Part shown: positions 1-64,000 of the stretch, one piece after another | Numbering within the stretch: the first letter of the stretch is position 1 | Layout: the number at the start of each line of letters is the position of its first letter | Source of the DNA: Psammoneis japonica | Taxonomy: Eukaryota | Direction: 5' to 3' | Assembly (NCBI GenBank): GCA_008632985.1 | Contig: QPGO01000250.1 | Span: 1-64,000, forward strand | DNA: 64,000 nucleotides | Position numbers and translations under genes: made by a program | Notes under the pieces: generated by a model | What the model was told of the DNA's origin: nothing | The model's database searches: none | Seen by the model: only the letters and a program-made list of their open reading frames with translations

Positions 1-13
1 TCCGTCGGCACCT

Positions 14-430
14 TTGATGATGCCCTCTACTGCTCCATCTGTCAGCAATTCGTCCTCAAACCAAGAGCAAGAGTCACACCCTGGAAACTCGTCTTCCAAT
101 GTCAGCGATTCGTCCAATCCTTTTGCCCCCCACTTGCTTGTCCGAAAGAAAGTACCAGTACAAATACGCCGTCGATCATCCCTCAAGTCGGCTGAGAACA
201 TGAAGACGGCCTTTGACACGAGGAAATTGGACTCCCGTGAAGAGTTACGAAGGAAAAAAAAGGCTGAGCGCATGCGAAATATTCGTGGCATTGGCGCCAA
301 ACCAATGGATGTCGATCCGATGGAAGTCACCAGCGTCGAACCAATGGATATCGATCCGATGAAATACACCAGCGTCGATTCAATGGATATCGATCCGATG
401 GAAGACCCCATGGAGATTGAGAATTGGTAA
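14..430 (+). CDS. Hypothetical low-complexity protein with C-terminal PMD(V/I)DPM repeats; may start upstream of the window
   Basis: 138-aa ORF in normal-composition DNA; ~39-bp tandem unit (ccaatggatatcgatccgatg...) about 3 times at 301-420. Confidence 0.4.
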   Translation: MMMPSTAPSVSNSSSNQEQESHPGNSSSNVSDSSNPFAPHLLVRKKVPVQIRRRSSLKSAENMKTAFDTRKLDSREELRRKKKAERMRNIRGIGAKPMDVDPMEVTSVEPMDIDPMKYTSVDSMDIDPMEDPMEIENW

Positions 431-2568
431 AGCGTCAACATGGGGCTCGTCTTGTTCATTTAATTTCTTACTTACTGATTTGTGAAAGATGTCCAAGAAC
501 TCAAAAGCGTTGGCATCTCTGCAATCAGTTCCGAGAGTTCATGGCGTCCAAGCGGGTGAGAAGAAGTAGCGAGATAACAAGAAAAGCTCCACAACTATTA
601 GATTCCAGAAAAGAAAGTTAAACATAAACACATCATTACAAAAAAAAATGCACATACCGTTTGAAAGCTAGACATCCATTGCATCTGTTGTGAACATGGT
701 TTCTCGAATACGTGACGGGTCAACCCTTTTTGTGCGTGACGAAAGACTGAAAATCTCTACAGGTCCTCTTGACAGCCGTCTAGGACAAAACGGTCTCCGG
801 TGCGTTCCGTCAGCATCGTCGCACAAGCTGCACAAGTTCGCAGTATTTACTCGCCATCATTTGCACTTTACACCCTTAGAGCTTGCCTAACCTTAAAGAA
901 ATCAAACAGCTGGTCATCTGGCACCCAATCCATTTATGAGGGGGGGCAACTTACCGCAGCGTCTCGGCTCGAACAGCGACAATCACTTCTGGATAAACGA
1001 GTTCACGACATTCATACTATTGACACAGAGCACATGCAGAAGAGATGACAGCTTTGCATTCTTTGCCGATTCTGATTGGGCGGCTCATTGGACGCCCGGA
1101 GAGACGGAGAGTAGGAGTACCGGTCGCAAACCAACCAACTCCCACTTCTTCGACACGGCAAAATGGCTCGCTACAGCTGTAGACGTGAACAGATTTGCAG
1201 GGGGGCGCCCTATACAACACGAAGTCAAAGCACTGTGGTGGTGGTGGGGGCGACGAACAGGATGGCAATGATAGAAAGAATACACAGGGCATCTCGAAGC
1301 TAAAGATTCTATGCCAAATAAGCGCAACGGAGAAGGACATTGTGAGCGACGAGGTATATTTTGAGAGATAGCATTGCGTCGAAGATCACTTCTTGAACAA
1401 AGGGCAACTTACATTGATACACCTAAAATTTATCATGCGTGCACACGAGATAGTTTATGAAGTTGCTACGTTCATTGACGGGTGTAAAGTGTCAGAGAGA
1501 AAATATGCCGTTGCCGAGGAAACACGACAACACGTAAAGGCCAACATGCCACGATGGGCTCAGACGTTTCAGCGACTCACCGGAGGAATGAATGAGTAGG
1601 ATGCCACCTCAACAGAAGGAGTCGGTCATAAAGACTATTCACGCTCGAATCGTGTTTGCTCTGAAGCGTACCGCTCCCTCAATTTCCAGCACGGAGGCAA
1701 GAAAGAAAGCTCTACGGCATTTAGACAAGAGCTGAAAGGAAAGGTGAAGGCTGCGAAGATTTGTCTCAGGGTATACGGTACTGTACTGTGCGAAGCTATG
1801 ACAAACAAAAGACGCATAGGGACGTCATTTTTCCGGTGGATTCCGTCATAGATTCAGATTTGCAGGGGTCGCCCTTGACAACGCTTTGTATCTTAAGACT
1901 GCAACAAAATACAAATGAGACTTACCAAAGTTGAAGATTTTTCTCAGGGTATACCGTACTGTACCGGTACGAACCTAGAACAAACAATAGAGATCTCAAA
2001 TGTCGGAATACAAACATGTACCATTGTTTGTACTGTAACATGGAAACAAAAAGATACAAGAAGAAGTTTACAACTGATACTTACAGCTCAACAACTAGAG
2101 TCGCCTTCAATCGATTCCGAACCTCAAGTCCAAGTAATCCTGAATCGGAGCTAATGATACTGAAACGAGGGAAACACTGAAACCAGTGACATCAGCACGA
2201 AATTGACATGTTCAGGAGTTTTTGGCCGCGGACTCGAGGGGTATATTGTCGTCTTGACATCGTCAGAAACTGACAGACTAGCATTCAACAATGTGCTGAT
2301 ATAACCTTGACAAGTTTGATTTTCAAATATCGGGAAAGAGTGGAGACGAATCGCAAAATACGATTGCTGACTGACAAAACATTTATATCACAAACTGCCT
2401 GATGCAAAGCCGATCTACCATTCAAAGATCCCGGCCCACATACTGCGTGAGGGTAAGAATAGCCTGAGGAGTAATGGTCATTGTCCGTGTCGTCCTCCAT
2501 GTTTTCACCCTGCAAATTAGTAGACTTCTGGCGGAATCGCCCACGCATCCATCACATGGTAGACGGTG

Positions 2569-5500
2569 TCTTTTTGTTTCTTTGGACTTAGACTACGTGG
2601 ACATGGCGTGTTCGCACTGGAACTCAGCGGCCATTGTCACCGACTTTTTTGTGGTGACCGTGCAGCGTGCAGTGCGCATTTGCAAACGCGTCGGTCAACT
2701 CCGACCGACTTCTGACGACAGCATGACGACGCAAGCACGGACGCGCCGCGTTGGAGGGAGGAAAAAAATTCTAATTGGCTGCCATGCAGTCCTCAAAGCA
2801 ATCACATAATTTGTGTGATGAGCAGGGCACTGCAAACTGACACATCGTTTGCTCTCATCTTTCTCTCAGAGGAGGATTTGCAGACACCAGGAGTGCATGT
2901 GCACTTTTTGAAGGGCTTGAGTGCAACTCCAGTGGGGAAACCTTGGAGGCATGTTTCGCGAGATGACATCAGCTCTGCACAGGCTTTGGATTTTGGTGAG
3001 CTGTTGGTTGCATCGTCAGGGCGCCACTCAAAAAGTTGTTTCTCATGAGTTGTGGCATCACAGACAAGGGTGCAGTGGCTCTTGCACAGGGGCTCAAGAA
3101 AATCAAAAGCTTGAGAGCTGGCCAAATCTGGGTTCCTTGCAAGAGCTCAATTGGAGAAAAAGGACTTTCTGCAATGCTGGAAACAGGGAGAGGTTTGAGA
3201 GAGGCCTGACATTTTGGCAGCTTTCAAGTTGCAAAAGGTGGCTTGAGGAAATCTGGATGTTTGGGTGATTTGAGCTCAAACAACACGGTCTGACATCTGC
3301 TGCTGTGGCTGCAACTTGTGGACAGTCTCTTGTGATGAATCTGGCAGTTGTGCGTGCACAGATTTGTTTTTTGCTGCACAGCAGGTCCAGTTTGCTGCTG
3401 CACTGTGGACTTCAGCTGTTCATGCTGTGCAAGCCTGCGCTGCATGGTTGGTGCATCAGGCTAAAAAGCGAATCTGCAGAACGGAGTGCTGTCATTGGCA
3501 CAAAGACTTTGGCAGCTTGACACAAATGTGAAAAGCAGCAACATGCATGCCTTCTTCTTAAATTGTGTGTGCTGCACATTGTGAAAACCAACCACTTCTT
3601 TGCTCATGCCGCGCAAAGCTGCACATCAACCACCACATTCAAAAATTCAACTGTTGCTTGAGTTTGGACAAATCCATCAAAAGCACATGCGAGCTTTTGG
3701 CATCAAGAACATGTGAGGTTGTGCACTCAGCCTCCACCACAAATTCTCATGTTTCAGTCTTGTTTGTCATTTGCAAGTTGGTTGAAAGCAACTTGGCCAA
3801 CACAGGCCCTGGTCTGTCAACCATTTGGCAACACCGGCCAGCACACCAGGTCTGGAAAAATGCAAACACAAGAGAAAGCATCACAAGAGTTTGCAAAGCA
3901 ATGGCAATGACAAACAAAGCCCCCTTTTCCAAAACCAAGCTTGGCTTGCTTGTCTGCCCCAATGCACTTGACACCAATTCCCATGACAGCTCAATTGCAG
4001 GTTCCAGCCATTCATTCAGTCATTCACAATCCACTCAAGTTGGTGGCACAAATGTCCAACAGCTTTGGGGCTTTCTCATTCACAACACTGTCAATGAGTG
4101 TGGTTTCCAACACAACACCACAAAAGTGTGGGGACAGACCTGTTGTTGCAGGCACAGCAAACAAATGGCAGTGCAAGAGTGCAACAAACTTACAAAGCAG
4201 CAATGAGAGCATGCAAGACAGGTTTCAGATGACACACAATGTGCAAAAAGAATGTGCCACATGCACAACAAAACCAGCTGTCTTTTGTGCAGGGCATCAC
4301 ATGCCTTTCTGCAGCAACTCACTGCCATGGCACCCTGCCCTCCCTTTGCTTTGTTTGTTGCAGCTGCGACAAATGCATCCAGCACCCCAGTCACATGCAG
4401 ACTCTCCACATCAAACTTGGACAACACAACAGAACATGAAGAAGCCCACAGAATAAAAAGCAAAGTGTGTTTTTGCCATCAAGCTGAGCATGTGTCCATT
4501 CTGGACACTTGCTTCATGCAAGGACACCGTGTGGCAGCTTTGCACCCAGATGCACAGAATGATTCTGCAGACAAATTGATGTGCACAGCATCACTTTCAG
4601 TCTTCTCATCACAACCTGAGTGAGCATTTCTTCCTTTGAACTTGTCTTGACTTTTGCTGCACTTTGGTCAGTTGGCTTGCCACACACATCTCTGCAGTGC
4701 CAGCGTGGACACGTCAAAAGCCACTTTGGAGTTGCTTGTCCATTGACAAGGGTGGCAAACAATGCATGAATTTCAAGGCAATTGTGTGGAACAACACAGG
4801 CTCCTCTCTCTCTCCACATTGCAGTGCTGCACCTCTGTCCAAAATGTCACCATGCACATCTTGCACATCAGCACAAGGAATTGCTGTGTTGTGCAAGTCA
4901 CCACAACAAGTGTGATGCAACAATCAAACAATGCTCCAAGAAAATTCCCAATTTCACCCACGCAATGCTGCATGACAAGATGAGCAATGCATGACAAACA
5001 CAAAAAGGTGTGAGAGGTGTCAGAGCAACAGAGACAGCACAACTTTGAAACAACATAAAATGTTTCTCAAGACTGTCAACAATGCACTGATTCAGTCTAC
5101 CACAGATTTTGGATGAACCACCAGAGCACAAACTGACACAGCCTGTGGCTGAACAACAGCCATGACATGCTCAACAACGTTTTGCACCAGAGCTTGGCAC
5201 AAAAAATGATCAAGGGGCCACAAGAATTTGATTGACATGGTTGTTGGCAAGCTCGGGCATTGGGCATCACATCACCCACTTGCCCAGCTACATTTCAATG
5301 ACTGCACATGCAGACATGGACTTTGCATTCACACCACTTTGAAGACTGTTGCAAGAGGTGCACTGGAAAGGTTTGCTGCATTTTCCATTGTGCAGTTTAG
5401 CAGTTCAATGTAGATTCAAAATTTGCAATGACTGAAAGTTGCAAAATGAGATGGGTGCACATGCAGAGTGTTGCGAAGCAGCTGACTCCAAGCAAGTGCC

Positions 5501-7082
5501 TCATGCACCAAGAGTGTCAGCAAAGGAGCCATGATGCTGTTGCCTGTGACACAAGCAGTGTTCCCCAAGCCACACTTTGCAAAGCTTTGCAGTCCAACAA
5601 TGGTGTCTTTGCACAGTGTCACTCAGAACAGCATTGCGCTCCCATCTGCCTCCCCTGGATCACCTTCATCAGAATCAGCCTGTGCTCCCAGACTCTCATC
5701 ATCACTTTCAGCATCTGCGCATGATCCCCTGCTGCTTTCACCTTTGACATCACTTTCCTCATCATCTCCTTCAAAGCCATCTTTGGCGCCAGTGACCAAT
5801 GATCACCATCTCCAAGGCAGCATGTTGATCCTGAAATGTTGCCACACACAAGCAGACGCCCACACCAAGAACACTTTGCATGTTCCACCAGTGCACTCTG
5901 TGGCACAGCAGTGATCAGATGCTCTGATTGGCCCATGGAGTGTCTGTGAAATGGCAAGCTCACTTGCAGAGCTTTGCCGATTGCAGGACAAGGTCAGGGG
6001 TTCTCGATCCCTTTCTTTTCCACACACACATTCTTCTGCCCTCACTCCAATTCTGCCAGGTTTGGAGCCCCACAATGGACACAAGTCCATCTTTGGCAAC
6101 AATGTTGCTTGTGGCATGAGATGCCGGACATCACCGGCTACAAACTGCGTGGTCATCTGATTGGCAATTTGGGCAGCCTTGCCCAATTTTTTGGAATGTG
6201 AAGTGTGGCTGCATGTGCTCTACATTGGCTCAGATGATGTCACCTGCAAACTTGTGCAGGCAGCCTGCTGGGAAAGACATCCATCTGATTGCATCAAAAA
6301 TTGCCGACAGATGGTGTTTTTCTTGCTTGCTTGACTTTCTGTCTTTTGCATCTTGGACAATCACCTTCCTTTCATCTCTCTCACACCATCATTCACATCT
6401 GCATGGTCCAAACTGAAGACTGCCATTGACAGCCCCAATTGCCAGCATGCCCCTGGGACAGAAACCAGTTGGGTTGCAGTGCATGACCTTGGCCAAAGCA
6501 TTGGCTGAAGTTGGGTTGCTGCAGCTTTGCCAGTTGCAAGATTTGTCAAATCTGTTTGGACAGTGGTCACAGCTGGAGCCAACACATCGTGACAGTGCTT
6601 GCAACAACATTGGAGCTTTGCCTTGTCACCTGAACATGTGAGGAGGTTGCTGCTCAATTGACAGGTGAAGCTGCCAATCTTTGCCAAACTTTTGCCCCTC
6701 TGGTGCATGTCAAATGGGACAGCCCCACCATTCTCACACACGCTGCATGATCCATGGCCAAGACCAACTGCTGCTCGTCTCACTGTCCAAACATGAGCAA
6801 TGCCCAAGTTGAAAGACTGAAATGGAGGAAGTCGGAGAGTGGGGTGCAACAAATTAAATCAAACTCACTTTTTGAGTTTGTCCAACCTTTGCAAGTTTTG
6901 TTTCTTTTTCTTCATGCTTCAATGCCAACAAAGCCACCCCTTCCTCATGTTCATGGTGACAGACAACTTCACATCAAACATTGTGATCCAAGCATTCTCG
7001 CCACAGTTTTTGTGTTCAGAGACCTTCTTGCTCCTGGCTCAATTGAACAGGAGTGCTGATGATCCTTTTCCATGTGTCTGAC
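2569..7082. mobile_element. Dispersed ~4.5 kb repeat, copy 1 (degenerate unclassified element or segmental duplicate), TA/CG-depleted
   Basis: Colinear with 29460-33547 from ctttttgtttctttggacttagactacgtgg to gatccttttccatgtg; no protein domain recognised. Confidence 0.85.
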
Positions 7083-7916
7083 CAACACCACGTTGCACAC
7101 CTCAGACAAGGCACATGGCACCCCAACTTTCCCTTCCAGCAGCGCATCAGTTTTTTGGTTGATGGCTTGCAATCAACAAGCACCAATTCCTTCCTGTCCC
7201 TCACCTTCTCCTTTTTTTTCTGGCTGGACAGAATCTTTCCGTGAACGCACAAAGCATGGCAGCCGGCTTGTCATTGACCAAATCAGTTCCTTCACAAGAC
7301 GGTTGAAGCAAGCCATTCATGTCTGGATGACTTTAAACTGGGCATCGGAATGCAAACCAGCAAACACTGCCATCACCACAGCCACAGGACTGCAGTCCTC
7401 TAATGTCATCGCAACAAGAAGAGAAGGAGAGCACTTCAGATCACGTCTACATTTCACCTGAATCAAGTCACCATGACTCCTGATGAACAAATTTGTAGTC
7501 GGTTTTGTTGTGGTTGCAATCTTTTTTGTTTATATTACATTTTGAGCTCGTAAACGACAATGAAAACGACTCATGATTCAGTTTGCAGAAACTGGGCTGG
7601 AGACGTGGAATTGTCGGAAACAACAACAGAGCATCAGTTTACGATTGGTGATGAAGCCGTGACACGAAGTATAATAATATAAGCACAACATTATCATCCA
7701 GCTAGAGGGGTAGGTAAGGGTACCAATGCGTTATTTAATAAGTCTCGTTAGACTTCTCTGCCAAGACAAGGAGGATATACTCATGGCATAGGCACCGGTA
7801 GCTCGACAGCGAACGCAGAGCAAACATGCATGAGATCCCTATCCTGTTTGCTTTGCTGCTCCCAAACCCTAAACACACTTTCGCGAGTGCATAAGGTTTC
7901 GTGATCCGAGCATCGA

Positions 7917-9745
7917 TCAAGAAGGTGCTTCTTCTTCTCCCTCAAGAAAAAGAGTTGCCACATCATTTGGCGTTGTGCAATTGGTGCAATTGCTATACGG
8001 CTGTTCATAGTATGACGTAATGTTGTGAAGGCATGGCCCACCAGAAATGTTGGTCCCATTCAAAAAGATCTCTTTGTACCGTTTCGAACAGGCAGACAAT
8101 GGAAAAGAGCCAGTCATATTCTTGGAGTTCATCGACCAGAGCAAACAGCCAACTCGATTGAAAAGGGAGCCACCAGAAAGCATGGCAGATGGCCTACAAC
8201 ATTTAACAACGAATTCGACAGCCGCATGCGTTCAAGAAAGGCATACCGGGTATTGCGAGGAAGAGACAGAGGCGAAGACCATGGAGAAAGAGCAATCGTG
8301 TGTGCTCTTGGCAACGCCTCTTCCAAATCAAAGAGCTTGCCATGATTAGAGCTCGACGAAAGGTCGATTATCTGCAACGTAGTTCCGAGAGCTCTAAATG
8401 CATCTTCAAGATACGTGATATCCCCGCGCAAATTGTTGGACGCCAAAAGTAGAGCCGTTATGCCGTAGTTAGCTCCAGATCCGCATCGGGGAGCATTTGG
8501 TCCACTGTAGGCTGGCAAGTAACACCATACCATCCACAAGCATTGTTGCTGTGGGTGATGCTGCCAGCACCAACCCATCCTTTGCTGTGTAGCCAGGACG
8601 GACCTCCCAGTGTGTCGTAGATTTGTCGGAGAGCTGCAACTTGCGCCCAAGGTACACTGGATGGACGGATATCGAAACCTCCATTTGTTTCATTCTCGGA
8701 TACGACAACTGTTTCGACTGGTATCTCCCGCAAGCGTTGATTTCGCAGGCATGAGATGTCCGTATTCACGTTCATTGTTCTCTTATCGGTATCCGGTGGT
8801 TGCACGGCTAGGTCGCTATCCTCCTTGTTATCATCTCATTTTCTGGGCTTGGCCTGAGTGACCCGATGAGCTACTTGTCGCGTTGCTGAATGTACAAATT
8901 CAATCGTAAGAATCTCGTCAGTCTTGGTGGCAGGCGCAACCGCCAGCGTGGCATGACCAAACATGTACGAGCGCCAAAGTGTCCATTCCCGACTGTCCTC
9001 AAAGTAGTCTACGATGTGGATTCATAATTGGAAGGATTACCCGCCACCATATAGACGGGTTTGCCCGCATTGTAAATGCACGAGGCATTGTGGACAGCGC
9101 TATAGTCGGATTGGTTGAACGAGACGGGCGTGGTCAATTCCATATTGTACACATGTCCAGCAAAAACCGCATCCGCCTGATACTTGTGGAACACTTCCTC
9201 AAAGGCATTGTACGGCTTGGAATCCTTTTCTGGATCATCCAAAGAAGAGTGGGTTGCACGATGATAATGAACGACAATCCAAGGATACAATCGTCGCATC
9301 GTCGGAGAAGTGGCTTTTCTCAAATCATGAACCAGCCATTGCATCATTCTAACTTTCATTTCGGGAGGTAAGGTCGGCCAATACCCCAACAGTTCTGATG
9401 AGAGCGCAATCAAATGCATGCCACCGCCAGTAGCACCATTGCGATTGCTGTTGTTTTCGCTGCCGCCTGTTGATGGAGTACCAGTGATTTCTGCAAAAGT
9501 GTTCCTGACCTGGATAGTCGGAGAAGTTATTGTAGGCTTCTCCATTGCCCGGCGAAACCAAGAGTGGAACAATCCTTGTAGTGTCTGCCTTGCTAGTAGT
9601 ACCCATACTGGTGGTCATGTCTGACAAGTTTTGCATAAACCAAAGCGTATTTTGATGGGGAGGGGCGATGTTGGCGTCGGATGTTTCTTGTCCCCAATAT
9701 GTAAGAAACCATGTCTCCAATCCAAAGAGCACGTTGGGAGGTCTG
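7917..9745 (-). pseudogene. Frameshifted purple acid phosphatase (metallophosphoesterase) followed by an LRR N-cap/LRR region
   Basis: Motifs spread over different frames: WIGDMVSY, PLLVSPGNGE, PWIVVHYHR, FHKYQADAVFAGHVYNME; downstream ALRQIYDTLGGPSW..GW..CGWYGVTC and LLLASNNLRGDI. The 5' end runs into the TA-depleted domain. Confidence 0.7.
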
Positions 9746-12700
9746 CAAGTGACGATGTTCGAGCTTCGGGCACGTGTGTCGCGCAATGGACAGCTTGCGT
9801 ATGCCAAGGTGCGTGCGAGATCGTCTTCGACTGGGTTCGCAGTGCCGCAGAGCGTTGTAGAAGTTGGTTGGACGTCCCACGGTTGGTTGCGACTTGTGGT
9901 CGTTCGTGCGTGAAGGCAGATGCCTGTGTGTGTCCGTCCGCCGCATGCGGTGTGTCTTTGCAGAGCAGAAATAATGAGTCACTTGGGAAATGTCCAGCGA
10001 CATGGCAGTTGGACAGACACATGATGACACGACCACCTGTTGTTGCATGTTGTCAACGAGTGCATTTTGCTTGCACCTGGAACTTGGATGGTGGCTTCAT
10101 TGGTGACATTTCATGTGTCTCAGCATTTTGTTTGGCAACATCAGTGCTGCTTTTTTTTGCAACAGAGCAGTGCAAGCTTTTGCCATTTTTGCCCTGCACA
10201 CTTTTGTTTTCGCCCGTCATTCTCATTTTGGTGAGGTGTGACCTGGCCTGTGCAGACATTTTCAATCACGTGATGAGCACAGCAAGAAACAGATGGTGCT
10301 GCAGATTGTGTCATTGGCTCAGCACTGGCGAGCTGCCATTTGTTGATGGAGCAATGCGAGGAGGTGGCGCGACTTCCCGCGGAGGTCAGCCGGGATTTGG
10401 CTTTGTTTTGGGTGCACTTTGCAGTGCCCATTTGACAGACATGAGCAACACCTCAACCAGCAGCTTTGTTGATGTCAGCGGTGGGAAAAGTTGTCCTGTC
10501 ATCATGCGCAAACTGGCTTGTCCCAAAGGAAAACCATTTGGCATTGACCCGTCCCCTGAGAGGCACAAGGAAGGAAGAAATTGGGCAAAGAAAATGCAGG
10601 GACATGTCCATTGTCAGTTTCTGCTCAAATGTTGAAGATTTCGGTGAGCCGCAAAGTTGGAGAACAGCAAAAAGAGCTGCCAAAAAGGAGGGATTTGTGG
10701 TGCCACAAAGCTGCGCTGGAGAGCAAGAAGCAGAGTCAACAACAAAAAACTGAGGCCAACAAAAGTGGGAAGGTCAAGAGCTTCAAATGTCTGCTTTGAA
10801 GGCTTGTCAAGTCATTGGGTCCTGTGACAAAGTTGCGTCCATTGAAATCTTTGGTTGAGGCAGGAGAGTTGCAATTGTCTCAAAGGTTGGGAGAAAAATG
10901 GCTGTGACTGCACTGTGCTTCATGTTTGACAGACTCACGTGGTGTTTCAGATTTCATTCAACAGGTCATTTGAGCTCAACAAGCACACATTGCAGGCACA
11001 TGTGCCAGCAGAGACTGGCATGATTTGAGGGATTTAGTCACACTTTTCTTTGCAAAGGGAGGAAGCATCACAATGTTCCCTCAATTTTGTGGTGGCAAAA
11101 TTGAAGGGAGGTGAAGGAGTGATGTTGGGTGAGAACAGCGTGTCCACTCAGTTGGCTGTGTGGTGCAGAATTGCATGAAGACCAGCTTGTGACATTTTGT
11201 GAAGCTGCAAGTGTGCACATTGACAGCGCGCGGCAACTCTGCTGTGTGCAAACATTTTGAAGCTTCTTGCCGCTGGCAGCACACCCACTGTGGTTTTTGG
11301 TCATGACCATCTTTGGAGTGGGCACCCCAAAGGGGACCCCGCAGCACTCCAAAGAGCTTGCCAGGCACACAACATCCAAAGTGTTTGTTTTTGGTTCAGT
11401 GCGCAGGAGTGCAGTCAGTTTGGGACAATCACAGGCACACATTGAAAATCATTGTGAGCTGCAGCACAACAAAAAGCTGGGATGCTGACTTGTTTGCAGC
11501 AGAGGGTGCCTTTTTGTCATTTCTGGAGTGCAGCCCAGTGCTGCTCTCAAAATGTGGTTGGGGTGTGGTGGTTTGAAAAAATGTCCAGCAACCTTGGGGT
11601 TTCACCATGCCCAATTTGGACCTGTGTTGGCACGGCTTTTTGTTGACAATCCAAGACAAGTGAGGCAGAGTGGTGAAATGATCACCAACAACCAATCTCA
11701 AGCTGAGCAAATTGCCAGCTCTAATGAGGTGCAGACCTGGCACAGCACAACTTTTTTGGTCTTGTTTTTGTCACAGATTTCTGTTGCTTTTGAGTCCACA
11801 GGAGTTGGGTTTTCATGATGTTTGTTTGGAGCATTGCAAAGGAGCACATGGCTCTCTGTTTTTTAGAGTCAGTGTGGTTGTCCCAACACAGCATGGCTTG
11901 TTTGGGCATCAACCTTCATTGTTTGTTTGGATGGCTCATTTTGGGTGATGGATTGATGTTTGGTGTGCCCACAATCCTCGTCAAAGCAGCTGCGATGAGC
12001 CTCACTTTAACAAAGCTTTCTTTTCTGCCAATGATCTGGTGATGCTGCAAAGTGTGCCTTGATGCCAGAACAGAAGGCTTCAACATGTGGATCTCTTCTC
12101 TGCTGCCAGAGGATTAAAAGGGGAAGAGCTCAGTTTTTTTTTCTGCACAGAAGTTGATGAAGGCAAATTGAGTGCCACGTGTTGTTGTCCTTTTTGCCCA
12201 GTTGGCTTTTTGGGAGGGCACTTGGTGGGTGGCGTCACTTCAGCAGGCACATCTTTGCATCATGTGGTTTTGTTCCACCGCTTGGTCCTCAATTTTTTGT
12301 TTTCTGTTTTGTTGCTCATTCTGTGACCTCTTTTTCCTCTCAAATCATTTTTCCATGACCAAATTGTGAGGTTGTTGGTTTGTGCACTTTTGGATCAATG
12401 TTTGTTGCAGGAGCACAGCAGAGCCTGTTTTTTGCTTTTGGTTTGGCACAGACATCTCTGTTTCTTGGTTGAGAAGTCATGAGGACAAACAAATTTGGTG
12501 CTTTGACAGCTTTGTGAGTCAACACTTTGAATTGTCAAGTGGCCTGGATTGTAAATTTTCTCAAAACCACTCAAGAAAAATCAGCAAACAACCAAACTTC
12601 CCTTTTCACAGTGCACAAAGTCATCCATGGTGGCAGACATTGAGCTCACATGCTTGGTGTGCCAGCTCTTGTTGACCCACCAACTCAACAATGTCGTTGC

Positions 12701-12844
12701 AAGTTTTGCTGTCTGCAGGAACTTTTGTCAAGTTGTTTTCTCACCATGTGTTGCTGCCATGTCAATGGATCTGATGCTTGGAATTGAGGTTAGAAAAGTG
12801 GCAGAGAAGTGTCAACACTCATTGGCACTGTGCCAAAGTTGGGG

Positions 12845-13028
12845 TTGTCAAAGTCACAAAGTGTGTGGAGCATGGAGCCCTCAAGAAGAGAGTCAGAGCT
12901 GGAAAATGTGGTGGCCATTGTGGCTGTTTTGCTCAACAATGCTGAGATTGTCAAAGTCACAGAGTGCATGGAGCCTTTGCAAAGAGAGTCAAAGCTGGAG
13001 AATGGTGGCCATTGCAGTTGTTTTGCTC
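12845..13028. repeat. Imperfect direct repeat, ~103-bp period, 2 copies
   Basis: ttgtcaaagtcac...gagagtca.agctgga.aat..gtggccattg...tgttttgctc at ~12845 and ~12949. Confidence 0.8.
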
Positions 13029-15457
13029 TGCATCAAGCATCCCATGGAAAAAGCAGCACATGAGGAGCAGCACTTGAAAATGGCAACTTAATTCAGCCAG
13101 GAATGTTGGTCAATGCAAAGTGTCAGAAGTTGGCATCTGCTGCTCCTTGTGATCACCTGCTCCATTTTGTGGGTTTGGCTCATCCAGGTGCACTTCAAAC
13201 ACAGCAAGGTGAGCCCAAGCAGAAAGCCATGGATTCACAACATTGATCTGTGTTGTCAGAGTCAGGCCCATGTTTTTTTAACACCCAAGATGCTCAATGC
13301 ACATCAACCCAAAGTTGGGACAAGCATGTCAACATTGGAGCCAACCACATGTTGATGCTGGCAAATTTGGATTTTGGTCCAGGACATTGAGCCTTGCCTC
13401 CATTTTCACTGTTTTGTGAAGACTTCTCTGACAAAGTCTTTTTGCATGCATGGCCAATCCATCAACATGGGCAACAGCTTCAAAGTTGATGCCAAAAAGG
13501 TTTGTTGTGTTGTTGTGTGTTGTGACAGGTCCAAAGTTGGAAGCAAATCTGTGAGCTGCAAAAGCAAGCACACAAAATGAAGGCTTGTTTTTCACCTGCA
13601 TTCCAAGTTTTGCTGTGGAGGTGAGTTGTGTTCCCAAATGTCTTTGTGCTGGGAGCTTTGTCAACATGGAAATGCAGTCATCTTGAACAGCAAAGCACTT
13701 CTTCACAGCAGCCAACAGGTTTGCAGTTCACAGCTGGGGCAAGACATTGCTTGTTGGCTGAAGGTTTGAAATCCAAGGCAGAGTCTGGAGCCTTGTGTCA
13801 TGCATCAGCAGTGGTTGGGCAGTTGTCAGCTGGTGCAGCCAAAGGAGGCAAAACACAAGATGTCTCTTTTGTGGAAGGAGCCAGGCAGAAGCCACCAAGA
13901 AAAAAAACAATCACCTGCCCTCTTGAGGCAACAAGGATTTTTTCAAAAAGCAAAACAGATCTTGCTTCTGCTGCTCTCAAAGTTGTGACTGAAGCCCCTG
14001 CTGTGAGAAGAAAAACTCTTGAAATGGAGCACTTTGTTTTGGCAATGGGGGCATTGTCTCATCATTGTTCAAGTTGACTTGATCAAATTGCATGTTTTCC
14101 AGTGGCTGCACTTTTAAATTTTCACTTGTCAACCAACTTGCTTGGTGCTGTGCAAAACAAGTGTGCCACCCAGGGCTGGCCAAAGTTGAAGAGCATGTGC
14201 AGCCAAACATTTCACCGTGGGGCATTGAGAGAGCACCATTTTCAAAATTGTTTTCCTGACAAGATGACAAAACAACAACCCTTTCTGTCACCTTTCTACA
14301 AAGGAGCTGGTGCAGTGCATGCAAGACATGTTTTGCAAATGCTGCACAGGGGCTTCTTGTTTACAAAGCTGGAGCCATTTGCGATCCAATCAGCAAAGTT
14401 GTGAGTGACAAATGTTTCACTTGGGAAACAATTCATCCAATCAGTGTTGATGCCTGTGGTTTGGGACATCTTACAATGAGACTCTGATTGGTCACATGAC
14501 AGACCACAAATGCATGAAGAGCTGTCCTTCCATTTTTGGAAGATCTCAAATGTGCTTGTTGCACTGCTTTTATGCACACAACACATCTGCTCACAACTGC
14601 AAATGTGCGACATGTGCTGAACAGCCCTTTGACTGTTGTTGCACACCCTCAGAAGATGATGGTTTAAAAAAGTGTCAACGCAAGCAGCATTCATCGAATG
14701 TGTCTCCTGTCAACCCATTTGCATTTGTCACATCTGTCTCCCAATGCAAACATTGTTGTGCACTGTTAAATGTTTTCTCTCAAGTCATCAATCTTCTGTG
14801 TGTTTTGATTGCCACCAGAATTTTGACTGATGAATCAAATCCTGCCATGTGCCGAACAATGCCACACCAAAACAACCATGAAAAGTGCCTCATCGCCATG
14901 TTGAAATGCTTGAAAAACAGAGACTCTCTCAACCCACATGTGCCACATCCTTTTTACATGAGAGTGATTGACACGTGCGTGGCGCTGGTCTTGTCATTGT
15001 CAAACAATGGGCTGCGCATGTTGAGTGCAAAGTCAGAGGTGCGATTTTGCGATGGTTGCAAATGAACACCATGACGTCACACATTTGATTCTTTGGAAGG
15101 AAGTGCAAACCAAAACAGTTAAAAAATGCCTGGAGGTGCAACTTTGCAAGGACTGTTCTCAAAATTGTGTGCTGACAATTCTTCCAAAGTCCATCAGATC
15201 ATCTGCCATGGTGTGAACTTTCAATTGTGGAAGCATGAAAAAATTCTGTCAAGCCAGTTTTTTTTTAATTGCAAAAAACCGCTTGGCAACAGGTGCAAAA
15301 AATTTCATGCTGAGGGCAAAAAAGTGCATGATGGTGCCAGGTTTAGATGAGGGGGTTGGGTGTCGCCTTTCCGGGTCCCTCCCCAGAGTCAGCGATGTTT
15401 TGGTGTGGCATGCATTGAGCACCTGGTGGCTGCAACAGCACCAGTGTGGGCCTCATG

Positions 15458-16247
15458 ACACTCCACCACCCTTCTCAAAGTGTTCCCTGGGTGCTTTCAA
15501 AGAACTTCAATGCCCTTGGGATGGTTGGCTGCATCAGGATGTTCTTTCACTGTGGAGTTGGGGGTTTTGGCACTCACCATGGCATGGACCAAGTGACTGG
15601 GGGGTGCAAGTGCACCAGATGAGCCCTTCAATGCCCAACCTCCATTCTCAAAGTGTTTGTTGGGTTCCACCACTGGAAACCTTCAATGCCCTGAGCATGC
15701 AGTTGGTTGGTTGGTTGCATCAGGAAGATGCTCTTTCACTGGCAGCTTTGTCCAGAGCAGCTGCACTGGGCAAGTTGTGCAACTCTCAACTGCTGTTCTC
15801 AGTTGTTCTTTGGCTTCCACTTGGGATCTTCAATGCACCAGGTGGGCGCCTTGCAACACTCCACCACCCTTCTCAAAGTGTTCCCTGGGCACCTTCAAAG
15901 AACTTCAGTGCCCTCAGCATGCAGTTGTTGGGATGGTTGGTTGCATCAGGGTGTTCTTTCACTGTGTGGTGGTTGGGGTTTCAGCACTCACCATGGCATG
16001 GATCAAGTGACTGGGGGGTGCAAGTGCACCAGATGAGCCCTTCAATGCCCACCCTCCATTCTCAAAGTGTTTGTTGGGTTCCACCGGAAGCCTTCAATGC
16101 CCAGAGCATGCAGTTGGTTGGCCAGTTGCATTGGGAGGATGCTCTTTCACTGGCAGCTTTGTCTGGCGCAGCTGCACTGGGCAAGTTGTGCAACTCTCAG
16201 CTGCTGTTCTCAAGTGTTCCCTGGCTTCCGCTTGGGATCTTCAATGC
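15458..16247. repeat. Tandem duplication of ~400 bp with internal cttcaatgccc sub-repeats
   Basis: Units 15458-15836 and 15856-16247 both begin acactccaccacccttctcaaagtgttccctggg. Confidence 0.9.
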
Positions 16248-17088
16248 CCTTGGAGAGAACTTTGGTGACAAAAAGCCAAAAATGCTCATGTTCTTTCTGT
16301 TTTTCTCCTTTGGCACAAACACATGATTGTCCCATGCACACCAGCACAGATTGTGCATGTTGTTTTTGTTGGATCATTGTGACCAGTGATGTGTCACTCA
16401 GCTTTTTTGTTTTCCTCGCTGAGGTTCCAACTCGTGGACAAACAGTGCTGCAATGATGGAGTGAGATCCTGGGGCCCATGCTTTTGTTCAATTCCAGCAC
16501 TCATCTGCCGCAGTCCTCCAGAGCAAATGACACAACATGCACTGTGCTGCAGTGCACTGAGCACCGGCGGGTGCAGCAGAGAGAGAGAATGCTGCATGCA
16601 GCATGGCTGTTGGTTTGTTGTGACATGCCATTGGCAGTTGCTTCACTTGGTTGATTGTTGTGTTGGTGCAGCGCCTCACTCAGCTCTTGAAGTGCACATG
16701 AATTTTCATGGAGTGAAGCACAGACTGCACTGAGATTGCCTGCAGAAATCTGCCAAAGATGAGAAAAACATCCACCTGATTTTTTTCGTAAAATGGCCAA
16801 AATCCACTTTGTTTGCCCATCCTGATGTCGTTTTTGAGTTTTTTGGTGACACTTGTCTTGGTGAACAGCGCCCCCTGTGCCACCCGCAAAAGCCAATCCC
16901 TTCCAGACAACATGCCAAAGAACAGCCCTTTCCAAAAAAGGTCAAAAGTGGAAGCAAGAGGCAAAGAAGCAGCGACATTTAAATTGATGCCATTCAAATT
17001 GGTGCACTTCAATCAGTGTGTGGAAGCAGACTGCAAACTTTGCCATCTTGGGGAGGACACAGGCACTCGCAATCTGCAGAGCACCTTT

Positions 17089-17326
17089 GCAGAGCACCAG
17101 CTGATTGGAGTGCTCTGCCAAGCACATCCAATGACACTGCAATGCTCTGCAAAGCATTCAACGACACTGCAATGCTCTGCAGAGCATCCAATGACACTGC
17201 AATGCTCAGCAGAGCATTCAACGACACTGCGATGCTCTGCAAAGCATTCAATGACACTGCAATGCTCTGCCGAGCATTTGACAACACTGCGATGCTCTGC
17301 AGAGCGCTCCAATCAGCTGGTGCTGC
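17089..17326. repeat. Six 30-bp tandem units with a palindromic core, flanked by ~28-bp inverted repeats
   Basis: Units start at 17131, 17161, 17191, 17221, 17251 and 17281 (consensus atgacactgcaatgctctgcagagcattca); flanks gagcaccagctgattggagtgctctgc and gcagagcgctccaatcagctggtgct. Confidence 0.9.
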
Positions 17327-17942
17327 TCTGCAGAGTTGGTCTGTGCAGAGACACTGCTGCTGAGTTTCCATCTACACACTGCTCAGATTGCTGCAGAGTT
17401 GCAATCTACACACTGCTCAGATGGACACTGCTCAGCCTCCAGCTTGACAAGATTGTAGTGCTTGTCAAGGATTGCAGTGCATTCTTTGTAAAACAAGCTG
17501 TTGTGCTGTGGTCAGGGTTTGCATGCGTGCGTGTGACAGAAGTGCATGCAACATCATGTGTTCAAATTCCGATGACGCACGAGGTTGAAGCCGTTGCACG
17601 CGTGTCGTGCTGGAGCTCGCGTTGCGCGTGCTGGATCCCACAACAGCGATTTCTGTCGGCACAACCCGGGGTCGGCACCGGTGCACGTGGGATCCCATGT
17701 GGAGGCTCCGGCAGCCTCCCGGGGTGTGCATGCATCGCCAGGCCGAATCCGGGGGCAGCTGTGGATGGGGACACCGTGGAAATCATGCAGGTGCCATTTT
17801 TTTGGCAAAATCAATCTCTCTGCCCAAATGGACCATGGTGGTCATCAAGGTCGTGACAAAAAAAAGTGTCACCATCACGATTCATGAGACTCAACGTGCG
17901 GTCACAACGTGCAATGTGGAGCTTCCATCTCCCAATCGCTGA

Positions 17943-18665
17943 GACCCTGTCCAAACTGGACCATGCCTGTGTACACACCTGACATCATGGAGCCGAAAAT
18001 GAGCCTCTTCAAAAAAATCAGTGGTTGTCAGCCCTGTGCATGATGCATTTTTAGGCCATGCGCACTTTGGTGAGCCTCGGAAACAGCATGCCCCAAACAA
18101 CATGCCCCCGAGTCGACACACGAGACGACCCAGAAGCAGCATTTTTGATGCAACGAAAGTGCGCATGGCTGTGCCTTTTCCAAGAACAACCCACAACCTT
18201 CTCATGTGTGAGGCACTTGCTCTGTTTAGGTTGCTTTGCGTGCCGTTCTTGTCTCATCACGACGCAGCATTTTCCCTGAACATTCTCTCAATCAACCCGC
18301 GGCAGATGCTCACACAGTGAAGTTGTTTGCACATGAGTCACACACAATTTTAATTTTGCGATCGATTTTTGTCCTTTGCTTGGCTTGTTGTCGCCTTGTG
18401 GCTGCGTTCTCGTTGTCATGGTGGCATCTCTCTCGTCATGTGTTTTTGTTCTGTTCAACCCCAACTTCATCCATGCAGTTGGTTTGGCACCCTGGTTTGA
18501 TGATCAACCTCCATCACTGACAAAACATGTGGAATCAGGGTTGTAACATGTTTGTGCATGGATGAAGTGGGGGCATGCACAAAAGGGGTGTGACCCTGTG
18601 ACATCTGCAAAAAGGCTTCGTGACGTCAGGTGTGTGCACAGGTGTGGTCCAGTTTGGACAGAGTC
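17943..18665. mobile_element. MITE / non-autonomous DNA transposon, PIF/Harbinger-like
   Basis: ~52-bp TIRs: gaccctgtccaaactggaccatgcctgtgtacacacctgacatcatggagcc (17943-17994) matches the reverse complement of 18614-18665; flanking triplets TGA and CAA are both one transition from a TAA target-site duplication. Confidence 0.75.
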
Positions 18666-19352
18666 CAAGCAACCACCAAGTCAACCTGCCGTTTCTCACC
18701 AAATCGCTCTCCTGCCCTCAGGATCATTGCAAAAAGTTGCACTTTCGACACCATCGTGTCCGCCGTCATCGAATTAGGCTGGGTGCATCGAAGCACAACT
18801 TTTGACTGCAATCTCATTGAGTGATTTTGAAGTGTCAGCAGATGTCCACGCAACTCGTTTGAACAACATACCGTCATCCAAATGGCACTTTCATGAGGCA
18901 GAACTGAGACGCCTGAACAATGACATCTCCCAAAATCAAAGCCAGAATGCTGCACAGTGTTTGCAGTAGAAGAGGTGAGTGCATGAAGTGTGTGCAGCAC
19001 TGCACACAACGTGCAAATCGAGTCAGAACTTGCTTGCGACGCTGGTCATACAGTGCGTTCTTTTTTTACTCACACACGCTTCATTGTCGTCATGTTGTTC
19101 CCAGAATCATGTGCAGAGTGAACAAATGAATCCATGATGCAGAGTGAATCGACGCAAGTGGGCGATTTTGACGAGGACGGCGCGGGAGCATGCAGCAGCA
19201 GCAGGAAAACCCAGTCTGACGCATCTGGGAAGGGCCCGTGAGCAACGACTTGAGACAATGTGATGCAATGCCTCAAAGAGTGTCCATGTTCTCCTTGGCA
19301 AGGCTTCCTCAGTTATTTGTCTGCTGCCATGAGGAAGCAGAGCTCGTTGAAA

Positions 19353-19975
19353 ATGTCAAGAGACACGTTTCCCATGCTGACGCACAAGAATCTGGTCTCT
19401 GCAGAGGATTGTCTTGATGCGCATCAAGTGGCAGTGGCTGCAGGAAAAGAAAATGTTGTGTTTGTCGATGCGTCATGGCATCACAAGGGAGGAAGAATGG
19501 GTGGTCAATGCAAGAAGTGATTTGTGGCAGTGTTGAGAATCCGCACCTTGTCCTTGCAGTCTGGTTGTTTGGAGCAGACCACGAATTGAAGGTGCTCGAT
19601 GCATTGACACAAATGACATTGCAACATCTGAGGGGCTGCACCCTGAATTGAACCCAAAGGGGTTGCACAGAATGATGCCTCCACCAGCTGGGAGACGAGT
19701 GACTCATGGGTTGTTTCTCTTTGTTTTCACCAGTGGAGGTTCTTTGTTTTGGCAATGGTTGAACTTGAAACATTGGGAGATTTTGGGGTCCAAGTGTTCG
19801 AAGGAACAGGGTGCACAGAAATGTCCGAATGTCCCAATCTTTGTCTTGGGGACAAAGACAAAGACTGGCTGAATCCTTGGTCACAAGCCTGTGATCCCAA
19901 TGGAGAATTGCGAACGGGATCTGTCGCATCAGGAGAAACGATGTGTGTTGTGGAGAAGGTGCAATTGTGTCGATG
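19353..19975 (+). pseudogene. 3-mercaptopyruvate sulfurtransferase (rhodanese) relic
   Basis: LVSAEDCL...VVFVDASWHHK, then after a probable intron (~19517-19558) PRIEGARCIDTNDIATSEGLHPELNPKGLHRMMPPP (19579-19686), matching the MST pattern DASWY..IPGA.YFDID.I..LPHM.P; degenerate downstream. Confidence 0.75.
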
Positions 19976-20619
19976 AGACTGTGGTGAATTGTCAAGTGCA
20001 TGCATTTCACCTCAGATCTGTGTGTGAGACCACACTCGTGTAGATGTTGAGTTCACATTTTAGCAAAGTGTGGCCAGTGACTGCGACTGTGCTGGGGTGT
20101 CCTTTGAACAGGCCATTCATCGCACCCATCGATGCAACATCGCTGTGTTCGTGTTGCTTTCCTGGCTGCCACTTTGTCAGAGCCAGTCACTTTTTGGCCA
20201 AAGAGAGACGTTCTGTGAGCAACCAGGACACGTCCAGCATCAAGATTTGAATCAAGAGTCAGGAGCAGAAGCACTCCTGCCAATGCACAGCTGAGGAAGT
20301 TGAGCAAGCCAAGGAGGTTTGCGACCACATCGAGACCCTCAAGGCGACTGGCAATCGTCAAGGCTGTCGAACGAAAGCCAGGAGAGCCCGCGTCGCCTCT
20401 TGCGGATCCGGTGGAGGACACTGGATTGACGACATCGACAGTGCCAGAGCTTCATGTCCCAAACAACAGGCTCTCAATGCTCGAGCTGGGTGTGAGGAGC
20501 GCCCGTGACAAGGTCACAGAGGCCACAAAGAATGTTGTTGCCGACCAGTGAACACAACACTGTAACATGCTCAGGCACAAGAGCATAAAACCAGTGACAA
20601 GCACACTGTAAAATCGGTC

Positions 20620-21357
20620 TTGAAGTGGACCTTAACTGCTTTGTTCTGCGCAAATCCGCTCTTGACCATGACCGCCTGTGACGACTGGGATGATGTGGTG
20701 GCCTTCAAGGAAACCAACATTTGCGATGCCTGCGAATGCCACCTTACAAGTGGAGATGCTGGCCCGGGTCTACAAGGATCCACTGCCCTGTTCTTGCACA
20801 ATCATGGCATTTCCACACCTGGTTGGTTTGTCAGATTTGCCACTGTGCCCTGCGGCAACGTGTTTGACATCACAGGGTACGAAGGCCACAAGAGCCTTGG
20901 AAGCGACGCCATCCGTATCAGGGCCTACGGAAAATGCCTGTCAGAAGTGCCGATAACTGAGTTAGATGCTGGCAGTGTCTTGGGATTCAACAGAGAACAT
21001 TTCACTGCATTTGAGAAACAGAACCTGCTTGCCATTTGCCGAGAAATCCAAGATGCATCCAACAAATGGCAGTCGCAGGAAGCCTTGAGAACTTCCAATC
21101 AAGGAGGTAAACCACTTGACACCCCGGCAAACCCCCTGTTCTTCGGCACCTTCACCCCAGGTTCCACACACACCCCAAGATGCCATGGAACGGCTGGAGA
21201 CACCCATGCTCCATCCACGGGCTCCACTCCTGCGAGTCCAAACCGCCCCTGCACACCAGGGGCGACCGCGAGGTTGGGGTCAACCACGATCCCTACTTTG
21301 CACCAATGCCCATCGGGACCACTAACCAATTCAGATCATGTAAGTTGTTCCTCCTAA
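20620..21357 (+). other. Degenerate ORF at a domain edge, possibly an LTR-retrotransposon gag-like N-terminus
   Basis: 245-aa ORF with a globular-looking part and a Pro/Thr-rich tail; no pol motifs follow. Confidence 0.2.
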
Positions 21358-22209
21358 AAGAAAAAGTACCTCGTCTGTCTCGCGCTCACCTCAGCTCTTC
21401 ATTCACGTCCACGAACCACACAGATTGTTATTTACGGCAAGAAGGGGACAATTTTTACTCCACGAACATGGTTTCAATTCCAGACTGTGAGTCAAGATGC
21501 ATCAGCTCATTGTTAATGCAGGGCAGTTTGGAGGAGTTGATCAAGGCGGGCGGACCACATGAGACTGAACCAACAAGAGCCATGAGCGCAGAAGACCCCG
21601 ATCCATTATGTCAAACACGAGATCCTGTTCTTGTCATGGACACGAAGGTGATGTTGCAAACTGTAGATGAGAAGGAATCGCTCACATTAGATCCACGCGG
21701 ACAATTGGTTGAAACTGAAACCAACGCAAGAGCTTCTGGATATTTTTAACAAGGTTGAGGTTGACATTGCTGCCGAGAAACAAACAGCATGCTCTTGTGG
21801 AAGTGACGTTAGTGCATGCCGCATTTTGCTTGCGGATGGCGTCATGGTGATGAACGCAAAACTGTAATGTATGATGGAAGTCATCAAGAAAGGAACATGG
21901 ATCCAGATACTCCGAAAGCTGTCACCAAAACACCAGGTCATGACTTACTTTAATATCAAGCATGCTATCTATTCTTACTTTTAAATGCACAGTGTCGCTC
22001 ACAATAGCCTATAGCCCACACTGACACAGCGCCCCTACACAAGCAAGGAAGAAGCAAACAACGGATGTCGAGGAGAGTGACGATGGTGAGGATTCAGACT
22101 TTGAAATTGAAGAGGACGAATGGAAAGAATCAGACTGTTACTCTAGGTAGTATGGTAGAAATGATAATTAAGCATCACCGCGAAACGGGCGTGCATTGGC
22201 ACTCGGCGA

Positions 22210-22650
22210 ATTTTTACACGGTGAAGTACGGGAAAAGCATTAAAGATACTATTAATCGTTCTCTGTAATTGGAGCGACAGCTGTAGCGATAGATACATTG
22301 ATAGAGACGTGAGAAATTCTACAATTAATATCGGTCACTTTTGGTGTCATAATATCCGCAATAACATTCCAAAACTACAAACGAGTCATCGAGGATTTTC
22401 AGTCGTGATTACACGGTGAAGTACGGCAAAAGCGACAAAAGTACTATTTCATGTTCTTCCCAACTACGGAGTCAGCTGACTTGGTAGATATATTATTAGA
22501 GACGTGAGAGCCTCTGCTTTTGATATTGGCCAGTACTGGCATCATAAAAGCTGCGGTAACATTCCAAAACTACAAACGAGTATCGGTAGGATTTTCGAAA
22601 AATCGAAATATTTTCAGTCGTGATTACACGGCAAAGCACGGGAAAATGGC
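22210..22650. repeat. Imperfect ~200-bp tandem repeat (~2.3 copies)
   Basis: ttacacgg..aag.acgg.aaaa at ~22213, 22410 and 22624; taacattccaaaactacaaacgagt at ~22362 and 22557; tagagacgtgaga twice. Confidence 0.8.
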
Positions 22651-22945
22651 GGTCACTTCATCGATCTCGTTATCGACGAATACAAGGCAAATGAAAAAGT
22701 TACCCCCCATTTTAAGACCGCCGTAACACCCTCTATCGACTAAGGTAACTCTCGTTTCGATCCAAGAGAATTCGTCTCTACGTGATTTCTACGGCGTCCC
22801 CTCCCATAGCAGCCCGCAGCCCGGGGAGGTGCAGCAGCACAGCACCATCACACTGCAGAGCCTTCTGCTTTTGTTGGGACTGCTCGCTGTCAAAGTTAGA
22901 GTCTCCTTTTCTGTCATTGGCGTGACTTGTAGTCTATTGAACACA

Positions 22946-23900
22946 ATGGAACGCCGTCCCAAACGCAAGGCTGCCGAAGCGGCATCGACGGCCACGAAAC
23001 AAATGCGAATGCACGAGGACGCGCCCGACGAGGACGAATATGATTCACAACTTCACGAGAACGCTGCGGCCGCTTCCACTCCGTGCTTTGTATCCGAAAC
23101 GGCTACACTCTCCCATGAGCTTGGATTGCTTGTGTTTGATTTTCTACCAAAGCGCGAGCTTGTCCATGGCGCATCTATGGTGTGCAAGTCTTGGCTCGCA
23201 GCCACGCGGAATCCGAGTCTGTGGCGGGCACTGGAAGCAGATATCTGGAGAGAATCAAGCGAAAGCGGTCGTTTCTCCATGAAGAGTTTTATTTCCTTTC
23301 TCCATCGTCCACAATTTGCGTTGCTCCAAAAATTGGTGCCTCCGGATCTCTACAGAACCTTTTCACCCAACGTTTTTGACAGCATTGCTGCGGCAATCGG
23401 TGAGCATTTGGAGGAGTTTGATCTCTCGGGATCCACTTCGAAATACAGTTTGGCGCTGCCAGTGGCAGTTGTTAATGACGAAGAACTCCTTCGAATTCCT
23501 ACTCTCTTTCCAAAGCTCAGAAAGGTCTCCATCTGTTTGAGACGTGTGCGTGAAGAGACCCTGGTGCAGTTCATTCAAGTCATGGGGGATCGCCTCGAGA
23601 GTCTCAAAATTGTGACGCACAACATTGAAGCTCATATCTGCACCGACGCAACTCTAACGGCGCTAGCTCAAAACTGCCCCAACTTGGAGTGTGTTCTACA
23701 CAAGCACAAAGGACATCTGAAGCTTTTATGGGGGAAGCCCTTTTACGTCTCAAGCCATGGTTGGTGTACTTGAGAGTTGCCAGAAGTTACGGATCTTTGA
23801 TCTTGACACAGTTTCGAATGATGCGGCAAACGTGCTTTTTGACTTCCTACGCCCTCGCAACTTTCTCGGTCTCGATCTCTCGTATTACGAATCGGCGTGA
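22946..23900 (+). CDS. F-box/LRR-repeat protein with an apparent frameshift near 23758
   Basis: ATG at 22946; F-box LSHELGLLVFDFLPKRELVHGASMVCKSW...PSLW; LRR-like repeats (LTALAQNCPNLE); LRR-like sequence continues in another frame as VGVLESCQKLRIFDLD...YESA to TGA at 23900. Confidence 0.75.
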
Positions 23901-24129
23901 TGATCACATTGAATAACGTACTCGTAGTGGCAGTGGCGCATCCAGGCACGCAGCGCGCGAATGGTGACAACTGTAAGAGTAGTAGTAGAGTCAAACGATG
24001 CTCTACCTAATGAGAATACATCATCTTCCATGGATAACTAGAGGGTCCTACTAGCTACCTTATTGAATAGAACGTTTCAAAAACAATCCTCACAATGTTA
24101 CAATTGTCTTTTTCTACAATGCTACTTCT

Positions 24130-25030
24130 CTAAAACTGTTTTTCAGTCACACCCGCACCCACTTTTGGTGTGTCAGGAGCTCCACCTTGCGGTCACGCTC
24201 TTTGCGCTGAATGTTTTGGACATAGGCCAGCATGCCACGGTCTCCAAAGGAACGAGCAAGTTCTGTAATGATGAGGCCATTGGAATGGAATCCAGCCAGC
24301 GTAATGAACTGCCAAGCGTATCCAAGACGACCCAAGTCGTCATTGAAGGAGGCGAGCTCTGCGTCCGTCATGCCAGACGCGTCCCAGTTGAAACTCGGGC
24401 TGAGATTGTATGCCAGCATTTGATGAGGATACATTTTCTAAGCGTGAACAGAGAAGGAAAAGACATTAGGTAAGTGGATGGCTTCATAGAATAACAAGCC
24501 TGCAACGACGCAGTACACGAAAATCCATATTATGCGGCCACACACCTTGACACCCTCTGAAAACTTGCGAGCCTCGGGAATACCAGGCTTGGCGGTTTCC
24601 ATCCAAATGAGATCCGCATACGGTGCATACGCCCTGGCACGTTGAATGCAATAATCGATGCCAGTCTTGAGGCGGTAGTATCCCTCACGGACACGGCAAA
24701 GCTCCCAGTCAAGGTAGACCGAATTCTTTTCTCCAAAAATCGAGTCTGCAATCCTGCGCGCTTTGGCATTGCTGAGGGTGTTGGGATCACTTGCTTGCCA
24801 CCGCTGCACCATTTGCTGCTTTTGCGCACTCGACACATTGAGGGATGCAATCTTGGCCAAAACACGGCCTCTCCAAAGGTCATGAGATTGGCCCGCTTGG
24901 TCCATTCTTGCGTCGCACGGTTGACATCCTTGGCTCCCGCCACAGCGTCACGGAGAGATCCAACACCGCGAGTCGTAACGCCCAGAATAAAGGGATGGAC
25001 GCTTCCGTCCACATTGGAATCCAACTTCCG
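24130..25030 (-). pseudogene. ICL: Isocitrate lyase 3' fragment (5'-truncated, frameshifted, internally deleted)
   Basis: [57 protein letters not shown] intron 24545-24438; frameshift near 24862; terminal GAGVTEKQF* out of frame; no KKCGH active-site region. Confidence 0.92.
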
Positions 25031-28000
25031 CGTCGGTACGAGCCACAAGGCATCGTGTTGGTACCCATCACATCACACGCCAGTGTCGGGCAGCCACAAG
25101 GCGATCCACATCATGGCATGTTCCTGCGTCGACAACAACACCTTGCCACCCATGTTGGATGTGTCATGTTGTGTCCGCACTTTTACTGTAGACTGGCTGA
25201 TGTGCGCGCGGAGTGTGCGAATGAGCATGAGGGCGAGCGACAACAGACGATTTCAGATTGAGTTCTGGCTCGCTCGCTGCACTTCACTCGAGATAAACTC
25301 TCTTACAGTCGAATAGAGAAGGGAAAGCCATGATGACGGATGAGACAGGTCTGACGGATCGGCCTTAGGGGACTTCACGACAGAAGGTCTCTGTCTTTGC
25401 GTAGTAAGCCACGTACTTTTACGATTTGCTGACATCCTTCTTACAAGAGGCAAGATTCGGTGTAGAAGAATGCCGTTCGAGCCATCAATGATGCATGATG
25501 CCACTGCTTATTAATCTTCGTAAGATCACGGAGGATCAGACATGGTCGAGTGGACCTGCCTCTCTATCCCCAGTATTCAAAATGAACCCCATCAAGATGA
25601 CGCTGACAAGCCTGAGAGGAGATAACGATTCATTTAGACTTGCTACCATGGCGGAGGTACGTCAAAAATGAGGCACCAACGATTTATTACTGACGCTACT
25701 TTCTCAGTTCTCGCGCACGTGATAATATTCAAGGGCTCTGAGCGCCCTACTTGTAGCTTGTTTGTCAATGATATGAAGGATAGAATCGAGAGTTCTTGTC
25801 GACAAACGCTCTTGTGCCGGAGGAAACCGAGCCTCCGGCTCAGTTTCCGGACACTTTTTGGGATCCTTGTGTTTCTGGAATGATTTTGCAGGCGCACTGC
25901 GTTATAGTCTTGCAAAACGGACACCTTTTAAACACTTCGGTACCAGTGCGTTGCTTCGTTATTTGCCGCATGCGTTACTTGAGCGCGACGTAGAATTTCA
26001 AAACTATGAGCTTGTTGTTTTTCTGTAAACCCTTTCTTGGAAAGCAAAAACAATCTGGTCTCTCAGTTCCTTGCCGAAGCGATTCGAGTTTTCGGGACTC
26101 ATTATTGGCTGTCAATGGGAATGAAGCCTGATGTCGCGAAAACGTTATCTCGGGGATCAGCTGGCTTGTTAGTTGTTGATCGCAACGTGAACGATGTCGA
26201 TTACACCATGAAATCCTGCAGGTCTACTTGTCATGTCGCTGGGCACAAGATCATGCAAAAGTATTCCTCGCATTTTGCCGGGTTCGTTCAAAAGAAAAAG
26301 TTGCATGGCAGACATCTGCCATAGCCTCCAGATGTGTGAGGGTAGTCTTGACTCCAGAGTTTTAGGATCTTCCGGGATGGAGGATTGAGGGAAGTCACTT
26401 TTCGCCACCAGTTTGCAGAAAGCCTGTCGTTTCTTGACATTGAAATTATCTCTCTATCAACCGCCTGTCGTTTGGACTGGCCTATGTGGCTTTTATCGCG
26501 CACTTTTTGAAAATATGAGCATTGATATTATATTCTAGATGGCACGGGTGGAGAAGCCCTGTGGCAAGTTTGTTGTATTGTGAGAATGGTTCTCTCGGTC
26601 TTGGACAAGGAAGAATCAGTGGATAACGTTTTTATGACAAAATTCCAAAATGTGGTCGCATCGTTTGCCGATTATGTTGCAGTATGTTTTTTGGTTGGAT
26701 GTTGATGCAATCGCCTTTGCAGTATAGTACCAAACGGTTTTCTTCGAGTCAAGAAGAATTTTGGTAAGAAAGTCACTCAACTTGCGAGGTTGACGCATGA
26801 GGTTGTCCTGAGACATCTCTAGATAGACTATGTTCGTACTCACTGGGAAGACATTACCAGCAGAAAACACCTACGATCGTAGCTTCATTAGCACGCATGG
26901 AACTCTTCGAGATTCTCGAGGGAGAATGGGATTGTGTAGAAGGGTATCTGTCGGACCATTTCAACGTACGGTGCACCGACAGGACTGGACTACATATTAA
27001 CCCTGGATACCTTTGGCATACGTCGTCCTAGATCTTACTCCTACAATGACATGAAGAACTCACGGAACTATTCCGCCGTCCTAGTCCCTACACTGGATAT
27101 TGTTTAGGCGCTGGCGCAATAGGAAGCGGAGTTGCGACTATTGTGTTTGTCAGAGAAGGGCTCGTGCAAGTGTGCATCCAGTATACAGCGTGGAGCCTAT
27201 AGCATCCAGGGGACAGTTTAGCGCCTCGGCCTGGAAATACTCGACGAACTTTGGAGGTCGATACCGTCGATTGGGCATCGCTCCAATACGTAAGCAATTT
27301 GAAGTCGTTTCCGTCATTTTCGCCTGCAACCAAACAACGGTGTTTTGAGTCGTTTACGTTGCTCGTGCTGACACTGGTTTGCTCAATCAGTACGCGGACT
27401 TGAAGCACCGAAGTGTTTGATTGTTGTTGCTATGTGTCTTTGCAATAGGCAGGGTCTTTTGAACACCTCATGTAACGGGTGGATACACCGAGGGATGGGA
27501 ACATGTTCTATCGAAAGACAACCTCAGTTGGTGGGTTCGTCACGGTTGAATGAATCAAATACCCGTGATGACTTTGACATCAACTCCCCCTTGCCTTGAC
27601 GATGTCCACAATTTGGAGTGTCTAGTAGTGAAAAGTTACTTTCCTCCATGGGGCAGCGTTTGGGCAGTCCATGCATGACCCTATAAAAACCAGGAGTCGG
27701 TTATCTAGCATCAAATGGAAACCAGTTCACAAGCTTCTCTTCAAGGTTTTGACGTCTGGTGACTTGACAGAAGGTGGCACCTAGAAATGGCACGTGCATG
27801 TGTTCAACGGAACCGCAATTGAGGTGCTGATCCTAGAGGGAAGTTTCCAATTATCGTAAAGGTGGACCGGATTGAAAGCAGGAGATGAACAACCCCTCAA
27901 CCCCATGGTCTTTCTTAGCGGCCATGAAATCTGGATGCATTGTCGGATCGAGGGCGGGAGGAGGTCTTCGTGGGGGGGGGGGGGGGGGCAGGGCAGGAAG

Positions 28001-29459
28001 AGTGCATCATCTGGAAACCAACTACCTAGAATACGCGATTCAAGCTTTAGTGGGGGGAGCGTTGCAGGACGAGAGGAGCAATCGCGGACAAAAATGAACT
28101 CGTTTGAACCAAATGGGGCGCTAAAATGGGATAGGTATATGACCGCAACTGCCACCTTCCTGGACTGTGGCCTACCCAACTTTATTGAAGAGAAGCTTGA
28201 TCTGGCTTCGTTTCCTGCGTTTCCGATCGAGTCAGTCGCTCCGCGATGTTGCATAAGTAGGCCACGTCGATAGAGTGCAAGAATCACTATTCTTTCCTTT
28301 TCGTTGCATTCTCAGAGTGCCTCTTGCATACTTTCTTCTTCCCTTACTCTCTAGTCGTGGCCTCTGAAACCGCATTCAGATTTCCTTGATGGCTCTTTCG
28401 ATTCTTACAAGATGCAAGACCTGTATGTTGGGTTGGAACCTTATCAGAGTGACGAATAGTTGGGATTCGGTTTGTTAGCGGCTATGGAACTGCATCCGTT
28501 TGATTGACGTTGAGAAGGTATTGAGGGAACCTAGGTGGAAACAGTCCTAAAGAACCTAGCAGCAAAAGGTAACCAACAGCTGAAACGACACATGCCCAGA
28601 CGTAAACGTTGTTGGGATAGAAACGTCACTTTGTAGTTAAAATTGGTCGCTCGCGAGCCGACTTCTTACTGTCGCAACTAAAAGTAAGTGAGTAAAGCTA
28701 AAGACGAAAAACGCGGTCACCGCAAATTCGAACTGTCTACTCCAGTGCTTCCAGCCTGTTGATACGTGCCGGAAGATTCTTGAAGAATACTTCCCACCTT
28801 GGGTCTTCCAGTGCTTTGTCGACATCCACTGAGCAGAACTTGTTGGTCTCAGTGGCGTGTGCAAACTCCTCTCGCATGCCAAGTTCTCCCTTTTGTGATG
28901 CATAAAACTCCGGTACTATGGCGCGTTCGCTGGTAAGAGATACATTCAATAGCTGCTCCATGTGACTTGTTTTCGGACATTGCAAGGGGAAATCAGACAT
29001 GGTATTCAAGTTGAGCTCGTTTGTCGCAACTTTTTGACTGCAAGTCCGACAACGAATCGAGGAAGAGTGTCGTTGATCCACCAACGTTTTATGGCTTCCC
29101 AGCCGATTCTGTCGTAATAGCCTTCTTTGGTCGAAGACGGGTTCTGTGTCTCGACACTTTCAGTTTCGGATTGGAGGTACCTGCACAACGACACCGCCTC
29201 AGGTATCATTTTGCAATAAAAAGTCCTGCGTCAAATCACCGCTAGACAGCTCATGCATATTGAAGGTCCATACTGTGGAGAAGCTCTCCTTCAACAACGC
29301 GTGAATTAAACTGGGGTCCTTCTCGCGGAGTCTCGGTGATGTCAAAAGTGCTTGCAAATGAATCAGTGAAGGGCACGGTCTCCCTGCCGCCGTTTGAAGG
29401 CCATTCCTGTCGCCGAATCGCTGTTTGTTTTGGAAGCGTCTTTGTTTCTCGTGGGTTTC

Positions 29460-32400
29460 TCTTTTTGTTTCTTTGGACTTAGACTACGTGGACATGGCGT
29501 GTTCGCACGGGAAGTCAGCGGCCATTGTCACCGACTTGTGGTGACCGTGCAGTGCGCATTGGCAAACGCGTCGCGGTCGACTCACTCGACTGACTTCTGA
29601 CGACTGCATGACGACGCAAGCACGGACGCTGCGTTGGAGGGAGCACGCGACGGAAAAGAATTCTCATTGGCTGTCATGCAGTCCTCAAAGCAATCACACA
29701 GTTTGTGTGATGAGCAGGGCACTGCAAACTGACACATCGCTTGCTCTCGTCTTTCTCTCAGAGGAGGATTTGCAGACACCAGGGGTGCATGTGCACTTTT
29801 TGAAGGGCTTGAGTGCAACTCCAGAGTGTGGAAACCTTGGAGGTGTGTTTCATGAGATGACACCAGCTCTGTGTGGGCTTTGCCCTTTGGTGAGCTGTTG
29901 GTTGCATCATCAGGGCACCACTCAAAAAGCAGTTTCTCATGAGTTGTGGCATCACAGACAAGGGTGCAGTGGCTCTTGTGCAGGGGCTCAAGAAAATCAA
30001 AAGCTTGAGAGCTAGCCACAAATCTGGGTTCCTTGCAAGAGCTCCATTGGCGAGAAAGGACTTTCTGCAATGCTGGAAATGGGAAGAGATCACAGCCAAA
30101 CAACCACTTTTGTCTTGATTTGCCTGGTCAGACTTGCAACTGCAGCTCACCAGAAGCAAACATGAGCAATCTGATTCATTTCTTTTTCTCACTCAGCCAC
30201 GCTGGCCATCCACATGTGATGTGGGAGATGTGTCTGCACCAGCTGCCTTGTGGCTGTGCATCATGTGGGCAAAAGGAGGAGACATTGACTGTGACCCAAG
30301 TGTGGTGCTTGCAATGGTTTGAGAGAGGCCTGACATTTTGGCAGCTTTCAAGTTGCAAAAGTCTGGAAAAATGCAAACACAAGAAAAAGCATCACAAGAG
30401 TTTGCAAAGCAATGGCAGTGACAAACAAAGCCCCCTTTTCCCAAACCAAGCTTGGCTTGCTTGTCTGCCCAATGCACTTCATGCAAATTCCCATGACAGC
30501 TCAATTGCAGGTTCCAGCCATTCATCGAGCCATTCATCCATTCAAGTTGGTGTGGCACAAATGTCCAACAGCTTTGGGGCTTTCTCATTCACAACACTGT
30601 CAATGAGTGTGGTTGCCAACACAATGCCACAAAGTGTGGGGACAGACCTGATGCTGCAGGCATGGCAAACAAATGGCAGTGCAAGAGTGCAACAAACTCA
30701 CAAAGCAGTGATGAGAGCATGCAAGACAGGTCTCAGATGACACACAATGTGCAAAAAGAATGTGCCATGTGCACAACAAAACCAGCTGTCTTCTGTGCAG
30801 GGCATCACATGCCTTTCTGCAACAACTCCTCACTGCCATGCCCCCCCTGCCCTTCCTTTGCTTTGTTTGTTGCAGCTGTGACAAATGCACCCAGCACCCC
30901 AGTCACATGCAGGCTCTCCACATCAAACTTGGACAACACAACAGAAAATGAAGAAGCCCACAGAATGAAAAGCAAAGTGTGTCTTTGCCATTGAGCTGAG
31001 CATGTGTCCATTCTGGACACTTGCTTCATGCAAGGACACTGTGCAGCAGCTCCACACCCAGATGCACAGAATGGTTCTGCAGACAAACTGACATGCACAG
31101 CATCACTTTCTGTCTTCTCATCACAACCTGAGTGAGCATTTCTTCCTTTGAACTTGTCTTGACTTTTGCTGCACTTTGGTCAGTTGGCTTGCCACACATG
31201 TCTCTGCAGTGCTGGCATGGACATGCCAAAAGCCACTTTGGAGTTGCTTGTCCATTGACAAGGGTGGCAAACAATGCATGAATTTCAAGGCAATTGTGTG
31301 GAACAACACAGGCTCCTCTCTTTCCACATTGCAGTGCTGCACCTCTGTCCAAAATGTTGCTGCGCACATCTTGCACACCAGCACAAGGAATTGCTGTTGT
31401 GAAAGCCACCACAACAAGTGCGATGCAACAATCAAATGATGCTTCAAGAAAATTCCCAATTTCACCCACGCAATGCTGCATGAGAAGATGAGCAGTGCAT
31501 GACAAACACAAAAAGGTGCGGCAGGTGTCAGAGCAACAGAGACAGCACAACTTTCAAACAACACACAATGTTTCTCTCAAGACTGTCAATGATGCACTGA
31601 TTCAGTCTCCCACAGATTTTGGGTGAACCACCAGAGCACAAACTGACACAGCCTGTGGCTGAACAACAGCCATGACATGTGCTCAACAATGTTTTGCACC
31701 AGAGCTTGGCACAAAAAATGATCAAAGGGCCACAAGAACTTGATTGACAGGATTGCTGGGAAGCTCGGGCATTGCACATCACATCACCCACTTGCTCAGC
31801 TGCATTTTAATGTTTGCACATGCAGACATGGACTTTGCATTCACATCACTTTGAAGACTGTTGCAAGAGGTGCACTGGAAAGGTTTGCAACCTTTTCCAT
31901 TGCACAGCTCAGCAGTTCAATGTAGATTCAAAATTTGCAATGACTGAGAGTTGCAAAATGAGATGGATGCACATGCAGAGTGTTGCAAAGCTGCTGACTC
32001 TAAGCAAGTGCCTCATGCACCAAGAGTGTCAGCAAAGGAGCCATGATGCTGTTGCCTGTGACACAAGCAGTGTTCCCCAAGCCACACTTTGCAAAGCTTT
32101 GAGTCCAACAATGGCGTCTTTGCACAGCGTCACTCAGAATGGCCTTGTGCTCCCATCTGCCTTCCCTGGATCACCTTCATTGGAATCAGCCTGTGCCCCC
32201 AGACTCTCATCATCACTTTCAGTGTCTGCACATGAGCCCCGCCAACTTCACTTTTGACATCACTTTCCTGATCATCTCTTTCAAAGCCATCTTTGATGCC
32301 AGTGACCAGTGACTGCAATCTCCAAGGCAGCATGTTGATTCTGAAACATTGCCACACACAAGCAGACACCCACACCTGGAACACTTTGCATGTTCTGTTG

Positions 32401-33547
32401 GTGCACTGTGTTGTGCAGCAGTGATCAGATGCTCTGATTGGTCCACAGTGTGTCTGTAAAAAGGCAAGCTCAGTGGCAGAGCTTTGCCGATTGCAGGATG
32501 AGGTCAGGGGTTCTTGATCCCTCCCTTTTCTTTGCTTCTGCCCTCACTCCAATTGTGCCATGTTTGGAGCCACACAATGGGGACACAAGCCCATCTTTGG
32601 CAATGATGTTGCTTGTGGCATGAGATGCCGGACATCGCTGGCTGCAAATTGCATGGTCATCTGACTGCCAATCTGGGCAGCCTTGCCCAATTTTTTGGAA
32701 TGGGAAGTGCAGCTGCATGTGCTCTACATTGACTCAGATGATGTCACATCCACAAACTTGTGCAGGCAGCCAGCTGGGAAAGACATCCATCTGCGTGCAT
32801 CAAAAATTGCCAACAGATGTTTTTTCTTGACTGCTCAACTTTCTGTCTTTTGCATCTTGGACAATCACCTTCCTTTTCATCTCTCTCACACCATCACTCA
32901 ATTGTCAGCATGCCCCTGGGACAGAAACCAGTTGGGTCGCAGTGCATGACCTTGGCCAAAGCATTGGCTGAGATTGGGTTGCATGCTGCAGCTTTGCCAG
33001 TTGCCAGATTTGCCAAATCTGTTTGGACAGTGGTCACAGCTGGAGCCAACACATCGTGACAGCGCTTGCAACAACATTGGAGCTTTGCCTTGTCACCTGA
33101 ACATGTGAGGAGGTTGCTGCTCAATTGACAGGTGAAGCTGCCAATCTTTGCCAAACTCTTGCCCCTCTGGTGCATGTCAAATGGGACAGTCCCACCATTC
33201 TCACACACACTGCATGATCCATGGCCAAGACCAACTGCTGCTCTCACTGTCCAAACATGAGCAATGCCCAAGTTGAAAGACTGAAATGGAAGAAGTTGGA
33301 GAATGGGGTGCAACGAATTAAATCAAACTCACTTTTTGAGTTTGCCCAACCTTTGCAAGTTTCATTTCTTCCTCTCCATGCTTCAATGCCAACAAAGCCA
33401 CCCCTTTCTCACATCAATGGTGACAGATGACTTGACATCGAACATTGTGATCCAAGCAATCTCACAACAGTTTTTGTGTTCAGAGATCATTCTTGCCCCT
33501 GGCTCAATTGAACAGGAGTGCTGGTGATCCTTTTCCATGTGCCTGAC
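29460..33547. mobile_element. Dispersed repeat copy 2, same orientation as 2569-7082, TA/CG-depleted
   Basis: Colinear with copy 1; lacks copy-1 segment ~3238-3849 and carries ~30088-30316, which copy 1 lacks. Confidence 0.85.
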
Positions 33548-36015
33548 GGGTACCTGCACATGCCACTCATTGAGCATGAGAGTAGAGATTGTGCCCTCTT
33601 GAGTCCGCACAAGCTAAACAAGTCCACATGCCCTGTTTTTACTCACCGTAGTCGAAAGCTAAAATGCGAACATCCGCTTGCAAGTAAAGCCCCCGCCACC
33701 AGTATTTTCCAATACCACTAATAGACTCGGTTAATCTTTCATCTCAGATCACCAGGGTAGCTTCAGTATTATCACAAATTGTCACAACCATTTAAAAAAG
33801 GCGTCGGAAAGTGTATGGTAAATCTTCTCTGTCAAACATGGTCACAGTCGATTGTGAGCTCGATACGCTTCATTCGACCATTAAGTCATGTACAGCTTGC
33901 GAGAATCAGATCTATACATGTATGTAAAACTTTGTTGAACTGGGTTGTGCTGAAAAATGTGCTCTTTGTGTCTCTTGCCACGCCCGGTCCGTCGCGTTGA
34001 GAGGTTGTGACTTGACGTTGTGCTGCGCGGTATGCAACAGCCAAAGGACTGAATTCACGACACACTCGGTCCATTTTGAGCAGCATGACCATGGTATTGG
34101 AGCTGTTCAAGACTCTGTTACTCATACAATCAATCCTCCAAGCCCCAAGATCGACCCGGTGCGTCATTTCATGAGCAACAAGGAAAGCCCAGGTCAACTC
34201 TTTGTAGATAATGTTCATGTCAGTTCATGATTACGAACCGGCTAAAGATCTTGTAGAAGGAATGCAGGAAATGACTAAAAGTCAAGAGTCTACAAAGGAA
34301 ATGATTTTGAACCTGGAGGCTTCGGTACTGGGAACTCTGTTGTGGGGTTTCATGGATAAACTAGCCAAGTTGGGGGTACGTCTGGGAGCACTATCAGCAG
34401 ACTGTTGTCGTATCGAATGCATCTTTAACCCTGCCGTGTCACTGTTTGCAGAGTACCCTACTGGATAAAGAGTCGTCAATAAAGAGGAAGAGCTCGGCAT
34501 TAGAAGGATTCGAGCGAGAAGTACAGCGTTTGAATGGGAAGCTCTCCTCTCTCTAATGATGCAGCTAAACGGAGGAAGCTATCGCTATCTGGTGAAGATC
34601 CTTTGGATGTTATTCAGCAACTTCGAGATAAAAGAAGAATTTGCAAGAGATAGATTACGAAAAAGCTTGTGCAGAAAACAATAATGTGAGAAGTACGCTC
34701 TCTTCTGTTGAAGAAAAAACTCCAGAAAGTGGAACGCGAGCATGCAGTTTCTAAATCTCAAGGAATCCATGCTTGAGCAAAGTGATAAACACTAGGCGGA
34801 ATCCACACTCCAACAAGCTCAGGCGGTATGGGAAGAAAACCGGGGGAAACTCGAGAGGATCGTGAATCAAATCGTGCGAAGATCGAATTTTGCTTTCTTG
34901 ACACCTGTGCAGAGCAGCTTACTGACCCACTTTCTAGGAAAGAGAAGGCCAATACCGAGATGCGAAAGCTTCAGATGGAATTCTCTATGATGAAGAACAC
35001 TCTTGGTGCACCTATTGAAGACATGGATTCTCCAGAGGAACGAGCTAGAGACCTGATGCTTCTTCAACAACTCAGAGTCGACAGCCTCAACCCAGCTTTT
35101 GAAAGCGCCTTAATACGGAGAGCGAATATCGCGAAAGACACCGAAACACTCTCTAGCAGTATGGACTTGAAGAAAAACACAGGCTGCTACGCTAGCTCCC
35201 GGTAAGCGATTACGAGAACTAGCTCCATTGACCCGTGCGGAGATAAAAAGTGTAATTCATCCATTTGTGATCCACTGTCAGATGAGAAGACCCCAAACAA
35301 TGAAAATGAAATGCGATAGAACACGGACTACTTTACCTGTGCAGCATGTGTCTTTTGAGAAATAGAAGACGAGATGTACGGGATGATGTCCAATGAGCAC
35401 TGTACAGGGCATGTTCGACTCCGTCGGGCAAGAGCATTTCCAACAGCCAGCTGTTCGTACAATAAGCATCTTTCAGCCATACAACCACAGCGCATACACT
35501 GTCACCAGTGCCTCCCATTGCTTCATCGGCAACGTATCATGCCATGTTTTTTCGTCCTGCATGCTTCAACAGCCCAACATCCTCCTTGTCAGAGGCACCC
35601 GGTTAAGGTGAATTTGCCAGTCTTGTTTCTGATTCAACAATGTAAAGATTCAATGCTCACATGTTGAATGTAACCTTCCCCATCGCCGGAAAGCCAACCA
35701 GGTGCACCCGTGATCTCATTGCCGTGTTGGTCCGTGAGCTCTGATTCCGGGACAGAGCAGAGGCTGCGGGTCGGACACAGCCGTTCAATACCAAGCACAC
35801 AACACGCACACACGGTTCGTTACCAATTCGATTTGGATAGTGTGTCGTATCAGCAGCAGTTCCCGCTTTCTTCAACAGTGCGTGAATCGAATCAATTGCA
35901 GTTCTGTCCGCCTGTTGGCTTAGAGAAACTCGAGCTACCGTCGTTGGCGGGGGCGCTTGTTTGTTCCACATATTCCGACGCTGGAGTTCTGCGGCGACGC
36001 TTTCTACTTTTGCCT

Positions 36016-36573
36016 CTAAAAAAAAACCTTTGACGATTCTGACAAACCGGCTGATGTCAGTCTTTTGTCAGATTCATTGCTAGGTGGCTCTACCTGTTGT
36101 TCTCCGGCGGCATCATTGTCTGTAGCGACTGGTGTTTGTTCCGCGACCATTTCTGGCACGGGTGAAACTGATCGCGGTAATTTTGCAGTCCCGACAGCTA
36201 CTTGCGCATACTTTTCATGAATAGCAGCCTTTTGCTCATTCAATACGCAAGTCCTTCGTTCATATATGTCTTTTTCCCATCGTGGGAACTTGCCCCAGCG
36301 GTTCTTCTCGATCTTCTGCTCAGAGGCATCCATTTTGACGAAAGCTCGGACCTTCCGAAAAACGTTTTGCCAATTAGCATCATAACCGAGAATGTGACGT
36401 GGTATCTCGCGTCCATTGTATTCCAAACCAAGTACTCGAACGACCGAATGGTTGATTTTGGGATCAACAAGCATGATTTGCCTCTCCTGGGTCATGTTAT
36501 ACCTCGGAGCCGCAATTTGTGTGCTTCCGTGAGTGTCGCTATTCAACCGCGGCGCAATCGATGAAACCGACAT
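36016..36573 (-). CDS. Hypothetical protein
   Basis: 185-aa ATG-initiated ORF of ordinary composition; no motif recognised. Confidence 0.35.
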   Translation of the reverse strand: MSVSSIAPRLNSDTHGSTQIAAPRYNMTQERQIMLVDPKINHSVVRVLGLEYNGREIPRHILGYDANWQNVFRKVRAFVKMDASEQKIEKNRWGKFPRWEKDIYERRTCVLNEQKAAIHEKYAQVAVGTAKLPRSVSPVPEMVAEQTPVATDNDAAGEQQVEPPSNESDKRLTSAGLSESSKVFF

Positions 36574-36960
36574 ATCTCAGCAAATCTAAAACATGAACAT
36601 GTACTTGAATACTGTTAGATCGTGTGTGCAAGGTTTGGTAGTTGTTATCGTAATAGGCATAGCGCTACAAGACGACGCGTCGGCGGCCCTCGTCATGGTG
36701 TGCGATTTTTGCGGTGTTTGGGAACAGTGAAAAGTGGTTTTCAACAGGTCCCGTACGAAGGCCGGACGGAACCGCGCTGAGCGAGGTCGATCGCTTCTTA
36801 CAGTACGAAGTACCATACCGGTAGATGAAACTGGCATTTCATTCACGACCTCGCTTCGGCCTCTCTTTCTCTTTCTTCATTCGGGTTAAGATTTCATGCT
36901 CGTGGCTGGTTAACGATAAGCCCATAGCCCAATCTCTTTGTCTGACTTCGAGCCAAAGTA

Positions 36961-37077
36961 AGCTAAATGGTTAGTGTAAATCGTTAAGTGTCATTTCCAC
37001 TTCGACACAAAGAAAGCTAAATGGTTAGTGTAAATACTTAAGTGTCATTTCCACTTCCATACAAAGACAGCTAAATG
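36961..37077. repeat. 54-bp tandem repeat, ~2.2 copies
   Basis: agctaaatggttagtgtaaat...aagtgtcatttccacttc at 36961 and 37015, partial at 37069. Confidence 0.9.
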
Positions 37078-37529
37078 CTTAACGGTAGTGGTCAGATTTC
37101 AAAATCTGAGCAATACAGAAATGTCAATGATGAATAAGGATTTTAGATTGCTTCTGCCGTAAATATCATTACGCCAATGCCACTAATGAATACACAAATG
37201 AATTTGTATTCCATCCTTTTCCTGAACTTTGATCTATCGGCATTTTCGATACGAGTACTCGACGCGATGACAACAATGAGGCATGCTTGTATGTGTCATG
37301 GCCATAAGCTGTGAGGCGTACCGTCACATTTGGATTGAACTCGGGGATCTTGATGTCGAAAGTAGCCATTTGTTTGACATTCGTGATTTTTCATCGCCCA
37401 CAAACTGGGATTTCAACTGAGTCGAGTTGATGTTGGACGTGTTTCAAAGCACTGCGTTTGATGAAACAATTGAGGGCTCTGGAATTATGGCATTTTATGC
37501 CATGGAGACTTAAAACAGTAAATGGGTTG

Positions 37530-39480
37530 ACAATCAAGCAGTGATCGGGTTTGCCAACATTTCCAAAAATGTGACAACAAAAATTGCATCACTCAACAAC
37601 CAACAACATCTCAAGAGATGGAAACAAGAAAAGTGACTCCTCTTTGCACTTGAATTAAAAGAGACAACAATGCACAACAAACATTTGAGAAGGACAAGAA
37701 GCTCTTGAATGCATGGAACCAGAAGAGAGTCAATGAATCGCTCTTGTTTTGAACCTCTTGACCTGTTCTGTCCATGATGGTGGTTGGTTGAAAGGTCGGT
37801 GGTGGTTTTTTTATGTGACTTGCAGCTTGAGGCATGTTGATGCATGAACACATGGCCCATGTGTGGTGTCACCTTTGGAAAGTGCCACTTGTGGAGCTTG
37901 AGTGGACAACTCTCTGTGCTCAAGCTTTGTCCGCCAAATGCTCCATCAAAGTCCAGATGCTGCCACATCCCACCCGACCATTGACACAAAACAGTTCTTG
38001 CAAAATGTTGTTGCCTGTTTCCCTCTTCCTCTGCAGAGCAGCCCTCTTGGTGACAGTGCTGCCCACATGCCAGAATGTGCTCAAGAATGCTTTCCATTTT
38101 GCCAGCAAAGATGCCCAGCGCGGGGCTGTGTGGGCTCGAATCTCTCTCAAGACAAGCTGACATTTGTGCCTGGCACTGGCGGCAATGCTGAGCCCTCCTT
38201 CCTGTTTGACTTCCCAGGAGTGTGCCCAGATCTCCTGCGTGCTGAGTGGCTCAACCACAAGAGTCGCTGTCTTTGTCAGTTTTGTCAGCAGGATGTGCCA
38301 AGGCTGCTCTGGCCATGTGTGCGCAAGGACAGCTGCGGCAGCGCTTTCTGCTGTCAGCAAAGAGTGTGAGCTGGCTGGACTGCCCAACCCCACACTTCAC
38401 AGCTCCTTGGCAGTCACCCCAAATCAAGTGCCAACTTGGGGTCAACCACACCTGGCTGGCTGCAATGCAAAGACAGCTGTGGCAGCACTTTGTGACAACA
38501 AAGAGAGTGCGAGCTGGCTGGGCTCCCAACCCCACACTTCACAGCCCCTCAGCACTGGCTCCCAATCAAATGCCAACTTGGGGCCAATGGCTGTGAAGCC
38601 ATCATTGCAAATCCCTGTGCCTGCCCCCTCACACAGCTTTGCACAGGGTCAACATGTGTGGCCTTTGCAAGATGGGCCCTGGCTGGCTGCTGGCTCCTCA
38701 CCCACACGGCTTGCACAACAAGCCACCACAACACAGAGCACTGTGGGGTGAGTGCAGCACAGCCCAAACAAGCACACCATGCTGAGATCACCCAGAGTTG
38801 GCTGCTGTCCTGGGGCTCCATTCAAAGCTAAGCTGGGCTGCTTGGCTCCTTGGTGTGCAGCACATGCTTGGCATCACACTCTTGTTGCCAAGCAGCCGCA
38901 TGGCATGTGCCCACCATTTGTGCCTGCAACAGCGACCCCAGCCACAAAGAAGCCAACAAAAAGTTGAACCTGGTTTTGTGGTTGAAGAGTGAAGAAACTG
39001 TGAGTGAAGTTTGGTTCAAGATTTGTTGGCAATGCCAAGTGGGCAACCAAAGAGAGGCGCCAAAAATGGCTGTTCTTGCTCATTTCTCAAGAGGAGCTTG
39101 CGCTCATGATGCAGGGTCTGAAGCAAGCACCAGCCAAGACAACAGTTTTTTTTCTCTCTGCCCCGCTTAAAACACAGCCTTTGAGTCAATGTGGTGCTCC
39201 TTCAACAACTCACGCACACTGGGAAGAGCAGCTGGAGCCAGGGCAGCTGGCCTGGCAGGGCTTGGCTGACACCCAAGCTGGGCTGCTCAGCCTGGTGGCA
39301 CACACTCAGCGCCACATTGTCACCCTCCTGCAACTGCAATGTGCCCCACTCTTTGCACCTGCAGCAACCACCCTGGATCAAAAGAAGCCAGTGCAACTCT
39401 GGCCATGGTTGCATGGTCAATTGTGTGTGTGTGTTCAACGGTTGATTCCCCTCTTTTTTTCTCTTTTCCTTTAACCGGCC
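37530..39480. other. TpA/CpG-depleted domain with unassigned content
   Basis: Abrupt loss of TA between TA-containing flanks; overlapping Tyr-free ORFs. Confidence 0.85.
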
Positions 39481-39641
39481 ACGAACATGAAAAAATTGCC
39501 ATTCTCTCACTTCTTGCGGATGATTTTCCTGTTCGTGAGGATCAGATCCCTTCGATAGCTTGATCGCTGTTGGAGTACTTTATACTTTAGACATCGTTGT
39601 TTACCCCAGCTTATGCTGCTGATATCTAGCTCATTTCCGTC

Positions 39642-40751
39642 ATGGTGATGGATGACTTTACGTGGCGGCTAGTCATGCGCTGGCTTGATGCTCGGGATGT
39701 CGGATCTGCGTCCAGAGTGTGTAAATCCTGGAACAAAATGCTCTCCTCAAGTCAAGACTGTGGAGACTTGTGGAAACAAATCTGCACAAACACTTATTCC
39801 GAGAGTACGGTCCAGAGTTTTCTCTCCGTACAACCGAACTGGGATTTCCGTCGCTTGGCTGAAGCGCTCCAGAGTTTTCTCTCCGTAAAACCGCACTGGG
39901 ATTTCCGTCGCTTGGCTGAAGCGCTCTCCAGGGAAGGGCTGATGGAGGAGCTTCCAATAGTTCCACTCACTCACAACCTTCCGTTGAACTCCATCTTTGC
40001 AGATGTGGAACTCTACCGAATCGAGAGATCCAACGATGTCAACAAAAACAATGGTCGCCGACACGTCATAGCTTCATGGACGCACGATCAGATTTGTCCC
40101 GATGCTTCGGATCAAATGTTGCGTGTGCGCGACACCGGAGGGGTGCTCACGGTTGAAAATCCGTACGCATCATCAACAGAATCCGGTCGAAAGTTTTGGT
40201 ACTGTGATGATGATGAAGCGCTCGGTTTGAAGGGCATCACTGGCATCACAAGAGACATTGTAGAAGATGCTGTGACAACACAGATTTGCACAGATTTCCC
40301 CCGACTCCAAGTTACTCTGTTCAGGCGTGACAACATGAAATCAGTGTGCATTATAGACAGTGAACTCAACCACGGAACCGAATATACGTACCCTGACATC
40401 TACGAAAAGATGTTCTCTTGGACGAATGAAGACATCAAGGTAGATTGCACTGATGCTGGAGGAAGGGCTCTCATTTTACAGGCCGAACATTTTGCACATG
40501 CCTTTCAATGCGAAGCGGGTGTCCATTTGAGAATCTTAGAGGAGAAGGAATTTCCTTGGCTTTCAGAGCTGAGAGACTGCAGAGGAGGGAAGCAGATTCG
40601 CAGCTTACTATCCAAAATACCTGCCTTCAAGGTTCAAATTTGTGACTTTAATCTGAGTTTTCATTGCACCAACACTGATTACCGGTATGTCTTATATTTG
40701 GTGAGTGAAAATAACACGGCTGTCGCATTGGAAGGCTTGCGTTGGCGATGA
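39642..40751 (+). CDS. F-box domain protein (369 aa) with an in-frame 57-bp tandem duplication
   Basis: N-terminal WRLVMRWLDARDVGSASRVCKSWNKM...LWKQIC; QSFLSV.P.WDFRRLAEAL twice (39811-39924). Confidence 0.8.
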   Translation: MVMDDFTWRLVMRWLDARDVGSASRVCKSWNKMLSSSQDCGDLWKQICTNTYSESTVQSFLSVQPNWDFRRLAEALQSFLSVKPHWDFRRLAEALSREGLMEELPIVPLTHNLPLNSIFADVELYRIERSNDVNKNNGRRHVIASWTHDQICPDASDQMLRVRDTGGVLTVENPYASSTESGRKFWYCDDDEALGLKGITGITRDIVEDAVTTQICTDFPRLQVTLFRRDNMKSVCIIDSELNHGTEYTYPDIYEKMFSWTNEDIKVDCTDAGGRALILQAEHFAHAFQCEAGVHLRILEEKEFPWLSELRDCRGGKQIRSLLSKIPAFKVQICDFNLSFHCTNTDYRYVLYLVSENNTAVALEGLRWR

Positions 40752-41187
40752 GCGAAGGAAGTGGAGGTATTGATGGTTGCGTTCCTACCTATAGAAAAGG
40801 CAGCACTCATCAAGTAGACAGCTCAGATTTACTCTCAGCATGTACGGTATTGCGGGTCGTGAAAGTCACTCAAGTATCAATATCCTGAAGCATGGTGGGA
40901 AAGACATTGTAGTTTATTGAGCCTTTGCATGCCGATACATGGCGACTCGTTCGGCATCTACATGGCTTGATTATTTATCATTAGACGTTTGACGTACTAC
41001 TGTGGTATTTTTATTGTCTATCATTAGACATTTGTCGAACTTTGGGCGTATTTAGTATCACATGTTGCAGAGTTGGAAGCGGTGCGGTATGCCGGTAGAT
41101 ACTCAACACTTCTGACCCGAGGTAAACAAGTTGGCAGTGCATAGATGCTATTGGCGCTACGAAGTTTGGACGATCGTGTTTGTTTCA

Positions 41188-41632
41188 TGTTGAATACCAA
41201 TGGATTCATCAGTTGTTCTTGGCTTTGGTACTTGAGATGCTAGTGGCTTTCATTTTCAAAACAAGTGGTGCGAGTAGCGATGCTTTTCAATTGTTCCATG
41301 CGAGAATGGCCGTTTGCTACATTGGCCATGGACCACATAATATGTTCCACATCAGTTCATATTTTTATCATCATTCGAACAATCTTTGGTACTAGAAAAG
41401 CTTTCGTGAAACTACAATGCTATCTCCTCTTTCTCAGATAACAATCCAGTCTGTCTCCTCTCTCGGGCTAGAGAGACAAAATGTACAACCGCGTGATCGC
41501 CCCAAACAATGCACGGCTGTGTTGAATATACCAATGGATTCATCATTTTTGCTCGACTTTGGTAATTGAGATGCACGAGTATCGATGCCTTTCGATTGTT
41601 CCATACAAGAGTGGTCGTGTACTACATTGGCC
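41188..41632. repeat. Degenerate ~120-140-bp direct repeat
   Basis: gttgaata(ta)ccaatggattcatca...ctttggta.ttgagatgc...ttgttccat...ctacattggcc at ~41188-41327 and ~41520-41632. Confidence 0.75.
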
Positions 41633-43609
41633 TAGACGGCATCTCTAGCTTGTACTATTTCCTATATTTTCTCAACATTCGGTTTCACATGGAGTTGAGG
41701 ACGAAAATGCCAAATCAAAATAGGAAGCAGTAGTGTTGCAAGGGGGCACAAAGGAGGGAAGGTGCTGCGTGGGTTTCCAAGTGTTTTCCAATCGACCACT
41801 TCCGTGAAACGTCCAGCGAGAAAAATATAAGGCCCGTCAATAGATTTGATCCATGTAAACAAACTGCACCCAGCAAAATCCAAGAATATGCGGCAATAAT
41901 GATTTCATGTCAATCGCGTTGTCTGAAAGGAGCTCGACTGAGACTAAAGATCGCACCACCGAACCTGACATTCCGAAGAAGAATGACGGCTTTTTGGTCC
42001 GGCTGGAGCTGTGGATTCGTGTTGCTTGACCCAAGAAACAAAAGAAGCGATAGAGTCGATGCAATCAACAAGGAGAAGCAGTACAGATTCTGTCGCTTTT
42101 GTCGTCTCAAAGTAATACTGCGCCACCTGACAGTGGCAGTGTGACGGAGGTAGAGCCTGTAGCTGCGCCTGTTTTTTCTGCCCGCGACAATGAGCCATGA
42201 TGGCTCTTGAAGACGACGATCGAGACTCCAAGAACGATTAAAACGACGATGCTGTCGCCACTGCACAAGTTGAGGATGATTCAAGTTCTGTTGCTTTGTC
42301 TGAAACAAACTCTAGACTAAAGATTGCACCGCGATACAGCCTGATCCACCGCCAATCTTTTCCAACAACAACTTCATACTTTTTCCATACTCGCCACGCC
42401 GGCTGTGTTGGCCTTGCAGCCCTGGCAGCAGCTTGGAGGAGCGCGTTGCCGAATTAGAACATGAGAATATTCTCATAAAATATGGAGGCTCGAAGATCTC
42501 TAGAAGCAATTCTCGGAGGCCAGTACGTGCAAGATCACTCGTGGTCGAGTGTCACAGTTTTACAGTGTGCTGTGCTTTGCGTCCCTCAACGTTTCACACG
42601 GCACAAGGAGTGAATGTTATGATCAATTGTCTGCAGCCCTGCAGGTCCGTTGCAGAGAGCAAAGATCTGGGAAGCACGCGGGTTCATTGGTCGACAAGCG
42701 CAGATCCTACTAGATTCAAGGTGTCGAGCGGCGTGCCAGCCACCTCAACCATTATTCTCTACACCTCTCGTCCCATAAAAGCATGTGCATTTGTGGTTGA
42801 TCCACACAATCGTCTAGATTCTCGTCGATACCCACTCAGATTCTTTACAGTCAAAGGACAGAGGATTATGATGACATTCTGAAAAGCGGGTTGTCAAGAG
42901 CGCGAGCATCCCATAAAGTATCACGTTTCCTTCCCAACCAGAAGGTCATGTGGTCGTTGCACTTATTTGTCTCGTCATTCGCTCGTGTGCCACATCAAGC
43001 ATTCTACACGGATGCGTAATGAGATGCAAAAAGAAGAGGCAAGGTATGTGTCGTTCTCACACTTCAGAACCAGGCGATCCAAACGCAAGAAGCACAAAAG
43101 ATAGGAATTGTCGACTGGTTCTGCTATCCTGTATCCGAGCTCTGAGCTTCACTATCCCGAATCGCGACGCGAGTTGCTAGAACTTGTTGGAGTGGGGTTA
43201 CCCTCCATCACTGTCTTGATAAACTCGCGCTCGAAGTCTTTTCACGCCACAATCCAAATCAAGCTCGTGGTTTAGAATTAAGTCTCGTCAGAACTGCAGA
43301 GACGCAGTTAAACCTACGATGAACGGTTGAAGGAATGGTACAATGGCATCAGATCTCTTTTCCATAGACGATGACCGACAGCCCGAGACTGTCTTCGAGC
43401 ACGCAAGCATACAACGAAATACCGGAAAGCAATCCTCAGCTACTATTCTTACATTTATCATCTCTTATTCAATGGACCTCTACGGCTACACTGGCTTTCA
43501 ATCGGTTGCCATTCATTCCACTTCTTTCAGGTGCAGGCTCCACACTCGCATTTTCCCAAGACCTGTCACGTCATCAGTTTCAATGATGCTCGTTGATAGT
43601 CTTCTGCTC

Positions 43610-45030
43610 TCATTTCGGGAAGGCAAACTCTCCAAGTTTATGATAGTTTTCGCCAGTGTTCAAAGCTGAAGTGCGCATGTTTCTTCCAGCGTGAAGCCGA
43701 ATTTTTGTTCCGGTTGGCGGGTCGTCGGCTCGGACGGTGATTTCGTATGAGGCGGACTTCAACACCCGAACTTTCATTTCCTGGATGGCTCCGACCTCCT
43801 TGAAAAACGTGTTTGACCAGGTCACACCGTTTTCTCCTTTCATGCGGCATACATAGTCCATCTCAAGGTAAGGCTCTTCAACGCCAGGGAGGCCAATCAC
43901 CTGGACAGGATCGCTCCAGGCGTGAGGATCTTGCGGACCCTTTCAATTTCAGAAAAATCATGATGCCGCATACTACGAAACTTCACAGGGAGGACGTCTT
44001 TTAGGTTGTTTTCCTGTTTGGGATCCAGAAGAGATCAAACAAATGCCAATCGCCCTCGTGAAACACAACTACCCATTTACCCACCACAAGGCAGCTGCTC
44101 CTGTCATGCAGTGGCAAGGCACACTTCTTGGTGAAGCGGTAGTACCATCCATCCTCAGCCAAATGGGCCCTAATCCCTCCCGTCTCCGCCGTGAGGTATG
44201 CACGATGTTGTGGCCAGTCAGCGTTGTCACGAACAAGCAAGGGTCGCAAACTATGACCGGTCAATGGTGGAAGGCTTTTATCCGCTATGCGATCCAACAA
44301 ACCCCGCAAAGCTTAGAAGTGTGGGAGGGGGAAAGATGTCGTACACCCCAAGCATTTCCCTTTCTAGATCTCAGACCCGTCGGATTGCGTGCGGCCCACT
44401 CGGTTTCATTAAGCGTATAAACTTCTCCAGTCATCCTCCACCTTCCTATCCCAAATGTGGAGTCTTGTTTTTGGAGTAGGACCGTTATCGCCGAAAAACA
44501 GCACGATAGTATCGTCAGACAGGTCATTTCTCTCCAATTCTTGAAGAACCCTCCAACCTGAAAATCGAGTTGGTCGATCATCCCGAGGAGTATTGAGTAT
44601 GATTTCTCCAATCCCCATTCGCATGTACTTCTTCTGGAGCCTCGTCTGGCAGTTCCATGGTTCATGAGGCTGGGCACATGGAAGGTAGAGAAAAAACTTG
44701 TCTTCTTTATGCCGCTTTGTGAAATCGATTGCTTTGTCCGTGACCCTCTCATCCTGCCAGCCCAGTTCATACCAACACATGTGCCGTTGCGAGCAAATGG
44801 CGCGTTGTAGTGATCGCACTTACCCAAACCGACTCTCCGCCTTCTGTCACTTCCTACATTTCGTCAAAGCCACGGCGGATCGGTCGTTCAGCATCCGATG
44901 AGCCAAGGTTCCATTTGCCAACCATTCCTGTTACATGTCCAGCATCCTGTAAGGCTTCGCCGAGCAAGTGCTCGTCAAGGTGTGGTGCATCTCCCCCAAA
45001 ACCAACTGCAGCCGTTCCCGTGCGCATGAA
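43610..45030 (-). pseudogene. Arylsulfatase A-like gene, multiply frameshifted, catalytic N-terminus not found
   Basis: [70 protein letters not shown] and WHLFDL in different frames; no CxPxR motif seen. Confidence 0.85.
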
Positions 45031-46185
45031 ATTCCCATTGAATTTGTGCTAGAAGAAATCAAGGGCGTGTGGATTCATGGAATTGGTGAATGCAGAGGCT
45101 TGTGCGCCTGTGTCTCAAAGCCTGAGCTTTGGAAGAGACAATGCAGCCAATGCTGATGGAGACTTTGCACCTTGCTTGGGAACAACAGTGGAACACACCA
45201 CAAGCAACAAAACAAGTTGTGCCCATTTAACTCAAGACCAAGTCTCTTTGCCCCAGACTCCGTAGAATCAAACAGAGCTTGCACACAGCAACCCAGGCCC
45301 ATCTCAACTTTTGCCGTGCAACTGCAGGATCAAGATCATCATGAGCCTGTGCTGCTCTTGTGGAATTGCCATCTGATGAGCACACTGCAGTTGAGACCAT
45401 TGCTGCTGTGGATGGTGTCAGAAGCACAAGCTTTCAGCCATCACATGTCCATGTGAATGGCTCACAGAAGCAGTCAATGCTGCAATGACAGCAGCCATGA
45501 CATGCGGCAGGTTGCTCCCATTGGATGACTTGACACAGTCTTGGCAAAAGCTGTCCCATGATGGGCCAAGTTCAAGAAGAAGATGTGCCATTGTTCAGTG
45601 CCTTCCAGAAGGACATGATGAGTGCCATTGCAGAGACTTTGATCAACAAGCCACAAGCAGCATTGACCCAACTGGAAGACATGAGAAAGTGCAAAGCTGG
45701 TGGCAGAAATGAAGAGAACTTTTTATGATGAGGACTGCACACCTCTGTCAATGACAACACGATGGCTTGGGCAATGCGCAACAACTCACCACAATGCGGA
45801 CATTTCTCTCTTCTTTGCCAAGCAGTGACAAACCTTTTGCTTCTTCTGGCAACAAGTGAAAAGGCATTTCTTCCTCCACTTCATCTTGAAGAGGCACCCA
45901 AGAAAAGCCCCAAGGACAGTGAAAGGAACAGAAAGCATCCTCTGAATTCAAGAAGACGTCCAGTGGCATTGGCACGTTCTTCTTGGAGAAGCAGAGAAAC
46001 AACAGCACTGCTCAAGGTGCTTCATTTTGGTTCTGGCATGATTGTCTCTGTTGCGGTGTTGCAAACACCAAATGCAAAGCTGTGGTTTGCATTCCAATGA
46101 TTCTGTTCATCTCAATCATTGCACAGGAAACCTTGTCAGGCAAATCCCTTCCCCCCAACAGTGTCCTGCCAGCAGCATTGTGGGT

Positions 46186-47030
46186 CCACCACCCACATTT
46201 TTGTTTTGGAATGGTGTGCAGATTTGGTGGAACAAGTCCAGCTTGTTGGGGTCATTGCAGCTCCAAATTGATGGCACTCTGGACCAGCTGACTGATTTGA
46301 TGCACTTGGATCTGTGTTTGGGTGTGACTTGGTTCTGCAGCTCATCATTTCCCATGGATGAATTGCACATTTTGACAGCCACCTTTTTGACACCATGTGA
46401 CTGGCATTGCTCATGTTGTTTGGGAGTGACATGGCCCAAGTGATCTTGGGCTCAAATGGAGACATTGTTGTGTTTGGTGTTTTCATCCACAACAATGTCA
46501 AATTGTCTGCTTCTCAAGGCTTGTTCCAACTGCCTTTTGCTCTCTTTCTTGGAGTGTTGATGTGGTTGAGTGGCATTGCCAAATTCTTGTGGATTTGGGG
46601 CAAAGTTGGCTTTGTGGCCAGTGTTGTTGACTGAAGCTTGGATGAAAGGGAGGAGATGCCATTGTCGCTCTTGACACTGCTTGTGTTGGCAGATTTGGCT
46701 GATTCTGACTGCCTCCAACGCAGCTGCTGCACCAGAGGGGATTTGGATTTCGTCGTTGTCATCATCGCTGCTGCTGCCATCATCGCAACTGGCAGGGTTG
46801 TTCTTTTGCCAAGTTCTTGTCACAAATGGCTTGTGGCAACATGGCACAGAGTGATGCAATGCATTTTCCAACTTTGCCACCACCATGACGAAACGTGGCT
46901 GCTGACTTGTGTGTTGTTTTTGTTGCCACTTGTTGCATGGCACCATCTTTTGCAAAAGGCCCCACCTCCTTTTTTTGCTCATTTCTTTCTCATCAGAGGA
47001 TGAATCACAAGTCTCCAACAAGTCCATCAT
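46186..47030 (-). pseudogene. PRCC-like (MAD2B-interacting family) gene relic inside a TA-depleted domain
   Basis: N-terminus MDLLETCDSSSDE (cf. MSLVAYxSSDE); C-terminus HQISQLVQSAINLELQ*...KQKCGWW (cf. KHQI..L...A...E...KYG[WF]*); frameshifts. Confidence 0.7.
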
Positions 47031-47787
47031 TTGCAGACAATGTCAAGATGAAGCAGAGCACGACACCAGACGGCACCTGCTCTCTGGCACAAGTTGTCAC
47101 AAAGGCATGTGTTGTGTTTTGTGCCATGGTCTCTCCACTCATCGTGCTTTCAACTGAAGCATGTGGACTTCAGCACTCTTCTGCATGCAAGAGCTCATGG
47201 CTGGAGTGCCCCACATGTTGCAGAGATGTCACAAAGGCATGACAAAAACTCACACCATTTGCACTGGAAAAAATGGGCTGTTGTCATGATGGTCACGATC
47301 GTCACAATCGGGGTTGCCAAAAACAACAAATTTGAGCTCTTGGCTTTGGCACTTTCCAGGCAGGGAACTTTTTGTTCATGGGTGTGGTGTGCTGTCCATG
47401 CACTTGTGTGTTGGCACTTGATGGCCTGCAACGGTTTGATCTGAGCACAGATGCACAGAAACAAACCCAGCTGCCCGTTTGGCCTTAAATTTGAGAGCTG
47501 AGTGGGCAGACCCGTGTGCCCCAGCTGGAGATTTTGCTCTGACTTGCCTGGCAGAGCAAGACACCAGACTGTTGATGTTGGAATTTGCCAAGACATCTTG
47601 CAAAAACAGGAGCATGCCCAAGTTTCTCACACCTGTCAGGTGCAGGAGCCACAAAAAGAGGCACCAAGTGACAGACAGGTCTCTGCCACAGCAGCTCTGC
47701 CAGGCAGCAGTCACACTGGCGACTGTCGCTGCAGCGACCTGAGTTTGGTTGTGCCAGTGGCCACGATCAACGAGGTGGAGTGGTTGT

Positions 47788-47998
47788 CCACGGCCAGCCG
47801 CCGCTCACCGCGGGGATGTTTGTGTTGTCAACTTCTTGCATTTCAAAAGAGTGTGCTGCATGTGATCTTGACAAGCGCGCGCCCGCTGATGGATGACAAT
47901 CGTGTGAATTTGAACTTGTCTGAACGGGGCCACAAATGAGTGAAACAACAATCGGAGGCAGGTGCATTGCATTGCTGAAAGACACCTTTTTGCCAACA
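47788..47998 (+). repeat. Mutated paralog of the upstream region (52505-52790) of the Cys-rich gene
   Basis: Shared blocks ccacggcca, gctcaccgcgggg, caagcgcgcgcccgc.gatggatgaca.tcgtgtgaatt, tgcattgcat..tgctgaaagac and tttgccaaca. Confidence 0.85.
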
Positions 47999-48014
47999 GC
48001 CAGGTCATGCCCGA

Positions 48015-48317
48015 GTGTTCCAGTGCCACAACTCTACAGATCGTTGGGTCCAAACAGGAAAGGGCATTAACCAACTTGCTGCTGACGATGCTTTTGGCCA
48101 CTCTGTGTCTCTCTCATACGCGGGATACATTCTTGCCGTGGGAACGCCGTCTGACACCACCGAAAAAGGCTTTAATTCAGGATCAGCGAGATTGTTCCGA
48201 TACAGTCGTGCCACATCATCCTGGCAGCAGCTTGGACAGACCCTTCTCGCTCAAGCACAAGGAGAGTGGTTTGGCGAAAACTATGTAAATGATGTAGAAA
48301 CCATGTACCAATCGTGA
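48015..48317 (+). pseudogene. FG-GAP (integrin-alpha-like propeller) repeat fragment
   Basis: WVQTGKGI...DAFGHSVSLSYAGYILAVGTP...GSARLFRY...WQQLGQTL...EWFGEN; only about 1.3 repeats. Confidence 0.7.
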
Positions 48318-48396
48318 CGCAGAAACTTTGTAAAAATGAAGAGGACAGGCGGGTTTTTTACTTGCAGTAAATGTACTGATCGTCAAACACTAAAAA

Positions 48397-49659
48397 CTAA
48401 TCAGTCACTGCCACATCAAGAACTTGTTGCAGAAGCTCGCGAAGGTCAATTTCCAAATTGGGCACTGTAATCTTCTGTTCACCCACAAGTTCACTTAAGA
48501 AACGAGGCTCGTCCATGTCTGCCGTTTTGTAAGTAACCTTGTGCAAAATTCCTTCCAGCGGAATCTTTAGCACCAGATCTTGAAGAGTCTCATCTGTATT
48601 GGGATAGTCTTGCGGGATATCTGTAGGACGTATCCATGCATCAGGCGAGACACCAACAAGGCAGTTGCAATCATCTTTGGAAAACTCTTCTTTGTGTTCT
48701 TGGGAAAGATCTTTTGTTCCAAAGCTAATTGCATGCATTACCTTTATGTCAATGTCATTTCCTTCTTCCCTTCCCCACAGAAACATAGCAGCTTCCATCT
48801 TGCCATCGTCATCAACACCGTAGAGTTTTGCCGCGAGATACAAACGATTGTAGTTTGATTTCATGAGAACTTTTCCATTCCGGCGGATGTCCAGCGGGCT
48901 TCTGTTTTTCCATTCCACTTCCCAGATGAAGCGAGAATAAGGCACATTTCCATTCCGCTTGTCTAAATCGTCCTTATCATTGTAATTCTTATACTTCCTC
49001 TTGGGGAAAACCCGAAGGTCAGGTTGTGGATTCGCGTAGGTCCCGGAGCTCAAACCACTGTTGAGAACTTGACGAAGCAAAGGACTTCCAAGTCGCCATG
49101 AGCCAATGGTGTGTGAAACATACGCATCCGCAGCACCATGTTCTGGTCCAGGCATGTAGGAGATAAACAAGGCTGATATTGTTTTTCCATAATACTCAAT
49201 TGCTGGAAAGAACAAATATTTTCCCTTGAGCATTTCCTCTCCAGGGGTCCAGCTTTTCTCTAAATTCGTTGCCACAAGAAGAACCGATCGACCATCAACG
49301 GTACTGCTCGTACTATCCATGAAACATCGGCGGAACTCGCTGTACGCCTTGTCCCAGTGCGCAGCAGGAATCATTCCATGGTTGCAGCTTGCGTCATAGG
49401 GAACGTAATGCGACGATTCTTCAGAGCCAATGCTACCCGGTAGTTTCTTTTCTAGTTCATCCTTGAGCCACTCTTTGGCCTGAACTTTGAGTCCAAACGG
49501 ATTATCATTACAAGTACTGGCTTGCTCGGGTTTTTCTTCGTCTCGGCTCACTGCCGGAGGAGGCAATGAAGGGAGCGAGGTGAATGACTCATTGTGTCGG
49601 GCTCTTTTTCGGGAATTTGCGGAAAAGACACCACCGTAGTCCGATGCAGAGGTCGCCAT
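48397..49659 (-). CDS. Protein with a Uma2/PD-(D/E)XK restriction-endonuclease-like domain
   Basis: Long intact ORF (first ATG at 49659, open to 49752; an upstream exon is possible); motifs MPGPEHG, QPDLRVFP and FIWEVEWKN. Confidence 0.65.
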   Translation of the reverse strand: MATSASDYGGVFSANSRKRARHNESFTSLPSLPPPAVSRDEEKPEQASTCNDNPFGLKVQAKEWLKDELEKKLPGSIGSEESSHYVPYDASCNHGMIPAAHWDKAYSEFRRCFMDSTSSTVDGRSVLLVATNLEKSWTPGEEMLKGKYLFFPAIEYYGKTISALFISYMPGPEHGAADAYVSHTIGSWRLGSPLLRQVLNSGLSSGTYANPQPDLRVFPKRKYKNYNDKDDLDKRNGNVPYSRFIWEVEWKNRSPLDIRRNGKVLMKSNYNRLYLAAKLYGVDDDGKMEAAMFLWGREEGNDIDIKVMHAISFGTKDLSQEHKEEFSKDDCNCLVGVSPDAWIRPTDIPQDYPNTDETLQDLVLKIPLEGILHKVTYKTADMDEPRFLSELVGEQKITVPNLEIDLRELLQQVLDVAVTD

Positions 49660-50049
49660 TGTCAAACCGTATGCGCTTTGCGAAGTGGAAGTATAGTAAA
49701 CATCGTCGTCGGACGACCGTGGTTTTACTACTCTGTTGATGGATGGTTGCACCTAAGTACCGTCCGTGCACTCTTGACACGTGACACAGTCGATGATGGA
49801 AAGTTCTGAGAGTGAGTCGGCTTATTCCGGGGGGGGGGGGGCACGGTAAGCTCTGGCGGTTTTTTCGGAAGATGAGGTGTGAGTTAGTTTTAGGTGGGAT
49901 CATTGAAACATGTGTGAGCATTCAAACAATTGATGTTGGGCTGCTGCAACCAAGGGATGCGTTGAGAACTTTTGCAACAGTCACCGCTTGTTGCGCTCTT
50001 TGCAGGCCACCAGCACTCGCAATGTCGAGACTGATCTGGAGGTGACTGG

Positions 50050-51197
50050 CGCCAGTGTGGCAAGTCGTGGAAGCAACCGCATGGACTCCTCATTGCTTGT
50101 CACGTGTGCTCAATCTTTCCAGCATGCAGTTGATGGCAAGGACATTTCTGTTGGTTGCTTGGTGACAGAGCCATTCATCGTCATGTCTGCGAGAAGAATG
50201 GCCCACACCCAAATGGCCCAAAGGAGGCTGGTGTGGCTCGTGGCAATGACAGTTTCGACAACTTGGTTGGCCTCACCAACACAAGATCTGTCATTGACGC
50301 CAACACCAAATCTGTCTCCCGCTGCAAAGCCAACAGTGTCTCCAACAGTTGACGCAACTTCTCCATCCAGTGTGGCTCCTGCCACTTCAAGCCCCCGCCC
50401 AAATTTCCGCGGCAACCCCGCTGAGATGCTCCAGCCAGTCTGCCAACAATGCCGCTTCCAACGCTCTGCCCAACTCCAAGATGCGGACTCACCAAAGCAC
50501 GTGGGTTCAGTCTTGCCATGCAACACTTGTCCAATGGGTTGCCATGCCGATTGTTTGCTTGTGGCGCGGCAGGAGCACCACAAAGTGTCTTGTCGCCATT
50601 GCCACATCTGGAAGTTCCAAGGAAAACGCCTGCACAGTGGCTGCAAGCATGGACAAAACAACAACTCTCAGAGCCAAGAATTGTCTCTGATGTTGGCACT
50701 TTCTCTGCACATCTTTGTCAGTGCCGTCAGTCTCCACTCGAGTGACCTCGGCTGGAGCAAGTGAAGCTGTTCCCAAAACTTGCTGGTTCTCTTCTTGCAG
50801 GCTGACACATTTTGACTTCCACAACGTGTCCAAGCTGGGCTTCCACAGCAATGGCTTCACCTTCAGCATTGTGGTCACTGCTGGAGGAAGACACAGGCGG
50901 GTTTTTGGGTTGCGCTGTTTCAATTTCAGTCAGGTCATCATTGCCGCCCCCTGCTCTTGGAATTTGTCTGCAGCAATTCAGTGCAAAGGCACCTGGCACA
51001 ACACTTGTGGACGATGAGAGGAGAGCATTTGGTTCATTGCTTTTTGGTGGTGATTCATCTTCTTCATTGTTTTGGGCACATGAGAGAGAATCTTTGCCGG
51101 CAGCCACTGAAGGAGTGGCTCCTGGATCTTCTTCTTCCAGCAGATCATCATCATGCTCTTGTTCTGATTGCTTTTGCACTTTTGCTTTTTGGTTCAT
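50050..51197 (-). pseudogene. TA-depleted relic of an FG-GAP-repeat membrane protein gene
   Basis: Acidic disordered N-terminus with VVPGAFA...AVEAQL, followed by WQPIGQVLHG...CFGESAS and GFAAGDRFGVGV in shifting frames. Confidence 0.55.
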
Positions 51198-52504
51198 CTC
51201 AGTTCTGTGAACAAGGCATCCACAATGCCTTTTGCAAGCAGCAGCACTTTTTTAGAGGATGCATCAGCAAGGGGGGAATCTTTGTCAACTGCAAGCAGCA
51301 GCTCATCTTTTTGCTGAGATTGAAGATCATTTTCGATGTTCTCTTCTTTGGGCTGTTTTTTCTGAACTTTTTCTGCTTGCTTCAACTGACCTTGACAAGA
51401 CATTTTGTTTTCATCCAACTTGCCAGCATTTGTCAAGTGAAAAGAATGCTGTCTGAACAGTCAAGTGTTGCATTTTTCAGAACAATCAGAGCGCCTTTGC
51501 AGGTCTTGAGGTCAGCAGTGACGCAGGCTTTGCATGTTTGTGTGGTCACTTTGCTCAAGTTTCATCCACCAAACTGATTTTCACTTTTTGCCCAAAACAC
51601 CCCGCACAACATTGCAGCACAAAGAGCAAAGAGTTGTGACGTTGGTGAGCTGCAGTGCATGGGAGCTGCATTTCAGCACGACCACCTGGTGATCAAACCA
51701 TTCGGAACATCTGCCGGAAGAGGCCATGCAAGCAGCCTTTGGGAAGTGGGGTGTGGCTCAAGGCCAGAGCCTGTCTTTGACAACTTCTTTGGCATCAGCA
51801 TGGAGGCAATTGATGCACTGAATTCTTCCTGGCCACCAGCACCACTCTGTGGACAAAACCATGATCTCGCGCTTCCCGCGGAAAAATCCAATCTGTCTCC
51901 CACAGTCAACCCGCTCGTTGCGTGCCGGGAGCCCCACAATGCCGCACCATCCAATCCACACCCTTGCAACATGAGCTCCAGCCAGCAATCCAGGTGACTC
52001 TTGACAAACTCGCCAACACAAAATCACTTTCGCTGGCACTTGTTTGTTGTTCCTGATGACCACACTGATGCTGTTGCTCGCTGTCGACCTGGATCCTTTG
52101 TGTGCTGCAACTCCTGCAATGCCTGGTCCAAAGCTCAGCCCAACATCACGCGGCGGTTGTTTGCCACAAAATGTGACATGAGATCTGTCGAGGCTGGGCC
52201 AATTGTGGGCTTGTCAAAGGATCCATGTCCTTGTCGGGCGATGGCACACTGTGAGTTTTGACCCAAGAGCGCAAAGCAGCAACGTTCTTGCTGATGAACG
52301 GCGACTCACCATCTTCGTTCAGTGACTTTCACGTGTTTTTTTGCATTGAGATTGTTGGAGGCAGACAAAAACGAAGGAAGGAAGCGTTTTTCAGCAGGCC
52401 CTGCTGCCGCAGCCAGAACCTGCTTAAAGATGACGTCACAGTGCAAAATGCCATTTGTAGCTCGCTGCGCGACGCGGCCGAGTCGTCGTCCGGCCGTCGT
52501 CCAG

Positions 52505-52809
52505 CCACGGCCACTCTCCGAGCTCACCGCGGGGGTGTTCGTGAGACGTTATCAACTGTTCATTGCTTTAGATAAAAATTTGTTCCCTTCAAGAGCATTT
52601 CCAACGGATGGTATTTATATAGGTGCTATCTCGGCAAGCGCGCGCCCGCCGATGGATGACAGTCGTGTGAATTGAATTTGAACTTCTTCATGAACGCAAC
52701 GACTCTGTGAAAGAAAACGACGATCGGAGTGTGCAAATGCATTGCATATTGCTGAAAGACTAGACACCTACAGTACCTTGTTTGCCAACACCCACATCAA
52801 GGATCCAAC
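52505..52809 (+). promoter_or_regulatory. Putative promoter/5'UTR of the Cys-rich gene, with a TATA-like element
   Basis: tatttatata at ~52612-52621, about 190 bp upstream of ATG 52810; region duplicated at 47788-47998. Confidence 0.45.
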
Positions 52810-54213
52810 ATGTTTCGTACCGCTCCAACGCTGCTCCTTGTCATTGTACTGTCGTTCGTGACGACGCAACAAGTAGTGTCAGCAACGTGTACTCTGTGCT
52901 ACCTTGATGAGGCTCAAGATCCAAAGATAAACTCTCAGCGTTGTACCGACCTTGAAAATCTGGCGGCCACAATTGACTCTGAAAACAGCGACGAGTGTCG
53001 GTCTGTCCAAGTGGATGCCTTTCAGGAATGCGGCTGTCCGCCCGTGGCGATTTCTACGGGCGAGTGCTCCATTTGCGAGAATGATGCGGCCTTTGTCGGA
53101 AATCGTACCGTCTATCGAGACGGTGAGGATCCCATTACCTGCGTAGAGTTGCAAACCCAAGCGGGCCTAGACACGGCGTTATGTGCGGAAATTGCCAAAT
53201 ACCGATACTATTGCGGTTGCGAAAATGTGGATATTCTTCAAGACGTTTCCTGTGCTCTCTGTGGACCGGGAAAAAATGCAACACCCTTTGGAGATCGCCT
53301 ACTGCCAGGTTTGGCGCCCGACTTTATCCCTCCCGAACGCTACACGTGTGCCGAAGCCCAACGTCAAGTCAGTCTGGCGCCAACGACAGACACGTGCAAC
53401 AGCATCAAGGCGGAGTTGGGAGACACGGACATTCTCTGCGGATGCAGTCTCGCGCCGCCTCCGGAAAACTTTACCACTGTGCCTTGTCCCCAAATGTGTT
53501 TGGAACAGAATTTGATTCCTAAAGAATCTTGGAACAAAACGGCCATTGTCAATCACCAAGACTTTGGAACTAAGACGTGCTACGAATTTCAACTCATTGC
53601 TGCACAAGGACTGCTTTCTCCGCGTCAGTGCAACGCCGCGTACTATGTCGGTACCAAGCACTGTGGATGCGAAAACAACATTCAGTTTTGTGACATTTGC
53701 GAGGACGCAACTCCCGTCACTCCCGAGAATTTGGGCAAGCACATTGTCTTCAATACGACTTGCTTGGACGCAGCGGGCGATGCGTACTTTAGGAATCCAA
53801 ACGATGAGCTGTGTCCGGCGTTCCAAAACACACTTGGCCAGTACTGCGGGTGTGACAATCCGATTGCCAGCGCCAATGCCTGTCGGGTCTGTGACGTTCC
53901 TCCCGGAGAGGTCGTTCCGGACTCGTCCCAAACGCTCGTGCTGGATGGAAGCCGTCAGATCGACTGTGGAGAGTTGGAGTTTAGTGGCAATAACCCCAAG
54001 GGTGCATTTAACTGTGATCAAGCGCAATTGCTTGGTGTCCCCTGCTGCGCCAATGCACCCTCGGCGGCTCCAACCGTCACTCCGGAGACGCCATCTCCGA
54101 CAAGCGCTCCTTCTCAGCCTACTACGGAAGCGCCTTCGACTGGATATAATGTTGGTGCGTTTGAAAGTCTTGTTGTATCTCTAATCAGTGGGCTTGTGGC
54201 GATTGCAGTGTAG
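52810..54213 (+). CDS. Secreted/surface Cys-rich repeat protein (467 aa)
   Basis: Signal peptide; repeated CxxC...TC...C...CGC units; Pro/Thr/Ser stalk; hydrophobic C-terminus. Confidence 0.9.
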   Translation: MFRTAPTLLLVIVLSFVTTQQVVSATCTLCYLDEAQDPKINSQRCTDLENLAATIDSENSDECRSVQVDAFQECGCPPVAISTGECSICENDAAFVGNRTVYRDGEDPITCVELQTQAGLDTALCAEIAKYRYYCGCENVDILQDVSCALCGPGKNATPFGDRLLPGLAPDFIPPERYTCAEAQRQVSLAPTTDTCNSIKAELGDTDILCGCSLAPPPENFTTVPCPQMCLEQNLIPKESWNKTAIVNHQDFGTKTCYEFQLIAAQGLLSPRQCNAAYYVGTKHCGCENNIQFCDICEDATPVTPENLGKHIVFNTTCLDAAGDAYFRNPNDELCPAFQNTLGQYCGCDNPIASANACRVCDVPPGEVVPDSSQTLVLDGSRQIDCGELEFSGNNPKGAFNCDQAQLLGVPCCANAPSAAPTVTPETPSPTSAPSQPTTEAPSTGYNVGAFESLVVSLISGLVAIAV

Positions 54214-54912
54214 AAGTATTAGTTGAGTGGGATTATAAGCGAGTGTCAACTAATTTAAAATTCTACGCTGGTGTCGAGTGCTTAGTATTGTGTTGTATAT
54301 GAAACTTCGACTCCCAATGCTCTGTAGGGGGAGCAAACACATTCGCTACACACAACAAGCGGAGGGACCAAGATTCCTACCCCATGTCGGACTGAGAATC
54401 AATGCCGTGGCAAAGCTACTCCTACAGTACTACAAATAAATATTCTCCCTCTAAAACAATATCCGTTCTTCTCTCGGTTACTGATGGATTTTATTTTTCA
54501 CGGCAACAATGGTTTTCCCACTTATTCCTGTGAATCAACCATGATGCGTATGCGTGTTCACCTTCTCCTTTTGACATTGATCGAGTTGGTCGGTGATACC
54601 GGTGTCGTCGGAGTCGTCGTTGAATCATCATACCGGTAGCCAGTGCCGTTGTGTGTGAAAAGTGACTGACATGGTCATTATCGACATTGTGAGGATTTAT
54701 GCCTCAAAGCCAAAATTTCAAAACTGTCGTAGAAACGTACATGAGTTCTTAGTACAAAAGTCGGAGAAATCTGTGGAGTCATTTTGACCTCGCGGAGAAA
54801 CGAATAGTCACATCTTTGTTTGCAATGTACTCCCCTTTTACTCGTATTTTGTGGGAACGGTACCTACTCTCTTGTTGTGGACTTTTTATTAAAAATTGAA
54901 AGTGTCCTCGAG

Positions 54913-57900
54913 ATGATTATAGCGCGTAACAAAGCGGCTTTATTCTACCTCTTCCTTGGTTTGGTCTTCCTTGGAGCCAAACAAGTCTCTGCTCAATGTA
55001 CGATATGCGGCGCGGGTCAGACCTTACCGTTTCCTGACCGTAAGGTAATCGTAGAAGGAGCCAACGTGGCCACCTGTGCAGAGCTGGAAGCCGAAGCAGC
55101 GGCTGATGCATCTCTGTGTTCGGGATTGACCGACTTTGCTTTCTACTGTGGTTGCTCAGATACGCCCGCATGCTCACTCTGTGGGGAAGACACGACAATT
55201 CTAGAGGAGAAAGAAAATCTGGTATTGACTGGGTTGGAGCCCAGCTGGTTCCCGTCTAATGAGCAATACACCTGCCTGGTGGCTCAAGGTATTGTTTCGC
55301 TGGAAACAAGTGGTGATGCTGCCTGTCAAGCAGAGCGAGATAGTCTCGAAACTATTCAGCAGTTCTGTGGTTGCGTCGCTATGCCGTTTTACAATTGCAC
55401 AACCGTTTGCCCAGACGAGACCTTGGTAGATCCAGCGTATCGAGACGTTCAGGCCTTGGTTGAGCATCCTAGCCTCGGCTATGAAAGCTTCACGTGTGGC
55501 GAACTTGATTTGTTCGCATCTTTCGGTACCTTGTGGGGAGCCGAATGTGACGCTGCTAATTACATTGGAATAAAAAAATGCGGTTGTGCACCGCCTAATC
55601 GGCCTTACTGCGATTTGTGCGAAGATGGCAGTGTTCCGGCGGACCTTAGCACCAACATCACTTATGAAATGACATGCTACGAATACGCTGGAGATGCTTA
55701 CTTCCTTAACGAGGGTGACGACTTTTGCAATGCGTTGAAAGGAGTAGCTGGTATTTACTGCGGATGCGACAATCCAGTCGCATCAGTGGGCGCCTGCCGT
55801 ATCTGTGATGTGCCAGGTGGATTAGTGGTTCCTGACTCGAACCGAACTCTTGCGGTTGGCGACTCCTTTGTTGACTGTGGTGAACTCGAGATTCTTGGAT
55901 CAGATCCAACCAATGACTACGGTTTGCTCTGTGAGGACATGCAGGATATTGGGCAAGAAGCCTGTTGCTATGATTTTACAACAGTGCCAGAGGTGGCGGA
56001 CACCTCATCACCGACGACGAAACCAACGCTCCCACCTACTGCCGCGCCTACGGCAAAGCCAAGTGCTGCCCCAGTTGCGGCAGCAACACCACCACCAACA
56101 GGATCGCCTACCCTTGCTCCTGTCGCGGCGACAACACCTCCCCCCACTACAGTCCCTGTGGCGTCAGCTACGCCTCCTCCGAGTACTGCACCTGTGGCGT
56201 CAGCAACGCCTCCCCCGACAACTGCACCCGTGGCGGCAACAACGCCTCCCCCGACTACGGCACCCGTGGCGGCAGCAACGCCTCCCCCGAGTACTGCACC
56301 AGTGGCGGGAGCAACGCCTGCAGCAACGCCCTCACCAACGACAAAGCCTATAGACGCCACATCGCAGCCTACAGAACTTGTTCAGGGCGCCCCACCAAAT
56401 CCAACCGCATCTCCAACAGCCAAGCCAACAGAAGATCTGGGTGATAACACCGCATTCCCGACGGCCGAACCAACAGCGGAGTTGGGTCCAGGTGCGGGCA
56501 CAGGCGGGGAGACGACCTCCCCACCGGTGGTTGCAGGAAATGCCGGCGACGATTGCACTATCTGTGGACCAGAAGTGCCGTTGCCTGTTTCTGGCGCAAC
56601 CATTTACAAAGAAGGATTTGAGAATGTAACTTGTTCTGAAATGGAGCTTGCAGCCACCTTAGATGACAGTCTTTGTCCCGACCTCGCGTCTTTTGCCTTC
56701 TCTTGTGGGTGTCCCGATGTTGAACCTACCTGCACCATGTGTGAGGGAGGCGGTCGGATTCCAGCTGGCTATCAAGATTTGGTGCTGAATGGTATGGCTC
56801 CCGACTGGTTCCCGGTTGATGAAGACTTCACTTGCGGGGAATTGGAGCGTATTATCTCGGTCGCACACAACAGCACTGAATGTTTTGAAGACTATGAGCC
56901 ATTCGCGACACTTTGCGGTTGTTATGCGCCCCCGGACAACAACTGTACGTCTCTATGTCCCGATGGTACCATAATTGATCCCCTGTTTAGTGATTCCTTG
57001 ATTGTTGAGAACCATCCCATGCTCGGCACCATGACCTGTTCGCAATTTCAGCTATTGGTGGCTGATGGAGATCTGACTCTCGCACAATGTGACTCTGCGA
57101 ACTATGCTGGAATTAAGTATTGTGGTTGTCAAGAGACAATATCATTTTGCGATATTTGTGAGGATGGCAGTAAGCCGTTGTTTCTCGAGAGGGAAATTAC
57201 ATTCGCTAAAACTTGTCTGGACCATGCTGGCGACGGATACTTGCTTACTCCTGACGATGCCTTGTGCCAGGTCTATCGTGCAACCTTTGGAGAGTCTTGT
57301 GGGTGTGACAATCCCATTGCCTCGGCCGACACGTGTCGCATCTGTGACGCCGTCGGTGGCGTTGGTGTGCCCGACTCCAACTATACGATCGAAATTGATG
57401 GCGAACCAATCCAGTGCGGAGAGCTAGAGTTTCTTGCCAATATTCCAGGCTCTAACTTTACCTGCGACATTGCTACCGCGTTGGGGGAAGAGTGTTGCAG
57501 TGTCACCATGTCTCCCACCGCTGCACCCGAAAGATGTACCGTTTGTAGAAATGGATTACTTCCCTTTCCAGAACGTCAGATCTTTGGAGAAGGCTTCGAA
57601 AATGTCACCTGCGGTAGTCTCGAGGCCAGAGCGACAGCCAACGAAACGCTTTGTGGTGATCTTGCCCAGTACGAGTTTTATTGTGGATGTGCTGATGCTG
57701 ACTCGCCTTGTCCGTTGTGTGTCGTCGGCAACTCTACTCCCAAGGAGTCATTGGTTCTCAAAGGCTACGCTCCATCGTGGTTTCCAGCTGATGGCAACTA
57801 CACCTGTGGTGTAGAAGCGCAGTTGCGGTCTCTACAGAGAATCGAGTCCCAATGTTCATCGGCAACAAGCGGACTGGAGGACGTTTCCACTTTATGCGGG

Positions 57901-58761
57901 TGCTCGGTACCTGAATCGTCGAGCTGTTCCTCCCTTTGTCCTGATGGAACTCTGATTGATCCAAGCTTCAACAACGTCATGGTGATCGAAAATCACCCCG
58001 AGATCGGCAATATTTCATGCTTTGATTACCAGTTGTTGGCCTCTAGTGGCGGTTTGACTGCCGCAGAATGCGACGCAGCGCACTATGTGGGTATCAAGAT
58101 TTGCGGTTGCAACGAGACCCGCCCGTTCTGCGACATCTGTGAAGACGGCTCCGTCCCATCCGATCTGGCAAAGGAGGTCACGTTTGGCAAAACCTGCCTT
58201 GATCACGCAGCCGACGCTTATTTTACAAATCCGAACGAAGATTTGTGCAAAGCTATACAAGCAAGCTATGGCGAGTACTGCATGTGCAACAACGTCTTGG
58301 CTGGGCAGGATGCGTGCCGCATATGCCCTGGTGGTGCAGCCGTCGCCAATTCGAACTACACTGTCAGAATTGGTAACTTTTCAGTTGATTGCGGAAACCT
58401 AGAGTTTACGGGAAATGATCCTGCTGCAGCATTTACATGTGACCATGTGAGGGCGTTTGGTCCTGAATGCTGTGGGCCGACGGACCCGCCGACAAGCGGT
58501 CCGACTAGCATTGCTACCTCGAGTCCAACTAGCGCTGCTACTCAAACTCCAACCAGCGTTGATACTTCTGATCCAGCTCCTTTCTCCAGTGGCAGAGAGG
58601 GCGTACTCGAGCAACAAGGGTCTCCGCCTCCCGTTCCTGAAACGAATGGGGCGCTGTTTTCACCGACTTCAGGCGGCAAAAGTATCCTGGTCAGCAGAAG
58701 CACACCTCTTGGCCTAGTCAGTTTCTTCCTCTTAGGAAGCCTGGCTGGTCTCGTTCTGTAG
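54913..58761 (+). CDS. Large secreted/surface Cys-rich repeat protein (1282 aa from ATG 54913), paralog of the preceding gene
   Basis: Signal peptide MIIARNKAALFYLFLGLVFLGAKQVSA; three ~330-aa Cys-rich super-repeats; mucin-like linker; hydrophobic C-terminal tail. Confidence 0.92.
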   Translation: MIIARNKAALFYLFLGLVFLGAKQVSAQCTICGAGQTLPFPDRKVIVEGANVATCAELEAEAAADASLCSGLTDFAFYCGCSDTPACSLCGEDTTILEEKENLVLTGLEPSWFPSNEQYTCLVAQGIVSLETSGDAACQAERDSLETIQQFCGCVAMPFYNCTTVCPDETLVDPAYRDVQALVEHPSLGYESFTCGELDLFASFGTLWGAECDAANYIGIKKCGCAPPNRPYCDLCEDGSVPADLSTNITYEMTCYEYAGDAYFLNEGDDFCNALKGVAGIYCGCDNPVASVGACRICDVPGGLVVPDSNRTLAVGDSFVDCGELEILGSDPTNDYGLLCEDMQDIGQEACCYDFTTVPEVADTSSPTTKPTLPPTAAPTAKPSAAPVAAATPPPTGSPTLAPVAATTPPPTTVPVASATPPPSTAPVASATPPPTTAPVAATTPPPTTAPVAAATPPPSTAPVAGATPAATPSPTTKPIDATSQPTELVQGAPPNPTASPTAKPTEDLGDNTAFPTAEPTAELGPGAGTGGETTSPPVVAGNAGDDCTICGPEVPLPVSGATIYKEGFENVTCSEMELAATLDDSLCPDLASFAFSCGCPDVEPTCTMCEGGGRIPAGYQDLVLNGMAPDWFPVDEDFTCGELERIISVAHNSTECFEDYEPFATLCGCYAPPDNNCTSLCPDGTIIDPLFSDSLIVENHPMLGTMTCSQFQLLVADGDLTLAQCDSANYAGIKYCGCQETISFCDICEDGSKPLFLEREITFAKTCLDHAGDGYLLTPDDALCQVYRATFGESCGCDNPIASADTCRICDAVGGVGVPDSNYTIEIDGEPIQCGELEFLANIPGSNFTCDIATALGEECCSVTMSPTAAPERCTVCRNGLLPFPERQIFGEGFENVTCGSLEARATANETLCGDLAQYEFYCGCADADSPCPLCVVGNSTPKESLVLKGYAPSWFPADGNYTCGVEAQLRSLQRIESQCSSATSGLEDVSTLCGCSVPESSSCSSLCPDGTLIDPSFNNVMVIENHPEIGNISCFDYQLLASSGGLTAAECDAAHYVGIKICGCNETRPFCDICEDGSVPSDLAKEVTFGKTCLDHAADAYFTNPNEDLCKAIQASYGEYCMCNNVLAGQDACRICPGGAAVANSNYTVRIGNFSVDCGNLEFTGNDPAAAFTCDHVRAFGPECCGPTDPPTSGPTSIATSSPTSAATQTPTSVDTSDPAPFSSGREGVLEQQGSPPPVPETNGALFSPTSGGKSILVSRSTPLGLVSFFLLGSLAGLVL
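56065..56325 (+). repeat. 39-bp coding tandem repeat (TAPVAxxTPPPx), about 6 copies
   Basis: actgcacc.gtggcg.cagcaacgcctcccccg units visible in DNA and protein. Confidence 0.9.
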
Positions 58762-60500
58762 TCGAAGCATATTCCTTGGAGACGACGGTCACCTTGGGAC
58801 GGTACTATTTTGTTTACATAAAGATTGTAGGGAATACATCTGTAAAAGTTCATTACATAAGTTCGATGTAACAGCTCCGTTTCGCTGTTTTCTTGAATTG
58901 ATCTAGAAGATCGTCTCAGGCATTAGTGAGGTGTACTCAACGAAGTTTGCCGGGAACATCTAAACGCATCACCTTCCACGTCCAGAGCGGGAGCAATTTG
59001 CTAAGCTCTTCTTCTAACTCTGGATTTTTGTCACCGTTGTCGATCTCTCAATCCCTCTGAAAACTTGATAAGCCTTTTTTAAAAATGACTTTGCAGCCGT
59101 AGAGCTTTTTCTTTTTTGCGTTTGACGCATCTTTTGTTGGCAAAAAGGCTTGGCAGGCGACCTGCTTGCATGCATTGCTAATGTAACTACGGTGCCTGTG
59201 TTTCTTGGGGACCCTTCATGTACGGCACGATATTCCGAAGCAAATCACCGAACGATTTCGTATTGGTAGGATGCATCCACCATATCCAGCAGATCGAGCT
59301 CGTTCCCTACATCTCTGTAAGAAGGAGGCGCAAATAGACTCAGATTGTGGGCCATATTCATTTGATCGGTACCCTTTCCACTTGTGGAGGCTGGTCCGTC
59401 CAGCCTGAGGGTCTTGAATTACCGCAAATCGAGCGGGGAACTATCAAGACCAAAACTTTCCATTCACGATCTCCAAGACACTACTACGTGAAACTCGATT
59501 GGCAAAAGTCAGAGGGGGTGTGTTCTCAGATATAGGAACGAAAAAGCTTTCCAACAAATACTTCGCCTCTGCTCCTGCAATTTTCCCGTCAAGTGCGAGA
59601 GCGACATCTGAATTTGCTTCTCTTCTGGCAAGCCAAAAGAAAGTCCATAAGTCATTCAGGTCTGTCAAAACTGAAACGACAGAATGTTTGGGGTTTGGGC
59701 ACGCCGCTGTTAAGTGTGTCACCGACTGCCTGCGGGGTGTGATCCTTCTCCCGTAAGTTCTTGGGTCGCTCTTCAATTCAAGCAGGACTTCAGTTTTTTT
59801 TAACTGGGCACAGAGTTAAAGAGCCCATTGAGAAGGACGGGGAACAGAAGAAGGAGGCACGGAAGTGGCTGCACCAGTGGAAGGGATGCATGATGCATGA
59901 TGCAGCTGTGGGGCGCTTGGCAGAAGGCGGAAAGGAGGAGCGCGCGAAGAGCGGAGCATCTCTACAGTATGATAGCTAGAGGAAAGATGATGCGCCAGCC
60001 AGGTTGCAGCCAGATGTTCTGAATGGCCCACGACACGTGCCGCCAAAGCGAGCGGTTCCGGCAAGCTTTTCGTGCTAGTTGGTGGTTCGTGTTCGCACAA
60101 CCCTTCTCAACGGACATTACTTAGGGTAACCTCGGGTTGACCTGTACCATATTGCGATACTGCTAGTTTTCTAGACCTCTAGAAAAATCGCAATAACAAA
60201 TTGATTCTCTTTTGTGGATAGCCAATCTCTAGAAAAGTAGCATTATTACATGCATGCGATGTATGTCCGTTGCATCCAAATTTTAAAAGAGACAAGGCCA
60301 ACGAAACAGCACATCAAATGCCATTGCGGCCGCACTCTTCACCATGGCCAGCAAACGTGGTAGCAACGGTGGCGCCAGGAAAGGTGCTGGATGGCCTCGC
60401 ATTTCCATGACTCCTCATGGGAAGTGGAAAGAGTTTCTTTCGAGGTGAGTTGGGGGGGGGGGGGCTGCTGGAGAGAAAGCCCCGTTCGAAGCCGTGCCAG

Positions 60501-60548
60501 ATTCTGGCTTTCGCATCACAAACAATTCTGGCTTTCGCACCACAAACA
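60501..60548. repeat. 24-bp tandem duplication
   Basis: attctggctttcgcatcacaaaca / attctggctttcgcaccacaaaca. Confidence 0.9.
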
Positions 60549-61039
60549 TTGCTCAGCTCTGCCAGACGCTCACCGCGTCAGTGAGCAATGCCGATTGCAG
60601 TGACATCTCTGCTGGATTGTTGCTCTCCGGATTGGTTGATGGCGAGATCTGTCTGGCTCCGCACGGCCGCACGAAACTCAAGTCATTTGGTGCACGGCAC
60701 TTGCGACGAGAGCAGGGAAAATGCAAAAGCCTGCAATCTCAGTTTCTGCTTTGCGACACAAAACAACATGAGTCATCAGCCATGGTGTTGTCAATGCTTT
60801 CAACATTGTTGTCGTTCCGTGAAAAAAATCCTGTGCTTTTTGGCCCACGAAGCGGAATTTTGAACGGAGAAATGTCATTTGAACAGACACCGCAAGTGAG
60901 TTGAATCGTTTCCAGCACCTCAGCCACAGCAAATGTAGAAAAAAGGTGGATGAGTGCATTCTGGGCACGGTCTGCAGCAGTCTCTTCAAAAAGCAGGGCA
61001 ATCCGACCAAGTGGCCTTCTTGCATTTTCATTGTTGACG

Positions 61040-61250
61040 ACGACAACGAATCTTGATGCGGTGGGGCACACCACCAAGGCAACCCATCGTTCGTCAAGTT
61101 CTGTCAGATGAGAGCAAGCTCGCACGTAAATTTGTCATGCGGGTGACATGGCAGGGCCCTGTGTGTTTTCTCATCAATCTGCTCTGGCTGCCGCATCCGC
61201 AGAGCATCACCGGTAAAAAGGTGGTAGAATCGAGAGGCTGGAGAGGACGA
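61040..61250 (+). pseudogene. Possible degraded DUF6824-like domain
   Basis: CGGAHHQGNPSF and SKLARKFVMRVTWQGPVCFL in adjacent frames resemble CGRG..H.GN..F and K..IA..IV..V...G.RFL. Confidence 0.25.
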
Positions 61251-64000
61251 GAATGACCAATGAGAGCACATTCCCTCTCTCCACTCACCAGGAGTTGCTG
61301 ACAAAGTGTGAATGGAGGAAGCTTGCCTGCACGTGCTGCCTGGGAATCAGTCGATGCCGCGCCACTGTTGCAGCCAGCAGGATGTCCCCGCTTGCAACGA
61401 TTCCACCCCCTCCCGCGGGTCACTTCCTCCCACAGCCATTTGCCTTTCTGTCACAAGTGCCACCTGCATTTCCACCAGAGCACTGCCATCACATGATGCC
61501 TTGTCCCCCAACGTGCCAACCACATGTGCCTCCGGCAATGCTGCTCTTCCCAAAGGTGGTGCAGCAGATTGTAGACCACCACAAAAACAATTCCATGCCC
61601 TTGAATTTTCTGTAAAAAACAAAGATCAATGAAAAACAAAAAATGAGTGAGAAAATTGGTGAAAGCATGATTGACAATCGAAACAGTGCCAGCCTGTCTC
61701 GAATCGCACAATCGATTTTCTGGCACACTTTGACAAAACCACAAATCCACAATTCTCACTGACACAAAATGTGACCAACCTTGTCGGATAGATTGTGGAA
61801 ATGTTGTTAAGAATGAAAAAAGAAACGGGAACAATGTTGATGTTGTGTTCTGTAACTTGCACCAAAGGTGCCATGGTCGATCGACAACCGTCGCAATGAT
61901 GTCGCGGTGCTTTCAACAAACTCAAGATTTAACATCCGGGTTACTTTTGTGCGCTGAGGCTCGCTTCGCTCGCCGTTAAATTCAAACGGTCACCAACTAG
62001 CCCAAAAAATTTGCCGCGGTTCCAGGCAAAATCAGCAGAAGGAAGGAGAGCAGACGGGGAGGTCACGGCGTGGAGAAAGGCAGAGCAGGAAGCAGCAGAG
62101 TTGCAGAGGTCGGCAAAGGAAGACCAAGGAGGCTTGGGCAAGGACCAGGTGAAGGAAAGCGTGGAGCTGAAGAGAAAGCAACGACTGAAGCAGCTGAGGC
62201 TGCCAAGGTGGTCAACGGCAAAAGAAAGGGCAAAGATGCCGCTGTTTTGTTGAGGGAGGCAACAGCGAGGAGCCCATCAGAAGAAGAGGTGGGAGGTCCA
62301 AGGAACTTCAACCTCACACTCAAGTGGTGTGCCCAAGCTGAAACAGGGAAAAAGAGAGCAGCAGGCAGACCAGGAGGAGGCAGGGTGGAAAAGGAGCTTG
62401 GGGGAGACGGCGACATCAACAGCAGTGCAGTGGCAGTGGGAGGGAGCCAAAAGAGAGAGGCAGGAGGCAGCACGGAAATGCTGATGTCAGCATGGCAAAG
62501 AAGCAGGTGGCCAGAGCAAGGTTTGCAGCTTTAAGATGAATGTCTTCAGAAGAGCAACAGAGCTTGGCAAGAGGGCCCAATGTCAGGGACACAACGAAGA
62601 GGGTGTCATGAAGGCTGTTGGAGAGGTTGGACTTGTGAGCACATTCACAAGAGAAAGCATGATTGCTGCAGGCATCAAGCACAATGTGGTCAACATGCTG
62701 CATGGCAAAATCTTTTTGTGTTGAGTTTGTGTTTTCTTTTTTTGTGCCATTTGAGTGCTGACATGCTCCTGCCCTGGGCATGAGCTTGCAGCAGTGCTGG
62801 CCTGTCACACAGCCATTTTTTGCCATCATTTGCATGCACATTTCTGCTGTGTGTGCTCTGCCAAGGAGTTGCTCCACACTCCCCATTTGCAAAGCTCAAG
62901 AAATTTCATTTGGTGCACTTGCGGGAACAGCAGCACGCCAAGCACGCTCTTCAATGTTGGAAGAGAACACACCATGCTAAGCAAGAAACGATGCTCTTCA
63001 ATCATGGACAAGTTTGTGCATTTGCAAAATTGCCTCTTTTTCTGTTGGCAATCATTGATTTGTTCATCACCTGACAATTTTGCTGCAGAGCTCACACACA
63101 GAATTGGTCTGGAATGTGTCTGCTTGCCAAAGATGCCATCTGTGGCCCTGCTTTGTCACGGCTTTGTGGGTGCAGGGCTGATTGTCTCACATGATCAGCT
63201 GTTGCTTCTGCAATGATGGCATGTTTTTCACAGTGTTTGCACCACACCAGCACTCCAATCAAGAAGCCTTTCTCACTTGCTGCTCCCACTTGACAACCCT
63301 TTGTGGAAAGTTTTGTGAACAATGTTGGTGTGCTTGCAATGCTCTTGGCTTGCTTCTCAGGGACTTGGCTGGCTTGCAAACATGGCACGCCATTTTTCAC
63401 CATCACAATTTCTGGATGCACTCCAATCACAGGTGGGAATCCGCTCGACAGTGTGTTGGAACATCTGGGTGCAAGGTGGTTCTTTTGCTGCTGGCAGAAG
63501 GGCAGACAGACAATGTTGCAGTTTGTGACACACTGGCGATTGTTGTGATGCGGTGATTCTGCATTTTTGCAACTCTTGACAAGCTGCAGGTCATGTGCTC
63601 ACTTTTTAGCTTCTGCACCTGGTTGACACAAAAACAGCATCAAAAGCATCCGAAATGTGTTTGCAGGCCATGCAGTGAGTTGGGGATCAGCAAAGCCAAA
63701 CGCACGCTGGCCCGCAAGCTGTGCAAGTCCAACACAGCAGCTGAAAAGTCATGGCATGACACTCAAAGGAGTGGCATCATTCAAATGCAAAGATTCTGAG
63801 GGCCTTGCTGTGGGACAGCCACAAGGGCTGCCGAAGGAAGGCGCGGTGAGGTTGTGTCAAGCTGGGACAAAATGGGCAAGGATGCTGAGTGAGGAAGTGC
63901 AAAACAGATTCAAAGGAGCGGGTGCATGATGCCATTGCTGAGTCAGGGCGACAGGCAGATGGTTGCACAGAGACTGTGAGAAAGATGAGCAAGCATGTCA

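Follow-up and report, generated by a model that had tools for sequence, protein, structure and literature searches.

Fungal RIP changes C to T at CpA, which creates TpA and lowers G+C; it is triggered by sequence duplication before meiosis and needs a RID-type DNMT. Deamination of 5-methylcytosine turns CG into TG or CA and cannot remove TA, and diatom repeats are methylated by DNMT5. ADAR and APOBEC footprints in retroelements are strand-asymmetric and partial, and ADAR prefers a 5' U as neighbour. The closest described system is found in the chlorarachniophyte Bigelowiella natans, a rhizarian. According to the accessible text of a 2026 preprint, the integrated viral regions of this alga (NCLDV and virophage) undergo TpA>TpG/CpA hypermutation exclusively, A>G or T>C changes, every one at TpA, made up 230 of the 231 de novo mutations in two viral regions, and clusters of TpA depletion with a gain of CpA and TpG occur genome-wide (Mettrop et al., bioRxiv 10.64898/2026.01.13.699255). 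An earlier note on the diatom DNA studied here had stated that no description of such a process was known; the preprint provides one, with measured mutations, and our literature search returned no second paper on TpA hypermutation.

In this study, we analysed a 64-kb window of DNA from a diatom (a stramenopile). Segmentation by 1-kb sliding observed/expected ratios (O/E) and a two-state HMM on P(A|T) gave seven TA-depleted segments, hereafter domains, which cover 30,934 bp or 48% of the window (Table 1). The results showed 90 TA in 30.9 kb of depleted DNA (2.9/kb) versus 1318 in 33.0 kb of normal DNA (39.9/kb), with P(A|T) at 0.011 versus 0.154 (Fisher p = 7e-282). Domains and flanks were clearly unequal, TA O/E being 0.01-0.07 per domain versus 0.55-0.62 in the DNA between domains. 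The longest TA-free run measured 1795 bp in depleted versus 261 bp in normal DNA, and the probability of a TA-free run of at least 1 kb at the normal-DNA TA rate is 5e-18. The borders were abrupt, TA density switching within tens of bp. Six of the seven domains that the earlier note had delimited agree with the segmentation; domain 2 ends at ~20.56 kb and not at 21.3 kb, and the DNA to its right (20.56-21.4 kb) has an intermediate TA O/E of 0.35-0.40. The stretch 15361-16320, in which the note had seen no TA, lies within a TA-free run of 15344-16789.

Table 1. Domains and repeat features of the window, with positions numbered from its first letter.
Feature	Position	Strand	Observation
TA-depleted domain 1 (repeat copy A + 250 bp further TA-free DNA, right end)	2598..7333		14 TA, O/E 0.04; CG 0.23; TG 1.86; CA 1.90
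TA-depleted domain 2 (composite, 10.7 kb)	9864..20561		40 TA, O/E 0.06
TA-depleted domain 3 (repeat copy B)	29312..33544		9 TA, O/E 0.03; CG O/E 0.23
TA-depleted domain 4	37523..39552		5 TA, O/E 0.04; CG O/E 0.21
TA-depleted domain 5	44956..48033		5 TA, O/E 0.03; CG O/E 0.28
TA-depleted domain 6 (CG half depleted only)	49895..52424		1 TA, O/E 0.01; CG O/E 0.46
TA-depleted domain 7 (continues past window end; least complete)	60370..63998		16 TA, O/E 0.07; CG O/E 0.47
Repeat copy A, partner of 29460-33547; 610-bp indel at 3237-3850	2569..7082	+	blastn 89-90% identity
Repeat copy B; TA-free state stops <=10 bp from homology end, first TA 33551	29460..33547	+	blastn
Copy A 5' edge, CpG-rich, TA-free	2598..2770		0 TA vs 6.9 expected (normal rate); 20 CG, O/E 1.42
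Copy B 5' edge, CpG-rich, TA-poor	29312..29660		2 TA vs 13.9 expected; 34 CG, O/E 1.29
30-nt tandem array in domain 2	17125..17313	+	one site: CG in 2 units, TG in 3, CA in 1
~400 bp tandem duplication in domain 2	15438..16247	+	7 CA/TG swaps among 85 aligned YR steps

The only depleted dinucleotides in the domains were TA (O/E 0.04) and CG (0.32). TG and CA each reached an O/E of ~1.8, and the other 12 lay at 0.80-1.29. As the earlier note had described, AA, TT and AT are still common there (O/E 1.25, 1.25 and 0.80). Per kb, depleted versus normal DNA held 19.1 versus 53.5 CG, 111 versus 76 TG and 113 versus 74 CA. Like fungal RIP, the domains combine transition hypermutation within repeated DNA with sharp borders and elements made unrecognisable. 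Unlike in RIP, TpA is destroyed (O/E 0.04), CpA stands at 1.79 and G+C is unchanged (0.49 in depleted versus 0.48 in normal DNA), and the note's view that this is not fungal RIP holds.

The density of pyrimidine-purine (YR) steps was 245.8 per kb in depleted and 242.8 per kb in normal DNA, and the xYRy sums were also conserved, context by context. The gain of TG+CA (74.4/kb) approximates the sum of the losses of TA (37.0/kb) and CG (34.4/kb), and CG loss alone therefore explains less than half of it. This YR balance indicates that transitions inside TA and CG account for the composition of the domains. When 95% of TA and 72% of CG were converted by simulation in the window's own normal DNA, TG/CA O/E became 1.80 (observed 1.79) and G+C 0.480 (observed 0.490). 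TG and CA were near-equal in every kb of the domains (asymmetry -0.25 to +0.18), indicating that both strands are targets. From the counts, an equilibrium bound of 6923/(2x90) sets the rate of TA loss at no less than ~38 times that of TA-creating transitions. The direction from TA to TG/CA is drawn from the mass balance and from the B. natans precedent, no TA-bearing source copy having been seen.

The loss of TA and the loss of CG are uncoupled, both in space and in amount. Within domain 2, TA O/E never exceeds 0.11, yet CG O/E is 0.00 at 13.0-14.0 kb and as much as 0.76 at 17.5-18.5 kb, and the TA-free or TA-poor edges of copies A and B keep CpG at an O/E of 1.29-1.42. Two processes thus fit better than the one system for both TpA and CpG that had been proposed in the earlier note. 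In the 30-nt array, units with CG, TG and CA stand side by side at one site, which makes CG ancestral there; 35 further sites have CG in one of copies A and B and TG or CA in the other. As in methyl-CpG decay, CG has therefore passed to TG/CA in the repeat domains, and repeat methylation is reported in another diatom in the accessible text of PMC5124317. Of the two processes, this decay appears to be the slower one here and the one that has gone less far towards completion, and the CpG-rich edges lack it.

Two explanations would tie both losses to one cause. Error-prone patch repair after 5mC deamination would give the CG and TA changes of methylated DNA a common trigger, and the signature motif of polymerase eta is WA; but AA is not depleted (O/E 1.25), the conserved YR sums indicate transitions only, and TA is lost even at places with intact CpG, which makes such repair extremely unlikely. 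A single RIP-like machine, triggered by duplication, would turn both TA and CG into TG/CA in the same domains, and domains 1 and 3 are indeed duplicates. Diatom DNMT4 enzymes are related to fungal RID and are described, in the accessible part of the source, as of unknown function (PMC9998398). Against such a machine stand the TA-free edges with CpG O/E 1.29-1.42, the range of CG O/E at uniformly low TA, the creation by RIP of the very dinucleotide destroyed here, and the main B. natans target, which is single-copy according to the preprint (10.64898/2026.01.13.699255), and we consider it quite improbable.

The history of the copies was read from one A/B pair (domains 1 and 3) and from tandem copies within domain 2. 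Between A and B, 40 of 905 aligned YR steps were CA/TG double swaps, compared with ~1.6 expected from the transition frequency at non-YR sites (86/1968, 4.4%), and at 11 sites TA in one copy faced TG or CA in the other. Conversions were mostly common to both copies, indicating cumulative change along the lineage of copies, and the excess of swaps shows that conversion continued after A and B parted. Equilibrium transit through short-lived TA/CG as the only source of swaps was rejected, since it predicts ~14 with unresolved sites counted, versus 40 seen; part of the swaps thus comes from TA/CG still there at the A/B split.

These data also bear on whether the composition pre-dates or accompanies insertion, through a TA-free donor such as a virus or through extrachromosomal intermediates edited in an APOBEC/ADAR-like manner. 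At two of its four ends, A/B homology stops within ~10 bp of the return to normal TA density, as expected if the TA-free state belonged to the element, and no host-like genes were recognised in the domains. Independent editing from a TA-bearing master, however, would have swapped about half of the converted sites, and 40 of 905 were; the TA-free state is found in at least six unrelated sequences in the window, the strands are about equally affected, unlike in cDNA editing, and conversion went on after the A/B split. An origin before insertion is thus highly improbable, and the TpA process probably acts in situ, on chromosomal DNA. The 'repeat or foreign' nature of the domains is taken from the A/B pair and from the many contigs, 90-99% alike, that align to window positions 1-20000. 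A tblastx comparison of normal with depleted DNA, and of depleted domains with each other, yielded tiny matches only.

We also compared the assembled sequence with Logan contigs. Those of run X1, built from 31-mers and of short-read type (word depth ~60-250), covered all 30 bins of positions 1-20000. Two X1 contigs inside domains, at 13828-14175 (348 bp) and 14162-14930 (769 bp), showed 0 differences, and a contig at 18975-19391 showed 1 difference. Accurate reads therefore carry the domain sequence, which answers the earlier note's concern about read support; X1 is possibly the assembly's own sample and as such no independent replication. Run X2, whose library type is unrecorded, covered 9 of the 30 bins, eight in or overlapping normal DNA and one (5337-6003) in domain 1. 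It is hardly credible that modified bases produced the pattern through errors of assembly or base calling: the only runs containing the stretch do come from one sample of one study, but the matching contigs speak against it, and with strand-dependent misreads about every second former TA site should differ between A and B, where 4% is seen.

To describe the specificity of the loss, we counted TA by its flanking bases. Depleted versus normal DNA contained 0 versus 80 ATAT, 1 versus 113 GTAC, 2 versus 202 ATAC and 1 versus 148 ATAG. TTAA, at 24 versus 51, was about half kept. RTAY is thus erased and TTAA about half retained. A multiplicative model with one parameter per neighbour, fitted by hand to the TA counts, fits 9 of 10 context classes; the CTAC/GTAG class departs from it (18 seen versus ~4 expected, a survival ~4x the prediction). 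On the 3' side, the order of loss is T>C>G>>A. As in ADAR or APOBEC editing, the transitions are clustered, of deaminase type and biased by neighbouring bases; unlike in such editing, both strands are affected, the loss is near-complete and the 3' order is not ADAR-like.

TpA is self-complementary, so that all these results are equally compatible with T>C and with A>G. A modification of thymine in silent chromatin, such as oxidation to 5-hydroxymethyl- or 5-formyluracil by an enzyme of the TET/JBP type, would cause mispairing with G and yield T>C; in dinoflagellates, 5hmU occurs preferentially at TpA, and 5-formyluracil is prone to pair with G. A literature search on 5hmU with diatoms and transposable elements yielded a dinoflagellate review only, and deamination of adenine is the chemistry preferred by the B. 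natans authors, in the accessible text without proof (10.64898/2026.01.13.699255); a thymine-directed process is accordingly unlikely in our view. The chemistry that we favour, tentatively, is likewise deamination of adenine to hypoxanthine at TpA on DNA, the candidate being a deaminase, ADAT/TadA-like or of another kind, that silent or foreign chromatin would recruit.

The domains offered little to protein searches. Pfam at curated cut-offs found no family inside them among 238 ORFs of 70 aa or more (128 + 110), its sole match being FG-GAP_2 in ORF 47979-48314, almost wholly outside domain 5, and nothing above the cut-offs in three read-through frames of domain 1 (plus strand, stops as X). 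The ORF scan and the domain 1 read-through thus gave no protein domain of transposons or viruses inside the domains. A phmmer search with ORF 49934-50761 against 1.84 billion representatives gave 0 matches; its Cys/His spacing looks PHD-like by eye. ORF 52810-54213 has four weak matches as homologues, at 29-34% identity.

Taken as a whole, the domains are probably silenced diatom repeats that have undergone, in the chromosome, regional TpA-specific A:T>G:C hypermutation together with separate, ordinary methyl-CpG decay. Support for the central claim of the earlier note, a TpA-specific A:T>G:C process confined to repeat or silenced DNA, comes from the mass balance, the CA/TG swaps, the context rule and the sharpness of the borders. 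In the first step of the proposed course, regionally targeted hypermutation would change TA to TG or CA on either strand, preferring RTAY and largely sparing TTAA; it would be effectively saturating and halt at the ends of repeat elements. In the second, methylated CpG would decay to TpG/CpA more slowly, and this step would be missing from the CpG-rich edges.

By analogy, the TpA process would be of the same kind as the de novo TpA mutation measured in B. natans. In both, the loss is specific to TpA (here TA O/E 0.04), and the products are TpG or CpA according to strand, as the YR balance, the simulation, the 11 TA-TG/CA sites and the 40 swaps suggest here. Both concern discrete regions on a normal background, here seven segments whose borders span no more than tens of bp, and both leave a footprint of TpA depletion with CpA/TpG gain; the 1-kb window clusters of B. 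natans are mostly unannotatable according to the preprint. The differences lie in the host, and also in extent, TA O/E being 0.45 in the B. natans NCLDV region versus 0.01-0.07 over 48% of the window here. The targets described in B. natans are viral, whereas here they are dispersed repeats (repeat nature shown for domains 1 and 3) in which no viral hallmark was found. CpG decay is superimposed here, and the accessible preprint text does not mention CpG or flanking context. Unlike in B. natans, with its de novo mutations, the process is proposed here from its footprint in standing sequence.

The best reading of the window is therefore a new, far more saturated diatom case of a process measured directly so far in one other alga. 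If so, a process measured in one chlorarachniophyte would also run in diatoms, which are major phytoplankton, and at saturating strength, independently of CpG methylation decay. It would have reshaped about half of a genomic region and erased transposon or viral identity; in another diatom genome, 40% is 'unclassified repeats' in the accessible text of PMC5124317. A TA O/E below 0.1 with TG/CA at ~1.8 would tell silent or foreign stretches apart from the rest of an algal genome, and the RTAY-sensitive, TTAA-resistant rule could be used to test candidate enzymes. A wider proposal, which we regard as doubtful, is that TpA hypermutation may be an old genome defence common to SAR algae and saturating on all silenced diatom repeats. 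TpA would then be a 'second CpG' only in silent chromatin, decaying 3-6x faster than methyl-CpG through the action of a DNA adenine deaminase that chromatin recruits and that prefers RTAY, and this would be the reason why many diatom repeats defy classification. With such an enzyme, eukaryotes would possess a natural A-to-G editor of DNA, of interest to base-editing work.

We segmented the window by counting the 16 dinucleotides in sliding 1-kb bins and by applying a two-state HMM to P(A|T), the probability of an A after a T. The results showed seven TA-depleted and seven normal segments in the 64 kb, totalling 30,934 and 33,022 bp, respectively. The observed/expected ratio (O/E) of TA was 0.01–0.07 in the domains (n = 90, 2.9/kb) and 0.55–0.62 in normal DNA (n = 1318, 39.9/kb), and P(A|T) was 0.011 versus 0.154 (Fisher P = 7e-282). 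The longest run without TA was 1795 bp in depleted and 261 bp in normal DNA. Per kb, CG was 19.1 versus 53.5, TG 111 versus 76 and CA 113 versus 74; G+C was the same in both. Domain borders were sharp, switching within tens of bp. The depleted regions that an earlier note had delimited and described from the sequence alone were recovered by both methods, except that domain 2 ended at about 20.56 kb and gave way to an intermediate zone reaching about 21.4 kb. This zone (20561–21400) had a TA O/E of 0.35–0.40 and a CG O/E of about 0.6, and is overlapped by an ORF (20566–21354) in which Tyr codons are still present.

TA-depleted domains of the window, from sliding count and HMM
Domain	Positions
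1	2598–7333
2	9864–20561
3	29312–33544
4	37523–39552
5	44956–48033
6	49895–52424
7	60370–63998

Pyrimidine–purine (YR) steps numbered 245.8 per kb in depleted and 242.8 in normal DNA, an equality that also held within each flanking context. The gain of TG + CA (74.4/kb) corresponded to the loss of TA (37.0/kb) plus that of CG (34.4/kb), so that under half of the gain can be due to CG decay alone. We simulated conversion in the window's normal DNA, replacing 95% of its TA and 72% of its CG with a random choice between the two transitions. The simulated TG/CA O/E was 1.80 (observed, 1.79) and G+C was 0.480 (observed, 0.490), indicating that the domains have the composition of ordinary DNA of this genome after transition-only removal of TA and CG. 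The simulation misfitted GC (1.07 versus 1.29 observed) and AT (0.93 versus 0.80 observed), as expected because genes and repeats were unlike from the start. TG was close to CA in every kb (asymmetry −0.25 to +0.18), and the TA process acts on both strands. Fungal RIP was ruled out as the cause, since it creates TpA and lowers G+C, whereas the domains lack TpA and their G+C is unchanged.

The earlier note had attributed both losses to a single RIP-like system converting TpA and CpG to TpG/CpA. However, the edge at 2598–2770 contained no TA (6.9 expected) at a CG O/E of 1.42, and that at 29312–29660 contained two (13.9 expected) at a CG O/E of 1.29. Within domain 2, CG O/E ranged from 0.00 to 0.76, while TA O/E was at most 0.11 throughout. 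These findings indicate two processes, and the TpA process is separable from CpG decay. Arithmetic on the fractions remaining in the less decayed domains showed TA loss to be about 3–6 times faster than CG loss. With counts assumed to be at apparent equilibrium, the per-base rate of TA removal exceeded that of TA-creating transitions by a factor of at least about 38, from 6923/(2 × 90).

The surviving TAs obey a flanking-context rule. Counts in depleted versus normal DNA were 0 versus 80 for ATAT, 1 versus 113 for GTAC, 2 versus 202 for ATAC, 1 versus 148 for ATAG, 3 versus 64 for CTAG, 8 versus 159 for ATAA, 15 versus 179 for GTAA, 18 versus 205 for CTAC, 18 versus 111 for CTAA and 24 versus 51 for TTAA. 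A survival model derived by hand from these counts, with one factor per neighbour multiplied across both strands (T-side, 0.69; C, 0.22; G, 0.10; A, 0.07), fitted nine of the ten classes. Because TpA is self-complementary, a 3'-neighbour rule for adenine (T > C > G >> A) and a 5'-neighbour rule for thymine fit equally. The misfit class was CTAC/GTAG, whose survival was about four times the model value, many of its members lying in TGTAG; the TGTAG/CTACA excess might come from additional CAG/CTG influx. Such survivors lie, for example, at 5411, 6221, 14297, 17373, 17407, 20041, 31923, 32725, 60936 and 61572.

Domains 1 and 3 were the only related pair within the window, sharing a repeat (copy A, 2569–7082; copy B, 29460–33547) at 89–90% identity. 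Transitions outside YR steps amounted to 86/1968 (4.4%). CA in one copy faced TG in the other at 40 of 905 aligned YR steps, against about 1.6 expected by chance; at 11 further sites one copy had TA and the other TG or CA, and at 35 sites one had CG. Each swap requires a TA or CG intermediate resolved differently per copy, indicating that conversion continued after the copies separated, and the majority of converted sites were identical, so most of the change is older than the split. On this sequence comparison, conversion appears to have been cumulative along the lineage of chromosomal copies. Pure transit through short-lived TA or CG as the sole source of swaps was rejected, because it predicts about 14 (unresolved sites counted) rather than 40; some swaps therefore trace to TA or CG still there at the split. 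A tandem duplication within domain 2 showed 7/85 swaps. At one site of a 30-nt array (17125–17313), two units have CG where three have TG and one has CA, which establishes CG as the ancestral state there. At two of the four A/B homology ends normal TA density was back within about 10 bp, and at the other two the sequence was TA-free for 150–250 bp more, which may be element parts absent from the other copy; no general leakage of TA loss into the flanks was seen at these ends.

An artefact, such as strand-dependent misreading of a modified base, is highly improbable, as copies A and B would then differ at roughly half of the sites that had been TA, whereas they differ at 4%. Reads with this stretch came from runs of one study, among them X1, whose 31-mer contigs (word depth about 60–250) were compared with window 1–20000. 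They covered 30/30 bins and showed no differences from the domain sequence over 348 bp (13828–14175) and 769 bp (14162–14930); another contig showed a single difference over 417 bp. The assembled domain sequence is thus present in accurate reads, possibly from the assembly's own sample. Contigs of run X1 and of a second run, X2, both connect 460 to 1245, omitting 784 bp, which points to a deletion/insertion variant within the sample.

Many contigs were 90–99% alike to window 1–20000, differing mostly by transitions (399/560 kinds of change). This divergence fits dispersed repeat families. The domains thus rank as "unclassified repeats", in which the searches below revealed no recognisable protein domain and no sign of transposon or viral origin. 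With 238 ORFs searched (minimum length, 70 aa), no Pfam family was above cut-off within a domain; the only one above it, FG-GAP_2, was in an ORF almost wholly outside domain 5. Pfam on three read-through frames of domain 1 and phmmer with one ORF gave no matches. By eye and without profile support, we noted an RNI-type LRR-like remnant with TGA stops at about 3030–3210 (+, frame of 2562), its copy B counterpart at about 29920–30080, and a PHD-like Cys/His pattern at 49934–50761. Domain 5 is directly adjoined by a sulfatase fragment (44412–44819, −) on its left and an FG-GAP/Kelch-like fragment (47979–48314, +) on its right, an arrangement that may reflect insertion of the domain between genes or into them. 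F-box-like ORFs occur in normal-composition DNA at 22727–23770 (+) and 39630–40748 (+), the latter starting less than 100 bp from the right border of domain 4. A 1313-aa open frame without a Pfam family (54808–58758, +) is high in TG with normal TA and contains a 36-nt (12-residue) tandem repeat (56115–56319). Two exons of an intron-split isocitrate lyase gene lie at 24150–24947 (−; Pfam ICL, E = 4e-35 and 5e-27). The exon at 24441–24947 (−) gave 166 matches, all named ones being diatoms at ≤82% identity, and the host is a diatom.

The earlier note knew of no description of such a process, but TpA hypermutation has already been reported in mutation-accumulation lines of Bigelowiella natans by Mettrop et al. 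(bioRxiv 10.64898/2026.01.13.699255). There, 231/302 nuclear point mutations fell in two integrated viral regions, and 230 of these 231 were A>G or T>C changes, every one of them at a TpA. The rate there was about 6e-7 per site per generation versus 3.5e-10 elsewhere, and the mutations were confined to some lines. In addition, 124 clusters of 1-kb windows, mostly unannotated, were TpA-depleted with a gain of CpA + TpG. As the enzyme, the authors put forward an ADAT2-like DNA adenine deaminase. Our domains bear a signature of the same kind. However, the host here is a diatom rather than a chlorarachniophyte, the share of sequence affected differs, TA O/E is 0.01–0.07 compared to 0.45 in the B. 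natans NCLDV region, and the targets are dispersed repeats, compared to a main target in B. natans that is single-copy. CpG decay is superimposed here and a context rule is present, whereas CpG, flanking context and diatoms are absent from that preprint's text. A literature search found no second paper on the TpA process. Diatom DNMT4 enzymes, related to RID and of unknown function (PMC9998398), and lineage-specific stramenopile deaminases fused to Tudor arrays (PMC3239186) are leads only.

Our best reading, which we consider probable, is that silent repeat DNA has been subject to a TpA-specific A:T>G:C process; this part of the earlier interpretation is supported, and its coupling to CpG and its novelty are not. 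As far as the consulted literature goes, the window would represent a further, unusually saturated case of a kind of process otherwise known from one preprint.

What the first reader, a model, noticed from the sequence alone, without database searches (positions are those of the whole stretch)
2569..33547. Two copies of a 4-kb repeat lost TA sites independently and resolved the same sites in opposite directions
Seen: TA kept in copy 1 but lost in copy 2 (agctacattt ~5288 vs agctgcattt ~31799; cagaataaaa ~4450 vs cagaatgaaa ~30961; aacttacaaa ~4187 vs aactcacaaa ~30696). The reverse also occurs (actctaagc ~31997 vs actccaagc ~5485; ttttaatg ~31805 vs tttcaatg ~5292; ctgtaaa ~32454 vs ctgtgaa ~5944). 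Many TG<->CA double differences are present (cttgcacagg vs cttgtgcagg; gccacatgc vs gccatgtgc). Inference: a shared TA or CG ancestor was mutated on opposite strands in each copy after duplication, so the ancestral element can be partly reconstructed from the TG/CA mismatches.
Basis: partly seen in the sequence, partly recalled or inferred. Interest (0 to 1): 0.85.

Follow-up and report, generated by a model that had tools for sequence, protein, structure and literature searches.

The report
Duplicated repeat records TA and CG erasure
Two copies of a 4-kb stretch of silent diatom DNA differ at 40 places where one reads CA and the other TG, showing that a process turning TA and CG steps into TG or CA went on in both copies after they were duplicated, although most of the erasure had happened before.

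Summary
The two copies (2569-7082, 29460-33547) are 92.8% identical over 3825 aligned columns, and all eight quoted examples are present.

In the TA/CG-poor part there are 40 CA<->TG double differences, against 2.97+-1.70 in 5000 shuffles. Single TA-versus-CA/TG differences are not enriched. They are rarer (11/744) than background transitions (65/1579; p=6e-4).

- A duplication-time sequence without any TA or CG is rejected.
- 774 TG/CA steps are shared against 40 discordant, so an estimated two thirds to four fifths of the conversion predates the duplication.
- Two copies cannot tell a TA ancestor from a CG ancestor.
- Up to about 15-18 of the doubles may be later CA->TA/CG->TG cycling.
- No coding frame emerges.

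The host is a diatom. The window holds several sharply bounded islands with TA at 2.9/kb against 39.6/kb in normal DNA. Both copies spare the same left ~190 bases, so aiming follows a cis-defined domain, not repeat homology.

The closest known case is TpA hypermutation in Bigelowiella natans (2026 preprint). This scan had already noted the phenomenon on other DNA of this genome.

The parts
2569..7082 (.). Repeat copy 1 (4514 bases)
   Evidence: Local alignment and blastn to copy 2
29460..33547 (.). Repeat copy 2 (4088 bases), direct orientation, about 26.5 kb downstream
2569..2759 (.). Left end of copy 1 that is spared: dense CG up to 2749, TA at 2589 and 2594
   Evidence: Site lists. 17 CG/CG and 2 TA/TA are shared with copy 2, and only 3 CG sites differ
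29460..29651 (.). Left end of copy 2, spared over the homologous stretch (dense CG up to 29651)
   Evidence: copy 1 position 2760 aligns with copy 2 position 29652
2760..7082 (.). TA/CG-erased part of copy 1: 14 TA, 37 CG, 566 CA, 470 TG in 4323 bases
   Evidence: 1-kb profile shows TA o/e 0.03-0.08 and CG o/e 0.09-0.20
29652..33547 (.). TA/CG-erased part of copy 2: 7 TA, 22 CG, 502 CA, 440 TG in 3896 bases; it ends at the repeat end (next TA at 33551)
3238..3849 (.). Segment present only in copy 1 (2 TA, 9 CG, 74 CA, 79 TG). Whether it is an insertion in copy 1 or a deletion in copy 2 is not decided
   Evidence: a contig of run X1 joins 3236 to 3850
30089..30315 (.). Segment present only in copy 2 (0 TA, 1 CG)
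3000..3206 (+). Only family match inside the repeat: a weak LRR_6 match (E 1.9e-4, 21.7 bits, below the 23.4-bit cut-off). The homologous ORF in copy 2 (29894-30115) scores E 0.037
7083..7333 (.). Flank right of copy 1 with 0 TA and 6 CG in 251 bases, so the TA-free state runs about 250 bases past the repeat end here

Best explanation
A 4.1-4.5 kb non-coding or no longer recognisable element lies twice in a diatom chromosome, inside sharply bounded islands in which TA and CG steps have been rewritten to TG or CA.

Most of the rewriting had already happened in the common ancestor of the two copies. After the duplication the remaining TA and CG steps went on being converted independently in each copy, hitting either strand, and newly arising TA steps were removed again. 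This left 40 sites where one copy reads CA and the other TG.

Two processes are inferred:
1. Deamination of methylated C at CpG in silenced DNA.
2. A TpA-specific A:T-to-G:C hypermutation of the kind shown experimentally in Bigelowiella natans, probably adenine deamination by an enzyme not yet identified.

Aiming follows a domain defined in cis, probably a chromatin or methylation state, and not repeat homology, because both copies spare the same left ~190 bases.

Shown here: the counts, the excess of doubles, the shared border, and the deficit of single TA differences. Inferred: the direction of change, the chemistry, and the chromatin basis.
For: - Doubles: 40 against 2.97+-1.70 expected, no TA<->CG doubles.
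- Shared state: 351 TG/TG and 423 CA/CA against 40 discordant.
- Model: a root without TA or CG is rejected by 12 or more log-likelihood units.
- Single TA-versus-CA/TG differences: 11/744 against background 65/1579, Fisher p=6.3e-4. This is as expected if new TA is quickly erased. CG singles are at background (28/775, p=0.65).
- Mass balance over 27,975 island bases against 32,106 normal bases: TA 2.9 v 39.6 per kb, CG 15.4 v 54.5, CA 114.9 v 72.6, TG 112.2 v 75.5. The loss is 75.8 per kb and the gain 79.0 per kb (sums mine).
- TA erasure is separate from CG decay and more complete: island 16501-20500 keeps 138 CG but only 19 TA.
- Border: it lies at the homologous place in both copies. The left part keeps 17 CG/CG with 3 differing, while the erased part keeps 6 with 32 differing.
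- Replicate: a tandem pair in another island shows 4 CA<->TG doubles among 24 mismatches in 283 columns.
- Host: a diatom. The isocitrate lyase exon's named best hits are Mediolabrus, Cyclotella, Thalassiosira and Nitzschia, at 73-77% identity.
- Literature: TpA->TpG/CpA de novo hypermutation is documented in B. natans (preprint 10.64898/2026.01.13.699255; abstract, Results part 1 and passages read). TE methylation in diatoms: PMC9998398, passages only.
Against: - No outgroup copy could be obtained, so no single difference is polarised. The direction of change rests on composition, on the border and on the preprint.
- The unconstrained model prefers zero creation of new TA or CG and puts 34 of 40 doubles on CG ancestors. 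Under that fit, post-duplication TA erasure is needed only for about 26 root TA sites.
- The model assumes exchangeable sites, and it mis-predicts TA/TA (0.2-0.4 expected, 3 seen) when background creation is imposed.
- The background rate (YpY transitions, 4.1%) may itself be raised in the island. The spared left part shows 0 of 62, which is too few sites to tell.
- No methylation or chromatin data exist for this DNA.
- The element has no recognisable origin. Only a sub-threshold LRR_6 match was found among the 87 ORFs scanned from the two copies, and 103 ORFs from the window's other islands gave no family.
- Divergence along the repeat is uneven: 86.6% to 97.0% identity per 300 bases, chi-square p=3e-4. 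Gene conversion may have blurred the record.
Confidence: 0.6

Rival explanations
1. CpG decay alone made the post-duplication differences. All TA loss predates the duplication, and no TA-directed process has acted on the two copies since. The doubles are the classical TG/CA outcome of 5mC deamination on opposite strands.
For: The unconstrained model puts 34 of 40 doubles on CG ancestors. CG-versus-TG/CA singles (32) outnumber TA singles (11). 11 of the 31 doubles with unchanged flanks lie in contexts with a 5' T or 3' A, where TA erasure is slow or one-sided.
Against: Single TA-versus-CA/TG differences are 2.8 times rarer than background transitions (p=6.3e-4), which calls for removal of new TA. 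That fit has TA loss slower than CG loss (0.56 against 0.78). This conflicts with every island of the window, where TA is depleted more than CG. 20 of the 31 doubles lie in the flank class favoured for TA.
Confidence: 0.2
2. One reading: the copies were duplicated while still rich in TA, then lost their TA sites independently, so the discordant sites let the ancestor, including a Tyr-rich ORF, be rebuilt.
For: Doubles are 13 times chance. TA is kept in either copy at 11 sites, 7 in copy 1 and 4 in copy 2.
Against: Independent unbiased resolution would make discordant and concordant converted sites about equal. Instead there are 774 shared TG/CA steps against 40 discordant, and the model places only 73-130 TA+CG sites at the duplication, against about 343 expected from normal DNA density (arithmetic mine). 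No coding signal was found: the period-3 signal is 2.5 or less in the repeat against 3.1-32.7 in ORF 54808-58758, Pfam gives nothing but a sub-threshold LRR_6, and ORF 6364-6858(-) has 1 hit at E 8.6e-5 among 1.84 billion representatives.
Confidence: 0.08
3. Artefact: modified bases in silent DNA were systematically miscalled during assembly, or the two copies are a mis-assembly, so the TA-free state and the doubles are not in the real DNA.
For: The library type of the only public run holding the stretch is not on record, and that run may be the assembly's own source.
Against: 58 of 166 contigs of run X1 laid on 2300-7400 are 99% or more alike, and the run holds 0.64 of the sampled words. The flanks of the two copies are unrelated normal DNA. 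The borders are sharp and the mass balance is exact to within about 4%. The same signature is an experimentally verified mutation process in another alga.
Confidence: 0.04
4. The doubles are single tandem-base events (CA to TG in one step, for instance by an error-prone polymerase or a 2-base inversion) and have nothing to do with TA or CG intermediates.
For: CA and TG are reverse complements, so a 2-base inversion would give exactly this difference. There are no TA<->CG doubles.
Against: This offers no reason for the near-absence of TA and CG in the same DNA, or for the exact mass balance. The other adjacent double transitions number 11, close to chance. Tandem substitutions are a small share of mutations in known spectra (general knowledge, not tested here).
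Confidence: 0.03

Closest known systems
TpA-specific hypermutation of integrated NCLDV and virophage DNA in Bigelowiella natans (Mettrop et al., bioRxiv 10.64898/2026.01.13.699255; abstract, Results part 1 and passages read)
   Same: TA is turned into TG or CA on either strand. It happens in confined regions of silent DNA, at rates orders of magnitude above background. The long-term signature is TpA depletion with CpA+TpG enrichment.
   Different: Here the host is a diatom (a stramenopile), not a chlorarachniophyte. The target is an unrecognisable repeat, not a virus. CG is erased in the same domain; the words 'CpG' and 'diatom' do not occur in the preprint's main text. Here the evidence is comparative, not from mutation-accumulation lines. 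A flank rule (TTAA largely spared) is seen here, and the preprint's main text has no occurrence of 'TTAA', 'flanking' or 'context'.
Repeat-induced point mutation (RIP) of Neurospora and other ascomycetes (details recalled; mentioned in passages of PMC9998398, and of the preprint)
   Same: A dinucleotide-specific transition process that ruins repeated or foreign DNA and leaves sharply bounded compositional islands.
   Different: RIP makes TpA from CpA (C:G to T:A). Here TA is destroyed (A:T to G:C). RIP covers the duplicated stretch, whereas here the left ~190 bases of both copies are spared.
CpG decay in methylated repeats, for example vertebrate Alu or L1 copies (general knowledge, recalled)
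   Same: CG becomes TG or CA depending on the strand deaminated. Paralogous copies show TG-versus-CA discordance at former CpG sites.
   Different: CpG decay does not touch TA. Here TA is depleted even more than CG: 2.9 against 39.6 per kb for TA, 15.4 against 54.5 for CG.

Membership tests
TpA->TpG/CpA hypermutation (B. natans type) | Changes are A:T->G:C transitions confined to TpA | tested here: inconclusive
   Composition and mass balance fit. The two-copy comparison cannot polarise changes or separate TA from CG ancestors.
TpA->TpG/CpA hypermutation (B. natans type) | Rate far above the genomic background, confined to bounded regions | tested here: met
   Sharp islands are seen. Model-based TA loss is 1.1-2.8 per lineage against about 0.02 background transitions per site, or 55-135 fold (ratio mine, and model-dependent).
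TpA->TpG/CpA hypermutation (B. natans type) | Targets are foreign DNA (viral or transposon-derived) | tested here: inconclusive
   The 87 ORFs scanned from the two copies gave no family match passing Pfam's cut-off, only a sub-threshold LRR_6. The 103 ORFs scanned from the window's other islands gave no family at E<=0.01.
TpA->TpG/CpA hypermutation (B. natans type) | De novo mutations observed in mutation-accumulation lines | not testable with these tools
   Needs cultures and resequencing.
RIP | C:G->T:A at CpA, giving TpA excess | tested here: not met
   TA o/e is 0.01-0.08 in the erased parts and CA+TG o/e is 1.85-2.08.
RIP | Mutation covers the duplicated sequence, recognised by homology | tested here: not met
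   The left ~190 duplicated bases are spared in both copies.
RIP | Dependence on a RID/DNMT4-type enzyme, acting before meiosis | not testable with these tools
   No genome is held for this window. Diatom DNMT4 is related to RID according to PMC9998398 (passages).
CpG decay by 5mC deamination | CG depletion with matching TG/CA excess, and TG/CA discordance between duplicates | tested here: met
   CG o/e is 0.05-0.20 in both copies. There are 32 CG-versus-TG/CA singles and 40 doubles.
CpG decay by 5mC deamination | The region is cytosine-methylated | not testable with these tools
   No methylome is at hand.

The most novel reading that the evidence does not exclude
A TpA-erasing mutator is still, or was until recently, active in this diatom. 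It is aimed by a cis-inherited domain border and not by repeat homology. The paired copies clock it at 50-fold or more above the background transition rate, fast enough to re-erase new TA and to drive CA<->TG cycling in already erased DNA.
Probability: 0.45. Interest if true: 0.7.

Novelty: new member of a known kind. Interest (0 to 1): 0.6.

Why it matters
If this holds, TpA-directed hypermutation is not a peculiarity of one rhizarian alga. It also shapes diatom genomes, which suggests a wider genome-defence process in the SAR lineages.

A duplicated target gives something that single islands cannot:
- An internal clock, comparing erasure with neutral divergence.
- Proof that the process outlasted the duplication.
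- A test of aiming: the shared spared end speaks for a chromatin-type border and against homology sensing.

There is also a practical consequence. In such islands, transposon and gene relics lose Tyr, Arg and stop codons, so standard annotation fails. Naive back-mutation of TG/CA mismatches is two-fold ambiguous.

Tried and rejected
- Whole-genome search for further copies: no genome is held for this window (one search was a mistyped reference).
- In-window third copies: blastn and tblastx found none.
- Public runs: one DNA holder (X1, share 0.64); no RNA holder listed.
- Laying contigs: this gave only short pieces and a truncated table (420 differences not shown). It hints at more than two copies but gives no usable outgroup.
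- Two scans of metagenome contigs with primer-length patterns degenerate at the YpR steps: 0 matches each.
- Scan index by sequence: 0 look-alike windows.
- Coding tests, all on unchanged window ORFs:
  - Pfam on 87 ORFs of the repeat (all 65 ORFs of 50 aa or more from copy 1, and 22 of 54 from copy 2): only a sub-threshold LRR_6 and chance-level hits.
  - Pfam on 103 of 127 island ORFs of 85 aa or more: 0 families at E<=0.01.
  - Period-3 signal: absent.
  - HMMER of ORF 6364-6858(-) against 1.84 billion representatives: 1 hit at E 8.6e-5, none at 1e-10 or better.
  - ORF 20566-21354: no homologue among 560 candidates.
- Rfam and tRNA scans of the window: nothing.
- I did not build back-mutated sequences. 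The marked sites are about 1% of the element, each is ambiguous between TA and CG, and altered sequence cannot be handed to the search tools.
- Strand bias: weak. The discordant sites split 28:12 (p=0.017), the runs test gives P=0.054, and the CA fraction in the islands is 0.46-0.55. I draw no mechanism from it.
- GT..AG ends of the copy-1-only segment: the deletion is 613 bases, not a clean intron. Rejected.
Full report
**What is there.**
The window is eukaryotic and comes from a diatom.
- ORFs carry F-box, isocitrate lyase, sulfatase and FG-GAP matches.
- The isocitrate lyase exon at 24441-24947(-) finds 225 relatives. The named ones among the best 120 are diatoms (Mediolabrus, Cyclotella, Thalassiosira, Nitzschia and others, 73-77% identity; best unnamed hit 82%).
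- No whole genome is held for this window.
- Over the whole window TA stands at 0.33 of expectation, CG at 0.63 and CA/TG at about 1.5.

A 1-kb profile shows this is not uniform. Sharply bounded islands have TA o/e of 0.00-0.11 and CA+TG o/e of 1.7-2.1. They alternate with gene-bearing DNA at TA o/e of 0.5-0.8. The islands lie at about 2760-7330, 10000-20500, 29650-33550, 37500-39300, 45000-48000, 50000-52000 and 61800-64000.

Over 27,975 island bases against 32,106 normal bases, the densities per kb are:

| Step | Islands | Normal DNA |
|---|---|---|
| TA | 2.9 | 39.6 |
| CG | 15.4 | 54.5 |
| CA | 114.9 | 72.6 |
| TG | 112.2 | 75.5 |

The TA+CG deficit (75.8 per kb) equals the CA+TG excess (79.0 per kb) to within about 4% (sums mine). 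CG loss varies between islands while TA loss is always near-complete. For example, 16501-20500 keeps 138 CG but only 19 TA.

**The repeat.**
Copy 1 (2569-7082) and copy 2 (29460-33547) are direct, with unrelated flanks. They are 92.8% identical over 3825 aligned columns. Copy 1 has about 612 extra bases (3238-3849) and copy 2 has 227 (30089-30315). No third copy lies in the window.

Every quoted example is present. The dinucleotide matrix for the erased part (copy 1 from 2760) reads as follows:

| State in the two copies | Sites |
|---|---|
| TG/TG | 351 |
| CA/CA | 423 |
| CA versus TG | 40 (28 with CA in copy 1, 12 the other way) |
| TA versus TG/CA | 11 |
| CG versus TG/CA | 32 |
| TA/TA | 3 |
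| CG/CG | 6 |
| TA versus CG | 0 |

The 40 doubles compare with 2.97+-1.70 (maximum 11) in 5000 shuffles of the 210 transitions over 3647 columns. All other adjacent double transitions together number 11.

The first refutation test is only half passed. Positions in YpR steps differ more often (9.5% against 5.1%), but the excess is made up entirely of the doubles. With conserved neighbours, the single differences are:
- CA versus TA: 11 of 744 (1.5%).
- CG versus TG: 28 of 775 (3.6%).
- Background YpY transitions: 65 of 1579 (4.1%).

TA singles are therefore significantly rarer than background (Fisher p=6.3e-4). CG singles are at background (p=0.65).

**What the doubles mean.**
Two routes give a CA/TG double.
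- Route (a): a TA or CG still present at duplication is resolved on opposite strands in the two copies.
- Route (b): in DNA already converted, an ordinary transition makes a new TA or CG from CA. The fast process then resolves it to TG.

I fitted a four-state model (TA, CG, TG, CA; two equal branches; free root) to the matrix.
- With rates free, it sets creation of new TA or CG to zero. It places 26 TA and 104 CG at the root, and the doubles come 6 from TA and 34 from CG (negative log-likelihood 1031.1).
- With creation fixed at the measured background (4.1% pairwise, C->T to T->C ratio of 1 to 3), the root holds 30-51 TA and 23-47 CG. The doubles split 13-22 from TA, 3-9 from CG and 15-18 from cycling (1036.9-1038.6).
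- A root with no TA or CG fits far worse (1050.6-1074.6). With fixed background it yields only 16-20 doubles.

So route (a) is needed for at least about half of the doubles. Route (b) may supply up to about 15-18. The TA:CG split is not identifiable from two copies.

The fits with background creation have TA loss faster than CG loss (1.3-1.4 against 0.4-0.5 per product). This agrees with the window-wide pattern. The free fit has the reverse (0.56 against 0.78).

Flank classes give a weak independent hint. I kept the 31 doubles whose flanks are the same in both copies and dropped the other 9. Of those 31, 20 have neither a 5' T nor a 3' A. That share (65%) lies between the one for normal CG (49%) and what TA-route sites should show. 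The doubles therefore look like a mixture.

**Before or after duplication.**
If all conversion had been independent and unbiased, converted sites would be discordant as often as concordant. Instead 774 TG/CA steps are shared against 40 discordant.

Normal DNA density predicts about 343 TA+CG in 3647 bases (arithmetic mine). The model leaves 73-130 of these at the duplication. So an estimated 62-79% of the erasure predates the duplication. This assumes the element once had normal composition.

After duplication, loss per lineage is modelled at 1.1-2.8 for TA and 0.75-1.55 for CG, against about 0.02 background transitions per site. That is some 55-135 fold and 36-75 fold respectively (ratios mine, and model-dependent).

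**Borders.**
- In both copies dense CG and the first TAs persist over the left ~190 bases (to 2749 and to 29651). The erased state begins at the homologous position (2760 aligns with 29652).
- In that left part 17 CG/CG and 2 TA/TA are shared, and only 3 CG sites differ.
- On the right, copy 2's island stops at the repeat end (TA at 33551). Beside copy 1, the flank 7083-7333 has no TA and 6 CG.

A mechanism that senses duplicated sequence, as RIP does, should have hit the left end too. The shared spared end points to a domain border carried in cis, such as a methylation or chromatin state. This is an inference; no such data are at hand.

**What the element is.**
Unknown.
- Of the 87 ORFs scanned from the two copies, only one weak LRR_6 match appears, below the curated cut-off.
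- There is no period-3 signal: 2.5 or less, against 3.1-32.7 in the 1317-aa ORF at 54808-58758.
- ORF 6364-6858(-) has one marginal hit among 1.84 billion representatives.
- The long open frames are expected, because TAA and TAG cannot occur without TA.

**Comparison with what is known.**
The closest case is the 2026 preprint on Bigelowiella natans. There 230 of 231 de novo mutations in two integrated viral regions were A->G or T->C, and all of these fell on TpA. The rate was about 1000 times background, and the authors propose an adenine deaminase. Its main text does not contain the words diatom or CpG.

Full-text searches for diatom with 'repeat-induced point mutation' (13 papers) and for diatom with TpA and dinucleotide (19 papers) listed nothing that describes this; I saw the listings only. 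[quoted passage not shown] It also reports that diatom DNMT4 is related to the RIP enzyme RID. This fits the CG half of the pattern.

RIP itself runs the opposite way and fails two defining features here. Earlier notes of this scan had already described the TA-erasing pattern on other pieces of this genome and pointed me to the preprint. I checked the diatom assignment, the co-occurring CG decay and the flank rule myself.

**Verdict.**
- The pair is a useful natural experiment on a process that is newly described in another lineage and apparently undescribed in diatoms.
- It does not allow the ancestor to be rebuilt, and most of the erasure was not independent.

Noticed in passing
All islands of the window (27,975 bases): Surviving TA sites follow a flank rule. 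Relative to normal DNA density, TTAA is kept at 0.66 (24 sites), CTAA/TTAG at 0.20, GTAA/TTAC at 0.10, CTAC/GTAG at 0.085, CTAG and ATAA/TTAT at 0.06, and GTAC and ATAC/GTAT at 0.01. ATAT and ATAG/CTAT are at 0. An additive rate by the base 3' of the target A (T about 2.65, C about 2.2, G about 1.4, A about 0.2; my arithmetic) reproduces most classes.
   Followed up: partly
All islands; contexts VTAA: Products are asymmetric. The excess of VCAA is 24.7 per kb against 9.6 per kb for VTGA. So in VTAA the T next to V changes (equivalently, the A followed by a non-A on the other strand). The baseline is taken from mostly coding normal DNA, so this is only suggestive.
   Followed up: partly
window 15551-16247: A tandem pair (period about 411-414 bases) lies inside another island. 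It has 283 aligned columns and 24 mismatches, of which 8 sit in 4 CA<->TG doubles. This is a small replicate of the finding.
   Followed up: partly
window 16501-20500: This island has TA nearly gone (19) but CG largely kept (138; o/e about 0.55-0.59). TA erasure does not need complete CG decay.
   Followed up: partly
window 5569-6168 and 6469-6768: Identity between the copies is uneven: 86.6-88.6% in the first stretch against 97.0% in the second (chi-square over 300-base bins p=3e-4). Possible causes are gene conversion or local rate differences.
   Followed up: no
window 54808-58758 (+), with 56079-56330: A 1317-aa open frame has a strong period-3 signal, no Pfam match and an internal 36-base tandem repeat of 5 copies.
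   Followed up: no
window 24150-24947 (-), 44412-44819 (-), 22727-23770 (+), 39630-40748 (+), 47979-48314 (+): Genes in the normal DNA: isocitrate lyase exons, a sulfatase fragment, two F-box-like ORFs, and an FG-GAP repeat ORF at the edge of an island.
   Followed up: no
window 20001-22000 and 60001-62000: Zones of intermediate depletion (TA o/e 0.19-0.40, CG o/e 0.60-0.80) lie at island edges. They may be younger or partly erased DNA.
   Followed up: no

Follow-up and report, generated by a model that had tools for sequence, protein, structure and literature searches.

Can a mutational process that erases the dinucleotide TpA reach copies of a cell's own genes, and not only transposons? The question is raised by a locus of the diatom Psammoneis japonica, located in a 64,000-nucleotide stretch of contig QPGO01000250.1 (assembly GCA_008632985.1) that is hereafter termed the window. 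An initial annotation described positions 46186 to 47030 as a whole copy of a PRCC-like host gene with Tyr to Cys, Arg to stop, and stop to Trp changes, and attributed these to two arms of one process (TA to TG/CA and CG to TG/CA) acting on an ordinary cellular gene copy.

An intact PRCC-like gene and its pseudogene

The copy lies on the minus strand (47027-46186), where an ATG at 47027 starts MDLLETCDSSSDE and the end at 46186 reads ...CTG CAA TGA...AAA TGT GGG TGG TGG, in agreement with the letters originally quoted; the plus-strand reading of 46186-47030 gave nothing meaningful. A search of the organism's own genome with the copy returned seven matches, comprising the window itself, an intact gene on C8 (two blocks), and degraded copies on C25, on C43, and at 176.5 kb of C8. 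The intact paralog is the gene at G000:C8:160191-161477, a continuous open reading frame (ORF) of 428 amino acids that begins MDLLGTYDSSSDE and ends in KRKYGW and a stop. The copy and its surroundings in the window comprise the following features:

43518-45038, minus strand: left flank, a sulfatase pseudogene of a multi-copy family, 5'-truncated and frameshifted (PF00884), TA- and CG-normal up to the junction.
45036-48034, no strand: TpA-erased patch with mosaic; 5 TA in 2999 bases, observed/expected TA 0.026 and CG 0.26 (flanks: TA 0.50-0.53, CG 0.85-0.90).
45036-45561, plus strand: melibiase (GH36) gene fragment; TA-normal parent at C13:695069-695452, the rest matching sister mosaics; PF02065 on the parent; 12/12 TA lost.
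45641-46071, plus strand: 3'-end fragment of an SBNO (strawberry-notch) helicase gene; TA-normal parent at C41:670-1092; PF13871/PF13872 on the parent; 13/13 TA lost.
46186-46594, minus strand: 3' block of the PRCC-like pseudogene (parent nt 872-1287), with Y345H, Y354C, Y367C, Y426C, Q338 to stop, R404 to stop, and stop to W; 15/15 TA and 16/16 CG lost.
46615-47027, minus strand: 5' block of the PRCC-like pseudogene (parent nt 1-430), frameshifted from parent nt 52; 12/12 TA and 21/22 CG lost.
47028-47343, minus strand: copied upstream region of the parent (to C8:159941); 9/9 TA lost in 47028-47214.
47344-47864, no strand: TA-poor stretch of about 520 bases, with no second copy among the genome matches listed.

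Every codon change that had been named holds in the parent-copy codon table. Y7 and Y426 changed from TAT to TGT, Y354 and Y367 from TAC to TGC, and Y345 from TAT to CAT, such that none of the five alignable Tyr codons was kept (four to Cys, one to His); R404 changed from CGA to TGA, Q338 from CAA to TGA, and the parental TAG stop to TGG. The description of the copy as whole, however, does not hold, since only 262 of the 428 parental codons align, about 440 nt of the parent's middle (parent nt ~431-871) are gone, and the frame is broken by 10 more indels, beginning after parent nt 52. With its middle deleted, its frame shifted, two stops in the parental frame, and the terminal stop lost, the copy has no intact reading frame and is a pseudogene of the intact C8 gene. 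About 250 nt of DNA upstream of the parent gene were copied along with it, which points to duplication at the DNA level rather than to a processed mRNA copy. Intron loss or retrocopying was also considered for the missing middle and was rejected, since the parent ORF runs through that region and upstream DNA was copied.

The copy is covered by Logan contigs of a public sequencing run (X1), with two differences listed within it; neither restores a TA. These contigs (277-807 bases) match the patch with zero to two other letters each and bridge two junctions, namely the sulfatase junction and the internal deletion. Run X1 is possibly the window's own sample, its library not being on record, and it serves as a check of the letters and not as independent support; two other runs (X2, a small share with 8 records; X3, 0 records) add little. 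At window position 46719, run X1 has T where the window keeps the C of the surviving CG, one more CpG loss that is possibly allelic.

Membership of the parent in the PRCC family is likely but borderline. In a profile search of the genome, the parent scored 24.3 bits against PF10253, equal to the curated cut-off, whereas hmmscan of the 428-amino-acid protein did not list PF10253, and the copy's ORF likewise had no PRCC match in a direct Pfam scan. A homolog of the parent (P0011) matched PF10253 at 35 bits (E 3.3e-8), and 8 of the 23 aligned family members matched it at E<=0.05. Of the 22 homologs, one bears a Skeletonema name and two belong to a protist transcriptome set; the homologs and the parent have the C-terminal domain and KYGW end in common. 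We take the family motif to be an N-terminal acidic Y-S-x-x-D and a C-terminal KYG followed by F or W; the parent agrees with it at both ends. The KYGW terminus is present in 23/23 alignment rows (Y426, G427, and W428 are invariant), and Y7 and Y367 are each kept in at least 90% of the 23 rows. A PDB search with the family alignment gave 0 matches at E<=1. These observations favour the proposed homology for the parent, itself barely at the family cut-off; the copy is a non-coding relic. Nearly all homologs keep Tyr at Y7, Y367, and Y426, and the alignment indicates that Tyr is the ancestral state. The conserved parent and its 22 homologs fix the direction of mutation.

Loss of TpA and CpG, sequence context, and candidate enzymes

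At gap-free sites, none of the 29 parental TA steps was kept in the copy (16 became CA, 9 TG, and 4 other steps, none CG), and only 1 of 40 CG steps was kept (29 became TG/CA). Control steps were mostly unchanged (40/43 TG and 66/74 CA), and about 11% of other sites differ between copy and parent. The 842 bases of the copy contain no TA, compared to 55 in the 1287-base parent coding sequence. The loss of TA and CG is far beyond chance. When 10 parent-copy alignments were pooled, A to G changes were found at 386 of 946 sites after T versus 4-7% after other bases, and C to T changes at 261 of 1316 sites before G versus 4-7% otherwise. The two strands were struck equally (119 TG vs 116 CA in set A). 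A process that converts TA to TG/CA thus reached a host-gene copy in which no transposon sequence was recognised, with 25 of its 29 TA steps so converted.

The relationship between TA and CG loss was evaluated in 33 segment pairs. Four young copies (4.5-5.5% background divergence) lost 222/269 TA (83%) and 101/443 CG (23%), with a fifth, half-struck young copy (44/88 TA kept) omitted from this test, while three pairs of intact genes lost 39/272 TA and 67/427 CG (16%). The young copies have a small CG excess over background (Fisher p=0.01 for 23% vs 16% lost). Spearman correlation with background divergence gave rho 0.78 for CG loss and 0.63 for TA loss over 24 rows (two window blocks merged; the three intact pairs excluded, as were five pairs that were short or crossed an edge), where shared ancestry among copies makes the rows non-independent and the p-values too small. 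No significant 4-mer strand preference was detected for CG loss. CpG decay is therefore separate from, and slower than, TpA loss, and the two are not arms of one process as initially thought; the window copy is old and saturated for both steps, which accounts for that reading.

At 492 resolved sites, the mutated A was followed by C in 205 cases, T in 152, G in 85, and A in 50, compared to C 100, T 157, G 120, and A 115 on the spared strand (sets A and B, which partly cover the same parental segments in different copies). Five of six non-palindromic 4-mer pairs were skewed at p<0.003: ATAC 66 vs GTAT 26, CTAC 63 vs GTAG 21, TTAC 36 vs GTAA 13, TTAT 52 vs ATAA 25, and TTAG 18 vs CTAA 3, the exception being CTAT 41 vs ATAG 33. 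The most retained contexts were TTAA, foremost, and CTAA/TTAG, with GTAC among the least retained, indicating that the context effect is on the 3' side; the paired test cannot split 5' from 3' effects, and this split rests on retention counts from overlapping copies. In a third set of 61 sites (hit C 20, T 22, G 14, A 5 vs spared C 15, T 14, G 15, A 17), avoidance of TAA clearly replicates and the advantage of TAC is weak.

The preference for a 3' pyrimidine and the avoidance of TAA hint at a DNA deaminase of the TadA/ADAT2 type. Native TadA is described as dependent on UACG (PMC12296453), and TadA/ADAT2 are described as preferring ACG and ADARs as preferring UAG (PMC10661471), such that the UA/UACG context reported for TadA/ADAT2 and TadA-derived base editors resembles the TAC/TAT preference in this genome. 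According to the same descriptions, the natural enzymes edit tRNA, and the genes encoded here are candidates known from sequence: a TadA-like gene (C38:7.2-7.9 kb), an ADAT2-like gene (C26:119.7-120.7 kb), two A_deamin genes (C40, C79), and other deaminases, all labelled from a reading of sequence motifs. The genome search revealed no deaminase expansion, and the genes resemble an ordinary tRNA-editing set. The C5-methyltransferase family had 29 matches in the genome, several of them broken and one Cys/His-rich as if TA-erased. At G000:C34:43.4-45.8 kb, a chromodomain adjoins a C5 DNA-methylase domain, as has been described for DNMT4 of diatoms, a possible relative of RID (PMC9998398). Among the ORFs listed, no SNF2 part followed two weak methylase matches, and DNMT5 was thus not identified among these.

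The mosaic patch and the edges of mutation

The copy's patch is one of about seven TA-poor patches in the window and is a mosaic of about 3 kb of host-gene fragments (melibiase, SBNO, and PRCC-like) with about ten sister loci. Sister mosaics are located on C8 (64-69 kb, and 162-177 kb immediately behind the parent), C43, C25, C35, C10, C22, and C331, and they also carry a piece of a flavoprotein gene from C13. The mosaic pieces derive from at least four unlinked loci and recur at about ten places; on C8 and C43 they form head-to-tail arrays whose last units are intact. Neither a terminal repeat nor a transposase was recognised in the window patch when five junctions were inspected by eye and Pfam was scanned. 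The Pfam scan of 96 window ORFs yielded two matches (isocitrate lyase and sulfatase), none within a TA-poor patch, and that of 10 other window ORFs yielded two F-box proteins and no transposon domain. The view of the locus as an ordinary cellular gene copy can accordingly be retained in part: the origin from a host gene is established by the intact C8 parent, but the copy is a piece of a dispersed gene-fragment mosaic whose carrier is possibly a non-autonomous transposon.

Several other elements accompany these mosaics. A multi-copy gene of about 354 amino acids (G000:C8:177241-178302; copies at C8:273k and on C35, C41, C43, and C58) is found with most sister mosaics, probably encodes a signal peptide (judged by eye), has a PDZ-like neighbour, and exists in both TA-normal and TA-erased copies; it had no Pfam match over the cut-off and no usable Atlas match. 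A 1.7-kb insertion that splits a mosaic unit (G000:C8:163404-165084) carries a frame of 508 amino acids that had no support from Pfam but may, by its motifs, resemble a hAT transposase. A TA-free stretch in the flank of the parent gene (G000:C8:161800-162027) is nearly identical to its counterpart in the C43 copy (C43:112551-112780) while the rest differs by 15%, which suggests either that it was mutated before copying or that it was gene-converted. Two dispersed repeat families (at least about 20 and more than 30 matches) are located at edges of TA-poor patches (window 52246-52460 and 48002-48243), the latter reading like a possible beta-propeller repeat gene.

Copies resolve the same TA sites differently. 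Compared to C43, the window has 4 same and 8 opposite resolutions; compared to C25, it has 4 same and 4 opposite in the PRCC-like segment and 8 and 4, respectively, in SBNO. This suggests that most mutation took place after dispersal. With several melibiase copies, by contrast, the window shares most resolutions (up to 9 same and 1 opposite), and context bias or shared history may account for this. Already-mutated DNA was apparently also duplicated again, judging from window 3850-7082 and 30361-33547, which are 90% identical TA-free copies that agree at 644 TG/CA steps and are opposite at 31. On C11, a TA-normal repeat of about 290 bp (349494-349780 of G000:C11; 22-23 TA) lies inside a TA-erased block, is flanked by 96-bp direct repeats that are 98% identical, and has TA-erased relatives elsewhere; it looks like a late insertion that is yet to be hit and could serve as a timing control.

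All parents examined are TA-normal, and intact paralogs that are 90-95% identical over 1.5-3.9 kb (the three pairs above) are nearly untouched. The duplicate of window 57429-59098 at C251:68427-70128, which corresponds to part of a Cys-rich ORF of 1317 amino acids, contains a sharp edge: 38/38 TA were changed before column ~1320 and 16/16 were kept after it. Likewise, TA loss in the C11 melibiase duplicate fades at its end, with the edge inside the homology. Patches that are only partly hit are located at C8:170.2-172.4 kb and at 55 kb of C35. Collectively, the TA-normal parents, the spared paralogs, and the edges inside homology fit a chromosomal domain and not pairing, and the alignments suggest that targeting probably follows the former rather than homology. 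Parents may have been spared by selection rather than by targeting, an account that explains redundant paralogs and internal edges less well than it does single-copy parents. The sulfatase pseudogene that abuts the patch provides an internal control, since it is not hypermutated although it is dead and multi-copy; a dead or duplicated state is thus not sufficient for targeting.

Competing explanations, known systems, and implications

We consider the best overall explanation, to which we assign a probability of about 0.6, to be duplication of the gene into a mosaic followed by domain-targeted deamination of TpA. The historical part of this account is very nearly secure, namely duplication as DNA, loss of the middle and the frame, conversion of TpA to TpG/CpA on both strands to saturation, sharp edges, and a separate CpG decay. 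A single intact PRCC-like gene was duplicated as DNA, together with the upstream segment, into a dispersed mosaic of host-gene fragments, and the window copy lost its middle and frame. A process acting on both strands then turned TpA into TpG/CpA to saturation while sparing the parents and most near-identical intact paralogs. The patch may have been marked as a silent chromatin domain, to which an adenine deaminase specific for TpA could be recruited, a TadA/ADAT2-like enzyme that would favour TAC/TAT and avoid TAA. Such an enzyme would make hypoxanthine in DNA that replication would fix as G, and TA to CG would be almost absent because one strand is fixed per site. Loss of CpG would reflect ordinary deamination of 5-methylcytosine in the same domain.

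The identity of the chemistry is less firmly placed than the targeting, and we regard a deaminase as an even bet. The same targeting could instead operate through base modification at TpA, whether of adenine (N6-methyladenine) or of thymine (oxidised or otherwise modified), or through domain-specific error-prone repair that yields T:A to C:G, which we consider rather unlikely. Modified thymine and 6mA do occur in protists, the genome holds the 29 methyltransferase-family matches, and no dedicated or expanded deaminase was found in the genome search. From sequence, moreover, a lesion of A and a lesion of T are indistinguishable at a palindromic TA, such that A to G and T to C are not separable. 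Against other chemistries, the near-absolute dinucleotide specificity combined with a graded flanking preference is reminiscent of an enzyme's active site, as is the preferred context of the substrate described for TadA (PMC12296453, PMC10661471). A deaminase of the ADAR type that edited RNA later fixed by reverse transcription would account for the 5' U preference typical of ADARs (PMC10661471) and could draw on the two A_deamin genes, but both strands are equally affected within one copy, upstream DNA is included, and a 3' G is not favoured; we regard this as highly improbable. Slightly less credible still is a base-calling or assembly artefact at modified bases, since the same site is resolved differently in different copies, the copy differs further by 11% other substitutions and by many indels, and the X1 contigs match the patch as described above, even if that run may be the window's own sample with its library not on record.

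What was targeted admits a stronger competitor, compatible with either chemistry, in which a non-autonomous transposon (Helitron- or Pack-type) carried the copy and the process hits mobile DNA only. This is a real possibility, though it falls short of even odds. Elements of this type capture pieces of several unlinked genes and occur in several copies. The same is true of the mosaic, whose pieces come from at least four unlinked loci at about ten places with arrays on C8 and C43, are gene ends with their middles deleted, and adjoin 520 patch bases without an assigned origin. Yet the shared termini, target-site signature, and transposase of such elements were not recognised at the five junctions inspected by eye (the left end may be deleted), unit ends lie within coding sequence, the copy number is low (12-14 matches), and plain single-gene duplicates (the C11 melibiase and C251:68427-70128) were struck as well. 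A version of RIP in reverse, in which homologous pairing of duplicates triggers mutation, is improbable: all pieces of the patch that could be assigned are duplicates, and the C34 locus has the DNMT4-type architecture that may be RID-related (PMC9998398), but parents are TA-normal, intact paralogs at 90-95% identity lost only 39/272 TA, mutation edges fall inside homology, and the struck region in Bigelowiella natans is described as single-copy (bioRxiv 10.64898/2026.01.13.699255). A single coupled process that removes TpA and CpG together is a shade more improbable than this. In its favour, the window copy has lost both steps, TA and CG vary together along the window, and CG loss in young copies is slightly raised; however, young copies lost 83% of TA vs 23% of CG, CG loss tracks background divergence (rho 0.78 over the 24 non-independent rows), and CG shows no significant 4-mer strand preference.

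Domain-targeted deamination of TpA has its closest counterpart in B. natans, for which TpA hypermutation was measured as it arose de novo in the integrated DNA of NCLDVs and virophages; the process was unsaturated and was read as a defence against foreign DNA, with an ADAT2-type deaminase proposed but not shown, and many TpA-poor coding sequences carry host-type domains (Mettrop et al., bioRxiv 10.64898/2026.01.13.699255). As far as the description in that preprint goes, the two systems are alike in that A to G/T to C changes are confined to TpA, affect both strands, and form discrete regions, and B. natans has genome-wide clusters poor in TpA. They differ in that the P. japonica case is inferred from paralogs, is saturated, and involves native gene fragments (PRCC-like, SBNO, and melibiase); the viral or foreign origin of the B. 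natans targets has no equivalent among the assignable pieces of this patch, of which 520 bases lack an assigned origin. The main text of the preprint does not contain the words 'diatom', 'CpG', or 'paralog'. Beyond its description, the P. japonica case offers mutation of native sequence to saturation, domain limits, a preference for the base 3' of the mutated A, and CpG decay that is uncoupled from TpA loss. A literature search, in which coverage of subscription papers was incomplete, returned no paper on TpA erasure in diatoms, and B. natans was the sole printed match found.

RIP of ascomycetes mutates both copies of a duplication, its extent is set by homology, and it depends on RID/DIM-2 methyltransferases and on the sexual cycle. 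In P. japonica, by comparison, parents are TA-normal and intact pairs kept most TA, possibly through selection on parents, and edges lie inside homologous stretches. Like RIP as described, the process inactivates duplicated sequence, including host genes, through dense transitions at a specific dinucleotide, while the polarity is opposite, as C to T changes in RIP create TpA and the process here removes it (PMC7882544). DNMT5-dependent CG methylation of transposons has been described in diatoms (PMC9998398); it would explain the slow decay of CG to TG/CA in the patches but not the loss of TpA.

The PRCC-like pseudogene is in itself ordinary, and its interest lies in the codon-level record it provides of TpA hypermutation reaching the cell's own genes. 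This shifts the TpA process from 'anti-viral editing' towards a general defence that acts on silent domains, and survival of duplicate genes becomes position-dependent. The flanking-base preference, together with a short list of deaminase genes, makes the candidate enzyme testable, and an enzyme that naturally deaminates adenine in chromosomal DNA would be relevant to base editing. We tentatively suggest, at less than even odds, that diatoms may hold a natural, chromatin-guided DNA adenine editor of the TadA/ADAT2 type that erases TpA in any silenced domain, native duplicates included. If true, diatoms and a rhizarian alga would share a counterpart of RIP that is limited to heterochromatin and opposite in polarity, and the fate of a duplicate would be set by where it lands rather than by foreignness or pairing.
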